Assembly: GCF_964188315.1 (NCBI RefSeq) | Contig: NC_135656.1 | Span: 3,472,001 to 3,536,000, forward strand | Direction of reading: 5' to 3' | Length of the DNA: 64,000 nucleotides | DNA from: Podarcis muralis | Lineage: Eukaryota | Notes under the pieces: model-generated | What the model saw: only the letters and a program-made list of their open reading frames with translations | The model's database searches: none | Told to the model about the DNA's origin: nothing | Translations under genes and position numbers: made by a program | Part shown: positions 1 to 64,000 of the stretch, piece by piece | How positions within the stretch are numbered: position 1 is the first letter of the stretch | Layout: each line of letters begins with the position of its first letter

Positions 1-283
1 ATGCGCAGAAGCGCAAATGTGCCTCCCACACGGATCACGTTCACAACCAGAGGTATGACTGTCTATCTGTCTATCTGTTTATCTGTCTATCTCCTGCCCA
101 TCTAACTGGGTTGCCCTAGCCATTCTGGGCAGCTTCCAACAAATATAAAAACCTTCCAACAAATATAAATACACATTGAAAGAGAACTATATTAAAAGGA
201 TTCATAGATGGTATTTAACTCCAAGTAGATTGGCTAAAAAGTACAGTGTGGAATCGGCTTTGTGTTGGAAATGTAAAGAAGTA

Positions 284-2188
284 TTTTTTTTAAAAATAAT
301 TTTTATTAATTTTCCAAACATGTAATAAAAACAAACAATAAAACAAAAAAAAAACATACAAACAAATAAACATGTATAATTTCATAAACTCATTTTCCTT
401 CACCTTATTTCCCGGACTTCCCCATACCTCCCTTTTTCTGCATCCTTATTTTTCCCTTTTGACAGCAACCCTCCATTTAATTAATTAACACATCTTCATT
501 ATAATTCCCTTAAATTTATGATTTACAGCTGCAATTCTCTGTTTCTTAACACCATAGCATCTCAGCACTCCTCAATGTTACAACAATTTTTAAGGTATAT
601 TTTAAATTTCTTCCAATCTTCTTCCACTGTCTCACTCCCCTGGTCACGGATTCTGCCGGTCATCTCTGCCATTCCCATGTAGTCGATCACCTTCGCTTGC
701 CATTCTTCCAGAGTGGGTAGCTGCTGCGTCTTCCAATACTTTGCCAGAAGAATTCTTGCTGCTGTGGTAGCATACATGAAAAAAGTTCTGTCCTTCCTTG
801 GCACCAATTGGCCCACCATGCCCAGGAGAAAAGCCTCTGGTTTTTTAGAAAATGTCCATTTAAGGACCTTTTTAATTTCATTATAGATCATTTCCCAGTA
901 GGCTTTAATCTTTGGGCAGGTCCACCAAAGGTGATAGAAAGTACCTTCAGTCTCATTACATTTCCAACATTTATTATTGGGCAAATGGTAAATTTTTGCA
1001 AGTTTGACTGGGGTCATATACCACCTATAGATCATTTTCATTATGTTTTCTCTCAAAGCATTACAAGCCGTAAATCTAACACCAGTATTCCATAACCTTT
1101 CCCAGTCATCAAACATAATGTCATGACCTATGTCTTGTGCCCATTTGATCATAACTGATTTTACTGTTTCATCTTGTGTATTCCATTTCAGCAGCAAATT
1201 ATACATTCTTGACAAGTTCTTAGTATTGGATTCTAACAATTCTGTTTCTAATTTCGACCTCTCCATCTGAAAACCTATTTTCCTGTCCTGTTTGAATACC
1301 TCGTTTATCTGAAGGTAGTGCAGCCAATCTCGTACTTTAGACTTTAATTTGTCATAACTCTGTAATTTAACCCTTTCACCATCTTGCTCTAAGATTTCAC
1401 AATATTTTGGCCATTTGGGCTCCATATTAAGTTTTTTTGTCTCTTTAGCTTCCATTGGTGATAGCCACCTGGGAGTTTTACTTTCCAGTAGATCTTTATA
1501 TCTTATCCAAACATTGTATAGTGCTTTCCTGACAATATGGTTTTTAAAACCTTTATGTATTTTTACCTTGTCATACCATATATATGCATGCCAACCAAAT
1601 CTATTGTCATACCCTTCCAGATCCAAAATGTCTGTGTTCTCAAGAAGCAGCCATTGTTTCAGCCAGCAGAACGCTGCCGATTCATAATAAAGTCTCAGGT
1701 CCGGCAGGGCAAACCCCCCTCTATCTTTTGCATCAGTTAAGATCTTAAAGTTTATTCTGGGCTTTTTGCCCTGCCAGACAAATTTTGATATGTCTTTTTG
1801 CCACCTCTTGAAACAGTCCATTTTGTCCAGGATCTGGAGTGTCTGGAATAAAAACAACATTCTAGGCAATACATTCATCTTGATGACAGCAATTCGGCCT
1901 AACAAGGAAAGTCTCAACCTTGACCATATTTCTAGATCTTTCTTCACCTCTGTCCAACATTTGTCATAGTTGTCTTTAAATAAATTCACATTTTTAGAAG
2001 TCAGATTCACACCCAGGTACTTCACCTTTTTTGTTATTACTAAACCTGTTTCACTCTGAAACTTCTCTTTTTCTGCCATTGTTAGATTTTTCTCCAACAC
2101 TTTAGTTTTTTGCTTGTTCAGTTTAAATCCTGCTACTTGACCAAATATCTCAATTAGTTCTAATACTCTTTTGGTACTAGTATCTGGC
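284..2188 (-). mobile_element. Young 5'-truncated L1-clade LINE (ORF2 RT C-terminus and Cys-rich domain)
   Basis: Stop-free ORF 562..2100, open upstream to ~2188, with KYLGVNL, GGFALPDL and CWKCNETEGTFYHLWWTC motifs. Poly-T at 284-291. 18-bp TSD tggaaatgtaaagaagta at 266-283 and 2189-2206. Confidence 0.93.
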
Positions 2189-2672
2189 TGGAAATGTAAA
2201 GAAGTAGAAGGAACTTTTTTTATATGCGGTGGACACGCAAAAATGTAAAAGAATATTGGGAAATGATATATAATGAGATGAAAATGTTCAAAACAACCCC
2301 CCCCCCAAAAAAAACCAGATACTTTTTTGTTAGGAATTAGTCAGACGGAGGTACCCAGGAGTCAGAAAAAATTATTTATGTATGCAAGAACAGCGGCTTG
2401 GATCTCACTAGCCCAGAAATGGAAAGTGAGGTGTTTCCCCAGCAAGGAGGATTGGTAATTTAAGATGTCAGAATATGCAGAATTAGCGGGTCTAACAAGT
2501 CGAGAACAAGAAGAACGAGTATTTAAGGAGGAGTGGAATTTTTTTGTCACGTATATTGAAAATAATTGTGTACAGTTGAAAACGCTGGCAGTATTAAAGA
2601 AAATTCAACAGTATAATAAATACTGAAGTGATGTAAGATAGGAAAACAGAAATAGATGGATGTATCAAAATA

Positions 2673-2906
2673 CAACCGTACCGTGGTTTTCAAACAGAAT
2701 GTGTTCCAGAAGTCCGTTTGACTTCTGAAACATTTGGAAACCAAGGCACGGCTGCCGATTGGCTGCAGGAGTGTCCTGCAGACAATCAGAAGCAGCAGCG
2801 GCCGTTTGGCTTCCAAGGCAAAGTTCGCAAACCGGAATCCGGGTTTACGATGTTCAAGTTCCAAGTTGTTCATGAACAAAGCTGTTTGAAAACCAAGGTA
2901 TGACTG
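2673..2906. mobile_element. Tc1/mariner (Tigger-like) MITE
   Basis: 24-bp TIRs matching 20/24 (caaccgtaccgtggttttcaaaca vs reverse complement cagtcataccttggttttcaaaca), TA on both sides, no ORF. Confidence 0.75.
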
Positions 2907-3061
2907 TATGCATGAATGGTGGGAAAGTTAAATGAACCTAGGGAGGGAAGTCAATCAATGTATGGTATAATAAAAGATGCTTAATTTACAATGTAAAATT
3001 TGAAAAATTAATAAAAATTATTTTAAAAATAAATAAAAACTTAATAAACATCAAACATTAA

Positions 3062-3390
3062 TTGTTGTTTAGTCGTGTCCGACTCTTTGTGACCCCATGG
3101 ACCAGAGCATGCCAGGCACTCCTGTCTTCCACTGCCTCCCGCAGTTTGGTCAAACTCATGCTGGTAGCTTCGAGAACACTATCCAACCATCTCGTCTCCA
3201 ACCATTTCACCCTCTGTCGTCCCCTTCTCCTTGTGCCCTCCATCTTTCCCAACATCAGGGTCTTTTCCAGGGAGTCTTCTCTTCTCATGAGGTGGCCAAA
3301 GTATTGGAGTCTCAGCTTCAGGATCTGTCCTTCCAGTGAGCACTCAGGGCTGATTTCCTTAAGAATGGATGCGTTTGATCTTCTTGCATT
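3062..3390 (-). mobile_element. RTE-BovB LINE 3' fragment
   Basis: EISPECSLEGQILKLRLQYFGHLMRREDSLEKTLMLGKMEG..HGVTKSRTRL with (AAC)n tail. Confidence 0.92.
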
Positions 3391-3519
3391 AATTGTAACA
3401 ACTTGATCTTCTGATACGTTTGATCTTCTTGCATTAATAGTAGCAACCTGATCCAATATAAAAAGTCACAATAACTTTAAAATAAACAACTTATACCAAA
3501 CATTTCCTCAAAGGGAAAT

Positions 3520-4120
3520 GGCTTCATCTGCTCAGTCATTTTGTTCCCCTTTTCTGAACCTCTTCCAACTCTGCAATATATTGTATGAAGTAAGAACTGA
3601 GCGCAGTACTCCAAACGTGGTCACAGCATAGACTTGTATAACTGCATTATTTTCAATTCCCTTCCTAATGATCCCTAGCATGAAGTTTGCTGTTCTCACA
3701 GCTGCTGCACACTGAGCCAATGACTCCAATGTATTGAACTTGGTCAGTCACTGCCAGTTCAGACCCCATAAAACTTTGTGTGAAATTAGGAGGGGGGGTT
3801 TGCCCGATATCCATCACTTTACATTGAATTGCATTTCTCATCTGACCACTTATCTGCTCAGTTTGGAATGGTCCTTTTGGAGCTGTTCACAATCCATTTT
3901 TGTTTTAACAACCCTGGAAAGCATAGTAACATCAGCAAACATGGCCACATCACTGCTCACTCTTAACTCTAGATCATTTATGAACAAGACAAAAAGCCCA
4001 GGTCTGCATCCCTCCATCAGAAGAACTGTCCATTTATGCCTTCTCTTCCTTCCTGTTACTTAATTAGCTCCTGATCCACATGAGGACCTCACCTTTTATT
4101 CCATGACTACTAAGCTTACT
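3520..4120 (-). mobile_element. Degenerate CR1 LINE RT fragment
   Basis: AQCAAAVRTANFMLGIIRKGIEN and a CR1-like HLEYCxQFW remnant, frameshifted. Ends approximate. Confidence 0.7.
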
Positions 4121-6394
4121 TGATGAAGCCAAGAGAGCAGATGTTGTTTCTTCAACGAATGTAGTCATTGGCGGCCAGTCCTATGTTTTTGTTACCCGCA
4201 CAGGTGAGGCCACACCTACCTCTGGTCACATGTAGAGGAAGTCTGTCCCAGCCTAGGAGGAAACAGGAAGTTCCAACTGGCTGGTCCAGACACCCCCTTT
4301 TATGTCCACTCTAGGGATGTTGTACTTGACTGCTCTGTGTTTCTCATCCCACAAGTTCATCCTCCATTGAACAGGTCCTTTCCATGGCATTGCTTTCCTC
4401 CTCCTCAGAGTGATACCTTCCCTCCCCAGATCCATTACTATTCTTGACATGAGGGGAGTTCTTTTCCTGGGAGTGAGGCACAGCATCCTCGAAGGCCTCC
4501 TCCACAAACCTCTCTGCCTGTCTCAGCTTTCTCGGCCTCAAGGAAACGAACTTGCTCCTTTAGAGTAGGAGCTCACTGCACCAAAGACACACCCACAACT
4601 TCTGGCCAACAGGCAGATAGTCATACATGTCAGAGGCAGTGCTGCCGAGTTTCTACCTGCGTAACAGATTTCTTTTTTAACTGCTAGGCTTTTGCTTACA
4701 TCCAGCCGAGGAGAGGCATGGTGGCCCTGCTGCTGAACTTGCTTGGCAGTTTAACTCACTTGGACACTTTTTTAGCTGAGCCAGAGATGATTAATTAGCT
4801 GGGGGCCCTGAATAGGACTACTCTACACTGCAGCATTCCACCCCCACTCCACCATAATGAATGGAGGGTGATGGATCATCATGCCTTCAGTTTGTAACAG
4901 TTCATTCTTACAGGAGAAGAAAAAATACTGTTAAAGGCACAGGACAGCAATCTAATGAAAACAAGAAACCCACCTGAAACCAAAATCATAGCAGTGGAGG
5001 AGTGGCAACAGGAGGGAGTTAGAAGCAGGGACGCGGACTTATAAAAAATATTGGGGGGGCCCGGGAAAGCTCATGAATAATAAATAAGCTCATGAATATG
5101 CAAATAAAGTGGCGCCGCCTCCTCGTGAGCGAATAGGGGAGAGCGTGCTGCGCCTATTAATCAGCTCCAAAGGAAATTGGGTGGAGCTTTTGCTCGGGAG
5201 GGAGGGCAGGAGGCATGCAGCCCGCCCCTCCCTGTGCATTTTGGGCTGGGGGAGGGGCGGCGATGGCGCTCTGCTGGAGGGGCGCCGGAGATTATTGGGG
5301 GGGCGGAGCCCCCCCAAACGAATTTTTGAGGGGGCTCGGGCCCCCTCAAGCCCCATGGAGTCGGCGCCTATGGTTAGAAGTCCATTTTTCGAACTGCAAA
5401 ATGCATATTCAGTGACATGAAAATGCAGCAACACTTCAACAGAGTCCAAAAAGGCAACCTTTACTGCAGTGATAATCATTTGTGTGGTAAATTGGCTTAA
5501 ATACAATTAATGGCTGTACCAGAGTGTAAAATTAACTTCACCCTCTGCTTCACTATACATGATGACCACCAGAGGGTGCCACCTCTACACTATTTCTAGC
5601 CTTTATTCCTCCAGGAATGAAATGTTGCTCTTCCTCCTCCTTTTCCTCCCCTATCCATAGTTGACCTGAATATACCCACTATAGAGGTTTACTTGTAACA
5701 GAAGCCCAGTTGTATTCTAGGTAAAGGGAGCAAGTTCTTCTTAGGGGCCTATTCTTCTTACAAAACTGCTGCTGTGTGGAAGTCAAGTTTGTCTTAACCA
5801 GGAACAGATGCATGCATGAGTAAATATTGGCCACAGAAAAAAGCAGGGTTAACGGGAACCTTGGTGTCAGGTGAAAGGGTATGCCAGGATTAATCTCTCT
5901 CTTAGTTTTATTTTATTTTGACTAGGAGGACGAGTCTCGTAACTTATTAACTTAAACTGATGAAGTAGATGTTCTAGGAGAGATTTGCTTTCACGTGAAC
6001 GGCTGGCATGTCATTTGGAAAGGATAACATTTCACCAGCCATTAAGTTCTGCACAGCAACCCTTTCATGACTGCAGCTGAGCCATCCTGCTCTGTGGCAG
6101 AGGCTCTTCAGCTCTCGTTATCCCTGATCACTGGCTATGCCGGTTGAGGCTGATGGGAGCTGGACCATCAACCCGTGGAGCAGTGCTGTTTTTCTAGGAA
6201 AAGAGGTGCCGGAAACCATCATGAGCACTTCCCTTATTCTCTTAGAAGGGCAATGGCAGCCGTTTCTGTGGCTGAAAAAAGCCCTACCCTGGAGGACCAC
6301 AAAGAAGCCACCCCTGTTTTAGAGCTTCTTTGTCTTGCTGTCCAGTCCTTTCACAAATTATTTAAAAAACAAAAAGGTATTTTTTTTATTTCAG

Positions 6395-6447
6395 CGTGGA
6401 AGGAAAGAGAGGAGAAATGAAGCTGTTCCAGCCGCCGTCTTTTGAAG
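6395..6447 (+). other. Candidate 53-nt exon of an unidentified plus-strand gene
   Basis: Acceptor ttttttttatttcag and donor GAAG|gtaaga. Contains ATG AAG CTG TTC CAG CCG CCG TCT TTT GAA (MKLFQPPSFE). No homolog recognised. Confidence 0.3.
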
Positions 6448-6502
6448 GTAAGAACTTCTTGGTCTTTTCTTCTTTTACAAGTTGCTAAATAAGGATCTGG
6501 GA

Positions 6503-6509
6503 ATTAGGA

Positions 6510-6542
<33 letters not shown>
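6503..6542. repeat. (TG)n microsatellite
   Basis: About 20 perfect TG units. Confidence 0.95.
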
Positions 6543-6547
<5 letters not shown>

Positions 6548-7820
6548 ATTTCTCTTCCCTGCCCCCTCCTCCTCCAAAGATAGGTTGTAGGGTGCGGTGC
6601 GTAAATACACATGCATGTTTGGCTAGGTTGTGCCAACATTTATTGATTTTTAAATGATTCTTGCAGTGGGTTAGGGTTTTTGCGTGCAGTGTATTTACTT
6701 AAGATAAAATATTTGTTAATGTATTTGCTGATACTAGCTAAAGGAAGTTAAAGACGTGTGTGGCTCTTGTACACATTTTGCCAAACAAGCAAAAGTGCAA
6801 AGGCACAATTATCGCGACCTGAATCCTACACAGGAGTAGACCCACCGAAGTTAGGCTTTAGTGGGTCTGCTCTGGAGGAGGCTCTGAAAAACGGCAGGAG
6901 AGCGTGCATTAAGACCTGCGGGGGGGGGGGGGACCTGTACCCCGACAAGCTGGGCTGTTGAGTAGTCTCTCAACCCGGAATTTTCCTTAACAGTGTGGAA
7001 CTTCTAATGGAGCTATCGCCCCACCCCCCAAAATATTGTTCCTTACACTGTTCCTGTGGCTGGCTTTTTGGTTTTTTAAGAAAAGCACATTTTACATCAA
7101 ATTTAGCTGCGGATTAAGATGGGGGAAGGGGTCACTCTCTCCTAAACCTCTCTTGTCCACCACCACCCTTTTCTGGGCACAAGTATTTTAGACAGCCCAC
7201 CCCTGTTTCCTTCCTATGCAGAGTTAAGGTCCAATACGCTGCTATTACCGTTGTTATTATTAGCTTTGCAATGGTCATGGGGGATAATCTGCAGGAAATG
7301 TGTGGTTTACTGTGTTTCTTTTTTAAAAAAAAAATCTATTTGCAAAAGGTTTGTATAGAAAATCAATCAATTGATTAGTAATAGGTCCTCAAAACACCTG
7401 GGGAGGTACTGCTGCTAGAAACTATTCCCCCTCCCCGCCCGCCCCACTTCTAATGCAAACCCCCTTCCTCAATCAAGCTGCGATTTCAGCTAAAAGAGAG
7501 TTGGAGAACTTGGGGGTTTCAGCAGGAAATTCAAGGCAGCCCCCTGCCTGAATGAGACTGGATTCCCCTGCTAAAACGAAGAAGGGGGACTGTTTAGGAG
7601 ACAAACCCGCTTCTGAATCAGGAAGGGGTTTGCTTGGAATCCCGCCCAACTGAGCAGAATTTAAGCCCTGCTCATCGGCTGACGTTGAAAACCAGACATC
7701 GCCCGTCCCTGAGCAGGATGGCACACCGAGACTCCTCACATCTGTTCAAAGGAGGCTGCAAAGTGGGGGGAAATGCTTGTATCATTTCGTGGTCTTGTTT
7801 ATTTCCATGCTCTTTTAGAT

Positions 7821-7908
7821 GTGGCTTCATAGCCGAGAGGGGGATTTGAACCCCGGTGCCTCCCAGGTCCTAGTTTGGCAGTCTAACCACGAGGCCGCAC
7901 TGCCTCTC
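7821..7908 (-). mobile_element. tRNA-derived SINE head
   Basis: Minus strand has an A-box-like ggcctcgtggttaga and B-box ggttcaaatcc, with no cloverleaf 3' end. Confidence 0.6.
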
Positions 7909-8693
7909 CACCTTCCTGCCTGAAGCAGCCCTTAATTGGGGACCTATATTCCTGCTTAAACCAGCTTTCTTTTTAGGACTGTGAACTTCGCTTTGCAACG
8001 CTGGTAGCCGCACCGTACATTTAAGGCGCCCCCACCAAGAATCCTGGGAAATGTAGTTTGTTAAAGGTGCTGGGAACGGCAGCTTTCTCAGGGTTCCAGA
8101 AACCATATTGAGCTCTTTGGGATTTTCAGAGATTTTTTTTGGGGGGGGGGGCTGTTAATAGATGCTGCGGAAATGAATTCTTCTTGTGGATTTTGCGTGT
8201 AGGAGATCCATCCCAGTATATAAGCACTACGGTTTGGGAGGAGGCCAGTTGTTTGGAAAGCACAAGGTTGACAGAAAAAGACACCCAGACTTTTGAGGAC
8301 TGTGGCAGATGAGGACAGAGGGAGACTGCGATTTGGGGAGAATGTATATCTTATTCTAAGTAAAGCTTAATTCCACAGAAACAGAAAAGATGTTTGACTT
8401 TCTAGGATATGGCACTGCTGTTCAGATCGCAAGTTACCCAACCTCACAATTACTTAGGGTCATGCAAACAGACCGATAGCCCATTCTAGTCCAATGCACT
8501 GATGTCCACAAAAACCGGACGGATGATTCAAGGAAGCTTTAAGGCAGGGCATGAAGGCACTTAGCTCTTCCCCCCCCTCCCAGAACTGATATTCCAGGAC
8601 AAACGGTTTTTATATCAGAACATTAATGCGCTATTAGAATTAAAAGAGGGGAAAACCCAGCCGGATGGACGGGGTCTAACTAAATTATTATTA

Positions 8694-8795
8694 CCGTATT
8701 TTTCGCTCAATAGGGTGCACCTAACCATACGGCGCACCTAGTTTTCAGAGGGGGAAATCAAGGAAAAAATATGCCCCCCCCCCCAGCTCTGGGAG
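8694..8795. mobile_element. Tigger/Tc-like MITE remnant at the left edge of the array
   Basis: Begins ccgtatttttcgctc, a Tc1/pogo-type TIR; occupies the place of ~770 bp present in the other units. Confidence 0.45.
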
Positions 8796-9237
8796 CAGCC
8801 AAGTCACAGGGAACCAGGCAGAGGCCTTCTCAGTGGTGGCGCCTTCTTCATGGTGATCCACTACTGCTTTAAGGGAGGTCTTGGAATAAGTAGATTTGTT
8901 GCTGATCCAAAACACCCACCCACCCCACTCACACATGAAAACAAAGACCACCACAGCCAACTACAAAGGAATAACCACACCCTAGGCCAACCCCAACCTC
9001 TCTCACCACCAAAGGAACACAAGCAAACAGCAAAGAACCTGCACAAACAACGCTGACACCAAACCCTACATATAGGAAGTAAAATAGAATAATCGCCTCC
9101 CCACCCCACCCCCACCCATCTCTTTCCCCTTTTCTTCCTAATTTCTTAACAAATGAAAATGATTTGTAAAAGTGTTACATGGGGGGGGGGGACATATGAG
9201 AGAGAGACATTGCACACTTTTGTAAATCAACAAAATC

Positions 9238-9267
9238 TTTAATAAATAAATAAATAAATAAATAAAT
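9238..9267 (-). terminator. Candidate ATTAAA poly(A) signal preceded by an (ATTT)n tract, present in all six full copies
   Basis: Plus-strand tttaat at 9238-9243 followed by (aaat)n, ~140-165 nt downstream of the stop codon. Confidence 0.5.
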
Positions 9268-9291
9268 ACTAGTCCTAAAAAAGAGGCCTCC

Positions 9292-9485
9292 TCACCTGAA
9301 GGACCTCAAAGCCCACCTGAAGTCCCAAAACAAAACTATCAGATCCTGATCCATGGAGATCCATGCGTGTATGGAGCGATCTGTGTGGATCTGCATCTGA
9401 TAGTTTAGTCTTTACGGTTGAAGGGAATCACATGTATAATCGTATGTTTGGGGACATCAGGTGGGCTTTGATGTCCTTCAGGTGA
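9292..9485. repeat. Inverted repeat spanning the claudin stop codon (copy 1)
   Basis: 9292-9332 pairs with 9445-9485 (38/41) and 9333-9353 with 9386-9406 (19/21), 38-nt bulge, 32-nt loop. Same structure at 15169, 19401, 26013, 30107, 37284, 44053, 50175 and 62790. Confidence 0.9.
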
Positions 9486-10511
9486 CCTTTGGGGTGTATG
9501 GCTTTCCTCCATCTCCACTGTGCAGGATTCCTCTGGAATGACAAGATCACTTGCACAGCTTTCCTCCATCTCCACTGCGCAGGATTCCTCTGGAATGACA
9601 AGATCACTTGCACAGCTTTCCTCCATCTCCACTGCGCAGGATTCCTCTGGAATGACAAGATCTTCCGCATGGGTCTTCTCCATCTCCACTGCGGAGGATT
9701 TCTCTTGAATTACCACGTCCAGCAGAGAACCACACTTCGAACAAGTAGTAAGACTCTCGCTTTTCACCCCACTTCCTGGGGTAATCACCACCACAGTTTC
9801 TATTTGAGATGTATCTGTTGCGGTGGTCCTGATGCAACATCTCTCCATCCCAACCAATGCTGCACTCAGCAGCTGGAAACCCGCAGCGATATAGCCTAGA
9901 TAAATAGAAGGTCCAATATGCTGCTCGCTGGGAATTTGAGGCAATTCAAAAGCTTCTGGGAAGACAATTTCCCCATTTTGTAAGACAGCAGACATGTTCC
10001 ATATCACAGAAATCAGGACGAGTATCCCTGCAGGTAAGTTCAGCAGAGCTCCAAGGCTAAAAAAGGTTAACACAAAATCCTTATGTTTTCTGGGCTTGAA
10101 CACGTTGTACAAAGCAAATGAAATTAATCCGAGGGCCGCTGAATTCATGATGGAAGCTAATGCCATTAAATCTTGGGCAATAAAAATTTCCCTTGGGAGG
10201 GTTGGATGTTGCTCATTGAGGTCTTCGCAATGCCAAAAAGCGTTGCCGTCGTTAGAAGGGTCTTTCCAAAAACAGACCTGCCAGATTCCAATCCAGATGT
10301 TCCCAGAGCCGATTCCCTTGATGTTTTCCACACGCCACACTCTCCAGTTGGCAATGGCTATTGAGGCAATGCACATCATCCAGGCCAAAATATCCATCAG
10401 GAATGCACACAACTGGAGACTGGAAACTACACTCAGCCATTTGACCACCAGGTCTTTCACCCGCAGGGGGGGTTTGGAGAGGCGGGGAGCAGGGGAGACC
10501 TTGGCAGACAT
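9405..10511 (-). CDS. CLDN34: Claudin-34-like protein, copy 1 (~368 aa)
   Basis: Four hydrophobic helices and a claudin ECL1 signature WRVW..GIWQVC..C plus LPREIFIAQDL typical of CLDN34. The ORF call extends to 10559, but the extra 16 codons look like an intron polypyrimidine tract. Symbol means family-level likeness. Confidence 0.85.
   Translation of the reverse strand: MSAKVSPAPRLSKPPLRVKDLVVKWLSVVSSLQLCAFLMDILAWMMCIASIAIANWRVWRVENIKGIGSGNIWIGIWQVCFWKDPSNDGNAFWHCEDLNEQHPTLPREIFIAQDLMALASIMNSAALGLISFALYNVFKPRKHKDFVLTFFSLGALLNLPAGILVLISVIWNMSAVLQNGEIVFPEAFELPQIPSEQHIGPSIYLGYIAAGFQLLSAALVGMERCCIRTTATDTSQIETVVVITPGSGVKSESLTTCSKCGSLLDVVIQEKSSAVEMEKTHAEDLVIPEESCAVEMEESCASDLVIPEESCAVEMEESCASDLVIPEESCTVEMEESHTPQRSPEGHQSPPDVPKHTIIHVIPFNRKD
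9503..9710 (-). repeat. 57-bp coding VNTR (19-aa unit EESCAVEMEESCASDLVIP)
   Basis: Three near-perfect units plus one diverged unit in the C-tail; copy 4 has two fewer (114 bp shorter). Confidence 0.93.
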
Positions 10512-10560
10512 CCTGGAAACAAAAGAGAAGACAAGATGCAGTGAGAGAGGGAATAACAAG
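10512..10560 (-). promoter_or_regulatory. Splice acceptor immediately upstream of the MSAK start codon
   Basis: Minus strand tcttgtcttctcttttgtttccag|GATGTCTGCC, conserved in all six copies. Confidence 0.65.
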
Positions 10561-11678
10561 CATGTCTAGTCATTGAAGGACATCCTCCCTCCTGCATTCT
10601 TCCTTCTATGCACAGAAAGAAGCAGCAAAAGAAACGAGTTCCCCTGCTCTCTCCCACCCCCTGGTGAGGTATAGACATCTGATCCAGAGAAGCCGACACT
10701 CATCGTTTCTTCCAGCACACTGCTACTGATTTAATCTACTGTTGCATTGTTCCTGGGAAAATGGCCAGAACCTCAGCAACCTGTTGTGGATGGGAAGCTG
10801 CTCATGATTCACTGCTCTGCTATCTGCTACTGCAGCTATCCTTTTCCACTGAGCCTAAACACACCTGATGGCATAGTGAGGAATGTTTAACCCATAAACT
10901 TACGTGAAATGCCTTCCTCAGCTAGAGTCTAGTGTGCCAGGAACAGAGCAGGTCTTTGCTAGGTGCTCCTGAGCCTCAAGAAGACGGAGCTGTTGACCAC
11001 TGAGCTGACGTTCGCCTGAGCAGCCAGCCAGCCACAGCAGCAACTGCTCTGCAGAATTCTTAGGTCAGTTACAGGCCAGTTAGAATCCTGACAACAACAC
11101 AAATCATAACTCCAGGGTACTGGTCATTTGGAACATCAGGAAAGTGGGAAATGGGAGGGAACTCACTTCCCTTCTTTCCCAATGCAGAGTGTCTATTCCA
11201 GGACACTGTGCAGTTAAAACACGTTCTTCCTGAAGTCAGAATCAGAGCAGTTCCAGCAGTAAAACTGGTGATACAGTATGTGTATCTCAGTACAGATTTG
11301 TTTGATGGGCCTGAATGCATTTCATAAAGGATCTCCATGTACAAGAAAGGCTAATAGCATGAGAATTTCCTTGGCAAAATTATTGAAGACTCCTTACAAA
11401 CCTATCATTCTTCTTCCCCATCCCATCTTGTTTGGACGTTATAGTAAGGGAGAAGATCTTAGCTCTTTTCCTTTGCACTGGGACCACATGGAGTTTGTGC
11501 CATGGGACCCCATCACTCACAATAATCCAGGCAATACCATTTTCAGAACCTAGGTGTCCATGATTTAAAATCGCTTTCCTAAGACACTTCCGTCAAAATA
11601 TTTGTGTTGCTTTCTTTCTGTTCCTTTCTGTGTTGATGCTCCGAATGTGAGCTGCTCAGCTGCATGCAGTTTCCACTG

Positions 11679-11679
<1 letters not shown>

Positions 11680-11719
<40 letters not shown>
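11680..11719. repeat. (GT)n microsatellite, length-variable between units
   Basis: Also near 21790, 32496, 39558, 46437 and 52570. Confidence 0.9.
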
Positions 11720-11720
<1 letters not shown>

Positions 11721-12010
11721 TTAACATTCGGCCAAGCAATGGGCCTAAATCCATGTATTTCACCTGAAATAACTTTGGGAGCCAGCCTTTAAAAATCTAA
11801 AGTGATATCAAATTCGGAGGAATTAAAAGCTGTCATCTTCTTGACTATTTTAAATATCTTAGAACATAGGTAAAGGTAAAGGGACCCCTGACCATTAGGT
11901 CTAGTTGTGCAGCAAATGGAGCATTAGAGTCATCCATTCATTTCAGGAGGTGTGACCATTGATAAGATGAAGCACTTTCACATCCACGTGGCAATGTGCA
12001 GTGCTTTTAA

Positions 12011-12295
12011 AAAGGTAAAGGACCCCCGACAGTTAAGTCCAGTCGCAAACGACTCTGGGGTTGCACCACTCATCTGGCTTTACTGGCCGAGGGAGCCGAC
12101 GCTGGTCGACAGAAAACTTTTCTGGGTCATGTGGCCAGCATGACTAAGCCGCTTCTGGCAAAACCACAGCAGCGCACAGAAACACCATTTACCGTCCCTC
12201 TGGAGCGGTACCTATTTATCTACTTGCACTTTGACGTGGTTTGGAACTGCTAGGTTGGCAGGAGCAGGGACCGAGCAACGGGAGCTCACCCCGTC
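12011..12295 (-). mobile_element. Sauria SINE (lacertid-type), unit 1
   Basis: aaaggtaaagg tail, ctgggtcatgtggccagcatgactaagccgcttctggc and cggtacctatttatctacttgcac. A short second tail fragment lies at ~11872-11905. Confidence 0.85.
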
Positions 12296-12545
12296 AAATA
12301 CGCAAGTCCAGTTCTGTATCTGCATGACATCCTCCACGCCCAAATGCTCTCCCGTACTGTTTCCCCCACTTAATCAGGATACACCATCTCCATTGAAACC
12401 TCTGCTCAGTGACACCCATCCAAGAGAAAAGTGCTGACCGTCTTCACGCAGATACAGTTCTGCGCAGGGGTCTGGCCGACAAGTTCTTCCCGCGTGTGGG
12501 GATGTTTTCAGGGGCTCTTTACTTTTCCCTGCCTCCCCTTTCATC

Positions 12546-12960
12546 CTCACCTGAGGAGATCTTGGCCATTCTCTTGACAGGGACCTCCGTTCTCAGGCTG
12601 GATTTCTGTTTTCCTTCATCCCTCCTTCTCCCGGTCTGCTTCACTGAGCAAATAAGAGAGAGGAGGTCTCATGCAAGTCAAGGTGTGCAATGGATCTTCA
12701 GGGCATTTGGAAGGAAGAAAAGGTTCAGGAACAAGCGACACAGCAGCCCCCCAAGCGTAGAAACACATTTGAACATATCGCTCATGAGATTCGCCCCACC
12801 CCCTTAGGATATAAATGCAGAACATCCTGCGCTCCTATTAAAATACAAAGTGGGGTATTTCATATGATAAGCACAGATGAAGCTGCCTTATACGGAGCCA
12901 GACCAATTTTGAGAAAGTGCTACATGGGCTACTCCACCAATTGGCTATCAATGAGAACAT
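12546..12960 (-). promoter_or_regulatory. Candidate promoter and non-coding first exon of the claudin unit
   Basis: Minus-strand donor CAG|gtgag at 12551/12550, GC box near 12790, TATAAA on plus near 12809, two CCAAT motifs at 12900-12945. Motif-only evidence. Confidence 0.3.
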
Positions 12961-13344
12961 AGCAAAACACAAAATGGCTGCCACATGGTGTGGTATGAAA
13001 TAAATTTGCCTGGCTGTGGGGCGTGAAGGCCGCACCCTGCAAGACCCTTCCCACGTGGCTTAGGCCCAGACTTGCTAGCCCCACAAAAGAGGCTCCTCAT
13101 GAGGCCAGAGGAACATGGCCTGGCTGTGGGGCATGATTCGAAACCTCCAGTCCCAGTCCAGTGCTCTAACCACTAAACCACACTGCCCCCCATTGCAGTC
13201 TATAATAGCCTGGAGGGCCACAGATGCCCCATATTCTCTGGCTCTGAGATTGCCCAAAGTTTCCTTTCTCTCCCTGGTTGTGCACAAAGAAAAATGCCCA
13301 TGACAAAATGTGACCTTTTTGGTTCTTTGGAGACAGTTCTGCTT

Positions 13345-13382
13345 CCCTCTCTCTCCCTTTCTCTTTCTCTCTCTCTCTCTCT
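13345..13382. repeat. (CT)n microsatellite, length-variable between units
   Basis: Source of the poly-RE ORFs. Also near 23452, 34155, 41222 and 54242; falls in the N gap in unit 5. Confidence 0.9.
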
Positions 13383-15281
13383 TCATTTAAAGGAGCCTCA
13401 TCCCTTTTCCCACCCAACTTCCTCCTGCACACAGCTTCAAAATTTCCATGAAGAACTAACTAAATAACCAACCCATAATTGGAATTTATGAGATTAAGGA
13501 GATAAATTATTTTTATATAATGAAAATAGATGGGAGGATAAGTTAATTGCGCAAGGCGAGAATATATAGGATGGCAAAAAATTAAAACAAAGATTATGAT
13601 TTGGTTTCTTAAAATAACACCAACACATGCCTCCTCAGTGGATTTCAGAACAAATCTCTCTCTCTTTTTTTAAATTACGCAAACACTGTAATGCAAGGAG
13701 TTGTAGTAGTGACAATGCAGTGAGATTCTACTCAGAGAAAGCCTATTGGAATGAATGGGTTTGAATTAGTTGTGTCCTTTAGTTTTTGCTTTTAATCTGG
13801 ATAATACCTAATTAGGGGTAGGGATTGCTTTGCTTTCTTTCTGTTCTTGTTTTTATTAAGTATTTTGTTGGGTTGTTTTTGTCGTTGTTGAAATTCCACA
13901 AATTGCACATCAGGATTCGTTACATAGTAAGTCCCCCCCCCCCTTTTCTATTATCTGCTTCCCATCCCACTTCCTAGGATGTTTTTTTCTTTTCCACCCT
14001 TAGCTGCAACTTATCTTCCCTCTTTTATATCAGAACTCTAATGCTCTATTTGAATTAAAAGAGGGGGAAACCCAGCCGGATGGGCGGGGTCTAACTAAAC
14101 TATTATTGTTGTCTTATTTATTTATTTGTGTTTTTATCTTGTATAAAAAATAAAACCCCCCAAAACCCAAAGTTGAAGCAAGAAGGCATCTTCAAATGTT
14201 AAATAAACACAAGCAGTGAATTGCCAGGACTTGGTTGCCCCTGGTGATGAATTCACTCTTTCCACCCACCCACCCCCCTTTCAAAAATGTGCATGGAATG
14301 AAAGAGCTGGCATTCAATTCTATTCTTTTAAAAGCATATTTTCTATTATCATTGGGTCCATTCGGACAAATATTGGGTCCCTTCTCTCACTTTTGACCCT
14401 TCTTGATTCCCTCATTTCTGGGGGTTGGACTAGATGACCCATGGGGTCCCTTCCAACTCTTCCGTTCTACGATTCTCTCGCCTACAATTCCGACACCCAC
14501 TTCATGTTGTACCAATCATATCAGCAGATAAACCACATTTTCTTCAGTTGATGGTATTTTTTTAGGGGGTAGAAAGGAGTGTGGCTTTGTTTGGGAGGTT
14601 TTTGTTAGGAAATCCTGACATCCAGTGGATGGGGAACGCATGACAGCTGACGTTACACGCCCAACATCCACTTAAAAGCCATATGGTGCCTTGAAACGCT
14701 TCCCCCAAAAGGATTCTGGGAGCTGTAGTGCTGTAGTCCCAGCACTACCATTCCCAGAGTTCTCTGGGAAGTTGTGGGCATCTCTTTTGAGAGGCAATGG
14801 AGTGCGCCTCCGGGGGTGAAATCAAAGCTTTTCAGCAGCCGCTAGAAGGAAAAACAAAGGAGACGCCTGCGAGAAGCCAAGTCACAGGGAACCAGGCAGA
14901 GGCCTTCTCGGTGGTGGCGCCTTCTTCATGGTGATCCACTACTGCTTTAAGGGAGGTCTTGGAATAAGTAGATTTGTTGCTGATCCAAAACACCCGCCCA
15001 CCCCACTCACACATGAAAACAAAGACCACCACAGCCAACTACAAAGGAATAACCACACCCTAGGCCAACCCCAACCTCTCTCACCACCAAAGGAACACAA
15101 GCAAACACAAGCAAACAAAATCTTAAATAAATAAATAAATAAATACTAGTCCTAAAAAAGAGGCCTCCTCACCTGAAGGACCTCAAAGCCCACCTGAAGT
15201 CCCAAAACCAAACTATCAGATCCTGATCCATGGAGATCCATGCGTGTATGGAGCGATCTGCGTGGATCTGGATCTGCTAGT

Positions 15282-15380
15282 TTAGTCTTTATGGTTGAAG
15301 GGAATCACATGTATAATCGTATGTTTGGGGACATCAGGTGGGCTTTGATGTCCTTCAGGTGACCTTTGGGGTGTATGGCT
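15282..15380 (-). pseudogene. Claudin 3'-end stub 1 (last 32 codons, ending FNHKD*)
   Basis: Matches the claudin 3' end and stops abruptly at a TG-starting LTR. Confidence 0.9.
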
Positions 15381-15757
15381 GTGGCATTTGCCTCTTAGGA
15401 TGGGTCATAAGGAAAGGGTTAAAATGGGTGTGATGTGATTGGCCAGTGAGAATGCAAGGGGGGAGTAAAAGTTAGAGTGGGAGGTTTTGAAAGTCAGTTG
15501 AGGTTTGGGAGTTGGAGAAGGAAGAGGGAGAAATAGGCCGTGGGTTGGTCAAGTTGTATTGTGAGAGAGTGAGAGGAATTGTTAGGTGGAGTCAGATAGA
15601 TACCGGTAGTTGGAATAATCAGTTTGGAGTTGTTAGGAACTAAGATGAAGCAACTGACAAGAGAAAAATAAACTGAAACCATACGCTTGTTCCTGCATTT
15701 AATAATAAACTTGATCATTTGTTAATGTTAACAACTGTCTGGACTCTGTGTGTCACA
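15380..15757 (+). mobile_element. Solo LTR, 378 bp, no TSD
   Basis: TGTGGCA...TGTCACA ends, ATTGG box, AATAAA ~45 nt from the 3' end. Flanks atggc and gtggt do not match. Confidence 0.7.
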
Positions 15758-16345
15758 GTGGTGGCCACATGTGGTGGGAGTGTGAAAAGATAAAAAAAAA
15801 TTTGGGACTTAATATATAATGAATTGAAGAAGCTTTTTAAGTATACATTGCCGAAAAAACTGGGGGCTTTTTTATTAGGGATAATAGGGGAGGAAGTAAA
15901 AAAGGAGGATCATAAATTATTCCAATATGCTACAGCAGCAGCTAGGATCCTTGTAGCTCAAAAGTGGAAGTCACAGGAGACCCCAACGGTTATGGAATGG
16001 CAGGCTAAATTTTTTGAATACACAGAATTAGCTAAAAAGACGTATAAAATCTGGGACCAAAAAGGGACAAAGTTTGAAGAAGAATGGGGTAAATTTGTGG
16101 CATACATAAGAATTAACTGTAGAAGTTTAAAAACTACAGCAGGGTAAACATAAATCCTGTGATGTGTATAGAAGTTAATAAGAATCTGTAAGAGAAGATA
16201 TATATTAAGAAAACCGCAGCTGGGAAGGAAGGAAGTCTGGGCGTGAATATACACAGTGTAAATAAGATGACATAAAATGATGACTGTAAAAGATTGTTTT
16301 ATTTCGTTTGTGAAAAAACTCAATAAAAAGTATTTGCAAAAAAAG
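15758..16345 (+). mobile_element. L1-clade LINE 3' fragment
   Basis: GHMWWECEKIK..FLLGII..YATAAARILVAQKWK, with an AATAAA and A-rich tail near 16322-16360. Confidence 0.85.
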
Positions 16346-17139
16346 AAAAAGAAAGAAAGCAATCACAATGGTGGCACAGGGTCAATAGACTGTCAAATGT
16401 CCGGGGGCCCTGTGTGATCGCCACGAAATTGGTGGTAGCGGTGGGAAAACAACCGTACCTGCGGTGCAATAACATCACTACCTGTCACCACAGAAGTGGT
16501 AGGCAAGTGGTGGGATTTGGTGGGGAAAACAATACACCTGGAGGGGGGAGGGTAAATCTGTGAAGGGATTACCTAGCCCGGGGGTGTAGTTGCGTGGCGA
16601 GTTCCCGCCCCCCACCAGGATAAATAAAGACACGAGACACCATAGTTTAAGGTTAAATGGGCGAATTAGGCCACAACTTTATTGAATTCAGGAATGAGAG
16701 GCATTGGCTTAGGCATTGGTCCTAACGACTATCCGGCTCCAGCCCATTTGCTGGAGACACAGGGAAGGGTTAACTCTAAATCGGGGGAGTCTCCCGCCAA
16801 GGCACGTCGACTAGGAGCTCCCCCGGGTCACCGCTCTGGGGCGTGCCTTTGGCCCTCACCTCCATAGGCTTCGGACAGGGCCACACCCCCCGGAGACCTT
16901 TAACGGACCACCCTTCGCTCACTGGGGGGAGGTGATGGCGTTCCTCCCCCCCCACATCCTCTTAACCCCTTCTTACCAATGCCTACCGCCACACGAGCAA
17001 TCGCTCACCGCCAATACTCTCATGCCTGAAACCAATCTCTTACCCCCTTTGCTATATCAGTAAGCCACATGTCATTTCCCACATCTGAAAGATGCACGCC
17101 ATCAAGCCGGTAGAGGGCCTCCCACCCACCCAGGGCTGC

Positions 17140-17520
17140 CACTCTACGCACCACCGCCCGATCCAAGGCTTTCCTAGCCCTATTTGTGGCTATCGGGCAC
17201 CTGCTCTCTCTCCAAACCCGGCTTTCCATCAACAAGGCCCCAAGAATGGTGATGTTTGGATAAGAGGCCTTACGCACCACCGCCCGATCCAAGGCTTTCC
17301 TAGCCCTATTTGTGGCTATCGGGCACCTGCTCTCTCTCCAAACCCGGCTTTCCATCAACAAGGCCCCAAGAATGGTGATGTTTGGATAAGAGGCCTTAGG
17401 CACCACCGCCCGATCCAAGGCTTTCCTAGCCCTATTTGTGGCTATCGGGCACCTGCTCTCTCCCCAAACCTGGCTTTCCATCACCAAGGCCCCAAGAATG
17501 GTGATGTTTGGATAAGAGGC
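17140..17520. repeat. 126-bp tandem repeat x3 inside the SGNH ORF (x2 in the second copy)
   Basis: 42-aa unit repeated; ORF is 179 aa here versus 137 aa at 27864..28277. Confidence 0.9.
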
Positions 17521-18586
17521 CTTAAGTTCCTCAAAGTCACTAAAGATATGCCACATCAAGTCGACTGCCTTTCTGTAAACTGAATCCTTTTCGCCTAATT
17601 GGATAACCCAAGCATCTGGGGGGGCCCACCGCTGCCGCTCTGGCCCTAATTGCAGGCAACATTCCGGCCCAGTGCATTTCCCTCCGAGAGATCCATGATA
17701 TATTGATGTAGTTTAAGGTGCGGCCCGAGACCGGAATTGATGGCGCAGACCCTGGCCCAATGCACAATGCTGTGCCCGATTATCCAGATGCGCGCCCTCA
17801 TAGCTCCTGCACCATAGGGTCCCTGTTAACGGCATGGTTTCTAACCCGGTGGACAGTGCAGGGACAGTGCAGGGCCTATAATCCAAATGTGCACCACAAC
17901 GTCACCTGAAAGCAAAAGAAGGTAACGAAGCCAGGTCAAGTATACTGTGAACAATCACAAGGTCTTACGAATATATCCCTTAAATGCATCAGACTTCCAC
18001 TGCCCCCAAGTCCTTCATCCTTTCAGCTAAGAGTCGCAAATGCAGTGCTGTGGTGGCGGCCCCAATCCTAAAGGAGTTAGCCACGAATTCAGCTGAGGAT
18101 AAACCGCAGGCAGCAATCACCCTTTGCATAATGCACGTGGACTGATGCCATGCAAGGCGGGAGCCAACCAAATGTATAAGAAATGGACCTGAGACGGTTG
18201 GTCTCACGTACATGAAATGTTTAGTGTCCTTTACTGCTGATCGTTTTTGGAACATTGGACATGCAGGACTAAATTGGATCTGAACAAGGTCAGGTCTCTC
18301 AAACTAACCCCAGGCAGCGGATTCTGGTTGGCCCTTACAAACCACTTCGCCAATGCGCATAGCGCCAAATGCAATGGAGTATGCAGCTGAAAATAACCGG
18401 GCCTTGTCCTCGGACCAACAGATACTCCATATTTTATTTTATTATTATAATTTTAATTTTATTTAATTATTTATTTATTTTGGAATTGGCATAGAATGTC
18501 ATAAGGGCCTTCTACCATCACTTTTAGGAGGCTGCAGCCTGCGCCAGCCCTACAACAACAACAACAACAATAATAATAGGAATAAT

Positions 18587-18674
18587 AAAAAAATTCCTTC
18601 CAGTAGCACCCCAAAGACCAACTAAGTTAGTTCTTGGTATGAGCTTTCGTGTGCATGCACACTTCTTCAGATAC
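18587..18674. mobile_element. Penelope-like element terminal fragment inside the Ngaro copy
   Basis: aaattccttccagtagcacc..gagctttcgtgtgcatgcacacttcttcagata resembles reptile Penelope ends. Also ~29305-29392. Confidence 0.55.
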
Positions 18675-19513
18675 TAATAATTTATTATTTGTGCCCCGCC
18701 CATCTGGCTGTGTTTCCCCAGCCACTCTGGGCGGCTTACAACAAAACACGACCCAGCACCCTCCAATGTACCAAGTATTGCAGAGCTTCAGCCTTGGTAG
18801 GAGGTGTGTCAAGCCTAGGATTTACTAATTTGCCTTGAGGTGTGTCAAGCCTAGCATTTATTCATTTATTCATTTATTATTTATTTATTTATTTATAAAT
18901 TTGCCTTGGAACTCCATAAGATCTAAGCGTGGACGGGGCTCCTGAAGCTAATACTCCCTTCAGGACATCACATTCCCAAGGCTCCAAAGGTGCACCCGGA
19001 ATGGCTGTGGCAATTTGCTGCGCCTGAGCATCTGTGATGTCATTGTTAACCCTAGGGGTAAATTTGGTAGAGAAATAGATGTTTAATTCTAAGCACAAAA
19101 GGACAAAGGTCCGGGACAGATCTGCCACTCTAGGAGAGTGCGATAATCGCTTTGACAGGACACTGACAACCGTTTGATTGTCGGTCCAGAAGCATACCTG
19201 GTGATTCCTGAACTCGTCAGCACGCAAATGCCATTGTACTTTTCCAGGAACTTCAACCCAACCTTCAGGTCTGACTTTACCACTTTAGAGAGGCGCACTC
19301 AGTGTTGGGGACATGAGAGAGAGACATTGCACACTTTTGTAAATCAACAAAATCTTTAATAAATAAATAAATAAATACTAGTCCTAAAAAAGAGGCCTCC
19401 TCACCTGAAGGACCTCAAAGCCCACCTGAAGTCCCAAAACAAAACTATCAGATCCTGATCCATGGAGATCCATGCGTGTATGGAGCGATCTGTGTGGATC
19501 TGGATCTGATAGT

Positions 19514-20620
19514 TTAGTCTTTACGGTTGAAGGGAATCACATGTATAATCGTATGTTTGGGGACATCAGGTGGGCTTTGATGTCCTTCAGGTGAGCTTTG
19601 GGGTGTATGGCTTTCCTCCATCTCCACTGCGCAGGATTCCTCTGGAATGACAAGATCACTTGCATAGCTTTCCTCCATCTCCACTGCGCAGGATTCCTCT
19701 GGAATGACAAGATCACTTGCACAGCTTTCCTCCATCTCCACTGCGCAGGATTCCTCTGGAATGACAAGATCTTCCGCATGGGTCTTCTCCATCTCCACTG
19801 CAGAGGATTTCTCTTGAATTACCAGGTCCAGCAGAGAACCACACTTCGAACAAGTAGTAAGACTCTCGCTTTTCACCCCACTTCCTGGGGTAATCACCAC
19901 CACAGTTTCTATTTGAGATGTATCTGTTGCGGTGGTCCTGATGCAACATCTCTCCATCCCAACCAATGCTGCACTCAGCAGCTGGAAACCCGCAGCGATA
20001 TAGCCTAGATAAATAGAAGGTCCAATATGCTGCTCGCTGGGAATTTGAGGCAATTCAAAAGCTTCTGGGAAGACAATTTCCCCATTTTGTAAGACAGCAG
20101 ACATGTTCCATATCACAGAAATCAGGACGAGTATCCCTGCAGGTAAGTTCAGCAGAGCTCCAAGGCTAAAAAAGGTTAACACAAAATCCTTATGTTTTCT
20201 GGGCTTGAACACGTTGTACAAAGCAAATGAAATTAATCCGAGGGCCGCTGAATTCATGATGGAAGCTAATGCCATTAAATCTTGGGCAATAAAAATTTCC
20301 CTTGGGAGGGTTGGATGTTGCTCATTGAGGTCTTCGCAATGCCAAAAAGCGTTGCCGTCGTTAGAAGGGTCTTTCCAAAAACAGACCTGCCAGATTCCAA
20401 TCCAGATGTTCCCAGAGCCGATTCCCTTGATGTTTTCCACACGCCACACTCTCCAGTTGGCAATGGCTATTGAGGCAATGCACATCATCCAGGCCAAAAT
20501 ATCCATCAGGAATGCACACAACTGGAGACTGGAAACTACACTCAGCCATTTGACCACCAGGTCTTTCACCCGCAGGGGGGGTTTGGAGAGGCGGGGAGCA
20601 GGGGAGACCTTGGCAGACAT
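19514..20620 (-). CDS. CLDN34: Claudin-34-like protein, copy 2
   Basis: Intact ORF nearly identical to copy 1; ends FNRKD. Confidence 0.85.
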   Translation of the reverse strand: MSAKVSPAPRLSKPPLRVKDLVVKWLSVVSSLQLCAFLMDILAWMMCIASIAIANWRVWRVENIKGIGSGNIWIGIWQVCFWKDPSNDGNAFWHCEDLNEQHPTLPREIFIAQDLMALASIMNSAALGLISFALYNVFKPRKHKDFVLTFFSLGALLNLPAGILVLISVIWNMSAVLQNGEIVFPEAFELPQIPSEQHIGPSIYLGYIAAGFQLLSAALVGMERCCIRTTATDTSQIETVVVITPGSGVKSESLTTCSKCGSLLDLVIQEKSSAVEMEKTHAEDLVIPEESCAVEMEESCASDLVIPEESCAVEMEESYASDLVIPEESCAVEMEESHTPQSSPEGHQSPPDVPKHTIIHVIPFNRKD

Positions 20621-21787
20621 CCTGGAAACAAAAGAGAAGACAAGATGCAGTGAGAGAGGGAATAACAAGCATGTCTAGTCATTGAAGGACATCCTCCCTC
20701 CTGCATTCTTCCTTCTATGCACAGAAAGAAGCAGCAAAAGAAACGAGTTCCCCTGCTCTCTCCCACCCCCTGGTGAGGTATAGACATCTGATCCAGAGAA
20801 GCCGACACTCATCGTTTCTTCCAGCACACTGCTACTGATTTAATCTACTGTTGCATTGTTCCTGGGAAAATGGCCAGAACCTCAGCAACCTGTTGTGGAT
20901 GGGAAGCTGCTCATGATTCACTGCTCTGCTATCTGCTACTGCAGCTATCCTTTTCCACTGAGCCTAAACACACCTGATGGCATAGTGAGGAATGTTTAAC
21001 CCATAAACTTACGTGAAATGCCTTCCTCAGCTAGAGTCTAGTGTGCCAGGAACAGAGCAGGTCTTTGCTAGGTGCTCCTGAGCCTCAAGAAGACGGAGCT
21101 GTTGGCCACTGAGCTGACGTTCGCCTGAGCAGCCAGCCAGCCACAGCAGCAACTGCTCTGCAGAATTCTTAGGTCAGTTACAGGCCAGTTAGAATCCTGA
21201 CAACAACACAAATCATAACTCCAGGGTACTGGTCATTTGGAACATCAGGAAAGTGGGAAATGGGAGGGAACTCACTTCCCTCCTTTCCCAATGCAGAGTG
21301 TCTATTCCAGGACACTGTGCAGTTAAAACACGTTCTTCCTGAAGTCAGAATCAGAGCAGTTCCAGCAGTAAAACTGGTGATACAGTATGTGTATCTCAGT
21401 ACAGATTTGTTTGATGGGCCTGAATGCATTTCATAAAGGATCTCCATGTACAAGAAAGGCTAATAGCATGAGAATTTCCTTGGCAAAATTATTGAAGACT
21501 CCTTACAAACCTATCCTTCTTCTTCCCCATCCCATCTTGTTTGGACGTTATAGTAAGGGAGAAGATCTTAGCTCTTTTCCTTTGCACTGGGACCACATGG
21601 AGTTTGTGCCATGGGACCCCATCACTCACAATAATCCAGGCAATACCATTTTCAGAACCTAGGTGTCCATGATTTAAAATCGCTTTCCTAAGACACTTCC
21701 GTCAAAATATTTGTGTTGCTTTCTTTCTGTTCCTTTCTGTGTTGATGCTCCGAATGTGAGCTGCTCAGCTGCATGCAGTTTCCACTG

Positions 21788-21825
<38 letters not shown>

Positions 21826-22115
21826 TTAACATTCGGCCAAGCAATGGGCCTAAATCCATGTATTTCACCTGAAATAACTTTGGGAGCCAGCCTTTAAAAA
21901 TCTAAAGTGATATCAAATTCGGAGGAATTAAAAGCTGTCATCTTCTTGACTATTTTAAATATCTTAGAACATAGGTAAAGGTAAAGGGACCCCTGACCAT
22001 TAGGTCTAGTTGTGCAGCAAATGGAGCATTAGAGTCATCCATTCATTTCAGGAGGTGTGACCATTGATAAGATGAAGCACTTTCACATCCACGTGGCAAT
22101 GTGCAGTGCTTTTAA

Positions 22116-22400
22116 AAAGGTAAAGGACCCCCGACAGTTAAGTCCAGTCGCAAACGACTCTGGGGTTGCACCACTCATCTGGCTTTACTGGCCGAGGGAG
22201 CCGACGCTGGTCCACAGAAAACTTTTCTGGGTCATGTGGCCAGCATGACTAAGCCGCTTCTGGCAAAACCACAGCAGCGCACAGAAACACCATTTACCGT
22301 CCCTCTGGAGCGGTACCTATTTATCTACTTGCACTTTGACGTGGTTTGGAACTGCTAGGTTGGCAGGAGCAGGGACCGAGCAACGGGAGCTCACCCCGTC
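22116..22400 (-). mobile_element. Sauria SINE, unit 2
   Basis: Paralogous to 12011-12295. Confidence 0.8.
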
Positions 22401-23453
22401 AAATACGCAAGTCCAGTTCTGTAGCTGCATGACATCCTCCACGCCCAAATGCTCTCCCGTACTGTTTCCCCCACTTAATCAGGATACACCATCTCCATTG
22501 AAACCTCTGCTCAGTGACACCCATCCAAGAGAAAAGTGCTGACCGTCTTCACGCAGATACAGTTCTGCGCAGGGGTCTGGCCGACAAGTTCTTCCCGCGT
22601 GTGGGGATGTTTTCAGGGGCTCTTTGCTTTTCCCTGCCTCCCCTTTCATCCTCACCTGAGGAGATCTTGGCCATTCTCTTGACAGGGACCTCCGTTCTCA
22701 GGCTGGATTTCTGTTTTCCTTCATCCCTCCTTCTCCCGGTCTGGTTCAATGAGCAAATAAGAGAGAGGAGGTCTCATGCAAGTCAAGGTGTGCAATGGAT
22801 CTTCAGGGCATTTGGAAGGAAGAAAAGGTTCAGGAACAAGCGACACAGCAGCCCCCCAAGCGTAGAAACACATTTGAACATATCGCTCATGAGATTCGCC
22901 CCCCCCCCCTTAGGATATAAATGCCGAACATCCTGCGCTCCTATTCAAATACAAAGTGGGGTATTTCATATGATAAGCACAGAGGAAGCTGCCTTATACG
23001 GAGCCAGACCAATTTTGAGAAAGTGCTACATGGGCTACTCCACCAATTGGCTATCAATGAGAACATAGCAAAACACAAAATGGCTGCCACATGGTGTGGT
23101 ATGAAATAAATTTGCCTGGCTGTGGGGCGTGAAGGCCGCACCCTGCAAGACCCTTCCCACGTGGCTTAGGCCCAGACTTGCTAGCCCCACAAAAGAGGCT
23201 CCTCATGAGGCCAGAGGAACATGGCCTGGCTGTGGGGCATGATTCGAAACCTCCAGTCCCAGTCCAGTGCTCTAACCACTAAACCACACTGCCCCCCATT
23301 GCAGTCTATAATAGCCTGGAGGGCCACAGATGCCCCATATTCTCTGGCTCTGAGATTGCCCAAAGTTTCCTTTCTCTCCCTGGTTGTGCACAAAGAAAAA
23401 TGCCCATGACAAAATGTGACATTTTTGGTTCTTTGGAGACAGTTCTGCTTCCC

Positions 23454-23502
<49 letters not shown>

Positions 23503-24599
23503 ATTTAAAGGAGCCTCATCCCTTTTCCCACCCAACTTCCTCCTGCACACAGCTTCAAAATTTCAATGAAGAACTAACTAAATAACCAACCCATAATTGG
23601 AATTTATGAGATTAAGGAGATAAATTATTTTTATATAATGAAAATAGATGGGAGGATAAGTTAATTGCGCAAGGCGAGAATATATAGGATGGCAAAAAAT
23701 TAAAACAAAGATTATGATTTGGTTTCTTAAAATAACACCAACACATGCCTCCTCAGTGGATTTCAGAACAAATGTCTCTCTCTTTTTTTAAATTACGCAA
23801 ACACTGTAATGCAAGGAGTTGTAGTGACAATGCAGTGAGATTCTACTCAGAGAAAGCCTATCGGAATGAATGGGTTTGAATTAGTTGTGTCCTTTAGTTT
23901 TTGCTTTTAATCTGGATAATACCTAATTAGGGGTAGGGATTGCTTTGCTTTCTTTCTGTTCTTGTTTTTATTAAGTATTTTGTTGGGTTGTTTTTGTCGT
24001 TGTTGAAATTCCACAAATTGCACATCAGGATTCGTTACATAGTAAGTCCCCCCCCCCCCCCTTTTCTATTATCTGCTTCCCATCCCACTTCCTAGGATGT
24101 TTCTTTCTTTTCCACCCTTAGCTGCAACTTATCTTCCCTCTTTTATATCAGAACTCTAATGCTCTATTAGAATTAAAAGAGGGGGAAACCCAGCCGGATG
24201 GGCGGGGTCTAACTAAACTATTATTGTTGTCTTATTTATTTATTTGTGTTTTTATCTTGTATAAAAAATAAAACCCCCCAAAACCCAAAGTTGAAGCAAG
24301 AAGGCATCTTCAAATGTTAAATAAACGCAAGCAGTGAATTGTCAGGACTTGGAAGCCCCCCTGGTGATGAATTCACTCTTTCCACCCACCCACCCCCCTT
24401 TCAAAAATGTGCATGGAATGAAAGAGCTGGCATTCAATTCTATTCTTTTAAAAGCATATTTTCTATTATCATTGGGTCCATTCGGACAAATATTGGGTCC
24501 TTTCTCTCACTTTTGACCCTTCTTGATTCCCTCATTTCTGGGGGTTGGACTAGATGACCCATGGGGTCCCTTCCAACTCTTCCGTTCTACGATTCTCTC

Positions 24600-25244
24600 A
24601 TAGAATCATAGAGTTGGAAGAGACCACAGGGGCCATCGAGTCCAACCCCCTGCCAAGCAGGAAACACCATCAGAGCACTCCTGACATATGGTTGTCAAGC
24701 CTCTGCTTAAAGACCTCCAAAGAAGGAGACTCCACCACACTCCTTGGCAGCAAATTCCACTGTCGAACAGCTCTTACTGTCAGGAAGTTCTTCCTAATGT
24801 TTAGGTGGAATCTTCTTTCTTGTAGTTTGGATCCATTGCTCCGTGTCCGCTTCTCTGGAGCAGCAGAAAACAGCCTTTCTCCCTCCTCTATGTGACATCC
24901 TTTTATATATTTGTACATGGCTATCATATCACCCCGTAACCTCCTCTTCTCCAGGCTAAACATGCCCAGCTCCCTTAGCCGTTCCTCATAAGGCATCGTT
25001 TCCAGGCCTTTGACCATTTTGGTTGCCCTCCTCTGGACACGTTCGAGTTTGTCAGTGTCCTTCTTGAACTGTGGTGCCCAGAACTGGACACAGTACTCCA
25101 GGTGAGGTCTGACCAGAGCAGAATACAGTGGCACTATTACTTCCCTTGATCTAGATGCTATACTCCTATTGATGAGGCCCAGAATTGCATTGGCTTTTTT
25201 AGCTGCCGCGTCACATTGTTGGCTCATGTCAAGTTTGTGGTCAA
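24600..25244 (-). mobile_element. Young 5'-truncated CR1 LINE, unit 2 only
   Basis: Stop-free 185-aa RT C-terminus ([22 protein letters not shown]), (ATTCTATG)-type tail, TSD ctctc at 24595-24599 and 25245-25249. Empty site in the other units. Confidence 0.93.
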
Positions 25245-25947
25245 CTCTCGCCTACAATTCCGACACCCGCTTCAGGTTGTACCAATCATACCAGCAGATA
25301 AACCACATTTTCTTCAGTTGATGGTATTTTTTTAGGGGGTAGAAAGGAGTGTGGCTTTGTTTGGGAGGTTTTTGTTAGGAAATCCTGACATCCAGTGGAT
25401 GGGGAACGCATGACAGCTGACGTTACACGCCCAACATCCACTTAAAAGCCATATGGTGCCTTGAAACGCTTCCCCCAAAAGGATTCTGGGAGCTGTAGTG
25501 CTGAGAGCCGTTTGGAGACCCCCCCCCTATTCCCCTCCCAGAACTACCATTCCCAGAGTTCCCTGGGAAGTTGTGGGCATCTCTTTTGAGAGGCAATGGA
25601 GTGCGCCTCCGGGGGTGAAATCAAAGCTTTTCAGCAGCCGCTAGAAGGAAAAACAAAGGAGACGCCTGCGAGAAGCCAAGTTACAGGGAACCAGGCAGAG
25701 GCCTTCTCAGTGGTGGCGCCTTCTTCATGGTGATCCACTACTGCTTTAAGGGAGGTCTTGGAATAAGTAGATTTGTTGCTGATCCCAAACACCCACCCAC
25801 CCCACTCACACATGAAAACAAAGACCACCACAGCCAACTACAAAGGAATAACCACACACTAGGCCAACCCCAACCTCTCTCACCACCAAAGGAACACAAG
25901 CAAACACAAGCAAACAAAATCTTAAATAAATAAATAAATAAATACTA

Positions 25948-25986
<39 letters not shown>

Positions 25987-26125
25987 ATACTAGTCCTAAA
26001 AAAGAGGCCTCCTCACCTGAAGGACCTCAAAGCCCACCTGAAGTACCAAAACAAAACTATCAGATCCTGATCCATGGAGATCCATGCGTGTATGGAGCGA
26101 TCTGCGTGGATCTGGATCTGATAGT

Positions 26126-26224
26126 TTAGTCTTTACGGTTGAAGGGAATCACATGTATAATCGTATGTTTGGGAACATCAGGTGGGCTTTGATGTCCTTC
26201 AGGTGACCTTTGGGGTGTATGGCT
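26126..26224 (-). pseudogene. Claudin 3'-end stub 2
   Basis: Same breakpoint as stub 1. Confidence 0.9.
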
Positions 26225-26601
26225 GTGGCATTTGCCTCTTAGGATGGGTCATAAGGAAAGGGTTAAAATGGGTGTGATGTGATTGGCCAGTGAGAATGCA
26301 AGGGGGGAGTAAAAGTTAGAGTGGGAGGTTTTGAAAGTCAGTTGAGGTTTGGGAGTTGGAGAAGGAAGAGGGAGAAATAGGCCGTGGGTTGGTCAAGTTG
26401 TATTGTGAGAGAGTGAGAGGAATTGTTAGGTGGAGTCAGATAGATACCGGTAGTTGGAATAATCAGTTTGGAGTTGTTAGGAACTAAGATGAAGCAACTG
26501 ACAAGAGAAAAATAAACTGAAACCATACGCTTGTTCCTGCATTTAATAATAAACTTGATCATTTGTTAATGTTAACAACTGTCTGGACTCTGTGTGTCAC
26601 A
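26224..26601 (+). mobile_element. Solo LTR, second copy
   Basis: Paralogous to 15380-15757. Confidence 0.7.
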
Positions 26602-27200
26602 GTGGTGGCCACATGTGGTGGGAGTGTGAAAAGATAAAAAAAAATTGGGACTTAATATATAATGAATTGAAGAAGCTTTTTAAGTATACATTGCCGAAAA
26701 AACTGGGGGCTTTTTTATTAGGGATAATAGGGGAGGAAGTAAAAAAGGAGGATCATAAATTATTCCAATATGCTACAGCAGCAGCTAGGATCCTTGTAGC
26801 TCAAAAGTGGAAGTCACAGGAGACCCCAACGGTTATGGAATGGCAGGCTAAATTTTTTGAATACACAGAATTAGCTAAAAAGACGTATAAAATCTGGGAC
26901 CAAAAAGGGACAAAGTTTGAAGAAGAATGGGGTAAATTTGTGGCATACATAAGAATTAACTGTAGAAGTTTAAAAACTACAGCAGGGTAAACATAAATCC
27001 TGTGATGTGTATAGAAGTTAATAAGAATCTGTAAGAGAAGATATATATTAAGAAAACCGCAGCTGGGAAGGAAGGAAGTCTGGGCGTGAATATACGCAGT
27101 GTAAATAAGATGACATAAAATGATGACTGTAAAAGATTGTTTTATTTCGTTTGTGAAAAAACTGAATAAAAAGTATTTGCAAAAAAAGAAAAAGAAAGAA
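26602..27200 (+). mobile_element. L1 3' fragment, second copy
   Basis: ORF 26592..26990. Confidence 0.85.
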
Positions 27201-27427
27201 AGCAATCACAATGGTGGCACAGGGTCAATAGACCGTCAAATGTCCGGGGGCCCTGTGTGATCGCCACGAAATTGGTGGTAGCGGTGGGAAAACAACCGTA
27301 CCTGCGGTGCAATAACATCACTACCTGTCACCACAGAAGTGGTAGGCAAGTGGTGGGATTTGGTGGGGAAAACAATACACCTGGAGGGGGGAGGGTAAAT
27401 CTGTGAAGGGATTACCTAGCCCGGGGG

Positions 27428-30023
27428 TGTAGTTGCGTGGCGAGTTCCCGCCCCCCACCAGGATAAATAAAGACACGAGACACCATAGTTTAAGGTTAAA
27501 TGGGCGAATTAGGCCACAACTTTATTGAATTCAGGAATGAGAGACATTGGCTTAGGCATTGGTCCTAACGACTATCCGGCTCCAGCCCATTTGCTGGAGA
27601 CACGGGGAAGGGTTAACACTAAATCGGGGGAGTCTCCCGCCGAGGCATGTCGACTAGGAGCTCCCCCGGGTCACCGCTCTGGGGCGTGCCTTTGGCCCTC
27701 ACCTCCATAGGCTTCGGACAGGGCCACACCCCCCGGAGACCTTTAACGGACCACCCTTCGCTCACTGGGGGGAGGTGATGGCGTTCCTCCCCCCCCCACA
27801 TCCTCTTAACCCCTTCTTACCAATGCCTACCGCCACACGAGCAATCGCTCACCGCCAATACTCTCATGCCTGAAACCAATCTCTTACCCCCTTTGCTATA
27901 TCAGTCAGCCACATGTCATTTCCCACATCTGAAAGATGCACGCCATCAAGCCGGTAGAGGGCCTCCCACCCACCCAGGGCTGCCACTCTACGCACCACCG
28001 CCCGATCCAAGGCTTTCCTAGCCCTATTTGTGGCTATCGGGCACCTGCTCTCTCTCCAAACCCGGCTTTCCATCAACAAGGCCCCAAGAATGGTGATGTT
28101 TGGATAAGAGGCCTTACGCACCACCGCCCGATCCAAGGCTTTCCTAGCCCTATTTGTGGCTATCGGGCACCTGCTCTCTCCCCAAACCTGGCTTTCCATC
28201 ACCAAGGCCCCAAGAATGGTGATGTTTGGATAAGAGGCCTTAAGTTCCTCAAAGTCACTAAAGATATGCCACATCAAGTCGACTGCCTTTCTGTAAACTG
28301 AATCCTTTTCGCCTAATTGGATAACCCAAGCATCTGGGGGGGCCCACCGCTGCCGCTCTGGCCCTAATTGCAGGCAACATTCCGGCCCAGTGCATTTCCC
28401 TCCGAGAGATCCATGATATATTGATGTAGTTTAAGGTGCGGCCCGAGACCGGAATTGATGGCGCAGACCCTGGCCCAATGCACAATGCTGTGCCCGATTA
28501 TCCAGATGCGCGCCCTCATAGCTCCTGCACCATAGGGTCCCTGTTAACGGCATGGTTTCTAACCCGGTGGACAGTGCAGGGACAGTGCAGGGCCTATAAT
28601 CCAAATGTGCACCACAACGTCACCTGAAAGCAAAAGAAGGTAACGAAGCCAGGTCAAGTATACTGTGAACAATCACAAGGTCTTACGAATATATCCCTTA
28701 AATGCATCAGACTTCCACTGCCCCCAAGTCCTTCATCCTTTCAGCTAAGAGTCGCAAATGCAGTGCTGTGGTGGCGGCCCCAATCCTAAAGGAGTTAGCC
28801 ACGAATTCAGCTGAGGATAAACCGCAGGCAGCAATCACCCTTTGCATAATGCACGTGGACTGATGCCATGCAAGGCGGGAGCCAACCAAATGTATAAGAA
28901 ATGGACCTGAGACGGTTGGTCTCACGTACATGAAATGTTTAGTGTCCTTTACTGCTGATCGGTTTTGGAACATTGGACATGCAGGACTAAATTGGATCTG
29001 AACAAGGTCAGGTCTCTCAAACTAACCCCAGGCAGCGGATTCTGGTTGGCCCTTACAAACCACTTCGCCAATGCGCATAGCGCCAAATGCAATGGAGTAT
29101 GCAGCTGAAAATAACCGGGCCTTGTCCTCGGACCAACAGATACTCCATATTTTATTTTATTATTATAATTTTAATTTTATTTAATTATTTATTTATTTTG
29201 GAATTGGCATAGAATGTCATAAGGGCCTTCTACCATCACTTTTAGGAGGCTGCAGCCTGCGCCAGCCCTACAACAACAACAACAACAATCATAATAGGAA
29301 TAATAAAAAAATTCCTTCCAGTAGCACCCCAAAGACCAACTAAGTTAGTTCTTGGTATGAGCTTTCGTGTGCATGCACACTTCTTCAGATACTAATAATT
29401 TATTATTTGTACCCCGCCCATCTGGCTGTGTTTCCCCAGCCACTCTGGGCGGCTTCCAACAAAACACGACCCAGCACCCTCCAATGTACCAAGTATTGCA
29501 GAGCTTCAGCCTTGGTAGGAGGTGTGTCAAGCCTAGGATTTACTAATTTGCCTTGAGGTGTGTCAAGCCTAGCATTTATTCATTTATTCATTTATTATTT
29601 ATTTATTTATAAATTTGCCTTGGAACTCCATAAGATCTAAGCGTGGACGGGGCTCCTGAAGCTAATACTCCCTTCAGGACATCACGTTCCCAAGGCTCCA
29701 AAGGTGCACCCGGAATGGCTGTGGCAATTTGCTGCGCCTGAGCATCTGTGATGTCATTGTTAACCCTAGGGGTAAATTTGGTAGAGAAATAGATGTTTAA
29801 TTCTAAGCACAAAAGGACAAAGGTCCGGGACAGATCTGCCACTCTAGGAGAGTGCGATAATCGCTTTGACAGGACACTGACAACCGTTTGATTGTCGGTC
29901 CAGAAGCATACCTGGTGATTCCTGAACTCGTCAGCACGCAAATGCCATTGTACTTTTCCAGGAACTTCAACCCAACCTTCAGGTCTGACTTTACCACTTT
30001 AGAGAGGCGCACTCAGTGTTGGG
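27428..30023 (-). mobile_element. Ngaro-like fragment, second copy
   Basis: RH 29603..29941, YR 28707..28973, SGNH remnant 27864-28500. Confidence 0.8.
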
Positions 30024-30219
30024 TACATGAGAGAGAGACATTGCACACTTTTGTAAATCAACAAAATCTTTAATAAATAAATACTAGTCCTAAAAAAGAG
30101 GCCTCCTCACCTGAAGGACCTCAAAGCCCACCTGAAGTCCCAAAACAAAACTATCAGATCCTGATCCATGGAGATCCATGCGTGTATGGAGCGATCTGCG
30201 TGGATCTGCATCTGATAGT

Positions 30220-31326
30220 TTAGTCTTTACAGTTGAAGGGAATCACATGTATAATCGTATGTTTGGGGACATCAGGTGGGCTTTGATGTCCTTCAGGTGA
30301 CCTTTGGGGTGTATGGCTTTCCTCCCTCTCCACTGTGCAGGATTCCTCTGGAATGACAAGATCACTTGCACAGCTTTCCTCCATCTCCACTGCGCAGGAT
30401 TCCTCTGGAATGACAAGATCACTTGCACAGCTTTCCTCCATCTCAACTGCGCAGGATTCCTCTGGAATGACAAGATCTTCCGCATGGGTCTTCTCCATCT
30501 CCACTGCGGAGGATTTCTCTTGAATTACCAGGTCCAGCAGAGAACCACACTTCGAACAAGTAGTAAGACTCTCGCTTTTCACCCCACTTCCTGGGGTAAT
30601 CACCACCACCGTTTCTATTTGAGATGTATCTGTTGCGGTGGTCCTGATGCAACATCTCTCCATCCCAACCAATGCTGCACTCAGCAGCTGGAAACCCGCA
30701 GCGATATAGCCTAGATAAATAGAAGGTCCAATATGCTGCTCGCTGGGAATTTGAGGCAATTCAAAAGCTTCTGGGAAGACAATTTCCCCATTTTGTAAGA
30801 CAGCAGACATGTTCCATATCACAGAAATCAGGACGAGTATCCCTGCAGGTAAGTTCAGCAGAGCTCCAAGGCTAAAAAAGGTTAACACAAAATCCTTATG
30901 TTTTCTGGGCTTGAACACATTGTACAAAGCAAATGAAATTAATCCGAGGGCCGCTGAATTCATGATGGAAGCTAATGCCATTAAATCTTGGGCAATAAAA
31001 ATTTCCCTTGGGAGGGTTGGATGTTGCTCATTGAGGTCTTCGCAATGCCAAAAAGCGTTGCCGTCGTTAGAAGGGTCTTTCCAAAAACAGACCTGCCAGA
31101 TTCCAACCCAGATGTTCCCAGAGCCGATTCCCTTGATGTTTTCCACACGCCACACTCTCCAGTTGGCAATGGCTATTGGGGCAATGCACATCATCCAGGC
31201 CAAAATATCCGTCAGGAATGCACACAACTGGAGACCGGAAACTACACTCAGCCATTTGACCACCAGGTCTTTCACCCGCAGGGGGGGTTTGGAGAGGCGG
31301 GGAGCAGGGGAGACCTTGGCAGACAT
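30220..31326 (-). CDS. CLDN34: Claudin-34-like protein, copy 3
   Basis: Intact ORF with private M>T, S>P and I>V changes in TM1/ECL1; ends FNCKD. Confidence 0.85.
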   Translation of the reverse strand: MSAKVSPAPRLSKPPLRVKDLVVKWLSVVSGLQLCAFLTDILAWMMCIAPIAIANWRVWRVENIKGIGSGNIWVGIWQVCFWKDPSNDGNAFWHCEDLNEQHPTLPREIFIAQDLMALASIMNSAALGLISFALYNVFKPRKHKDFVLTFFSLGALLNLPAGILVLISVIWNMSAVLQNGEIVFPEAFELPQIPSEQHIGPSIYLGYIAAGFQLLSAALVGMERCCIRTTATDTSQIETVVVITPGSGVKSESLTTCSKCGSLLDLVIQEKSSAVEMEKTHAEDLVIPEESCAVEMEESCASDLVIPEESCAVEMEESCASDLVIPEESCTVEREESHTPQRSPEGHQSPPDVPKHTIIHVIPFNCKD

Positions 31327-32495
31327 CCTGGAAACAAAAGAGAAGACAAGATGCAGTGAGAGAGGGAATAACAAGCATGTCTAGTCATTGAAGGACATCC
31401 TCCCTCCTGCATTCTTCCTTCTATGCACAGAAAGAAGCAGCAAAAGAAACGAGTTCCCCTGCTCTCTCCCACCCCCTGGTGAGGTATAGACATCTGATCC
31501 AGAGAAGCCGACACTCATCGTTTCTTCCAGCACACTGCTACTGATTTAATCCACTGTTGCATTGTTCCTGGGAAAATGGCCAGAACCTCAGCAACCTGTT
31601 GTGGATGGGAAGCTGCTCATGATTCACTGCTCTGCTATCTGCTACTGCAGCTATCCTTTTCCACTGAGCCTAAACACACCTGATGGCATAGTGAGGAATG
31701 TTTAATCCATAAACTTACGTGAAATGCCTTCCTCAGCTAGAGTCTAGTGTGCCAGGAACAGAGCAGGTCTTTGCTAGGTGCTCCTGAGCCTCAAGAAGAC
31801 GGAGCTGTTGACCACTGAGCTGACGTTCGCCTGAGCAGCCAGCCAGCCACAGCAGCAACTGCTCTGCAGAATTCTTAGGTCAGTTACAGGCCAGTTAGAA
31901 TCCTGACAACAACACAAATCATAACTCCAGGGTACTGGTCATTTGGAACATCAGGAAAGTGGGAAATGGGAGGGAACTCACTTCCCTTCTTTCCCAATGC
32001 AGAGTGTCTATTCCAGGACACTGTGCAGTTAAAACACGTTCTTCCTGAAGTCAGAATCAGAGCAGTTCCAGCAGTAAAACTGGTGATACAGTATGTGTAT
32101 CTCAGTACAGATTTGTTTGATGGGCCTGAATGCATTTCATAAAGGATCTCCATGTACAAGAAAGGCTAATAGCATGAGAATTTCCTTGGCAAAATTATTG
32201 AAGACTCCTTACAAACCTATCCTTCTTCTTCCCCATCCCATCTTGTTTGGACGTTATAGTAAGGGAGAAGATCTTAGCTCTTTTCCTTTGCACTGGGACC
32301 ACATGGAGTTTGTGCCATGGGACCCCATCACTCACAATAATCCAGGCAATACCATTTTCAGAACCTAGGTGTCCATGATTTAAAATCGCTTTCCTAAGAC
32401 ACTTCCGTCAAAATATTTGTGTTGCTTTCTTTCTGTTCCTTTCTGTGTTGATGCTCCGAATGTGAGCTGCTCAGCTGCATGCAGTTTCCACTGAA

Positions 32496-32526
<31 letters not shown>

Positions 32527-32821
32527 TGTGGTTAACATTCGGCCAAGCAATGGGCCTAAATCCATGTATTTCACCTGAAATAACTTTGGGAGCCAGCCTT
32601 TAAAAATCTAAAGTGATATCAAATTCGGAGGAATTAAAAGCTGTCATCTTCTTGACTATTTTAAATATCTTAGAACATAGGTAAAGGTAAAGGGACCCCT
32701 GACCATTAGGTCTAGTTGTGCAGCAAATGGAGCATTAGAGTCATCCATTCATTTCAGGAGGTGTGACCATTGATAAGATGAAGCACTTTCACATCCACGT
32801 GGCAATGTGCAGTGCTTTTAA

Positions 32822-33106
32822 AAAGGCAAAGGACCCCCGACAGTTAAGTCCAGTCGCAAACGACTCTGGGGTTGCACCACTCATCTGGCTTTACTGGCCG
32901 AGGGAGCCGACGCTGGTCCACAAAAAACTTTTCTGGGTCATGTGGCCAGCATGACTAAGCCGCTTCTGGCAAAACCACAGCAGCGCACAGAAACACCATT
33001 TACCGTCCCTCTGGAGCGGTACCTATTTATCTACTTGCACTTTGACGTGGTTTGGAACTGCTAGGTTGGCAGGAGCAGGGACCGAGCAACGGGAGCTCAC
33101 CCCGTC
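32822..33106 (-). mobile_element. Sauria SINE, unit 3
   Basis: Paralogous to 12011-12295. Confidence 0.8.
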
Positions 33107-34175
33107 AAATACGCAAGTCCAGTTCTGTAGCTGCATGACATCCTCCACGCCCAAATGCTCTCCCGTACTGTTTCCCCCACTTAATCAGGATACACCATCT
33201 CCATTGAAACCTCTGCTCAGTGACACCCATCCAAGAGAAAAGTGCTGACCGTCTTCACGCAGATACAGTTCCGCGCAGGGGTCTGGCCGACAAGTTCTTC
33301 CCGAGTGTGGGGATGTTTTCAGGGGCTCTTTGCTTTTCCCTGCCTCCCCTTTCATCCTCACCTGAGGAGATCTTGGCCATTCTCTTGACAGGGACCTCCG
33401 TTCTCAGGCTGGATTTCTGTTTTCCTTCATCCCTCCTTCTCCCGGTCTGGTTCAATGAGCAAATAAGAGAGAGGAGGTCTCATGCAAGTCAAGGTGTGCA
33501 ATGGATCTTCAGGGCATTTGGAAGGAAGAAAAGGTTCAGGAACAAGCGACACAGCAGCCCCCCAAGCGTAGAAACACATTTGAACATATCGCTCATGAGA
33601 TTCACCCCCCCCCTTAGGATATAAATGCAGAACATCCTGCGCTCCTATTAAAATACAAAGTGGGGTATTTCATATGATAAGCACAGAGGAAGCTGCCTTA
33701 TACGGAGCCAGACCAATTTTGAGAAAGTGCTACATGGGCCACTCCACCAATTGGCTACCAATGAGAACATAGCAAAACACAAAATGGCTGCCATATGGTG
33801 TGGTATGAAATAAATTTGCCTGGCTGTGGGGCGTGAAGGCCGCACCCTGCAAGACCCTTCCCACGTGGCTTAGGCCCAGACTTGCTAGCCCCACAAAAGA
33901 GGCTACTCATGAGGCCAGAGGAACATGGCCTGGCTGTGGGGCATGATTCGAAACCTCCAGTCCCAGTCCAGTGCTCTAACCACTAAACCACACTGCCCCC
34001 CATTGCAGTCTATAATAGCCTGGAGGGCCACAGATGCCCCATATTCTCTGGCTCTGAGATTGCCCAAAGTTTCCTTTCTCTCCCCGGTTGTGCACAAAGA
34101 AAAATGCCCATGACAAAATGTGACCTTTTTGGTTCTTTGGAGACAGTTCTGCTTCCCTCTCTCTCCCTTTCTCTC

Positions 34176-34218
<43 letters not shown>

Positions 34219-34333
34219 ATTTAAAGGAGCCTCATCCCTTTTCCCACCCAACTTCCTCCTGCACACAGCTTCAAACTTTCCATGAAGAACTAACTAAATA
34301 ACCAACCAACCCATAATTGGAATTTATGAGATT

Positions 34334-34694
34334 TGTTGTTGTTTAGTCGTTTAGTCGTGTCCGACTCTTCGTGACCCCATGGACCAGAGCACGCCAGGCA
34401 CCTCTGTCCTCCACTACCTCCCGCAGTTTGGTCAAACTCATGCTGGTAACCTCGAAAACACTATCCAACCATCTCGTCCTCTGTCGCCCCCTTCTCCTTG
34501 TGCCCTCCATCTTTCCCAGCATCAGGGTCTTCTCCAGGGAGTCTTCTCTTCTCATGAGGTGGCCAAAGTACTGGAGCCTCAGCTTTACGATCTGTCCTTC
34601 CAGTGAGCACTCAGGGCTGATTTCCTTAAGAATGGATGCGTTTGATCTTCTTGCAGTCCATGGGACTCTCAAGAGTCTCCTCTCATAAAGAGTC
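34334..34694 (-). mobile_element. RTE-BovB 3' fragment, unit 3 only
   Basis: ORF 34343..34672, (AAC)n tail, 11-bp TSD tttatgagatt at 34323-34333 and 34695-34705. Confidence 0.93.
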
Positions 34695-36394
34695 TTTATG
34701 AGATTAAGGAGATAAATTATTTTTATATAATGAAAATAGATGGGAGGATAAGTTAATTGCGCAAGGCGAGAATATATAGGATGGCAAAAAAATAAAACAA
34801 AGATTATGATTTGGTTTCTTAAAATAACACCAACACATGCCTCCTCAGTGGATTTCAGAACAAATGTCTCTCTCTTTTTTTAAATTACGCAAACACTGTA
34901 ATGCAAGGAGTTGTAGTGACAATGCAGTGAGATTCTACTCAGAGAAAGCCTATTGGAATGAATGGGTTTGAATTAGTTGTGTCCTTTAGTTTTTGCTTTT
35001 AATCTGGATAATACCTAATTAGGGGTAGGGATTGCTTTGCTTTCTTTCTGTTCTTGTTTTTATTAAGTATTTTGTTGGGTTGTTTTTGTCGTTGTTGAAA
35101 TTCCACAAATTGCACATCAGGATTCGTTACATAGTAAGTCCCCCCCCCCCCTTTTCTATTATCTGCTTCCCATCCCACTTCCTAGGATGTTTCTTTCTTT
35201 TCCACCCTTAGCTGCAACTTATCTTCCCTCTTTTATATCAGAACTCTAATGCTCTATTGGAATTAAAAGATGGGCGGGGTCTAACTAAACTATTATTGTT
35301 GTCTTATTTATTTATTTGTGTTTTTATCTTGTATAAAAAATAAAACCCCCCAAAACCCAAAGTTGAAGCAAGAAGGCATCTTCAAATGTTAAATAAACGC
35401 AAGCAGTGAATTGTCAGGACTTGGAAGCCCCCTGGTGATGAATTCACTCTTTCCACCCACCCACCCCCCTTTCAAAAATGTGCATGGAATGAAAGAGCTG
35501 GCATTCAATTCTATTCTTTTAAAAGCATATTTTCTATTATCATTGGGTCCATTCGGACAAATATTGGGTCCTTTCTCTCACTTTTGACCCTTCTTGATTC
35601 CCTCATTTCTGGGGGTTGGACTAGATGACCCATGGGGTCCCTTCCAACTCTTCCCGTTCTACGATTCTCTCGCCTACAATTCCGACACCCACTTCATGTT
35701 GTACCAATCATACCAGCAGATAAACCACATTTTCTTCAGTTGATGGTATTTTTTTAGGGGGTAGAAAGGAGTGTGGCTTTGTTTGGGAGGTTTTTGTTAG
35801 GAAATCCTGACATCCAGTGGATGGGGAACGCATGACAGCTGACGTTACACGCCCAACATCCACTTAAAAGCCATATGGTGCCTTGAAACGCTTCCCCCAA
35901 AAGGATTCTGGGAGCTGTAGTGCTGAGAGCCGTTTGGAGACCCCCCCTATTCCCCTCCCAGAACTACCATTCCCAGAGTTCCCTGGGAAGTTGTGGGCAT
36001 CTCTTTTGAGAGGCAATGGAGTGCGCCTCCGGGGGTGAAATCAAAGCTTTTCAGCAGCCGCTAGAAGGAAAAACGAAGGAGACGCCTGCGAGAAGCCAAG
36101 TCACAGGGAACCAGGCAGAGGCCTTCTTGGTGGTGGCGCCTTCTTCATGGTGATCCACTACTGCTTTAAGGGAGGTCTTGGAATAAGTAGATTTGTTGCT
36201 GATCCAAAACACCCACCCACCCCACTCACACATGAAAACAAAGACCACCACAGCCAACTACAAAGGAATAACCACACCCTGGGCCAACCCCAACCTCTCT
36301 CACCACCAAAGGAACACAAGCAAACAGCAAAGAACCTGCACAAACAACGCTGACACCAAACCCTACATATAGCAAGTAAAATAGAAAAATCGCC

Positions 36395-37118
36395 TTTCCT
36401 AAGAAACCAGAGGCCTTCCTACTGGGCATTGTCGGCCAAATGGTGGCAAAGAAGGATAGAACTTTCTTTATGTATGCGACAACAGCAGCAAGAATACTCA
36501 TTGCAAAGCATTGGAAGACCCAAGATCTACCCACCCTGGAAGAATGGCAGATGCAACTGATAGACTATATGGAATTGGCTGAAATGACTGGCAGAATCCG
36601 AGACCTGGGAAAAGAGACAGTGGAAGAGGACTGGAAAAAGTTTTAAGACTATTTGCAAAAATATTGTAAATTGTATGAATGTTAAGAGGATGCAGGATAG
36701 AAAACAATTTGGCATTAGTAAACTAAGTGGAAAGATATATGAAAATAAGCTAACTTTAAGAATAAGGTTGAAATTATGAATTAGCAGATGAAACTCAAAT
36801 ATCTAAGTATTTGAAAACAAAGTTCAAAATTTGGAGATAAATTTTTTTGGAAAGTATATAACAAGATTTGAAAGAAGGTGAAGTACTACTGAATATAAAT
36901 TTTATAAACGGGAACGCAGGAAAGGGAGATGCGAGGAAGTCCAAAAGGAAGGTTTATGGAACATTGGTTCAATGAAAAGTAATAATGTTGTATTGTATCT
37001 GGTTTGTGTGTGGTTAGTATTCTGTTTTTTCTTTTCTTTTCTCTTTTTTTCCCTTATCTAAGTTGGTGATGGTGTTTTATATGTTTGGTATGGTATTGTT
37101 AAAACCTTTAATAATTTT
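36395..37118 (+). mobile_element. L1 3' fragment, spacer 3-4 (3' junction partly deleted)
   Basis: KKPEAFLLG..YATTAARILIAKHWK; same insertion point as 43091 but the tail and right TSD are lost. Confidence 0.88.
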
Positions 37119-37396
37119 ATTTTCTTCCTAATGTCTCAACAAATGAAAATGATTTGTAAAAGTGTTACATGGGGGGGGGGGGGACATGAGAGAAAGAGAC
37201 ATTGCACACTTTTGTAAATCAACAAAATCTTTAATAAATAAATAAATAAATAAATAAATACTAGTCCTAAAAAAGAGGCCTCCTCACCTGAAGGACCTCA
37301 AAGCCCACCTGAAGTCCCAAAACAAAACTATCAGATCCTGATCCATGGAGATCCATGCGTGTATGGAGCGATCTGCGTGGATCTGCATCTGATAGT

Positions 37397-38389
37397 TTAG
37401 TCTTTACAGTTGAAGGGAATCACATGTATAATCGTATGTTTGGGGACATCAGGTGGGCTTTGATGTCCTTCAGGTGACCTTTGGGGTGTATGGCTTTCCT
37501 CCATCTCCACTGTGCAGGATTCCTCTGGAATGACAAGATCTTCCGCATGAGTCTTCTCCATCTCCACTGCGGAGGATTTCTCTTGAATTACCAGGTCCAG
37601 CAGAGAACCACACTTCGAACAAGTAGTAAGACTCTCGCTTTTCACCCCACTTCCTGGGGTAATCACCACCACCGTTTCTATTTGAGATGTATCTGTTGCG
37701 GTGGTCCTGATGCAACATCTCTCCATCCCAACCAATGCTGCACTCAGCAGCTGGAAACCCGCAGCGATATAGCCTAGATAAATAGAAGGTCCAATATGCT
37801 GCTCGCTGGGAATTTGAGGCAATTCAAAAGCTTCTGGGAAGACAATTTCCCCATTTTGTAAGACAGCAGACATGTTCCATATCACAGAAATCAGGACGAG
37901 TATCCCTGCAGGTAAGTTCAGCAGAGCTCCAAGGCTAAAAAAGGTTAACACAAAATCCTTATGTTTTCTGGGCTTGAACACGTTGTACAAAGCAAATGAA
38001 ATTAATCCGAGGGCCGCTGAATTCATGATGGAAGCTAATGCCATTAAATCTTGGGCAATAAAAATTTCCCTTGGGAGGGTTGGATGTTGCTCATTGAGGT
38101 CTTCGCAATGCCAAAAAGCGTTGCCGTCGTTAGAAGGGTCTTTCCAAAAACAGACCTGCCAGATTCCAATCCAGATGTTCCCAGAGCCGACTCCCTTGAT
38201 GTTTTCCACACGCCACACTCTCCAGTTGGCAATGTCTATTGAGGCAATGCACATCATCCAGGCCAAAATATCCATCAGGAATGCACACAACTGGAGACCG
38301 GAAACTACACTCAGCCATTTGACCACCAGGTCTTTCACCCGCAGGGGGGGTTTGGAGAGGCGGGGAGCAGGGGAGACCTTGGCAGACAT
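37397..38389 (-). CDS. CLDN34: Claudin-34-like protein, copy 4 (~330 aa, two tail repeats fewer)
   Basis: Intact ORF with an in-frame 114-bp loss in the VNTR. Confidence 0.85.
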   Translation of the reverse strand: MSAKVSPAPRLSKPPLRVKDLVVKWLSVVSGLQLCAFLMDILAWMMCIASIDIANWRVWRVENIKGVGSGNIWIGIWQVCFWKDPSNDGNAFWHCEDLNEQHPTLPREIFIAQDLMALASIMNSAALGLISFALYNVFKPRKHKDFVLTFFSLGALLNLPAGILVLISVIWNMSAVLQNGEIVFPEAFELPQIPSEQHIGPSIYLGYIAAGFQLLSAALVGMERCCIRTTATDTSQIETVVVITPGSGVKSESLTTCSKCGSLLDLVIQEKSSAVEMEKTHAEDLVIPEESCTVEMEESHTPQRSPEGHQSPPDVPKHTIIHVIPFNCKD

Positions 38390-39556
38390 CCTGGAAACAA
38401 AAGAGAAGACAAGATGCAGTGAGAGAGGGAATAACAAGCATGTCTAGTCATTGAAGGACATCCTCCCTCCTGCATTCTTCCTTCTATGCACAGAAAGAAG
38501 CAGCAAAAGAAACGAGTTCCCGTGCTCTCTCCCACCCCCTGGTGAGGTATAGACATCTGATCCAGAGAAGCCTACACTCATCGTTTCTTCCAGCACACTG
38601 CTACTGATTTAATCTACTGTTGCATTGTTCCTGGGAAAATGGCCAGAACCTCAGCAACCTGTTGTGGATGGGATGCTGCTCATGATTCACTGCTCTGCTA
38701 TCTGCTACTGCAGCTATCCTTTTCCACTGAGCCTAAACACACCTGATGGCATAGTGAGGAATGTTTAACCCATAAACTTACGTGAAATGCCTTCCTCAGC
38801 TAGAGTCTAGTGTGCCAGGAACAGAGCAGGTCTTTGCTAGGTGCTCCTGAGCCTCAAGAAGACGGAGCTGTTGACCACTGAGCTGACGTTCGCCTGAGCA
38901 GCCAGCCAGCCACAGCAGCAACTGCTCTGCAGAATTCTTAGGTCAGTTACAGGCCAGTTAGAATCCTGACAACAACACAAATCATAACTCCAGGGTACTG
39001 GTCATTTGGAACATCAGGAAAGTGGGAAATGGGAGGGAACTCACTTCCATTCTTTCCCAATGCAGAGTGTCTATTCCAGGACACTGTGCAGTTAAAACAC
39101 GTTCTTCCTGAAGTCAGAATCAGAGCAGTTCCAGCAGTAAAACTGGTGATACAGTATGTGTATCTCAGTACAGATTTGTTTGATGGGCCTGAATGCATTT
39201 CATAAAGGATCTCCATGTACAAGAAAGGCTAATAGCATGAGAATTTCCTTGGCAAAATTATTGAAGACTCCTTACAAACCTATCCTTCTTCTTCCCCATC
39301 CCATCTTGTTTGGACGTTATAGTAAGGGAGAAGATCTTAGCTCTTTTCCTTTGCACTGGGACCACATGGAGTTTGTGCCATGGGACCCCATCACTCACAA
39401 TAATCCAGGCAATACCATTTTCAGAACCTAGGTGTCCATGATTTAAAATCGCTTTCCTAAGACACTTCCGTCAAAATATTTGTGTTGCTTTCTTTCTGTT
39501 CCTTTCTGTGTTGATGCTCCGAATGTGAGCTGCTCAGCTGCATGCAGTTTCCACTG

Positions 39557-39596
<40 letters not shown>

Positions 39597-39886
39597 TTAA
39601 CATTCGGCCAAGCAATGGGCCTAAATCCATGTATTTCACCTGAAATAACTTTGGGAGCCAGCCTTTAAAAATCTAAAGTGATATCAAATTCGGAGGAATT
39701 AAAAGCTGTCATCTTCTTGACTATTTTAAATATCTTAGAACATAGGTAAAGGTAAAGGGACCCCTGACCATTAGGTCTAGTTGTGCAGCAAATGGAGCAT
39801 TAGAGTCATCCATTCATTTCAGGAGGTGTGACCATTGATAAGATGAAGCACTTTCACATCCACGTGGCAATGTGCAGTGCTTTTAA

Positions 39887-40171
39887 AAAGGCAAAGGACC
39901 CCCGACAGTTAAGTCCAGTCGCAAACGACTCTGGGGTTGCACCACTCATCTGGCTTTACTGGCCGAGGGAGCCGACGCTGGTCCACAAAAAACTTTTCTG
40001 GGTCATGTGGCCAGCATGACTAAGCCGCTTCTGGCAAAACCACAGCAGCGCACAGAAACACCATTTACCGTCCCTCTGGAGCGGTACCTATTTATCTACT
40101 TGCACTTTGACGTGGTTTGGAACTGCTAGGTTGGCAGGAGCAGGGACCGAGCAACGGGAGCTCACCCCGTC
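39887..40171 (-). mobile_element. Sauria SINE, unit 4
   Basis: Paralogous to 12011-12295. Confidence 0.8.
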
Positions 40172-41238
40172 AAATACGCAAGTCCAGTTCTGTAGCTGCA
40201 TGACATCCTCCACGCCCAAATGCTCTCCCGTACTGTTTCCCCCACTTAATCAGGATACACCATCTCCATTGAAACCTCTGCTCAGTGACACCCATCCAAG
40301 AGAAAAGTGCTGACCGTCTTCACGCAGATACAGTTCCGCGCAGGGGTCTGGCCGACAAGTTCTTCCCGAGTGTGGGGATGTTTTCAGGGGCTCTTTGCTT
40401 TTCCCTGCCTCCCCTTTCATCCTCACCTGAGGAGATCTTGGCCATTCTCTTGACAGGGACCTCCGTTCTCAGGCTGGATTTCTGTTTTCCTTCATCCCTC
40501 CTTCTCCCGGTCTGGTTCAATGAGCAAATAAGAGAGAGGAGGTCTCATGCAAGTCAAGGTGTGCAATGGATCTTCAGGGCATTTGGAAGGAAGAAAAGGT
40601 TCAGGAACAAGCGACACAGCAGCCCCCCAAGCGTAGAAACACATTTGAACATATCGCTCATGAGATTCGCCCCCCCCCCTTAGGATATAAATGCAGAACA
40701 TCCTGCGCTCCTATTAAAATACAAAGTGGGGTATTTCATATGATAAGCACAGAGGAAGCTGCCTTATACGGAGCCAGACCAATTTTGAGAAAGTGCTACA
40801 TGGGCCACTCCACCAATTGGCTACCAATGAGAACATAGCAAAACACAAAATGGCTGCCATATGGTGTGGTATGAAATAAATTTGCCTGGCTGTGGGGCGT
40901 GAAGGCCGCACCCTGCAAGACCCTTCCCACGTGGCTTAGGCCCAGACTTGCTAGCCCCACAAAAGAGGCTCCTCATGAGGCCAGAGGAACATGGCCTGGC
41001 TGTGGGGCATGATTCGAAACCTCCAGTCCCAGTCCAGTGCTCTAACCACTAAACCACACTGCCCCCCATTGCAGTCTATAATAGCCTGGAGGGCCACAGA
41101 TGCCCCATATTCTCTGGCTCTGAGATTGCCCAAAGTTTCCTTTCTCTCCCTGGTTGTGCACAAAGAAAAATGCCCATGACAAAATGTGACCTTTTTGGTT
41201 CTTTGGAGACAGTTCTGCTTCCCTCTCCCTCTCTCTCC

Positions 41239-41288
<50 letters not shown>

Positions 41289-43090
41289 ATTTAAAGGAGC
41301 CTCATCCCTTTTCCCACCCAACTTCCTCCTGCACACAGCTTCAAAATTTCCATGAAGAACTAACTAAATAACCAACCCATAATTGGAATTTATGAGATTA
41401 AGGAGATAAATTATTTTTATATAATGAAAATAGATGGGAGGATAAGTTAATTGCGCAAGGCGAGAATATATAGGATGGCAAAAAATTAAAACAAATATTA
41501 TGATTTGGTTTCTTAAAATAACACCAACACATGCCTCCTCAGTGGATTTCAGAACAAATGTCTGTCTCTTTTTTTAAATTACGCAAACACTGTAATGCAA
41601 GGAGTTGTAGTAGTGACAATGCAGTGAGATTCTACTCAGAGAAAGCCTATTGGAATGAATGGGTTTGAATTAGTTGTGTCCTTTAGTTTTTGCTTTTTAT
41701 CTGGATAATACCTAATTAGGGGTAGGGATTGCTTTGCTTTCTTTCTGTTCTTGTTTTTATTAAGTATTTTGTTGGGTTGTTTTTGTCGTTGTTGAAATTC
41801 CACAAATTGCACATCAGGATTCGTTACATAGTAAGTCCCCCCCCCCTTTTCTATTATCTGCTTCCCATCCCACTTCCTAGGATGTTTTTTTCTTTTCCAC
41901 CCTTAGCTGCAACTTATCTTCCCTCTTTTATATCAGAACTCTAATGCTCTATTGGAATTAAAAGATGGGCGGGGTCTAACTAAACTATTATTGTTGTCTT
42001 ATTTATTTATTTGTGTTTTTATCTTGTATAAAAAATAAAACCCCCCAAAACCCAAAGTTGAAGCAAGAAGGCATCTTCAAATGTTAAATAAACGCAAGCA
42101 GTGAATTGTCAGGACTTGGAAGCCCCCCTGGTGATGAATTCACTCTTTTCACCCACCCACCCCCCTTTCAAAAATGTGCATGGAATGAAAGAGCTGGCAT
42201 TCAATTCTATTCTTTTAAAAGCATATTTTCTATTATCATTGGGTCCATTCGGACAAATATTGGGTCCTTTCTCTCACTTTTGACCCTTCTTGATTCCCTC
42301 ATTTCTGGGGGTTGGACTAGATGACCCATGGGGTCCCTTCCAACTCTTCCCGTTCTACGATTCTCTCGCCTACAATTCCGACACCCACTTCATGTTGTAC
42401 CAATCATACCAGCAGATAAACCACATTTTCTTCAGTTGATGGTATTTTTTTAGGGGGTAGAAAGGAGTGTGGCTTTGTTTGGGAGGTTTTTGTTAGGAAA
42501 TCCTGACATCCAGTGGATGGGGAACGCATGACAGCTGACGTTACACGCCCAACATCCACTTAAAAGCCATATGGTGCCTTGAAACGCTTCCCCCAAAAGG
42601 ATTCTGGGAGTTGTAGTGCTGAGAGCCGTTTGGAGACCCCCCCTATTCCCCTCCCAGAACTACCATTCCCAGAGTTCCCTGGGAAGTTGTGGGCATCTCT
42701 TTTGAGAGGCAATGGAGTGCGCCTCCGGGGGTGAAATCAAAGCTTTTCAGCAGCCGCTAGAAGGAAAAACGAAGGAGACGCCTGCGAGAAGCCAAGTCAC
42801 AGGGAACCAGGCAGAGGCCTTCTTGGTGGTGGCGCCTTCTTCATGGTGATCCACTACTGCTTTAAGGGAGGTCTTGGAATAAGTAGATTTGTTGCTGATC
42901 CAAAACACCCACCCACCCCACTCACACATGAAAACAAAGACCACCACAGCCAACTACAAAGGAATAACCACACCCTGGGCCAACCCCAACCTCTCTCACC
43001 ACCAAAGGAACACAAGCAAACAGCAAAGAACCTGCACAAACAACGCTGACACCAAACCCTACATATAGCAAGTAAAATAGAAAAATCGCC

Positions 43091-43833
43091 TTTCCTAAGA
43101 AACCAGAGGCCTTCCTACTGGGCATTGTCGGCCAAATGGTGGCAAAGAAGGATAGAACTTTCTTTATGTATGCGACAACAGCAGCAAGGATACTCATTGC
43201 AAAGCATTGGAAGACCCAAGATCTACCCACCCTGGAAGAATGGCAGATGCAACTGATAGACTATATGGAATTGGCTGAAATGACTGGCAGAATCCGAGAC
43301 CTGGGAAAAGAGACAGTGGAAGAGGACTGGAAAAAGTTTTAAGACTATTTGCAAAAATATTGTAAATTGTATGAATGTTAAGAGGATGCAGGATAGAAAA
43401 CAATTTGGCATTAGTAAACTAAGTGGAAAGATATATGAAAATAAGCTAACTTTAAGAATAAGGTTGAAATTATGAATTAGCAGATGAAACTCAAATATCT
43501 AAGTATTTGAAAACAAAGTTCAAAATTTGGAGATAAATTTTTTTGGAAAGTATATAACAAGATTTGAAAGAAGGTGAAGTACTACTGAATATAAATTTTA
43601 TAAACGGGAACGCAGGAAAGGGAGATGCGAGGAAGTCCAAAAGGAAGGTTTATGGAACATTGGTTCAATGAAAAGTAATAATGTTGTATTGTATCTGGTT
43701 TGTGTGTGGTTAGTATTCTGTTTTTTCTTTTCTTTTCTCTTTTTTTCCCTTATCTAAGTTGGTGATGGTGTTTTATATGTTTGGTATGGTATTGTTAAAA
43801 CCTTTAATAATTTTTTTTATAAAAAAAAATAAA
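43091..43833 (+). mobile_element. L1 3' fragment, spacer 4-5
   Basis: A-rich tail and 18-bp TSD taaaatagaaaaatcgcc at 43073-43090 and 43834-43851. Confidence 0.92.
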
Positions 43834-44165
43834 TAAAATAGAAAAATCGCCACCCCACCCCACCCCCACCCATCTCTTTCCCCTTTTCTTCCTAATGTCT
43901 CAACAAATGAAAATGATTTGTAAAAGTGTTACATGGGGGGGGGGGGGGACATGAGAGAAAGAGACATTGCACACTTTTGTAAATCAACAAAATCTTTAAT
44001 TAATAAATAAATAAATAAATAAATAAATACTAGTCCTAAAAAAGAGGCCTCCTCACCTGAAGGACCTCAAAGCCCACCTGAAGTCCCAAAACAAAACTAT
44101 CAGATCCTGATCCATGGAGATCCATGCGTGTATGGAGCGATCTGCGTGGATCTGCATCTGATAGT

Positions 44166-45272
44166 TTAGTCTTTACAGTTGAAGGGAATCACATGTATAA
44201 TCGTATGTTTGGGGACATCAGGTGGGCTTTGATGTCCTTCAGGTGACCTTTGGGGTGTATGGCTTTCCTCCCTCTCCACTGTGCAGGATTCCTCTGGAAT
44301 GACAAGATCACTTGCACAGCTTTCCTCCATCTCCACTGCGCAGGATTCCTCTGGAATGACAAGATCACTTGCACAGCTTTCCTCCATCTCAACTGCGCAG
44401 GATTCCTCTGGAATGACAAGATCTTCCGCATGAGTCTTCTCCATCTCCACTGCGGAGGATTTCTCTTGAATTACCAGGTCCAGCAGAGAACCACACTTCG
44501 AACAAGTAGTAAGACTCTCGCTTTTCACCCCACTTCCTGGGGTAATCACCACCACCGTTTCTATTTGAGATGTATCTGTTGCGGTGGTCCTGATGCAACA
44601 TCTCTCCATCCCAACCAATGCTGCACTCAGCAGCTGGAAACCCGCAGCGATATAGCCTAGATAAATAGAAGGTCCAATATGCTGCTCGCTGGGAATTTGA
44701 GGCAATTCAAAAGCTTCTGGGAAGACAATTTCCCCATTTTGTAAGACAGCAGACATGTTCCATATCACAGAAATCAGGACGAGTATCCCTGCAGGTAAGT
44801 TCAGCAGAGCTCCAAGGCTAAAAAAGGTTAACACAAAATCCTTATGTTTTCTGGGCTTGAACACATTGTACAAAGCAAATGAAATTAATCCGAGGGCCGC
44901 TGAATTCATGATGGAAGCTAATGCCATTAAATCTTGGGCAATAAAAATTTCCCTTGGGAGGGTTGGATGTTGCTCATTGAGGTCTTCGCAATGCCAAAAA
45001 GCGTTGCCGTCGTTAGAAGGGTCTTTCCAAAAACAGACCTGCCAGATTCCAATCCAGATGTTCCCAGAGCCGATTCCCTTGATGTTTTCCACACGCCACA
45101 CTCTCCAGTTGGCAATGGCTATTGAGGCAATGCACATCATCCAGGCCAAAATATCCATCAGGAATGCACACAACTGGAGACTGGAAACTACACTCAGCCA
45201 TTTGACCACCAGGTCTTTCACCCGCAGGGGGGGTTTGGAGAGGCGGGGAGCAGGGGAGACCTTGGCAGACAT
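44166..45272 (-). CDS. CLDN34: Claudin-34-like protein, copy 5
   Basis: Intact ORF. Confidence 0.85.
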   Translation of the reverse strand: MSAKVSPAPRLSKPPLRVKDLVVKWLSVVSSLQLCAFLMDILAWMMCIASIAIANWRVWRVENIKGIGSGNIWIGIWQVCFWKDPSNDGNAFWHCEDLNEQHPTLPREIFIAQDLMALASIMNSAALGLISFALYNVFKPRKHKDFVLTFFSLGALLNLPAGILVLISVIWNMSAVLQNGEIVFPEAFELPQIPSEQHIGPSIYLGYIAAGFQLLSAALVGMERCCIRTTATDTSQIETVVVITPGSGVKSESLTTCSKCGSLLDLVIQEKSSAVEMEKTHAEDLVIPEESCAVEMEESCASDLVIPEESCAVEMEESCASDLVIPEESCTVEREESHTPQRSPEGHQSPPDVPKHTIIHVIPFNCKD

Positions 45273-46434
45273 CCTGGAAACAAAAGAGAAGACAAGATGC
45301 AGTGAGAGAGGGAATAACAAGCATGTCTAGTCATTGAAGGACATCCTCCCTCCTGCATTCTTCCTTCTATGCACAGAAAGAAGCAGCAAAAGAGTTCCCC
45401 TGCTCTCTCCCACCCCCTGGTGAGGTATAGACATCTGATCCAGAGAAGCCGACACTCATCGTTTCTTCCAGCACACTGCTACTGATTTAATCCACTGTTG
45501 CATTGTTCCTGGGAAAATGGCCAGAACCTCAGCAACCTGTTGTGGATGGGAAGCTGCTCATGATTCACTGCTCTGCTATCTGCTACTGCAGCTATCCTTT
45601 TCCACTGAGCCTAAACACACCTGATGGCATAGTGAGGAATGTTTAACCCATAAACTTACGTGAAATGCCTTCCTCAGCTAGAGTCTAGTGTGCCAGGAAC
45701 AGAGCAGGTCTTTGCTAGGTGCTCCTGAGCCTCAAGAAGACGGAGCTGTTGACCACTGAGCTGACGTTCGCCTGAGCAGCCAGCCAGCCACAGCAGCAAC
45801 TGCTCTGCAGAATTCTTAGGTCAGTTACAGGCCAGTTAGAATCCTGACAACAACACAAATCATAACTCCAGGGTACTGGTCATTTGGAACATCAGGAAAG
45901 TGGGAAATGGGAGGGAACTCACTTCCATTCTTTCCCAATGCAGAGTGTCTATTCCAGGACACTGTGCAGTTAAAACACGTTCTTCCTGAAGTCAGAATCA
46001 GAGCAGTTCCAGCAGTAAAACTGGTGATACAGTATGTGTATCTCAGTACAGATTTGTTTGATGGGCCTGAATGCATTTCATAAAGGATCTCCATGTACAA
46101 GAAAGGCTAATAGCATGAGAATTTCCTTGGCAAAATTATTGAAGACTCCTTACAAACCTATCCTTCTTCTTCCCCATCCCATCTTGTTTGGACGTTATAG
46201 TAAGGGAGAAGATCTTAGCTCTTTTCCTTTGCACTGGGACCACATGGAGTTTGTGCCATGGGACCCCATCACTCACAATAATCCAGGCAATACCATTTTC
46301 AGAACCTAGGTGTCCATGATTTAAAATCGCTTTCCTAAGACACTTCCGTCAAAATATTTGTGTTGCTTTCTTTCTGTTCCTTTCTGTGTTGATGCTCCGA
46401 ATGTGAGCTGCTCAGCTGCATGCAGTTTCCACTG

Positions 46435-46474
<40 letters not shown>

Positions 46475-46764
46475 TTAACATTCGGCCAAGCAATGGGCCT
46501 AAATCCATGTATTTCACCTGAAATAACTTTGGGAGCCAGCCTTTAAAAATCTAAAGTGATATCAAATTCGGAGGAATTAAAAGCTGTCATCTTCTTGACT
46601 ATTTTAAATATCTTAGAACATAGGTAAAGGTAAAGGGACCCCTGACCATTAGGTCTAGTTGTGCAGCAAATAGAGCATTAGAGTCATCCATTCATTTCAG
46701 GAGTTGTGACCATTGATAAGATGAAGCACTTTCACATCCACGTGGCAATGTGCAGTGCTTTTAA

Positions 46765-47049
46765 AAAGGTAAAGGACCCCCGACAGTTAAGTCCAGTCGC
46801 AAACGACTCTGGGGTTGCACCACTCATCTGGCTTTACTGGCCGAGGGAGCCGACGCTGGTCCACAGAAAACTTTTCTGGGTCATGTGGCCAGCATGACTA
46901 AGCCGCTTCTGGCAAAACCACAGCAGCGCACAGAAACACCATTTACCGTCCCTCCGGAGCGGTACCTATTTATCTACTTGCACTTTGACGTGGTTTGGAA
47001 CTGCTAGGTTGGCAGGAGCAGGGACCGAGCAACGGGAGCTCACCCCGTC
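46765..47049 (-). mobile_element. Sauria SINE, unit 5
   Basis: Paralogous to 12011-12295. Confidence 0.8.
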
Positions 47050-48089
47050 AAATACGCAAGTCCAGTTCTGTAGCTGCATGACATCCTCCACGCCCAAATG
47101 CTCTCCCGTTCTGTTTCCCCCACTTAATCAGGATACACCATCTCCATTGAAAACTCTGCTCAGTGACACCCATCCAAGAGAAAAGTGCTGACCGTCTTCA
47201 CGCAGATACAGTTCCGCGCAGGGGTTTGGCCGACAAGTTCTTCCCGAGTGTGGGGATGTTTTCAGGGGCTCTTTGCTTTTCCCTGCCTCCCCTTTCATCC
47301 TCACCTGAGGAGATCTTGGCCATTCTCTTGACAGGGACCTCCGTTCTCAGGCTGGATTTCTGTTTTCCTTCATCCCTCCTTCTCCCGGTCTGGTTCAATG
47401 AGCAAATAAGAGAGAGGAGGTCTCATGCAAGTCAAGGTGTGCAATGGATCTTCAGGGCATTTGGAAGGAAGAAAAGGTTCAGGAACAAGCGACACAGCAG
47501 CCCCCCAAGCGTAGAAACACATTTGAACATATCGCTCATGAGATTCGCCCCACCCCCTTAGGATATAAATGCAGAACATCCTGCGCTCCTATTAAAATAC
47601 AAAGTGGGGTATTTCATATGATAAGCACAGAGGAAGCTGCCTTATACGGAGCCAGACCAATTTTGAGAAAGTGCTACATGGGCTACTCCACCAATTGGCT
47701 ATCAATGAGAACATAGCAAAACACAAAATGGCTGGCATATGGTGTGGTATGAAATAAATTTGCCTGGCTGTGGGGCGTGAAGGCCGCACCCTGCAAGACC
47801 CTTCCCACGTGGCTTAGGCCCAGACTTGCTAGCCCCACAAAAGAGGCTCCTCATGAGGCCAGAGGAACATGGCCTGGCTGTGGGGCATGATTCGAAACCT
47901 CCAGTCCCAGTCCAGTGCTCTAACCACTAAACCACACTGCCCCCCATTGCAGTCTATAATAGCCTGGAGGGCCACAGATGCCCCATATTCTCTGGCTCTG
48001 AGATTGCCCAAAGTTTCCTTTCTCTCCCTGGTTGTGCACAAAGAAAAATGCCCATGACAAAATGTGACCTTTTTGGTTCTTTGGAGACA

Positions 48090-48225
48090 NNNNNNNNNNN
48101 NNNNNNNNNNNNNNNNNNNNNNNNNNNNNNNNNNNNNNNNNNNNNNNNNNNNNNNNNNNNNNNNNNNNNNNNNNNNNNNNNNNNNNNNNNNNNNNNNNNN
48201 NNNNNNNNNNNNNNNNNNNNNNNNN
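48090..48225. other. Assembly gap (136 N)
   Basis: N run at the position of the (CT)n microsatellite. Confidence 0.99.
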
Positions 48226-50287
48226 CCCTTTTCCCACCCAACTTCCTCCTGCACACAGCTTCAAAATTTCCATGAAGAACTAACTAAATAACCAACCAAC
48301 CCATAATTGGAATTTATGAGATTAAGGAGATAAATTATTTTTATATAATGAAAATAGATGGGAGGATAAGTTAATTGCGCAAGGCGAGAATATATAGGAT
48401 GGCAAAAAATTAAAACAAATATTATGATTTGGTTTCTTAAAATAACACCAACACATGCCTCCTCAGTGGATTTCAGAACAAATGTCTGTCTCTTTTTTTA
48501 AATTACGCAAACACTGTAATGCAAGGAGTTGTAGTAGTGACAATGCAGTGAGATTCTACTCAGAGAAAGCCTATTGGAATGAATGGGTTTGAATTAGTTG
48601 TGTCCTTTAGTTTTTGCTTTTAATCTGGATAATACCTAATTAGGGGTAGGGATTGCTTTGCTTTGCTTTCTTTCTGTTCTTGTTTTTATTAAGTATTTTG
48701 TTGGGTTGTTTTTGTCGTTGTTGAAATTCCACAAATTGCACATCAGGATTCGTTACATAGTAAGTCCCCCCCCCTTTCTATTATCTGCTTCCCATCCCAC
48801 TTCCTAGGATGTTTTCTTCTTTTCCACCCTTAGCTGCAACGTATCTTCCCTCTTTTATATCAGAACTCTAATGCTCTATTAGAATTAAAAGAGGGGGGAA
48901 CCAAGCCAGATGGGCGGGGTCTAACTAAACTATTATTGTTGTCTTTTTATTTATTTGTGTTTTTATCTTGTATAAAAAATAAAAACCCCCAAAACCCAAA
49001 GTTGAAGCAAGAAGGCATCTTCAAATGTTAAATAAACGCAAGCAGTGAATTGCCAGGACTTGGTTGCCCCTGGTGATGAATTCACTCTTTCCACCCACCC
49101 ACCCCCCTTTCAAAAATGTGCATGGAATGAAAGAGCTGGCATTCAATTCTATTCTTTTAAAAGCATATTTTCTGTTATCATTGGGTCCATTCGGACAAAT
49201 ATTGGGTCCTTTCTCTCACTTTTGACCCTTCTTGATTCCCTCATTTCTGGGGGTTGGACTAGATGACCCATGGGGTCCCTTCCAACTCTTCCCGTTCTAC
49301 GATTCTCTCGCCTACAATTCCGACACCCACTTCATGTTGTACCAATCATACCAGCAGATAAACCACATTTTCTTCAGTTGATGGTATTTTTTTAGGGGGT
49401 AGAAAGGAGTGTGGCTTTGTTTGGGAGGTTTTTGTTAGGAAATCCTGACATCCAGTGGATGTCATATGGTGCCTTGAAACGCTTCCCCCAAAAGGATTCT
49501 GGGAGCTGTAGTGCTGAGAGCCGTTTGGAGACCCCCCCCTATTCCCCTCCCAGAACTACCATTCCCAGAGTTCCCTGGGAAGTTGTGGGCATCTCTTTTG
49601 AGAGGCAATGGAGTGCGCCTCCGGGGGTGAAATCAAAGCTTTTCAGCAGCCGCTAGAAGGAAAAACGAAGGAGACGCCTGCGAGAAGCCAAGTCACAGGG
49701 AACCAGGCAGAGGCCTTCTCGGTGGTGGCGCCTTCTTCATGGTGATCCACTACTGCTTTAAGGGAGGTCTTGGAATAAGTAGATTTGTTGCTGATCCAAA
49801 ACACCCACCCACCCACCCCACTCACACATGAAAACAAAGACCACCACAGCCAACTACAAAGGAATAACCACACCCTAGGCCAACCCCAACCTCTCTCACC
49901 ACCAAAGGAACACAAGCAAACAGCAAAGAACCTGCACAAACAACGCTGACACCAAACCCTACATATAGGAAGTAAAATAGAAAAATCGCCACCCCACCCC
50001 ACCCCCACCCACCTCTTTCCCCCTTTCTTCCTAATTTCTTAACAAATGAAAATGATTTGTAAAAGTGTTACATGGGGGGGGGGGGCATGATAGAGAGACA
50101 TTGCACACTTTTGTAAATCAACAAAATCTTTAATAAATAAATAAATAAATACTAGTCCTAAAAAAGAGGCCTCCTCACCTGAAGGACCTCAAAGCCCAAC
50201 TGAAGTCCCAAAACAAAACTATCAGATCCTGATCCATGGAGATCCATGCGTGTATGGAGCGATCTGCGTGGATCTGCATCTGATAGT

Positions 50288-51394
50288 TTAGTCTTTACAG
50301 TTGAAGGGAATCACATGTATAATCGTATGTTTGGGGACATCAGGTGGGCTTTGATGTCCTTCAGGTGACCTTTGGGGTGTATGGCTTTCCTCCATCTCCA
50401 CTGCGCAGGATTCCTCTGGAATGACAAGATCACTTGCACAGCTTTCCTCCATCTCCACTGCGCAGGATTCCTCTGGAATGACAAGATCACTTGCACAGCT
50501 TTCCTCCATCTCAACTGCGCAGGATTCCTCTGGAATGACAAGATCTTCCGCATGGGTCTTCTCCATCTCCACTGCGGAGGATTTCTCTTGAATTACCAGG
50601 TCCAGCAGAGAACCACACTTCGAACAAGTAGTAAGACTCTCGCTTTTCACCCCACTTCCTGGGGTAATCACCACCACAGTTTCTATTTGAGATGTATCTG
50701 TTGCGGTGGTCCTGATGCAACATCTCTCCATCCCAACCAATGCGGCACTCAGCAGCTGGAAACCCGCAGCGATATAGCCTAGATAAATAGAAGGTCCAAT
50801 ATGCTGCTCGCTGGGAATTTGAGGCAATTCAAAAGCTTCTGGGAAGACAATTTCCCCATTTTGTAAGACAGCAGACATGTTCCATATCACAGAAATCAGG
50901 ACGAGTATCCCTGCAGGTAAGTTCAGCAGAGCTCCAAGGCTAAAAAAGGTTAACACAAAATCCTTATGTTTTCTGGGCTTGAACACGTTGTACAAAGCAA
51001 ATGAAATTAATCCGAGGGCCGCTGAATTCATGATGGAAGCTAATGCCATTAAATCTTGGGCAATAAAAATTTCCCTTGGGAGGGTTGGATGTTGCTCATT
51101 GAGGTCTTCGCAATGCCAAAAAGCGTTGCCGTCGTTAGAAGGGTCTTTCCAAAAACAGACCTGCCAGATTCCAATCCAGATGTTCCCAGAGCCGACTCCC
51201 TTGATGTTTTCCACACGCCACACTCTCCAGTTGGCAATGTCTATTGAGGCAATGCACATCATCCAGGCCAAAATATCCATCAGGAATGCACACAACTGGA
51301 GACCGGAAACTACACTCAGCCATTTGACCACCAGGTCTTTCACCCGCAGGGGGGGTTTGGAGAGGCGGGGAGCAGGGGAGACCTTGGCAGACAT
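50288..51394 (-). CDS. CLDN34: Claudin-34-like protein, copy 6
   Basis: Intact ORF; shares A>D and I>V with copy 4. Confidence 0.85.
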   Translation of the reverse strand: MSAKVSPAPRLSKPPLRVKDLVVKWLSVVSGLQLCAFLMDILAWMMCIASIDIANWRVWRVENIKGVGSGNIWIGIWQVCFWKDPSNDGNAFWHCEDLNEQHPTLPREIFIAQDLMALASIMNSAALGLISFALYNVFKPRKHKDFVLTFFSLGALLNLPAGILVLISVIWNMSAVLQNGEIVFPEAFELPQIPSEQHIGPSIYLGYIAAGFQLLSAALVGMERCCIRTTATDTSQIETVVVITPGSGVKSESLTTCSKCGSLLDLVIQEKSSAVEMEKTHAEDLVIPEESCAVEMEESCASDLVIPEESCAVEMEESCASDLVIPEESCAVEMEESHTPQRSPEGHQSPPDVPKHTIIHVIPFNCKD

Positions 51395-52564
51395 CCTGGA
51401 AACAAAAGAGAAGACAAGATGCAGTGAGAGAGGGAATAACAAGCATGTCTAGTCATTGAAGGACATCCTCCCTCCTGCATTCTTCCTTCTATGCACAGAA
51501 AGAAGCAGCAAAAGAAACGAGTTCCCGTGCTCTCTCCCACCCCCTGGTGAGGTATAGACATCTGATCCAGAGAAGCCTACACTCATCGTTTCTTCCAGCA
51601 CACTGCTACTGATTTAATCTACTGTTGCATTGTTCCTGGGGAAATGGCCAGAACCTCAGCAACCTGTTGTGGATGGGATGCTGCTCATGATTCACTGCTC
51701 TGCTATCTGCTACTGCAGCTATCCTTTTCCACTGAGCCTAAACACACCTGATGGCATAGTGAGGAATGTTTAATCCATAAACTTACGTGAAATGCCTTCC
51801 TCAGCTAGAGTCTAGTGTGCCAGGAACAGAGCAGGTCTTTGCTAGGTGCTCCTGAGCCTCAAGAAGACGGAGCTGTTGACCACTGAGCTGACGTTCGCCT
51901 GAGCAGCCAGCCAGCCACAGCAGCAACTGCTCTGCAGAATTCTTAGGTCAGTTACAGGCCAGTTAGAATCCTGACAACAACACAAATCATAACTCCAGGG
52001 TACTGGTCATTTGGAACATCAGGAAAGTGGGAAATGGGAGGGAACTCACTTCCCTTCTTTCCCAATGCAGAGTGTCTATTCCAGGACACTGTGCAGTTAA
52101 AACACGTTCTTCCTGAAGTCAGAATCAGAGCAGTTCCAGCAGTAAAACTGGTGATACAGTATGTGTATCTCAGTACAGATTTGTTTGATGGGCCTGAATG
52201 CATTTCATAAAGGATCTCCATGTACAAGAAAGGCTAATAGCATGAGAATTTCCTTGGCAAAATTATTGAAGACTCCTTACAAACCTATCCTTCTTCTTCC
52301 CCATCCCATCTTGTTTGGACGTTATAGTAAGGGAGAAGATCTTAGCTCTTTTCCTTTGCACTGGGACCACATGGAGTTTGTGCCATGGGACCCCATCACT
52401 CACAATAATCCAGGCAATACCATTTTCAGAACCTAGGTGTCCATGATTTAAAATCGCTTTCCTAAGACACTTCCGTCAAAATATTTGTGTTGCTTTCTTT
52501 CTGTTCCTTTCTGTGTTGATGCTCCGAATGTGAGCTGCTCAGCTGCATGCAGTTTCCACTGAAC

Positions 52565-52615
<51 letters not shown>

Positions 52616-52905
52616 TTAACATTCGGCCAAGCAATGGGCCTAAATCCATGTATTTCACCTGAAATAACTTTGGGAGCCAGCCTTTAAAAATCTAAAGTGA
52701 TATCAAATTCGGAGGAATTAAAAGCTGTCATCTTCTTGACTATTTTAAATATCTTAGAACATAGGTAAAGGTAAAGGGACCCCTGACCATTAGGTCTAGT
52801 TGTGCAGCAAATGGAGCATTAGAGTCATCCATTCATTTCAGGAGGTGTGACCATTGATAAGATGAAGCACTTTCACATCCACGTGGCAATGTGCAGTGCT
52901 TTTAA

Positions 52906-53190
52906 AAAGGTAAAGGACCCCCGACAGTTAAGTCCAGTCGCAAACGACTCTGGGGTTGCACCACTCATCTGGCTTTACTGGCCGAGGGAGCCGACGCTGG
53001 TCCACAGAAAACTTTTCTGGGTCATGTGGCCAGCATGACTAAGCCGCTTCTGGCAAAACCACAGCAGCGCACAGAAACACCATTTACCGTCCCTCCGGAG
53101 CGGTACCTATTTATCTACTTGCACTTTGACGTGGTTTGGAACTGCTAGGTTGGCAGGAGCAGGGACCGAGCAACGGGAGCTCACCCCGTC
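52906..53190 (-). mobile_element. Sauria SINE, unit 6
   Basis: Paralogous to 12011-12295. Confidence 0.8.
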
Positions 53191-54257
53191 AAATACGCAA
53201 GTCCAGTTCTGTAGCTGCATGACATCCTCCACGCCCAAATGCTCTCCCGTTCTGTTTCCCCCACTTAATCAGGATACACCATCTCCATTGAAACCTCTGC
53301 TCAGTGACACCCATCCAAGAGAAAAGTGCTGACCGTCTTCACGCAGATACAGTTCCGCGCAGGGGTTTGGCCGACAAGTTCTTCCTGAGTGTGGGGATGT
53401 TTTCAGGGGCTCTTTGCTTTTCCCTGCCTCCCCTTTCATCCTCACCTGAGGAGATCTTGGCCATTCTCTTGACAGGGACCTCCGTTCTCAGGCTGGATTT
53501 CTGTTTTCCTTCATCCCTCCTTCTCCCGGTCTGGTTCAATGAGCAAATAAGAGAGAGGAGGTCTCATGCAAGTCAAGGTGTGCAATGGATCTTCAGGGCA
53601 TTTGGAAGGAAGAAAAGGTTCAGGAACAAGCGACACAGCAGCCCCCCAAGCGTAGAAACACATTTGAACATATCGCTCATGAGATTCGCCCCCCCCCCTT
53701 AGGATATAAATGCAGAACATCCTGCGCTCCTATTAAAATACAAAGTGGGGTATTTCATATGATAAGCACAGAGGAAGCTGCCTTATACGGAGCCAGACCA
53801 ATTTTGAGAAAGTGCTACATGGGCCACTCCACCAATTGGCTACCAATGAGAACATAGCAAAACACAAAATGGCTGCCATATGGTGTGGTATGAAATAAAT
53901 TTGCCTGGCTGTGGGGCGTGAAGGCCGCACCCTGCAAGACCCTTCCCACGTGGCTTAGGCCCAGACTTGCTAGCCCCACAAAAGAGGCTCCTCATGAGGC
54001 CAGAGGAACATGGCCTGGCTGTGGGGCATGATTCGAAACCTCCAGTCCCAGTCCAGTGCTCTAACCACTAAACCACACTGCCCCCCATTGCAGTCTATAA
54101 TAGCCTGGAGGGCCACAGATGCCCCATATTCTCTGGCTCTGAGATTGCCCAAAGTTTCCTTTCTCTCCCTGGTTGTGCACAAAGAAAAATGCCCATGACA
54201 AAATGTGACCTTTTTGGTTCTTTGGAGACAGTTCTGCTTCCCTCTCCCTCTCTCTCC

Positions 54258-54301
<44 letters not shown>

Positions 54302-55423
54302 ATTTAAAGGAGCCTCATCCCTTTTCCCACCCAACTTCCTCCTGCACACAGCTTCAAAATTTCCATGAAGAACTAACTAAATAACCAACCCATAATTGGA
54401 ATTTATGAGATTAAGGAGATAAATTATTTTTATATAATGAAAATAGATGGGAGGATAAGTTAATTGCGCAAGGCGAGAATATATAGGATGGCAAAAAATT
54501 AAAACAAATATTATGATTTGGTTTCTTAAAATAACACCAACACATGCCTCCTCAGTGGATTTCAGAACAAATGTCTGTCTCTTTTTTTAAATTACGCAAA
54601 CACTGTAATGCAAGGAGTTGTAGTAGTGACAATGCAGTGAGATTCTACTCAGAGAAAGCCTATTGGAATGAATGGGTTTGAATTAGTTGTGTCCTTTAGT
54701 TTTTGCTTTTTATCTGGATAATACCTAATTAGGGGTAGGGATTGCTTTGCTTTCTTTCTGTTCTTGTTTTTATTAAGTATTTTGTTGGGTTGTTTTTGTC
54801 GTTGTTGAAATTCCACAAATTGCACATCAGGATTCGTTACATAGTAAGTCCCCCCCCCCTTTTCTATTATCTGCTTCCCATCCCACTTCCTAGGATGTTT
54901 TTTTCTTTTCCACCCTTAGCTGCAACTTATCTTCCCTCTTTTATATCAGAACTCTAATGCTCTATTAGAATTAAAAGAGGGGGAAACCCAGCCGGATGGG
55001 CGGGGTCTAACTAAACTATTATTGTTGTCTTATTTATTTATTTGTGTTTTTATCTTGTATAAAAAATAAAAAACCCCAAAACCCAAAGTTGAAGCAAGAA
55101 GGCATCTTCAAATGTTAAATAAACGCAAGCAGTGAATTGCCAGGACTTGGAAGCCCCCTGGTGATGAATTCACTCTTTCCACCCACCCACCCACCCCCCT
55201 TTCAAAAATGTGCATGGAATGAAAGAGCTGGCATTCAATTCTATTCTTTTAAAAGCATATTTTCTGTTATCATTGGGTCCATTCGGACAAATATTGGGTC
55301 CTTTCTCTCACTTTTGACCCTTCTTGATTCCCTCATTTCTGGGGGTTGGACTAGATGACCCATGGGGTCCCTTCCAACTCTTCGGTTCTACGATTCTCTC
55401 GCCTACAATTCCGACACCCGCTT

Positions 55424-56078
55424 TATAGGGAGATGGGAAAAGAAATCTGCACCTATGCTCTCTACCTTGTGCCTGGGAAGGATCTTCTATATTCTCTCTA
55501 CCTTGGAAGTAAATTTCTGAGCTAATTTTACTCCTGCAAAAGAGGGCCCCTCGCTTGCTCTTATTTTAGGAATGCGAGGTCAGCTAGCCGCTAGCAAGAG
55601 ATAGCCAGACCTGCAAAATAGCCAGACCTGCAAAAGAGGCCCCTAGGAATGTAAGATAAGAAACACACAAAGAAGTTTCTCTCAATGTACTCTGTAAAAC
55701 TGTAAGCCAGAAATAACCAGACCTGTAAGCCAGAGGCCTCTCGCTTTCTATTTTAGGAATACAAGATAGCACAGGAGACAATGCAGGGCGCTTAGGTAAA
55801 ATAAGGAGGGGGCTGCTTAGAGGGCTAGCAAAATAGACTTATTGTTTTATATGTTGGCAGTCTGGAGGGAGGGAGTTTCCTCAAGGTATAAGAAACTCTG
55901 CAGAGGCGTATTTCTGGGCAGCCAGTCTCAGACGTGATTCTGCTGGCTGTCTCTCTGTGCACAAAGAATAAACTGCTTTCCTCCAAAGAAGAATCTTTCC
56001 TGGTGCTTACTTTTGCTCTCTCTCTGGATCTGGGGACGCGGGCTAACATTCCCTGGCATGGACTAGGCTCAGCCTACA
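55424..56078 (+). mobile_element. ERV 5' LTR
   Basis: TATAGG...CCTACA, TATA box near 55887, AATAAA at 55967-55972. Confidence 0.95.
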
Positions 56079-56081
56079 TCT

Positions 56082-56099
56082 TGGTTCCCTGACCGGGAA
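56082..56099 (+). promoter_or_regulatory. Primer-binding site complementary to the tRNA-Glu 3' end
   Basis: tggttccctgaccgggaa, 3 nt after the 5' LTR. Confidence 0.88.
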
Positions 56100-56407
56100 T
56101 CTGCCCCACCTCAGAGGGCTGGGGAGAGCCAGGCTCGACCTCGGTGGACAGCTCGGATCGGCGATTGCAGGCTCCACGCGCACCCTGCCAATTTGTGGGG
56201 GGAGCCAGCCACACCGCTCCGGAGCAAGGACCCAGGTCGAGGGAGGAAAGAGGACGGCGCCGAGGGGAAGGGAATCCGCAGCGGAAAAGGTAAGCCCGAC
56301 GGAAAGGGCAGCCCGACGGAAAGGGCGAGGCCTGATCAGCCTCACCTGGTTATGCAGTAGAGTGCAGCCAGGAAGGGAAAAAAAGGGCGTGGCAGAGGTA
56401 TGCCACC

Positions 56408-56710
56408 AATAATAAAGGGGATTGGTTGCGCAGTAGAGTGCCAGCCACCAGGAATAATAAAGGGGATTGGTTGCGCAGTAGAGTGCCAGCCACCAGGAAT
56501 AATAAAGGGGACTGGTTGTGCAGGAGAGTGCCACCAGCAAAAATTTGGAACAGAAGAAGGAGGGAAAATTATTTTGGTGTGTTTTGTGTATTGCATGCTG
56601 AGGTTATTTTGGTGTGTTTTGTGTATTGCATGCTGAGGTTATTTTGGTGTGTTTTGTGTATTGCATGCTGAGGTTATTTTGGTGTGTTTTGTGTATTGCA
56701 TGCTGAGGTT
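56408..56710. repeat. ERV leader tandem repeats: 45 bp x3 (56408-56535) and 35 bp x4 (56571-56710)
   Basis: aataataaaggggattggttgcgcagtagagtgccagccaccagg and attttggtgtgttttgtgtattgcatgctgaggtt. Confidence 0.92.
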
Positions 56711-56943
56711 ATTTTGGTGTGTTTAGTGTGTTACATGTTGAAATTATATTGATGTGATTTGTATGTTGTATGTTGCTATGTTGCATGTCAGATACTCCAG
56801 TGACTGAATTGTTGTTAAGTGTGAAGGTTGGGGCTTAGCGTTCCCCTTGGGTGATTGCAGGGTTGTGCATTTTCTGGCAGGTCTGTTGTGTGTGAAGTGT
56901 GAGAGAATTTTTATTGTGAATGGGAGCAGAGTATCTGGAAGAA

Positions 56944-58180
56944 ATGGGTTCTGGCCAAAGTAAAAGTACCCCTTTGAAATGCTTTTGGAGATCCAAGCTG
57001 ATGAGAGGGGAGGATGAGGATATTGTGTAAATTAGATTGGCCCACCCCAAAATAACAAATTGGCCGTCCACCGGGACCCTTGATTTGTAACTCATTAATC
57101 CATTATATCAGAACATTTTGAATGTCCGTTCTGATTAAATCCCCTACATTTCCACATGGAAGACCAATGTGGAAAAGAACCCCCCCCCCCCTGGCTGAAA
57201 TCATGCTGCCAAAAAGTCTCAGGCAGCCGTATCTGCTCAGTCAGGAAGACAGGAGGACAACCCCCAGTCCTCCAGGATTCAGAGAGGGAAGAAGATAATA
57301 GTTTTGATGCCCCCACCGCCTCATGCCCCGGCAACAGCCCTGGCACCACCCACGCCACAGGGAGCAGATGGCCCAGTCCCAATCCCGTGGACAATGCATT
57401 GTTAAACCTGGGCGAAGATGGAGAAAGGGAGGAACAAGAAGAGGATGATGAGGATGAGGCATTTGTAGGAAGATTGATTAAGTTGACAAGTGATGAAAAG
57501 ATATGAACAGAGGAACAGGCAGAATGTTTGACAAAGTATGTGGAACTTTATGAGAAGTGGACGTCAGTCCCCATATGTTAAAAACAGCGGGATGTATAGG
57601 GGAACAGAGAAGAAAGTGGCAGAAGGAGTGGGGAAGGCAGTGAAAAGAGTGACCCGCCATAGGGCACATAAAGCACAGGAGAAGGGCGCGGCCAGAGTGA
57701 TGCCTCTCCATAGAGTGTATGACCCTCCGGCCCCCGCGGGACCTGATGGGGTGGTGCCCAATAGAACTCATACAGTTCAACATGTCCCCTTCTCTAGTGC
57801 AGATGTTTGTAATTGGAAGAACCAAAACCCTTCATTTGAAGAAAACCCTGCCAAAATCATTAAGCTGTTTGAGGATGTGTAATATTTGATGGATGCCCTG
57901 CTAGCTACAGAGGAGGATAGGCGAATTCATGCTGAAGCCCGAGCACACATGAGAGCGCAGGGGGCAGGAGATCAAGCTGTTGCAGCAGGATATCCTGAAA
58001 ATACACTGAATTGGGATTATCAGATCATTGAAGGGCAAAATAGCCCAAACCACTTATAATCAGAGGAAAAAGAGACCCAGAAAAAAAAAAAGAGGGAGAA
58101 GTACCAGGCAGAGAAGTTGATGGCCCTGAAGACGGGAGGTCCACCGTTAGGAGAAGAAGAGGAGGGCGAGGCCGCTTAGG
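56944..58180 (+). pseudogene. gag: Degenerate gag (MA to CA)
   Basis: MGSGQSKSTPLKC start, WPSTGTLDL (MA) and [19 protein letters not shown] (CA), with stops and frameshifts. Confidence 0.85.
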
Positions 58181-60250
58181 AAAGAGCAACAGCATGCCTT
58201 CAAGGATTTGAAAAAGGCATTGCAGCAAGCACCAGCGCTGGGCATCCCAAATCCTGAGAAGCCTTTCTCCCTGTTTGTGGATGAAGACCAGGGAACAGCA
58301 AAGGGAGTGCTATGCCAAAAATTGGGAAGCTGGCAGCAGCCCGTGGCATATCTATCTGAGCGCCTGACGCCTACAGAACAAGGTTTACCGCCATGCATGA
58401 GAGCAGTAGTGGCAGTAGCCACCCTACTGCACAAAGCAGACAAATTTACTTTTGGCCAAGACACTGTTTGTGTGACCCCGCATGCAGTCCCAGCTCTGCT
58501 TGACATGAAGGGTACCTATTTCCTCTCCCAAGCAAAAATGAGAAAGTGCCAGATGCTATTGTTGCACCCGCGTTTGAAGTTCCAGGTTACCACCGCCCTG
58601 TTGCCGGTAGGAGAAGGTGAGGAGCAGATGCACGATTGCATTGAAGTGATGGATGAAGTATATTCCAGCAGACCTGACCTAAAAGATGAGGCAAACCCCC
58701 ACTGGCCTTCATGGTTTGTAGATGGAAGCAGCTTTGTTGAGACTGGACAGCGGAAAGCAGGCTATGCAGTGGTAGCCCTAGAAGACCAGGTGATCGAAGC
58801 AAAGAGACTCCCACCTGGAACATCGGCCCAGCTGGCAGAGTTAACTGCGCTTACCAGAGCCCTGAGCCTGGCAAAGGGACAGAAGATAAACATTTATACA
58901 GATTCTAAGTATGCATTCCTGACTTTACATGCCCATGGAGCCTTATGGAAAGAAAGAGGTTTGCTTACCTCCAGAGGGAGCCAGGTGGCCCACCCTCAAG
59001 CCTTATTGAACCTTCTGGATGCTGTATGGGAGCCTGAGGCAGTGGCAGTTATCCATTGTTATGGACACAAGACTGGACCAGGGGAAGTGGCCAGAGGAAA
59101 CCGATTGGCAGACAGAGTAGCCAAGGAAGCAGCCCAAGAACTGGCCCCCGCCTCGGTTATTGGAGCACTGGTCCCAGAAGAGATTTTAAGCACTACTGAC
59201 AAGCCAGCTTATACGAAGCAGGAAAGGGACACTGCAGACACTCAGGGGTTGACGTTGTCCAATGAAGGATGGTACCTTACCCCTGATGACAGGATATGGA
59301 TTCCAGAGTCCCTTTCTCGGCAGGTTACTCAGAGATACCATGATTCAACCCACATAGGACCAGATGCTACAACCAAGCAGCTGGAAAAATGCTTCTATAT
59401 AGCCCACCTTTACCAACTGGCAGCCCAGATCTCCAGGAAATGCCTGCTGTGTCAAAAAAAATAATAATCCCAGAGCCGGACCACTGGCTCCCCCAGGGAT
59501 TCAGCACAGTGGAACTGCACCTATGGAAGATCTTGTCGTGGACTTTACTGAATTACCCCGTTGTGGACTGCACCGCTACCTGCTGGTGGCAGTGTGCACC
59601 TACACCGGATGGGCCGAAGCATGGCCCACAAAGACTGAAAAGGCATTTGAAGTAACCAGGTGCCTGCTTAGGGAAATCATCCCTCGCTATGGACTGCCAA
59701 GGTCCATAGGATCTGACAATGGACCAGCATTTGTTCATGCAGTCCTACAGGGACTGGCAAAAGCGCTCCAGATCAACTGGAAGCTGCATATTGCTTATAG
59801 ACCCCAGAGTTCTGGAAAAGTAGAGAGAATGAACAGAACTCTAAAGAATCAGCTGTCCAAGCTGACACAGGAGACCGGGTCAAATTGGGTGACCATGTTG
59901 CCCTTGGCGTTATTCAGGGTCCGCAGTCTCCCGTCAAAACGGACCCATCTGTCACCCTTTGAAATTGTATTTAGGAGACCGGTCCCATATGTCAGAATAT
60001 GCAATTGAATAATTAAGTCCAGATATTTTTCCGAGTTTTCTTTTGTCTCGACAGGTGGACCCAGGCTCGCAACCCCTGTGTGTTGGCTGCATCAGTTCGA
60101 GCCAGGTGACGAAGCGTAGGTGAAAGACTGGCAGCAAGCCCCCCTACAGCCTTGCTGGAGGGGACCATACACTGTGCTACTTTCTACACCTACTGCTGTG
60201 AAGGTTGCTGGCATCACCCCGTGGGTCCACCCTACTCAGTAAAGAAAGCC
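58181..60250 (+). pseudogene. pol: pol remnant: RT connection, RNase H and integrase; protease and RT core deleted
   Basis: RNase H FVDGSS, AELTAL, YTDSKY, NRLAD; IN HHCC, VVDF, SDNG, GKVERMN; frameshift in the A-run at ~59455; GPY-type CTD with a stop. Confidence 0.93.
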
Positions 60251-60381
60251 ATTTCAAACTGGACAGTTACACCAGATCCTGAGAACTCCCTTCGGCTGAC
60301 CATCTCCAGGCGCCCGGTAGACGACCGCCCTGCTGGTGTCACTCCGGAGGCTGATACCTCTACGCACGGCTGAAAAATTGG

Positions 60382-60735
60382 ATGGGAGGGGCGCCCGCGG
60401 GCAGCGTCCCCAACGTAGAAACTTGCTCTCCAGCAAATTCAGAGGCACCAATGGGACTTTTGGTATTGGATCCAGAACCCCTTGATATAGTCACCCCAAG
60501 TGTCAGGCCATTGCAGGGGTGGACATATTCCTGTGGGTGCATGCTGATATATGAAGAGGGAAGAGCCCCTTTTGGGTATAATATCTTGAAGAGACAACAC
60601 GAGAGCCCAGTCCACCCACAAGGGATTGTAGGGAAATTGCTCCATATAGTAGGTGCCTCAGCAGAAAGGTGGAAAGTTACCCCTGAGGCCCAGGAAATAG
60701 TTGAATACGAGTATCAGTGGGCCCTTCAGCTGTAA
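60382..60735 (+). CDS. Hypothetical 117-aa ERV accessory ORF
   Basis: Intact ORF between pol and env; its ATG is the first after a candidate splice acceptor at 60053-60054. No homolog recognised. Confidence 0.4.
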   Translation: MGGAPAGSVPNVETCSPANSEAPMGLLVLDPEPLDIVTPSVRPLQGWTYSCGCMLIYEEGRAPFGYNILKRQHESPVHPQGIVGKLLHIVGASAERWKVTPEAQEIVEYEYQWALQL

Positions 60736-60748
60736 AAGAAAACTAGAA

Positions 60749-61386
60749 ATGACCGCCGAGTATTGGTGGGAGGAACCATGGAGATATTGGGTTTGGTGGG
60801 TAGGAGTGATATGTACCGCTCTTGTCATATGTATGCTCTTGTATTTCTGTTGGCATGAACGGTATCGTATTTGTGGGAAGAAACGTAATCCATCTATACC
60901 TTTGATGATTCTCCTTTTCTTTTTAGTTGGAGAACCCACATGTGTATTGGCACAGGCAGGAAAAAGTCCCCTGACCTCCCTTGCCGACATTTCCCGTTTG
61001 ATGATTGAGTGGGGTGCCCATAACTCCTACAATAGGTGGTTACAAATGGCTGAAATGGAGCATGTTGTTTCAACATTTCAGACCATGGCGAGGCTATCCG
61101 TGATCTGGCAGCAAGCATTGAAAAGGTGGCACATGTCCCTGTACAAACTTGGGAGGGCTGGGATATGTCTTGGTTGGATAGCATCTTCCCAGGTGGATGG
61201 ATGGGAAGGATATTTACTATGGTGATGGGCCCAATAATGCTTTTATTGCTTCTTTGCTTTTGTATACCCTGCTTAATGCAATGCTTGCAAAATATGATGG
61301 AGAAGATAATGTCTCGCATGATGGGACCTCGCGTGATTGCTTTCATGAGAGATTATAGACCCCTACCCCAGAACGAATCTAAGTAA
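60749..61386 (+). pseudogene. env: Internally deleted env (leader region plus TM C-terminus in a different frame)
   Basis: Two hydrophobic segments from MTAEY; in another frame CCFNISDHG..KVAHVPVQTWEGW, a membrane anchor and a tail ending at 61386. Confidence 0.75.
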
Positions 61387-61397
61387 TAGATTGTTCC

Positions 61398-61414
61398 AAA
61401 AGAAGAGGAGGGAG
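61398..61414 (+). promoter_or_regulatory. Polypurine tract
   Basis: aaaagaagaggagggag abutting the 3' LTR. Confidence 0.88.
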
Positions 61415-62069
61415 TATAGGGAGATGGGAAAAGAAATCTGCACCTATGCTCTCTACCTTGTGCCTGGGAAGGATCTTCTATATTCTCTCTACCTTGGAAG
61501 TAAATTTCTGAGCTAATTTTACTCCTGCAAAAGAGGGCCCCTCGCTTGCTCTTATTTTAGGAATGCGAGGTCAGCTAGCCGCTAGCAAGAGATAGCCAGA
61601 CCTGCAAAATAGCCAGACCTGCAAAAGAGGCCCCTAGGAATGTAAGATAAGAAACACACAAAGAAGTTTCTCTCAATGTACTCTGTAAAACTGTAAGCCA
61701 GAAATAACCAGACCTGTAAGCCAGAGGCCTCTCGCTTTCTATTTTAGGAATACAAGATAGCACAGGAGACAATGCAGGGCGCTTAGGTAAAATAAGGAGG
61801 GGGCTGCTTAGAGGGCTAGCAAAATAGACTTATTGTTTTATATGTTGGCAGTCTGGAGGGAGGGAGTTTCCTCAAGGTATAAGAAACTCTGCAGAGGCGT
61901 ATTTCTGGGCAGCCAGTCTCAGACGTGATTCTGCTGGCTGTCTCTCTGTGCACAAAGAATAAACTGCTTTCCTCCAAAGAAGAATCTTTCCTGGTGCTTA
62001 CTTTTGCTCTCTCTCTGGATCTGGGGACGCGGGCTAACATTCCCTGGCATGGACTAGGCTCAGCCTACA
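61415..62069 (+). mobile_element. ERV 3' LTR
   Basis: 655 bp; no difference from the 5' LTR found by eye. Confidence 0.95.
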
Positions 62070-62723
62070 GCTTCAGGTTGTACCAATCATACCAGCAGAT
62101 AAACCACATTTTCTTCAGTTGATGGTATTTTTTTAGGGGGTAGAAAGGAGTGTGGCTTTGTTTGGGAGGTTTTTGTTAGGAAATCCTGACATCCAGTGGA
62201 TGGGGAACGCATGACAGCTGACGTTACACGCCCAACATCCACTTAAAAGCCATATGGTGCCTTGAAACGCTTCCCCCAAAAGGATTCTGGGAGCTGTAGT
62301 GCTGAGAGCCATTTGGAGACACACCCCCCTATTCCCCTCCCAGAACTACCATTCCCAGAGTTCCCTGGGAAGTTGTGGGCATCTCTTTTGAGAGGCAATG
62401 GAGTGCGCCTCCGGGGGTGAAATCAAAGCTTTTCAGCAGCCGCTAGAAGGAAAAACGAAGGAGACGCCTGCGAGAAGCCAAGTCACAGGGAACCAGGCAG
62501 AGGCCTTCTTGGTGGTGGCGCCTTCTTCATGGTGATCCACTACTGCTTTAAGGGAGGTCTTGGAATAAGTAGATTTGTTGCTGATCCAAAACACCCACCC
62601 ACCCCACTCACACATGAAAACAAAGACCACCACAGCCAACTACAAAGGAATAACCACACCCTAGGCCAACCCCAACCTCTCTCACCACCAAAGGAACACA
62701 AGCAAACACAAGCAAACAAAATC

Positions 62724-62763
<40 letters not shown>

Positions 62764-62902
62764 ATACTAGTCCTAAAAAAGAGGCCTCCTCACCTGAAGG
62801 ACCTCAAAGCCCACCTGAAGTCCCAAAACAAAACTATCAGATCCTGATCCATGGAGATCCATGCGTGTATGGAGTGATCTGCGTGGATCTGGATCTGATA
62901 GT

Positions 62903-63001
62903 TTAGTCTTTACGGTTGAAGGGAATCACATGTATAATCGTATGTTTGGGGACATCAGGTGGGCTTTGATGTCCTTCAGGTGACCTTTGGGGTGTATGGC
63001 T
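62903..63001 (-). pseudogene. Claudin 3'-end stub 3
   Basis: Same breakpoint as stubs 1 and 2. Confidence 0.9.
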
Positions 63002-63378
63002 GTGGCGTTTGCCTCCTAGGATGGGTCATAAGGAAAGGGTTAAAATGGGTGTGATGTGATTGGCCAGTGAGAATGCAAGGGGGGAGTAAAAGTTAGAGTG
63101 GGAGGTTTTGAAAGTCAGTTGAGGTTTGGGAGTTGGAGAAGGAAGAGGGAGAAATAGGCCGTGGGTTGGTCAAGTTGTATTGTGAGAGAGTGAGAGGAAT
63201 TGTTAGGTGGAGTCAGATAGATACCGGTAGTTGGAATAATCAGTTTGGAGTTGTTAGGAACTAAGATGAAGAAACTGACAAGAGAAAAATAAACTGAAAC
63301 CATACGCTTGTTCCTGCATTTAATAATAAACTTGATCATTTGTTAATGTTAACAACTGTCTGGACTCTGTGTGTCACA
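63001..63378 (+). mobile_element. Solo LTR, third copy
   Basis: Paralogous to 15380-15757. Confidence 0.7.
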
Positions 63379-63980
63379 GTGGTGGCCACATGTGGTGGGA
63401 GTGTGAAAAGATAAAAAAAAATTTGGGACTTAATATATAATGAATTGAAGAAGCTTTTTAAGTATACATTGCCGAAAAAACTGGGGGCTTTTTTATTAGG
63501 GATAATAGGGGAGGAAGTAAAAAAGGAGGATCATAAATTATTCCAATATGCTACAGCAGCAGCTAGGATCCTTGTAGCTCAAAAGTGGAAGTCACAGGAG
63601 ACCCCAACGGTTATGGAATGGCAGGCTAAATTTTTTGAATACACAGAATTAGCTAAAAAGACGTATAAAATCTGGGACCAAAAAGGGACAAAGTTTGAAG
63701 AAGAATGGGGTAAATTTGTGGCATACATAAGAATTAACTGTAGAAGTTTAAAAACTACAGCAGGGTAAACATAAATCCTGTGATGTGTATAGAAGTTAAT
63801 AAGAATCTGTAAGAGAAGATATATATTAAGAAAACCGCAGCTGGGAAGGAAGGAAGTCTGGGCGTGAATATACGCAGTGTAAATAAGATGACATAAAATG
63901 ATGACTGTAAAAGATTGTTTTATTTCGTTTGTGAAAAAACTCAATAAAAAGTATTTGCAAAAAAAGAAAAAGAAAGAAAG
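63379..63980 (+). mobile_element. L1 3' fragment, third copy
   Basis: ORF 63445..63768. Confidence 0.85.
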
Positions 63981-64000
63981 CAATCACAATGGTGGCACAG

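Follow-up and report, generated by a model that had tools for sequence, protein, structure and literature searches.

What is the origin of six nearly identical claudin genes lined up in a wall lizard genome, and do they represent a genuine amplification of CLDN34, which is among the least understood claudins? The window analyzed here, a stretch of 64,000 nt from Podarcis muralis, contains six intact claudin-family ORFs arranged head-to-tail on the minus strand, in agreement with the six stop-free, near-identical ORFs described in a first-pass annotation of this DNA. As set out later, we consider it likely that they are claudin-34-like genes, each complete with two exons, in a genuine tandem array of recent date that originated by unequal crossing-over within a CLDN34-clade expansion of lacertid lizards.

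Self-BLAST and unit-versus-unit BLAST placed the array of claudin-34-like gene units at positions 8789..64000 on the minus strand. The first-pass annotation had set the start at 8607, which is close to the measured left edge (near 8789). The DNA further left is unrelated and carries an L1 ORF2 tail; this fragment was all that was found on the left, and no flanking gene was found in the window. The units are 6.1 to 10.7 kb long, with long forms of approximately 10.1 to 10.7 kb and short forms of approximately 6.1 to 7.2 kb, and the ORF start-to-start spacings are 10109, 10706, 7063, 6883, and 6122 bp. Alignments between units show 98 to 99% identity when gaps are counted. Unit 2 has a private insert of 645 bp, and the last unit, which is broken by an LTR element, extends past the window end. 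The segment 62070–64000 is again unit sequence, corresponding to a long-unit segment that also occurs in units 1 and 2. Hence, the earlier suggestion that the array runs beyond the window holds for the unit sequence, which reaches base 64000, though no seventh ORF was found inside the window.

The LTR retroelement occupies 55424..62073 on the plus strand, is inserted in unit 6 only, and lies outside the gene family. Its 659-bp LTRs differ by one base, and RNase H and integrase fragments are found in separate ORFs. Because the element is inserted in unit 6, this unit is older than the insertion. More generally, the units accumulate transposable elements and private insertions. Rfam and tRNA scans across the window gave no matches, the ORFs at 22514–23068 (plus strand), 24670–25227 (minus strand), and 56043–56540 (minus strand) had no Pfam match, and the only Pfam match for ORF 17020–17559 (minus strand) was below threshold. 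Plus-strand ORFs of 191 aa that overlap each claudin coding sequence (CDS) were rejected as genes, being antisense frames.

All six copies are read from the minus strand, and protein lengths were counted from the first ATG. In copy 1 (ORF 9405–10559), the coding exon runs over 9405..10511, with the ATG at 10511 and the stop codon at 9405–9407; the 368-residue product is identical to P0019 and matches Pfam family PF13903 at 1.3e-11. Proteins of 368 residues are also encoded by copy 2 (ORF 19514–20668, coding exon 19514..20620; identical to P0001), copy 3 (ORF 30220–31374, coding exon 30220..31326; identical to P0022), copy 5 (ORF 44166–45320, coding exon 44166..45272; identical to P0020), and copy 6 (ORF 50288–51442, coding exon 50288..51394; identical to P0017). 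Copy 4 (ORF 37397–38437, coding exon 37397..38389; identical to P0002), which matches both PF13903 and PF00822, encodes only 330 residues because an in-frame loss of 114 nt removes two 57-nt tail repeats. The six encoded proteins are mutually distinct. The 57-nt coding tandem repeat, detected by TRF at 9501..9710 (minus strand) with 3.7 copies in copy 1, encodes an acidic, Cys-rich 19-residue tail repeat, DLVIPEESCAVEMEESCAS, and protein alignment shows that the repeat number varies from 2 to 5 among copies and assemblies.

In every unit, the two-exon gene is complete, with the CDS uninterrupted in one exon and an upstream exon before it. A gene model from PodMur_1.0 has an N-terminal extension, and tblastn with this extension, together with the sequence itself, located the upstream exon, which is largely non-coding. 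For copy 1, it was placed at 12551..12700 (minus strand), an interval in which the donor end (CAG/GTGAGG) is defined and the 5' limit is arbitrary. An intron of approximately 2.04 kb separates this donor from the acceptor TTTCCAG/G, located one base before the ATG. In the remaining units, exon 1 ends near 22656, 33362, 40427, 47305, and 53446, and both this exon and the splice signals are identical in all six. Mammalian CLDN34 likewise has its whole CDS in a single exon, with a non-coding exon upstream.

The first-pass annotation had proposed a recent tandem amplification with intact copies, and this was borne out: substitution differences between units amount to 0.5 to 0.9% (0.4 to 1.2% in pairwise comparisons of the CDS), and the six ORFs are free of stops. 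The copies have also exchanged sequence. A four-gamete test on 351 pairs of sites found 146 incompatible ones, which implies at least eight exchange events in 4 kb. Variants that tell the copies apart lie, in the coordinates of copy 1, at approximately 9511, 9521, 9672, 9795, 10104, 10313, 10357, and 10421. The array would most likely have arisen by unequal crossing-over between repeat units, and ongoing gene conversion or unequal exchange would keep the units alike.

The copies may be kept for dosage or diversification, or their youth alone may explain why they have not yet decayed; the first-pass annotation had raised gonadal or barrier dosage, or conflict, as possible causes of the amplification. 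One possibility, which we regard as less probable but far from negligible, is that the array is genuine yet evolves neutrally: a segmental duplication would have spread by unequal crossing-over, youth and homogenization by gene conversion would be all that keeps the copies intact, and most of them would be redundant or silent and would eventually decay. The pervasive mosaic exchange and the build-up of transposable elements and private insertions in the units fit such a scenario, as does the overall CDS divergence of 0.74%, which is no lower than that of the flanking sequence (0.46–0.65%), so that the intact ORFs may reflect youth only. Since 4% of random substitutions create a stop codon and only about 18 substitutions separate the copies, six intact ORFs are indeed unsurprising under neutrality. 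The variable codons (12 nonsynonymous and 6 synonymous, for 859 and 245 sites, respectively) give a ratio close to neutral, and no overall signal of selection was found in the sequence variation among the six copies. Against neutrality, the 191-codon membrane core (codons 75–265) has no amino-acid change despite three synonymous changes, compared with 12 nonsynonymous and three synonymous changes elsewhere (Fisher p = 0.025, for a post-hoc partition with few sites). Moreover, the six copies do not differ in their splice sites, exon 1, or claudin signature residues, and many paralogues of the wider family have stayed intact in Zootoca, Rhineura, and three species of Podarcis. Because the membrane core is free of amino-acid change, we lean slightly toward at least some copies being functional, in which case they would presumably be transcribed.

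That one or two true copies were inflated to six by mis-assembly or by retained haplotypes is highly improbable. The units are highly identical and the array contains a gap, as might be expected of such an artefact, but all six encoded proteins differ, and so do the units in structure (long and short forms, the insert in unit 2, the LTR element in unit 6, and the shorter repeat in copy 4); retained haplotypes would give two copies rather than six, and the older, independent PodMur_1.0 assembly encodes at least four different proteins from this subfamily, whose tail repeats number three to five. The gap itself (136 N at 48090..48225) is intergenic, between copies 5 and 6. It lies 2.8 kb upstream of the ATG of copy 5 and 2.1 kb downstream of the stop codon of copy 6, so it is crossed by no reading frame. 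Its flanks are collinear with a single unit, at offsets 3928 and 4007 of unit 2, have the orientation of that unit, and are in phase with the repeat, which is compatible with a small gap and equally with whole hidden units; six is therefore a minimum copy number.

At the protein level, the match to PF13903 scores 45.1 bits, above the gathering cut-off of 29.1 bits, and for copy 4 PF00822 is also matched (31.8 bits, cut-off 26.7 bits). In a profile search of the PDB, the matches to claudin-4, -3, -19, and -9 covered the domain in full (3.5e-11 to 2.5e-8). A structure prediction from a nine-sequence alignment reached a pLDDT of 43 and was discarded in favor of an AF2 model based on 59 sequences, in which residues 30 to 230 have pLDDT values above 90. 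This model contains helices at residues 31–52, 107–136, 144–177, and 201–234 and strands in ECL1 and ECL2, and Foldseek aligned it with claudin-3, -4, -19, -15, and -9 at target-normalized TM scores of 0.76 to 0.85. Each copy is thus modeled as a four-pass membrane protein with a predicted claudin fold.

The predicted structure shares the four-helix bundle and extracellular β-sheet that are common to the classic claudins (CLDN3, 4, 9, 15, and 19), and the W-GxW-C-C signature of their first extracellular segment is also kept. In the lizard proteins, this ECL1 signature comprises W56, G75, W77, C80, and C95, which show little or no variation among 59 CLDN34-clade proteins and are unchanged in all six copies. 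The identity to classic claudins is only 17 to 22%, however, and the two signature cysteines are spaced by 14 residues, unlike those of classic claudins. The lizard proteins are set apart further by a cytoplasmic tail of approximately 135 residues, which is acidic, Cys-rich, built from the variable 19-residue repeat, and predicted to be disordered in the AF2 model. Whereas classic claudins, which bind ZO-1 and form tight-junction strands, end in -YV, this C-terminal PDZ-binding motif is absent from all six copies, which end in ...IPFNRKD or ...IPFNCKD. The copies may work as non-classical claudins.

Membership of the CLDN34 clade was assessed by searches and phylogeny. A word-based protein search, run with a single protein and with two alignments, found relatives only in Lacertidae and Rhineura. 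When 1.84 billion representatives were searched with a profile, only 131 matches were obtained, with E-values of 3.6e-41 for turtle CLDN34, 1e-29 to 4e-19 for mammalian CLDN34, and only 1e-7 to 1e-3 for classic claudins. The best matches outside squamates are proteins named claudin-34, from turtle, bat, and possum, and the nearest ESM Atlas clusters carry the same name. In a careful maximum-likelihood (ML) tree of 66 rows, a 48-row CLDN34 clade, containing the window protein and turtle, bat, possum, and mouse CLDN34, is split from 18 classic claudins with 100/100 support; the classic claudins used as outgroups were only those recovered by the profile itself. The lacertid clade was likewise supported at 100/100, and in a quick tree of 107 rows the CLDN34-clade split had an SH-aLRT value of 99.

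Together with the Pfam Claudin_2 match, these results uphold the claudin-34-type identity proposed in the first-pass annotation and place the protein inside, not outside, the CLDN34 clade. It is very unlikely that the genes encode another claudin or a PMP22-type tetraspan mislabeled by automated naming: the automatic names in the family are inconsistent ("claudin-2-like," "-3-like," "-8-like," "uncharacterized"), the identity to mammalian CLDN34 is just 22 to 27%, and the word-based search had a narrow reach, but turtle, bat, possum, and mouse CLDN34 rank 20 to 30 orders of magnitude above classic claudins in the profile search, and both the 100/100 split and the ESM Atlas names point to CLDN34. 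The lizard genes need not be strict one-to-one orthologues of mammalian CLDN34: in the careful ML tree, squamates join a lineage of monotremes and marsupials with 97/93 support, the members of which bear automatic names of the claudin-2/3/4-like type, and not therian CLDN34 proper. Near the base of the clade, the tree does not resolve the positions of turtle and therian CLDN34. Its branches are long, so that attraction artefacts are possible.

The CLDN34-clade expansion in Podarcis and other lacertids goes far beyond the six copies, which form a single young sub-array of it. At least 18 distinct family proteins are encoded on the same 126.8-Mb P. muralis chromosome, and more on three other chromosomes, including those of 43.0 and 45.6 Mb. 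Hence, the earlier count of at least six copies is correct for the window, in which six are intact, but falls well short of the family as a whole. Other Podarcis sub-arrays on this chromosome belong to the same family, with 82 to 90% protein identity, and share the 57-nt coding repeat and a fold-back across the stop codon. Unlike them, the sub-array in the window is purely head-to-tail and has a diagnostic two-residue deletion (KD--LVV versus KEGSLVV). Among the proteins examined, the subfamily in the window occurs only in P. muralis. The family is already predicted as "claudin-34-like" in public annotation; in the literature, we found no published account of a lizard claudin-34 expansion.

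Wall lizards are well studied for sexual selection and hybridization, and they would lend themselves to comparisons of copy number, expression, and selection across the sexes as well as across populations and species. The locus is, in addition, an example of gene conversion and unequal exchange acting on a young array. On the sex chromosomes of mammals, CLDN34 is found repeatedly in amplified form, with expression in testis, and an independent expansion in a reptile, with dozens of copies, would, if true, mean that the gene itself is prone to amplification and that mammalian sex-chromosome biology alone is not the explanation. More broadly, germline-driven amplification might strike CLDN34-type genes time and again in amniotes, and the gene amplified on the mouse X, the carnivore Y, and the bat Y would have expanded independently in wall lizards, to dozens of copies on a large chromosome that would be expressed in gonads and shaped by sexual or meiotic conflict rather than serving an epithelial barrier. 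We consider this broader proposal unlikely as it stands. It also pictures fast-changing N-terminal and ECL1 segments and an acidic, Cys-rich tail of variable length.

Amplification of CLDN34 in mammals, to which the first-pass annotation had appealed, is documented for the Y chromosome of carnivores, as CLDN34Y in cat and dog (PMC6280758), and for that of the bat Rhinolophus sinicus, with 52 Y-linked copies (PMC13715679); mouse Cldn34c4 was matched on a 169.5-Mb contig in our profile search. Expression is testis-specific for the bat Y copies (PMC13715679) and for mouse Cldn34c4 (PMC10943590), and by this analogy the lizard copies may act in gonads. The lizard proteins share a claudin sub-clade with mammalian CLDN34 and the amplified genes derived from it (Cldn34a/b/c/d on the mouse X, carnivore CLDN34Y, and the bat Y copies), and in both groups the genes have been repeatedly amplified to near-identical multicopy arrays (PMC6280758, PMC13715679) in which young copies diverge fast in protein sequence. 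The lizard proteins are longer (330–440 residues versus approximately 212–228 in mammals) because of their repeat-built tail. The mammalian arrays lie on sex chromosomes, and the lizard array lies on a 126.8-Mb chromosome that could be sex-linked or autosomal. Like ampliconic germline families, the lizard array consists of near-identical multicopy units (0.5–0.9% different) that exchange sequence with each other (at least eight events in 4 kb).

Six claudin-34-like open reading frames (ORFs), all on the minus strand and all stop-free, lie at 9405-10559, 19514-20668, 30220-31374, 37397-38437, 44166-45320 and 50288-51442 (copies 1-6). The encoded proteins comprise 368 residues from the first ATG in five of the six copies and 330 residues in copy 4, which is shorter because its 57-nt coding tandem repeat has lost two units in frame. 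A 191-aa plus-strand ORF present in each claudin gene was rejected as a gene, being an antisense frame. Self-alignment revealed head-to-tail units of 10.1, 10.7, 7.1, 6.9, and 6.1 kb with 98-99% identity, gaps included; an extra segment of approximately 4 kb is found in the long units (1, 2, and 6) and is absent from the short ones (3-5). The ORF coordinates and the self-alignment thus confirm the six near-identical head-to-tail copies reported in the first-pass annotation. The left edge of the array is near 8789, and the DNA further left is unrelated. At the other end, unit sequence starts again at 62070 and reaches base 64000, so that the proposed continuation of the array beyond the window is plausible, although no seventh claudin ORF is visible within the 64 kb.

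One could ask whether such an array is an artefact of assembly. The six encoded proteins are all mutually distinct, the units differ structurally, and PodMur_1.0, an independent assembly of the same species, encodes four or more distinct members of the window's subfamily, whose tails carry three to five repeats; together, these observations argue strongly against an artefact. The array, taken as real, contains a single run of Ns (48090-48225) between copies 5 and 6, approximately 2.8 kb upstream of the copy 5 ATG and 2.1 kb downstream of the copy 6 stop, and no reading frame depends on it. Both flanks of this run align to one unit (unit-2 offsets 3928 and 4007) with order and orientation unchanged, which fits a short gap but is equally compatible with a gap concealing whole units; therefore, six copies is a minimum.

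Several additional features were observed in and around the units. Unit 2 alone carries a 645-bp insertion (24600-25244) containing a 185-aa ORF (24670-25227, minus strand) that lacks a Pfam match. The extra segment of the long units includes a 126-bp tandem repeat of three copies with 98% matches (17145-17524; 27860-28240 in unit 2), which gives rise to spurious ORFs on either strand, at 17020-17559 and 17092-17583. Just outside the array, AT-rich DNA (GC 0.37) holds a 512-aa ORF (562-2100, minus strand) for which a Pfam search gave no match; judging from its sequence, which includes a zinc-knuckle-like motif (CWKC...HLWWTCP), it resembles the C-terminal portion of a LINE-1 ORF2.

The proteins exceed the Pfam gathering scores for Claudin_2 and PMP22_Claudin, and a profile of their lacertid and Rhineura relatives matches the solved structures of claudin-4, -3, -19, and -9 across the whole domain. 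An AlphaFold2 model, built from a 59-sequence alignment, has pLDDT values above 90 for residues 30-230, which form four helices and an extracellular sheet, and is disordered from about residue 235. Foldseek matched this model to claudin-3, -4, -19, -15, and -9 with target-normalized TM-scores of 0.76-0.85. The claudin signature residues W56, G75, W77, C80, and C95 are conserved across the CLDN34 clade and in all six copies. The tail is acidic and Cys-rich and is made of a 19-aa repeat (DLVIPEESCAVEMEESCAS); whereas classic claudins carry a -YV PDZ motif at the C terminus, the window proteins terminate in -RKD or -CKD.

A word-based search returned relatives in Podarcis, Zootoca, and Rhineura only, and an exhaustive profile search was therefore used, in which 131 of 1.84 billion representatives matched at E-values up to 0.001. 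Among the sample of these matches for which names are known, a turtle “Claudin 34” scored 3.6e-41, bat and possum claudin-34 scored between 1e-29 and 2e-24, and mouse Cldn34c4 scored 3.9e-19, followed by classic claudins (7, 4-like, 8-like, and 24/26) at 7e-8 to 7e-4. In a careful maximum-likelihood tree of 66 rows, the window protein, all squamate relatives, and the turtle and mammalian CLDN34 proteins form a 48-row clade apart from 18 classic claudins (support 100/100); a quick 107-row tree agrees with this split, and the closest ESM Atlas clusters carry the name claudin-34. Hence, the CLDN34-like identity originally assigned to the genes holds, both in the profile ranking and in the phylogeny. 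Within the clade, squamates join the monotreme/marsupial lineage (97/93) rather than therian CLDN34, a grouping possibly subject to long-branch effects, and we therefore claim clade membership only and not strict orthology to mammalian CLDN34.

Each copy has a polypyrimidine tract and a canonical splice acceptor (TTTCCAG/G) one base before the ATG. Approximately 2.04 kb upstream, all units contain an exon that terminates in a CAG/GTGAGG donor, located by the N-terminal extension that a PodMur_1.0 gene model carries; neither the exon end nor the donor or acceptor differs by a single letter among the six units. These splice signals and the upstream exon entail that each unit holds a complete gene of two exons, only one of which contains the coding sequence. 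From the ATG in exon 1, an upstream ORF of just 8 codons (MKENRNPA and a stop; 12619-12593, minus strand, and equivalents) can be read in each of the six copies, and translation should therefore begin at the exon-2 ATG. The PodMur_1.0 model, which belongs to the window's subfamily, instead reads through from the exon-1 ATG to give a 23-aa extension, a discrepancy that an A run differing in length by one base would account for. In the PodMur_1.0 model XP_028576901 (database protein P0029), the C terminus is odd and corresponds to sequence immediately 5′ of exon 1 in the neighboring unit (12619-12699 and equivalents); it looks as if the model were spliced from the tail repeat of one copy into the 5′ region of the next, suggesting a read-through or chimeric model spanning adjacent copies. 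All copies share, at equivalent positions, a 41-nt inverted repeat with 93% complementarity (9292-9332/9445-9485 in copy 1) that straddles the stop codon and pairs the final codons of the coding sequence with the 3′ UTR; there is a second, weaker inverted pair (9327-9361/9378-9412).

A 4-kb alignment of the six units has 27 informative sites, and 146 of the 351 site pairs fail the four-gamete test, which indicates at least eight exchange events. Variants in the gene region are common to copies 3 and 5 and to copies 4 and 6; farther upstream, they are common to copies 3 and 4 and to copies 5 and 6. From this, it seems that a two-unit block was duplicated and that gene conversion or unequal crossing-over then acted on the units. 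Since the units have been homogenized, their low divergence gives no date for the first duplication. A 6.65-kb LTR retroelement (55424-62073), whose LTRs differ at 1 of 659 bases, interrupts unit 6; its absence from the other units implies that it inserted after unit 6 had formed. An RNase H/RT-RNaseH/integrase zinc-finger fragment (58208-59464) and an integrase core (59523-60008) lie in separate ORFs, meaning that pol is broken.

Mean pairwise divergence among the copies is 0.74% in the coding sequence versus 0.46-0.65% in the flanks. The variable codons comprise 12 nonsynonymous and 6 synonymous ones, over 859 nonsynonymous and 245 synonymous sites, which is roughly a near-neutral split. Neutrality would readily leave all six ORFs intact, given some 18 substitutions and a 4% chance that a random substitution creates a stop. 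Codons 75-265, from the end of the first extracellular segment (ECL1) to the fourth transmembrane helix, contain 0 nonsynonymous and 3 synonymous variable sites, versus 12 and 3 in the N terminus, first transmembrane helix, early ECL1, and tail (Fisher p=0.025, for a post hoc partition with few sites). This hints at a constrained core with ends that are free or diversifying; the sequences of the six copies alone do not demonstrate that selection maintains them. The initially suggested roles in dosage, the gonad, or conflict are hypothetical.

The window proteins are carried by a Podarcis muralis contig of 126,814,402 bp, and cluster listings, which for one cluster take in 15 of its 32 members, place at least 18 distinct family proteins on this chromosome, six of them from the window. 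More family copies occur on contigs of 43.0 Mb (including P0018, a claudin-34-like database protein) and 83.7 Mb. A second, older claudin-34-like lineage (P0071 and P0199-P0208), sister to a Rhineura gene, has several copies on a small chromosome in three Podarcis species (contigs of 45.6, 45.1, and 44.6 Mb). Several family copies are found in each of P. raffonei, P. lilfordi, and Zootoca, and three or more in Rhineura. The copies of lacertids make up one clade (100/100), sister to one Rhineura gene, so most of the expansion arose within lacertids. Among the proteins compared, a 2-aa deletion (KD--LVV) diagnostic for the window sub-array occurs in P. muralis only; the closest paralogue of this sub-array is 90% identical over the domain, and the six copies differ mutually by at most about 1.5%.

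No publication describing a claudin-34 expansion in lizards was found in a literature search, and public annotation predicts the family genes under the labels “claudin-34-like” or “uncharacterized.” The lizard array is an undescribed though annotated lineage-specific tandem expansion in a family for which amplification is already known. The mouse X chromosome carries several Cldn34 genes; the database record of Cldn34c4 places it on a 169.5-Mb contig. Knockdown of Cldn34c4 leads to reduced testis weight and fewer sperm (PMC10943590). CLDN34Y is an ancestral Y-linked gene reported to be multicopy within Carnivora (PMC6280758), and Rhinolophus sinicus has 52 Y-linked copies, of which those expressed are testis-specific, with elevated X-Y omega (PMC13715679). 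The parallel drawn at the outset with mammalian amplification is apt.

What the first reader, a model, noticed from the sequence alone, without database searches (positions are those of the whole stretch)
9292..9485. Each claudin gene carries an antisense copy of its own last codons in the 3' UTR, forming a long fold-back across the stop codon
Seen: a contiguous 62-nt 3'-UTR arm (9292-9353) is the reverse complement of 41 nt of CDS (codons SPEGHQSPPDVPKH, 38/41) plus the 21 nt starting at the stop codon (19/21). The last ~12 codons sit in a 38-nt bulge, and the inner ~74-nt hairpin has pre-miRNA size. It is present in all six genes and three stubs. Established: inverted duplication of target-gene sequence is how plant MIRNA genes and Drosophila hpRNAs arise, and long dsRNA is an ADAR/Dicer/Staufen substrate. 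Inference: this may be a self-targeting small-RNA or RNA-structure dosage control built into an amplified gene. It could equally be a neutral or fragile DNA palindrome.
Basis: partly seen in the sequence, partly recalled or inferred. Interest (0 to 1): 0.85.

Follow-up and report, generated by a model that had tools for sequence, protein, structure and literature searches.

The report
Fold-back across lizard claudin stop codon
Every copy of an amplified wall-lizard claudin-34-like gene carries, just after its stop codon, a backwards copy of its own last codons; this is a real, transcribed hairpin, but it looks like an inherited and slowly decaying leftover of one old inverted duplication, with no sign so far that it is kept for a function.

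Summary
Nine copies of a ~194-nt imperfect palindrome lie at the 3' ends of six claudin-34-like genes (minus strand) and three truncated stubs. Outer arms are 41 nt (38/41 paired) and inner arms 29-35 nt. About 37 nt, the last 12 codons, are looped out. The predicted RNA fold is -103.5 kcal/mol (z = -10.9).

The nine copies are about 98% identical, so they count as one data point. The same fold-back is present in diverged paralogues of Podarcis muralis, P. raffonei and P. lilfordi.

Outgroups show that the coding arm and the first ~30 nt of the 3'UTR are ancestral. The UTR arm is therefore the copy. Its reverse complement equals the inferred ancestral coding arm at 41/41. A rearranged P. raffonei copy still carries the inverted version of the last codons, so the original event was one contiguous inverted duplication that was later trimmed by deletions.

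Assembled contigs from RNA-type runs span both arms at a depth like that of the coding sequence.

Across 13 sequences and 70 pairs there is no compensatory change. All variation breaks pairs or gives wobble pairs. One paralogue clade lost the base of the inner hairpin. The outer arms change about half as often as the typical stretch of the gene region, which is suggestive only.

Small RNAs and RNA editing could not be tested. Verdict: an inherited inverted-duplication relic; function unproven.

The parts
9405..10511 (-). Claudin-34-like gene copy 1: single-exon CDS of 368 aa counted from the first ATG, stop TAA at 9407-9405
   Evidence: ORF found. Pfam Claudin_2 E = 1.3e-11. Closest named relatives are claudin-34-like proteins of Podarcis.
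9445..9485 (-). Outer arm A, the coding arm (codons SPEGHQSPPDVPKH)
   Evidence: Ancestral coding sequence is present in Zootoca L006 and Rhineura L004.
9408..9444 (-). Unpaired segment B: the last 12 codons (TIIHVIPFNRKD), looped out of the fold-back
   Evidence: Its inverted counterpart B' still exists in P. raffonei L010.
9378..9412 (-). Inner arm C: the last codons, the stop codon and the first ~27 nt of the 3'UTR
   Evidence: The UTR part is homologous to the Rhineura 3'UTR.
9362..9377 (-). 16-nt apical loop, the remnant of a spacer that is 96 nt long in L010
9327..9361 (-). Inner arm C', the inverted copy of C
   Evidence: 80% complementary. Its base is replaced in L005/L008/L009.
9292..9332 (-). 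Outer arm A', the inverted copy of the coding arm, lying in the 3'UTR
   Evidence: Its reverse complement equals the ancestral state of arm A as seen in Zootoca L006 and in P. raffonei/P. lilfordi L001/L002.
9237..9270 (-). (AUUU)n run that ends in an ATTAAA poly(A) signal (plus-strand 9237-9242)
   Evidence: Read from the sequence. The X1 transcript contig ends at 9217, about 20 nt past the signal.
15169..15362 (-). Fold-back copy 2 (stub 1)
19401..19594 (-). Fold-back copy 3 (gene 2)
26013..26206 (-). Fold-back copy 4 (stub 2)
30107..30300 (-). Fold-back copy 5 (gene 3)
37284..37477 (-). Fold-back copy 6 (gene 4)
44053..44246 (-). Fold-back copy 7 (gene 5)
50175..50368 (-). Fold-back copy 8 (gene 6)
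62790..62983 (-). Fold-back copy 9 (stub 3)

Best explanation
The fold-back is the trimmed remnant of one inverted duplication in an ancestor of the Podarcis claudin-34-like family. A template switch during replication is the simplest mechanism. About 110 nt were copied backwards into the 3'UTR roughly 100 nt downstream: the last ~26 codons, the stop codon and ~30 nt of UTR. This gave A-B-C-spacer-C'-B'-A'. In the lineage that founded the tandem arrays, deletions removed B' and most of the spacer, leaving the present 41+35-nt two-step hairpin with the last 12 codons looped out. Every later gene copy inherited it. It is transcribed as part of the mRNA and would fold very stably in isolation. 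Its sequence evolution, however, is erosion and not maintenance. Shown here: the structure, its inheritance, the polarity (the CDS arm is the source), the contiguous origin, transcription of both arms, and the absence of compensatory change. Inferred: the template-switch mechanism and the lack of function.
For: 1) The source is ancestral. The tail SPEGHQSPP(D/E)VPKHTII is conserved as protein in three Podarcis species and partly in Rhineura. Zootoca L006 has arm A and the stop codon. Rhineura L004 has the coding tail and a homologue of C plus the spacer, but no inverted copy.
2) The reverse complement of A' equals the ancestral A, with GAAGTCCCAAAACA as in Zootoca and L001/L002. P. lilfordi L002 still pairs at all 41 positions (40 Watson-Crick plus one G-U).
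3) P. raffonei L010 keeps a 96-nt spacer homologous to the Rhineura 3'UTR, followed by an inverted C'+B' that matches the gene tail at 54/57. The copy was therefore once contiguous.
4) All array paralogues share identical junctions: window, L005, L007, L008, L009, L001 and L002.
5) There are no compensatory changes in 70 pairs. Eighteen pairs vary only by becoming unpaired and five only by wobble. Outer-stem non-Watson-Crick positions run from 1 to 7 per lineage, about what ~5% neutral change per lineage would give on 82 nt (inference).
6) The inner stem base is lost in L005/L008/L009.
7) Template switching is documented to create whole hairpins in a single event (PMC8794818, PMC10710096).
Against: Both outer arms have about half the substitution density of the typical stretch: 5 changes per 41 columns each, against a median of 10. 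Only 14% of 41-column windows in the gene plus flanks are as low. A' is the least changed of eight non-coding windows. The structure has survived in dozens of copies in three species without any copy examined losing an outer arm, apart from the rearranged L010. Transcripts carry both arms at the same depth as the CDS, so the cell does see the hairpin. Absence of function is inferred, not shown: no small-RNA data were available, and there was no usable depth to test editing.
Confidence: 0.65

Rival explanations
1. The fold-back is a cis-acting double-stranded RNA element under weak selection. A long stem spanning the stop codon would tune mRNA stability, nuclear export or translation termination, for example through Staufen-type binding or ADAR editing, and so damp the output of an amplified family.
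For: Both arms are transcribed at CDS-like depth. The fold is very stable in all lineages, from -98 to -127 kcal/mol. The outer arms change about half as often as the typical stretch. An AUUUA-rich run lies directly 3' of it.
Against: No compensatory change was found. Two pair-breaking changes in the coding arm were fixed early and never repaired. Low divergence of arm A can be explained by protein coding, and that of A' is only at the 14th percentile. Transcript contigs show no differences in the hairpin other than known paralogue variants. Ribosomes must open arm A on every pass (inference).
Confidence: 0.18
2. The fold-back is a precursor of small RNAs, either hpRNA/endo-siRNA-like or miRNA-like from the inner hairpin. 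Their antisense strand, from A', would target the coding tail of all family members in trans, giving copy-number-dependent self-limitation.
For: The inverted repeat is derived from the target gene itself, as in Drosophila hpRNA loci that silence amplified families (PMC10317233, PMC10292708). The inner hairpin has a ~29-35-bp stem and a 16-nt loop, close to the preferred pri-miRNA geometry described in PMC10710096.
Against: No Rfam family matches; the best hit is 20.8 bits against a gathering score of 100. The basal part of the inner stem is destroyed in one clade that persists in two species. There is no covariation. No small-RNA run was available. From general knowledge, vertebrate somatic Dicer processes long dsRNA poorly.
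Confidence: 0.07
3. What matters is the DNA palindrome. A hairpin- or cruciform-prone site at the gene's 3' end would promote breaks, template switches and rearrangements, and so helped drive amplification, inversions and truncations in this family.
For: Single-stranded DNA folds at -62.7 kcal/mol, z = -10.8. Several independent indels hit the palindrome: loss of B', shrinkage of the spacer, loss of A' in L010, replacement of the C' base in L005/L008/L009, and a ~330-nt deletion starting at the stop codon in Zootoca L006. The stubs break 17 nt from the arm. L010 carries further inversions.
Against: The three stubs share one breakpoint, so they reflect one event. Unit junctions in the array are not at the palindrome itself. 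The indel rate was not compared with that of control sequence. Arms of 41 and 35 nt are short for strong fragility in vertebrates (general knowledge).
Confidence: 0.08
4. The fold-back is a miniature transposable element with terminal inverted repeats that inserted at the gene's end and supplied the last codons.
For: Only the palindromic shape and the multiple copies.
Against: One arm is ancestral coding sequence and the adjoining part is ancestral 3'UTR in outgroups that lack the second arm. No target-site duplication is visible at the arm ends. Every copy found lies in this one gene context.
Confidence: 0.01

Closest known systems
Hairpins created by template-switch mutations during DNA replication (PMC8794818; PMC10710096)
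   Same: An inverted copy of nearby sequence appears in one step. It is perfect or near-perfect at birth, lies in a transcribed region, and is absent in outgroups that keep the source sequence.
   Different: At ~110 nt the copy is long for this class. The source includes the gene's own last codons and stop codon. The product was then propagated through a large gene amplification. The mechanism is inferred and was not reconstructed with the four-point model.
Drosophila hpRNA loci that silence amplified gene families (PMC10317233; PMC10292708)
   Same: An inverted repeat made from the sequence of a recently amplified gene family, so the antisense arm is complementary to the family's mRNAs.
   Different: Those are separate loci with long arms and documented Dicer-2-dependent siRNAs that act in trans. 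Here the repeat sits inside each target mRNA, the arms are 41 and 35 nt, the host is a vertebrate, and no small RNAs have been shown.
Inverted-repeat Alu pairs and intramolecular Staufen-binding stems in mammalian 3'UTRs (general knowledge)
   Same: An intramolecular duplex of tens of base pairs in a mature mRNA's 3' region, a potential substrate for ADAR or Staufen.
   Different: One arm here is coding and is opened by translating ribosomes. The repeat derives from the gene itself and not from transposons. No editing or binding data exist.
Arm-to-arm palindromes of amplified gene families on sex chromosomes (general knowledge)
   Same: An amplified, rapidly rearranging gene family with inverted arrangements. 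An earlier scan note reports a palindromic amplicon of the same family.
   Different: Those palindromes are kilobases to megabases long and are kept alike by gene conversion. Here the arms are 41 nt and show no arm-to-arm homogenisation.

Membership tests
Template-switch / local inverted-duplication hairpin | One arm is the reverse complement of adjacent pre-existing sequence and was near-perfect at origin | tested here: met
   The reverse complement of A' equals the inferred ancestral A at 41/41. L002 still pairs at all 41 positions, one of them a G-U wobble.
Template-switch / local inverted-duplication hairpin | The source sequence is present but the inverted copy is absent in an outgroup | tested here: met
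   Rhineura L004 has the coding tail and homologues of C and the spacer, and no inverted copy. Zootoca L006 is uninformative because a ~330-nt deletion spans the site.
Template-switch / local inverted-duplication hairpin | A single contiguous copying event | tested here: met
   L010 retains inverted B'+C', which matches the tail at 54/57 and has the same downstream flank start GAGGCCTC. The present gap in the copy is therefore a later deletion.
miRNA gene | A hairpin of pre-miRNA size and stability | tested here: met
   The 86-nt inner hairpin folds at -34 kcal/mol, z = -6.5.
miRNA gene | A match to a described family | tested here: not met
   The best Rfam hit is mir-3149 at 20.8 bits against a gathering score of 100, E = 0.98.
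miRNA gene | The stem is conserved, with compensatory changes, among relatives | tested here: not met
   No pair has changes on both sides. The basal 12 bp are lost in L005/L008/L009.
miRNA gene | Discrete ~22-nt reads with fixed 5' ends and 2-nt overhangs | not testable with these tools
   No miRNA-seq run was listed for this sequence.
hpRNA / endo-siRNA locus | A long inverted repeat derived from a target gene | tested here: met
   The arms are short, however: 41 and 35 nt.
hpRNA / endo-siRNA locus | Dicer-dependent 21-nt small RNAs that repress the target | not testable with these tools
ADAR-edited 3'UTR duplex | A transcribed intramolecular duplex | tested here: met
   Contigs of runs X1 and X2 span 9217-9530 and 9277-9551. 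Folds.
ADAR-edited 3'UTR duplex | Clustered A-to-G differences in RNA against DNA | tested here: inconclusive
   Within the hairpin the contigs differ only at 9384, 9394 and 9416, all of which are variants among the window's own copies. Raw reads gave at most 4 reads over the hairpin.
MITE / terminal-inverted-repeat transposon | The arms are foreign to the host gene, with a target-site duplication and copies at unrelated sites | tested here: not met
   Arm A and segment C are ancestral gene sequence. No duplication is seen at the arm ends. The palindrome was found only in this gene context.
Claudin / PMP22 superfamily (host gene) | A four-helix claudin domain | tested here: met
   Pfam Claudin_2 covers residues 57-235, E = 1.3e-11. 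Named relatives are claudin-34-like.

The most novel reading that the evidence does not exclude
Each mRNA of this amplified vertebrate gene family carries its own hpRNA-like module. Dicer or Drosha would cut the fold-back, and the antisense arm would yield small RNAs that cleave or repress the coding tails of all paralogues. Silencing would then rise with copy number, as a built-in brake on a possibly selfish amplification, analogous to the hpRNA suppressors of amplified drivers in Drosophila but encoded in cis.
Probability: 0.06. Interest if true: 0.85.

Novelty: new member of a known kind. Interest (0 to 1): 0.35.

Why it matters
As it stands, this is a clean natural example of how one inverted duplication can give a whole gene family an extremely stable mRNA hairpin across the stop codon. 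An intermediate form (L010) is still preserved, and the decay can be read lineage by lineage. That is useful for work on the birth of hairpins and miRNA-like structures. If the hairpin were processed or edited, it would be a rare vertebrate case of self-targeting RNA control tied to gene amplification. Nothing tested here points that way.

Tried and rejected
- TE/MITE origin: rejected, because outgroups carry one arm as ordinary coding and UTR sequence.
- Known RNA family: an Rfam scan at permissive E-values gave only noise.
- Small-RNA evidence: a run search restricted to miRNA libraries listed nothing.
- Editing: the single read-laying run gave contigs that span the hairpin. There were only ~4 raw reads, from a diverged paralogue, over the UTR arm in X23 and none in X21. 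Editing therefore cannot be judged.
- Dating by Zootoca: the hairpin first looked absent there. Alignment then showed that L006 has a deletion across the whole site and that L003 lacks the tail altogether, so Zootoca does not date the event.
- Arm-to-arm gene conversion as a maintaining force: rejected for the period covered, because lineage-specific changes in A were never copied to A'.
- Stub breakpoints as three independent breaks at the palindrome: rejected. All three share one junction and the same 3.9-kb neighbour, so they are one event.
- Literature: searches for claudin-34 in lizards found nothing.

Full report
**1. What is there**

The window holds a tandem array of claudin-34-like genes on the minus strand. 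Copy 1 is an uninterrupted ORF at 9405-10511 (368 aa from the first ATG). It has a Pfam Claudin_2 domain, E = 1.3e-11. The nearest named proteins are claudin-34-like proteins of Podarcis muralis, P. raffonei and P. lilfordi. More distant ones come from Zootoca vivipara and Rhineura floridana. The window is therefore almost certainly P. muralis.

Two nested inverted repeats lie at the 3' end of copy 1:
- 9292-9332 pairs with 9445-9485: 41 nt, 93% complementary.
- 9327-9361 pairs with 9378-9412: 35 nt, 80% complementary, with a 16-nt loop.

In mRNA sense the order is as follows:
- arm A, 14 codons (SPEGHQSPPDVPKH);
- an unpaired 37-nt segment B, the last 12 codons;
- arm C, which holds the stop codon and ~27 nt of UTR;
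- the loop;
- C';
- A'.

The 221-nt RNA folds at -103.5 kcal/mol, against -55.2 +/- 4.4 for shuffles (z = -10.9). The inner hairpin alone folds at -34 kcal/mol (z = -6.5).

**2. Nine copies are one observation**

The same structure occurs nine times, at six intact genes and three stubs. The repeat units are 97-99% identical, so they are very recent duplicates. The three stubs share one breakpoint, 17 nt beyond arm A, and the same 3.9-kb neighbouring sequence. They therefore reflect one truncation that was later co-amplified.

**3. Independent lineages**

I fetched genomic loci for diverged family members:
- P. muralis L005, L007 and L008. L008 is on another chromosome.
- P. raffonei L001, L009 and L010. 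L010 is on another chromosome.
- P. lilfordi L002.
- Zootoca L003 and L006.
- Rhineura L004.

All the tandem-array-type Podarcis copies carry the fold-back with identical junctions. Fold energies range from -127.4 kcal/mol (L002, z = -16) to -97.7 kcal/mol (L009). The family is large: the cluster look-up lists more than a dozen distinct annotated P. muralis proteins on the same chromosome.

**4. Polarity and origin**

The coding arm is the source.
- The tail is conserved as protein in Podarcis and partly in Rhineura.
- Zootoca L006 has arm A and the last codons, followed by a stop codon.
- Rhineura has the coding tail and, after its stop codon, a clear homologue of segment C and of a further stretch of 3'UTR. 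It has no inverted copy.

The reverse complement of A' carries the states seen in Zootoca and in L001/L002 (GAAGTCCCAAAACA). The coding arm of the window genes has since changed at 9456 and 9450. The inferred ancestral arms were therefore 41/41 complementary. P. lilfordi L002 still pairs at all 41 positions, one of them a G-U wobble.

P. raffonei L010 is the key intermediate.
- Its forward tail is followed by a 96-nt spacer homologous to the Rhineura 3'UTR.
- Then comes an inverted segment whose reverse complement matches the gene tail B+C at 54/57.
- Then comes the same flank start (GAGGCCTC) that follows A' elsewhere.

The original event was thus one contiguous inverted copy, A-B-C-spacer-C'-B'-A'. 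The array lineage later lost B' and most of the spacer. L010 lost A' and part of B'. Template switching during replication is a documented way to create such hairpins in a single step (PMC8794818, PMC10710096). That this mechanism acted here is inference.

**5. Age**

The hairpin predates two things: the split of the paralogue clades (~11-12% DNA divergence) and the speciation of the three Podarcis species (~2% between orthologous hairpins).

Zootoca cannot date it. L006 is the positional orthologue of L010, since the two share a unique downstream flank. L006 lacks ~330 nt starting right after the stop codon, and that stretch includes ancestral UTR. This is a deletion, not a primitive absence.

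**6. Is it maintained?**

On an alignment of 13 sequences and 70 pairs, no pair has changes on both sides. Eighteen pairs vary only by becoming unpaired and five only through wobble. Non-Watson-Crick positions in the outer stem, counted per sequence or clade:

| Sequence or clade | Non-Watson-Crick positions out of 41 |
|---|---|
| L002 | 1 (a G-U wobble) |
| L001 | 2 |
| Window copies | 3-4 |
| L007 | 3 |
| L005/L008/L009 | 6-7 |

- The two mismatches caused by changes in the coding arm are shared by most paralogues. They are therefore old and were never compensated.
- In L005/L008/L009 the basal ~12 bp of the inner stem were replaced by a small duplication.
- In the same clade a 1-nt deletion puts arm A in another reading frame.

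One observation points the other way. Each outer arm has 5 inferred changes per 41 columns, against a median of 10 for the gene plus its flanks. Only 14% of windows are as low. The segments between the arms are 2-3 times more variable. For A this can be protein constraint. For A' it is suggestive but weak.

**7. Transcription**

Two runs that look like transcriptome assemblies contain contigs spanning 9217-9530 (X1) and 9277-9551 (X2). Their depth is 17 and 10, similar to the CDS contigs at 22 and 17. There is no AATAAA or ATTAAA signal between the stop codon and A'. The first signal is ATTAAA at plus-strand 9237-9242, and the X1 contig ends at 9217. Four raw stranded reads from a diverged paralogue also cover the UTR arm. 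The hairpin is therefore part of the mRNA.

Within the hairpin the contigs differ from copy 1 only at 9384, 9394 and 9416, all of which are variants among the window's own copies. Editing cannot be judged at this depth. No small-RNA library was listed, and no Rfam family matches.

**8. Verdict**

The best-supported explanation is an inherited relic of one inverted duplication that is transcribed but decays without compensation (confidence ~0.65).

| Rival reading | Confidence |
|---|---|
| Weakly constrained cis-acting dsRNA element | ~0.18 |
| DNA-level role of the palindrome in the family's many rearrangements | ~0.08 |
| Small-RNA precursor | ~0.07 |

A transposon origin is excluded. Earlier scan notes on the same chromosome agree with the picture of a fast-rearranging family, but they were not used as evidence. 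Those notes describe a palindromic amplicon of this family, a 57-bp coding VNTR and a 1-bp frame-swapping deletion.

Noticed in passing
window 9243-9270 and the equivalent place in all copies: An (ATTT)n microsatellite lies directly 3' of the hairpin. In the mRNA it reads as 3 to about 14 overlapping AUUUA motifs, like an AU-rich instability element. Its length differs between copies, and it ends in the ATTAAA poly(A) signal. The three stubs have ATTTAA instead.
   Followed up: partly
window 9501-9710 (and the same place in the other gene copies): A 57-nt coding tandem repeat builds the acidic, Cys-containing tail (EESCA.DLVIPEESCAVEM). Copy number differs between paralogues: gene 4 has a 346-aa ORF against 384 aa in the others, and L005 has more units.
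   Followed up: partly
window 9408-9425 versus L007 4979-4996: The last five codons differ at 8 of 18 nt (FNRKD* against YNRES*) between paralogues that are otherwise ~97% alike. This is a mutation cluster that points to a short gene conversion or template switch. The FNRKD version is the one preserved, inverted, in P. raffonei L010, and it resembles Rhineura.
   Followed up: partly
L005 11160-11260, L008, L009: A 1-nt deletion just upstream of arm A shifts the frame, so the arm is translated as ..GYLKDIKGHLMSPNI(Q/R)LYM* and the stop codon falls inside segment B. This clade also has the most decayed hairpin.
   Followed up: partly
L010 15934-18440: This dispersed P. raffonei copy lies inside a calpain gene's span and is heavily rearranged. 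The first ~265 nt of the CDS and the usual 3' flank are both inverted relative to the other copies.
   Followed up: no
window 15381-19306, 26225-30020, 63002-64000: A 3.9-kb sequence follows each stub. It starts TGTGGCATTTGCC and has CCAAT-like and AATAAA motifs, so it looks like an LTR. It contains a 126-nt tandem triplication at 17145-17524. No second LTR was found in the window.
   Followed up: partly
window 58208-60005 (+): A retroelement pol fragment with RNase H and integrase domains (Pfam E = 4e-26 and 5e-16) lies between gene 6 and stub 3.
   Followed up: partly
window 8900-9080: A stretch downstream of the gene has RNA depth in the hundreds, many variants and loose ends in all four runs. 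This is the behaviour of an expressed dispersed repeat and not of this gene's UTR.
   Followed up: no
window 24524-24666: A separate near-palindrome with 69-nt arms, 75% complementary and a 5-nt spacer lies at the edge of a repeat unit.
   Followed up: no
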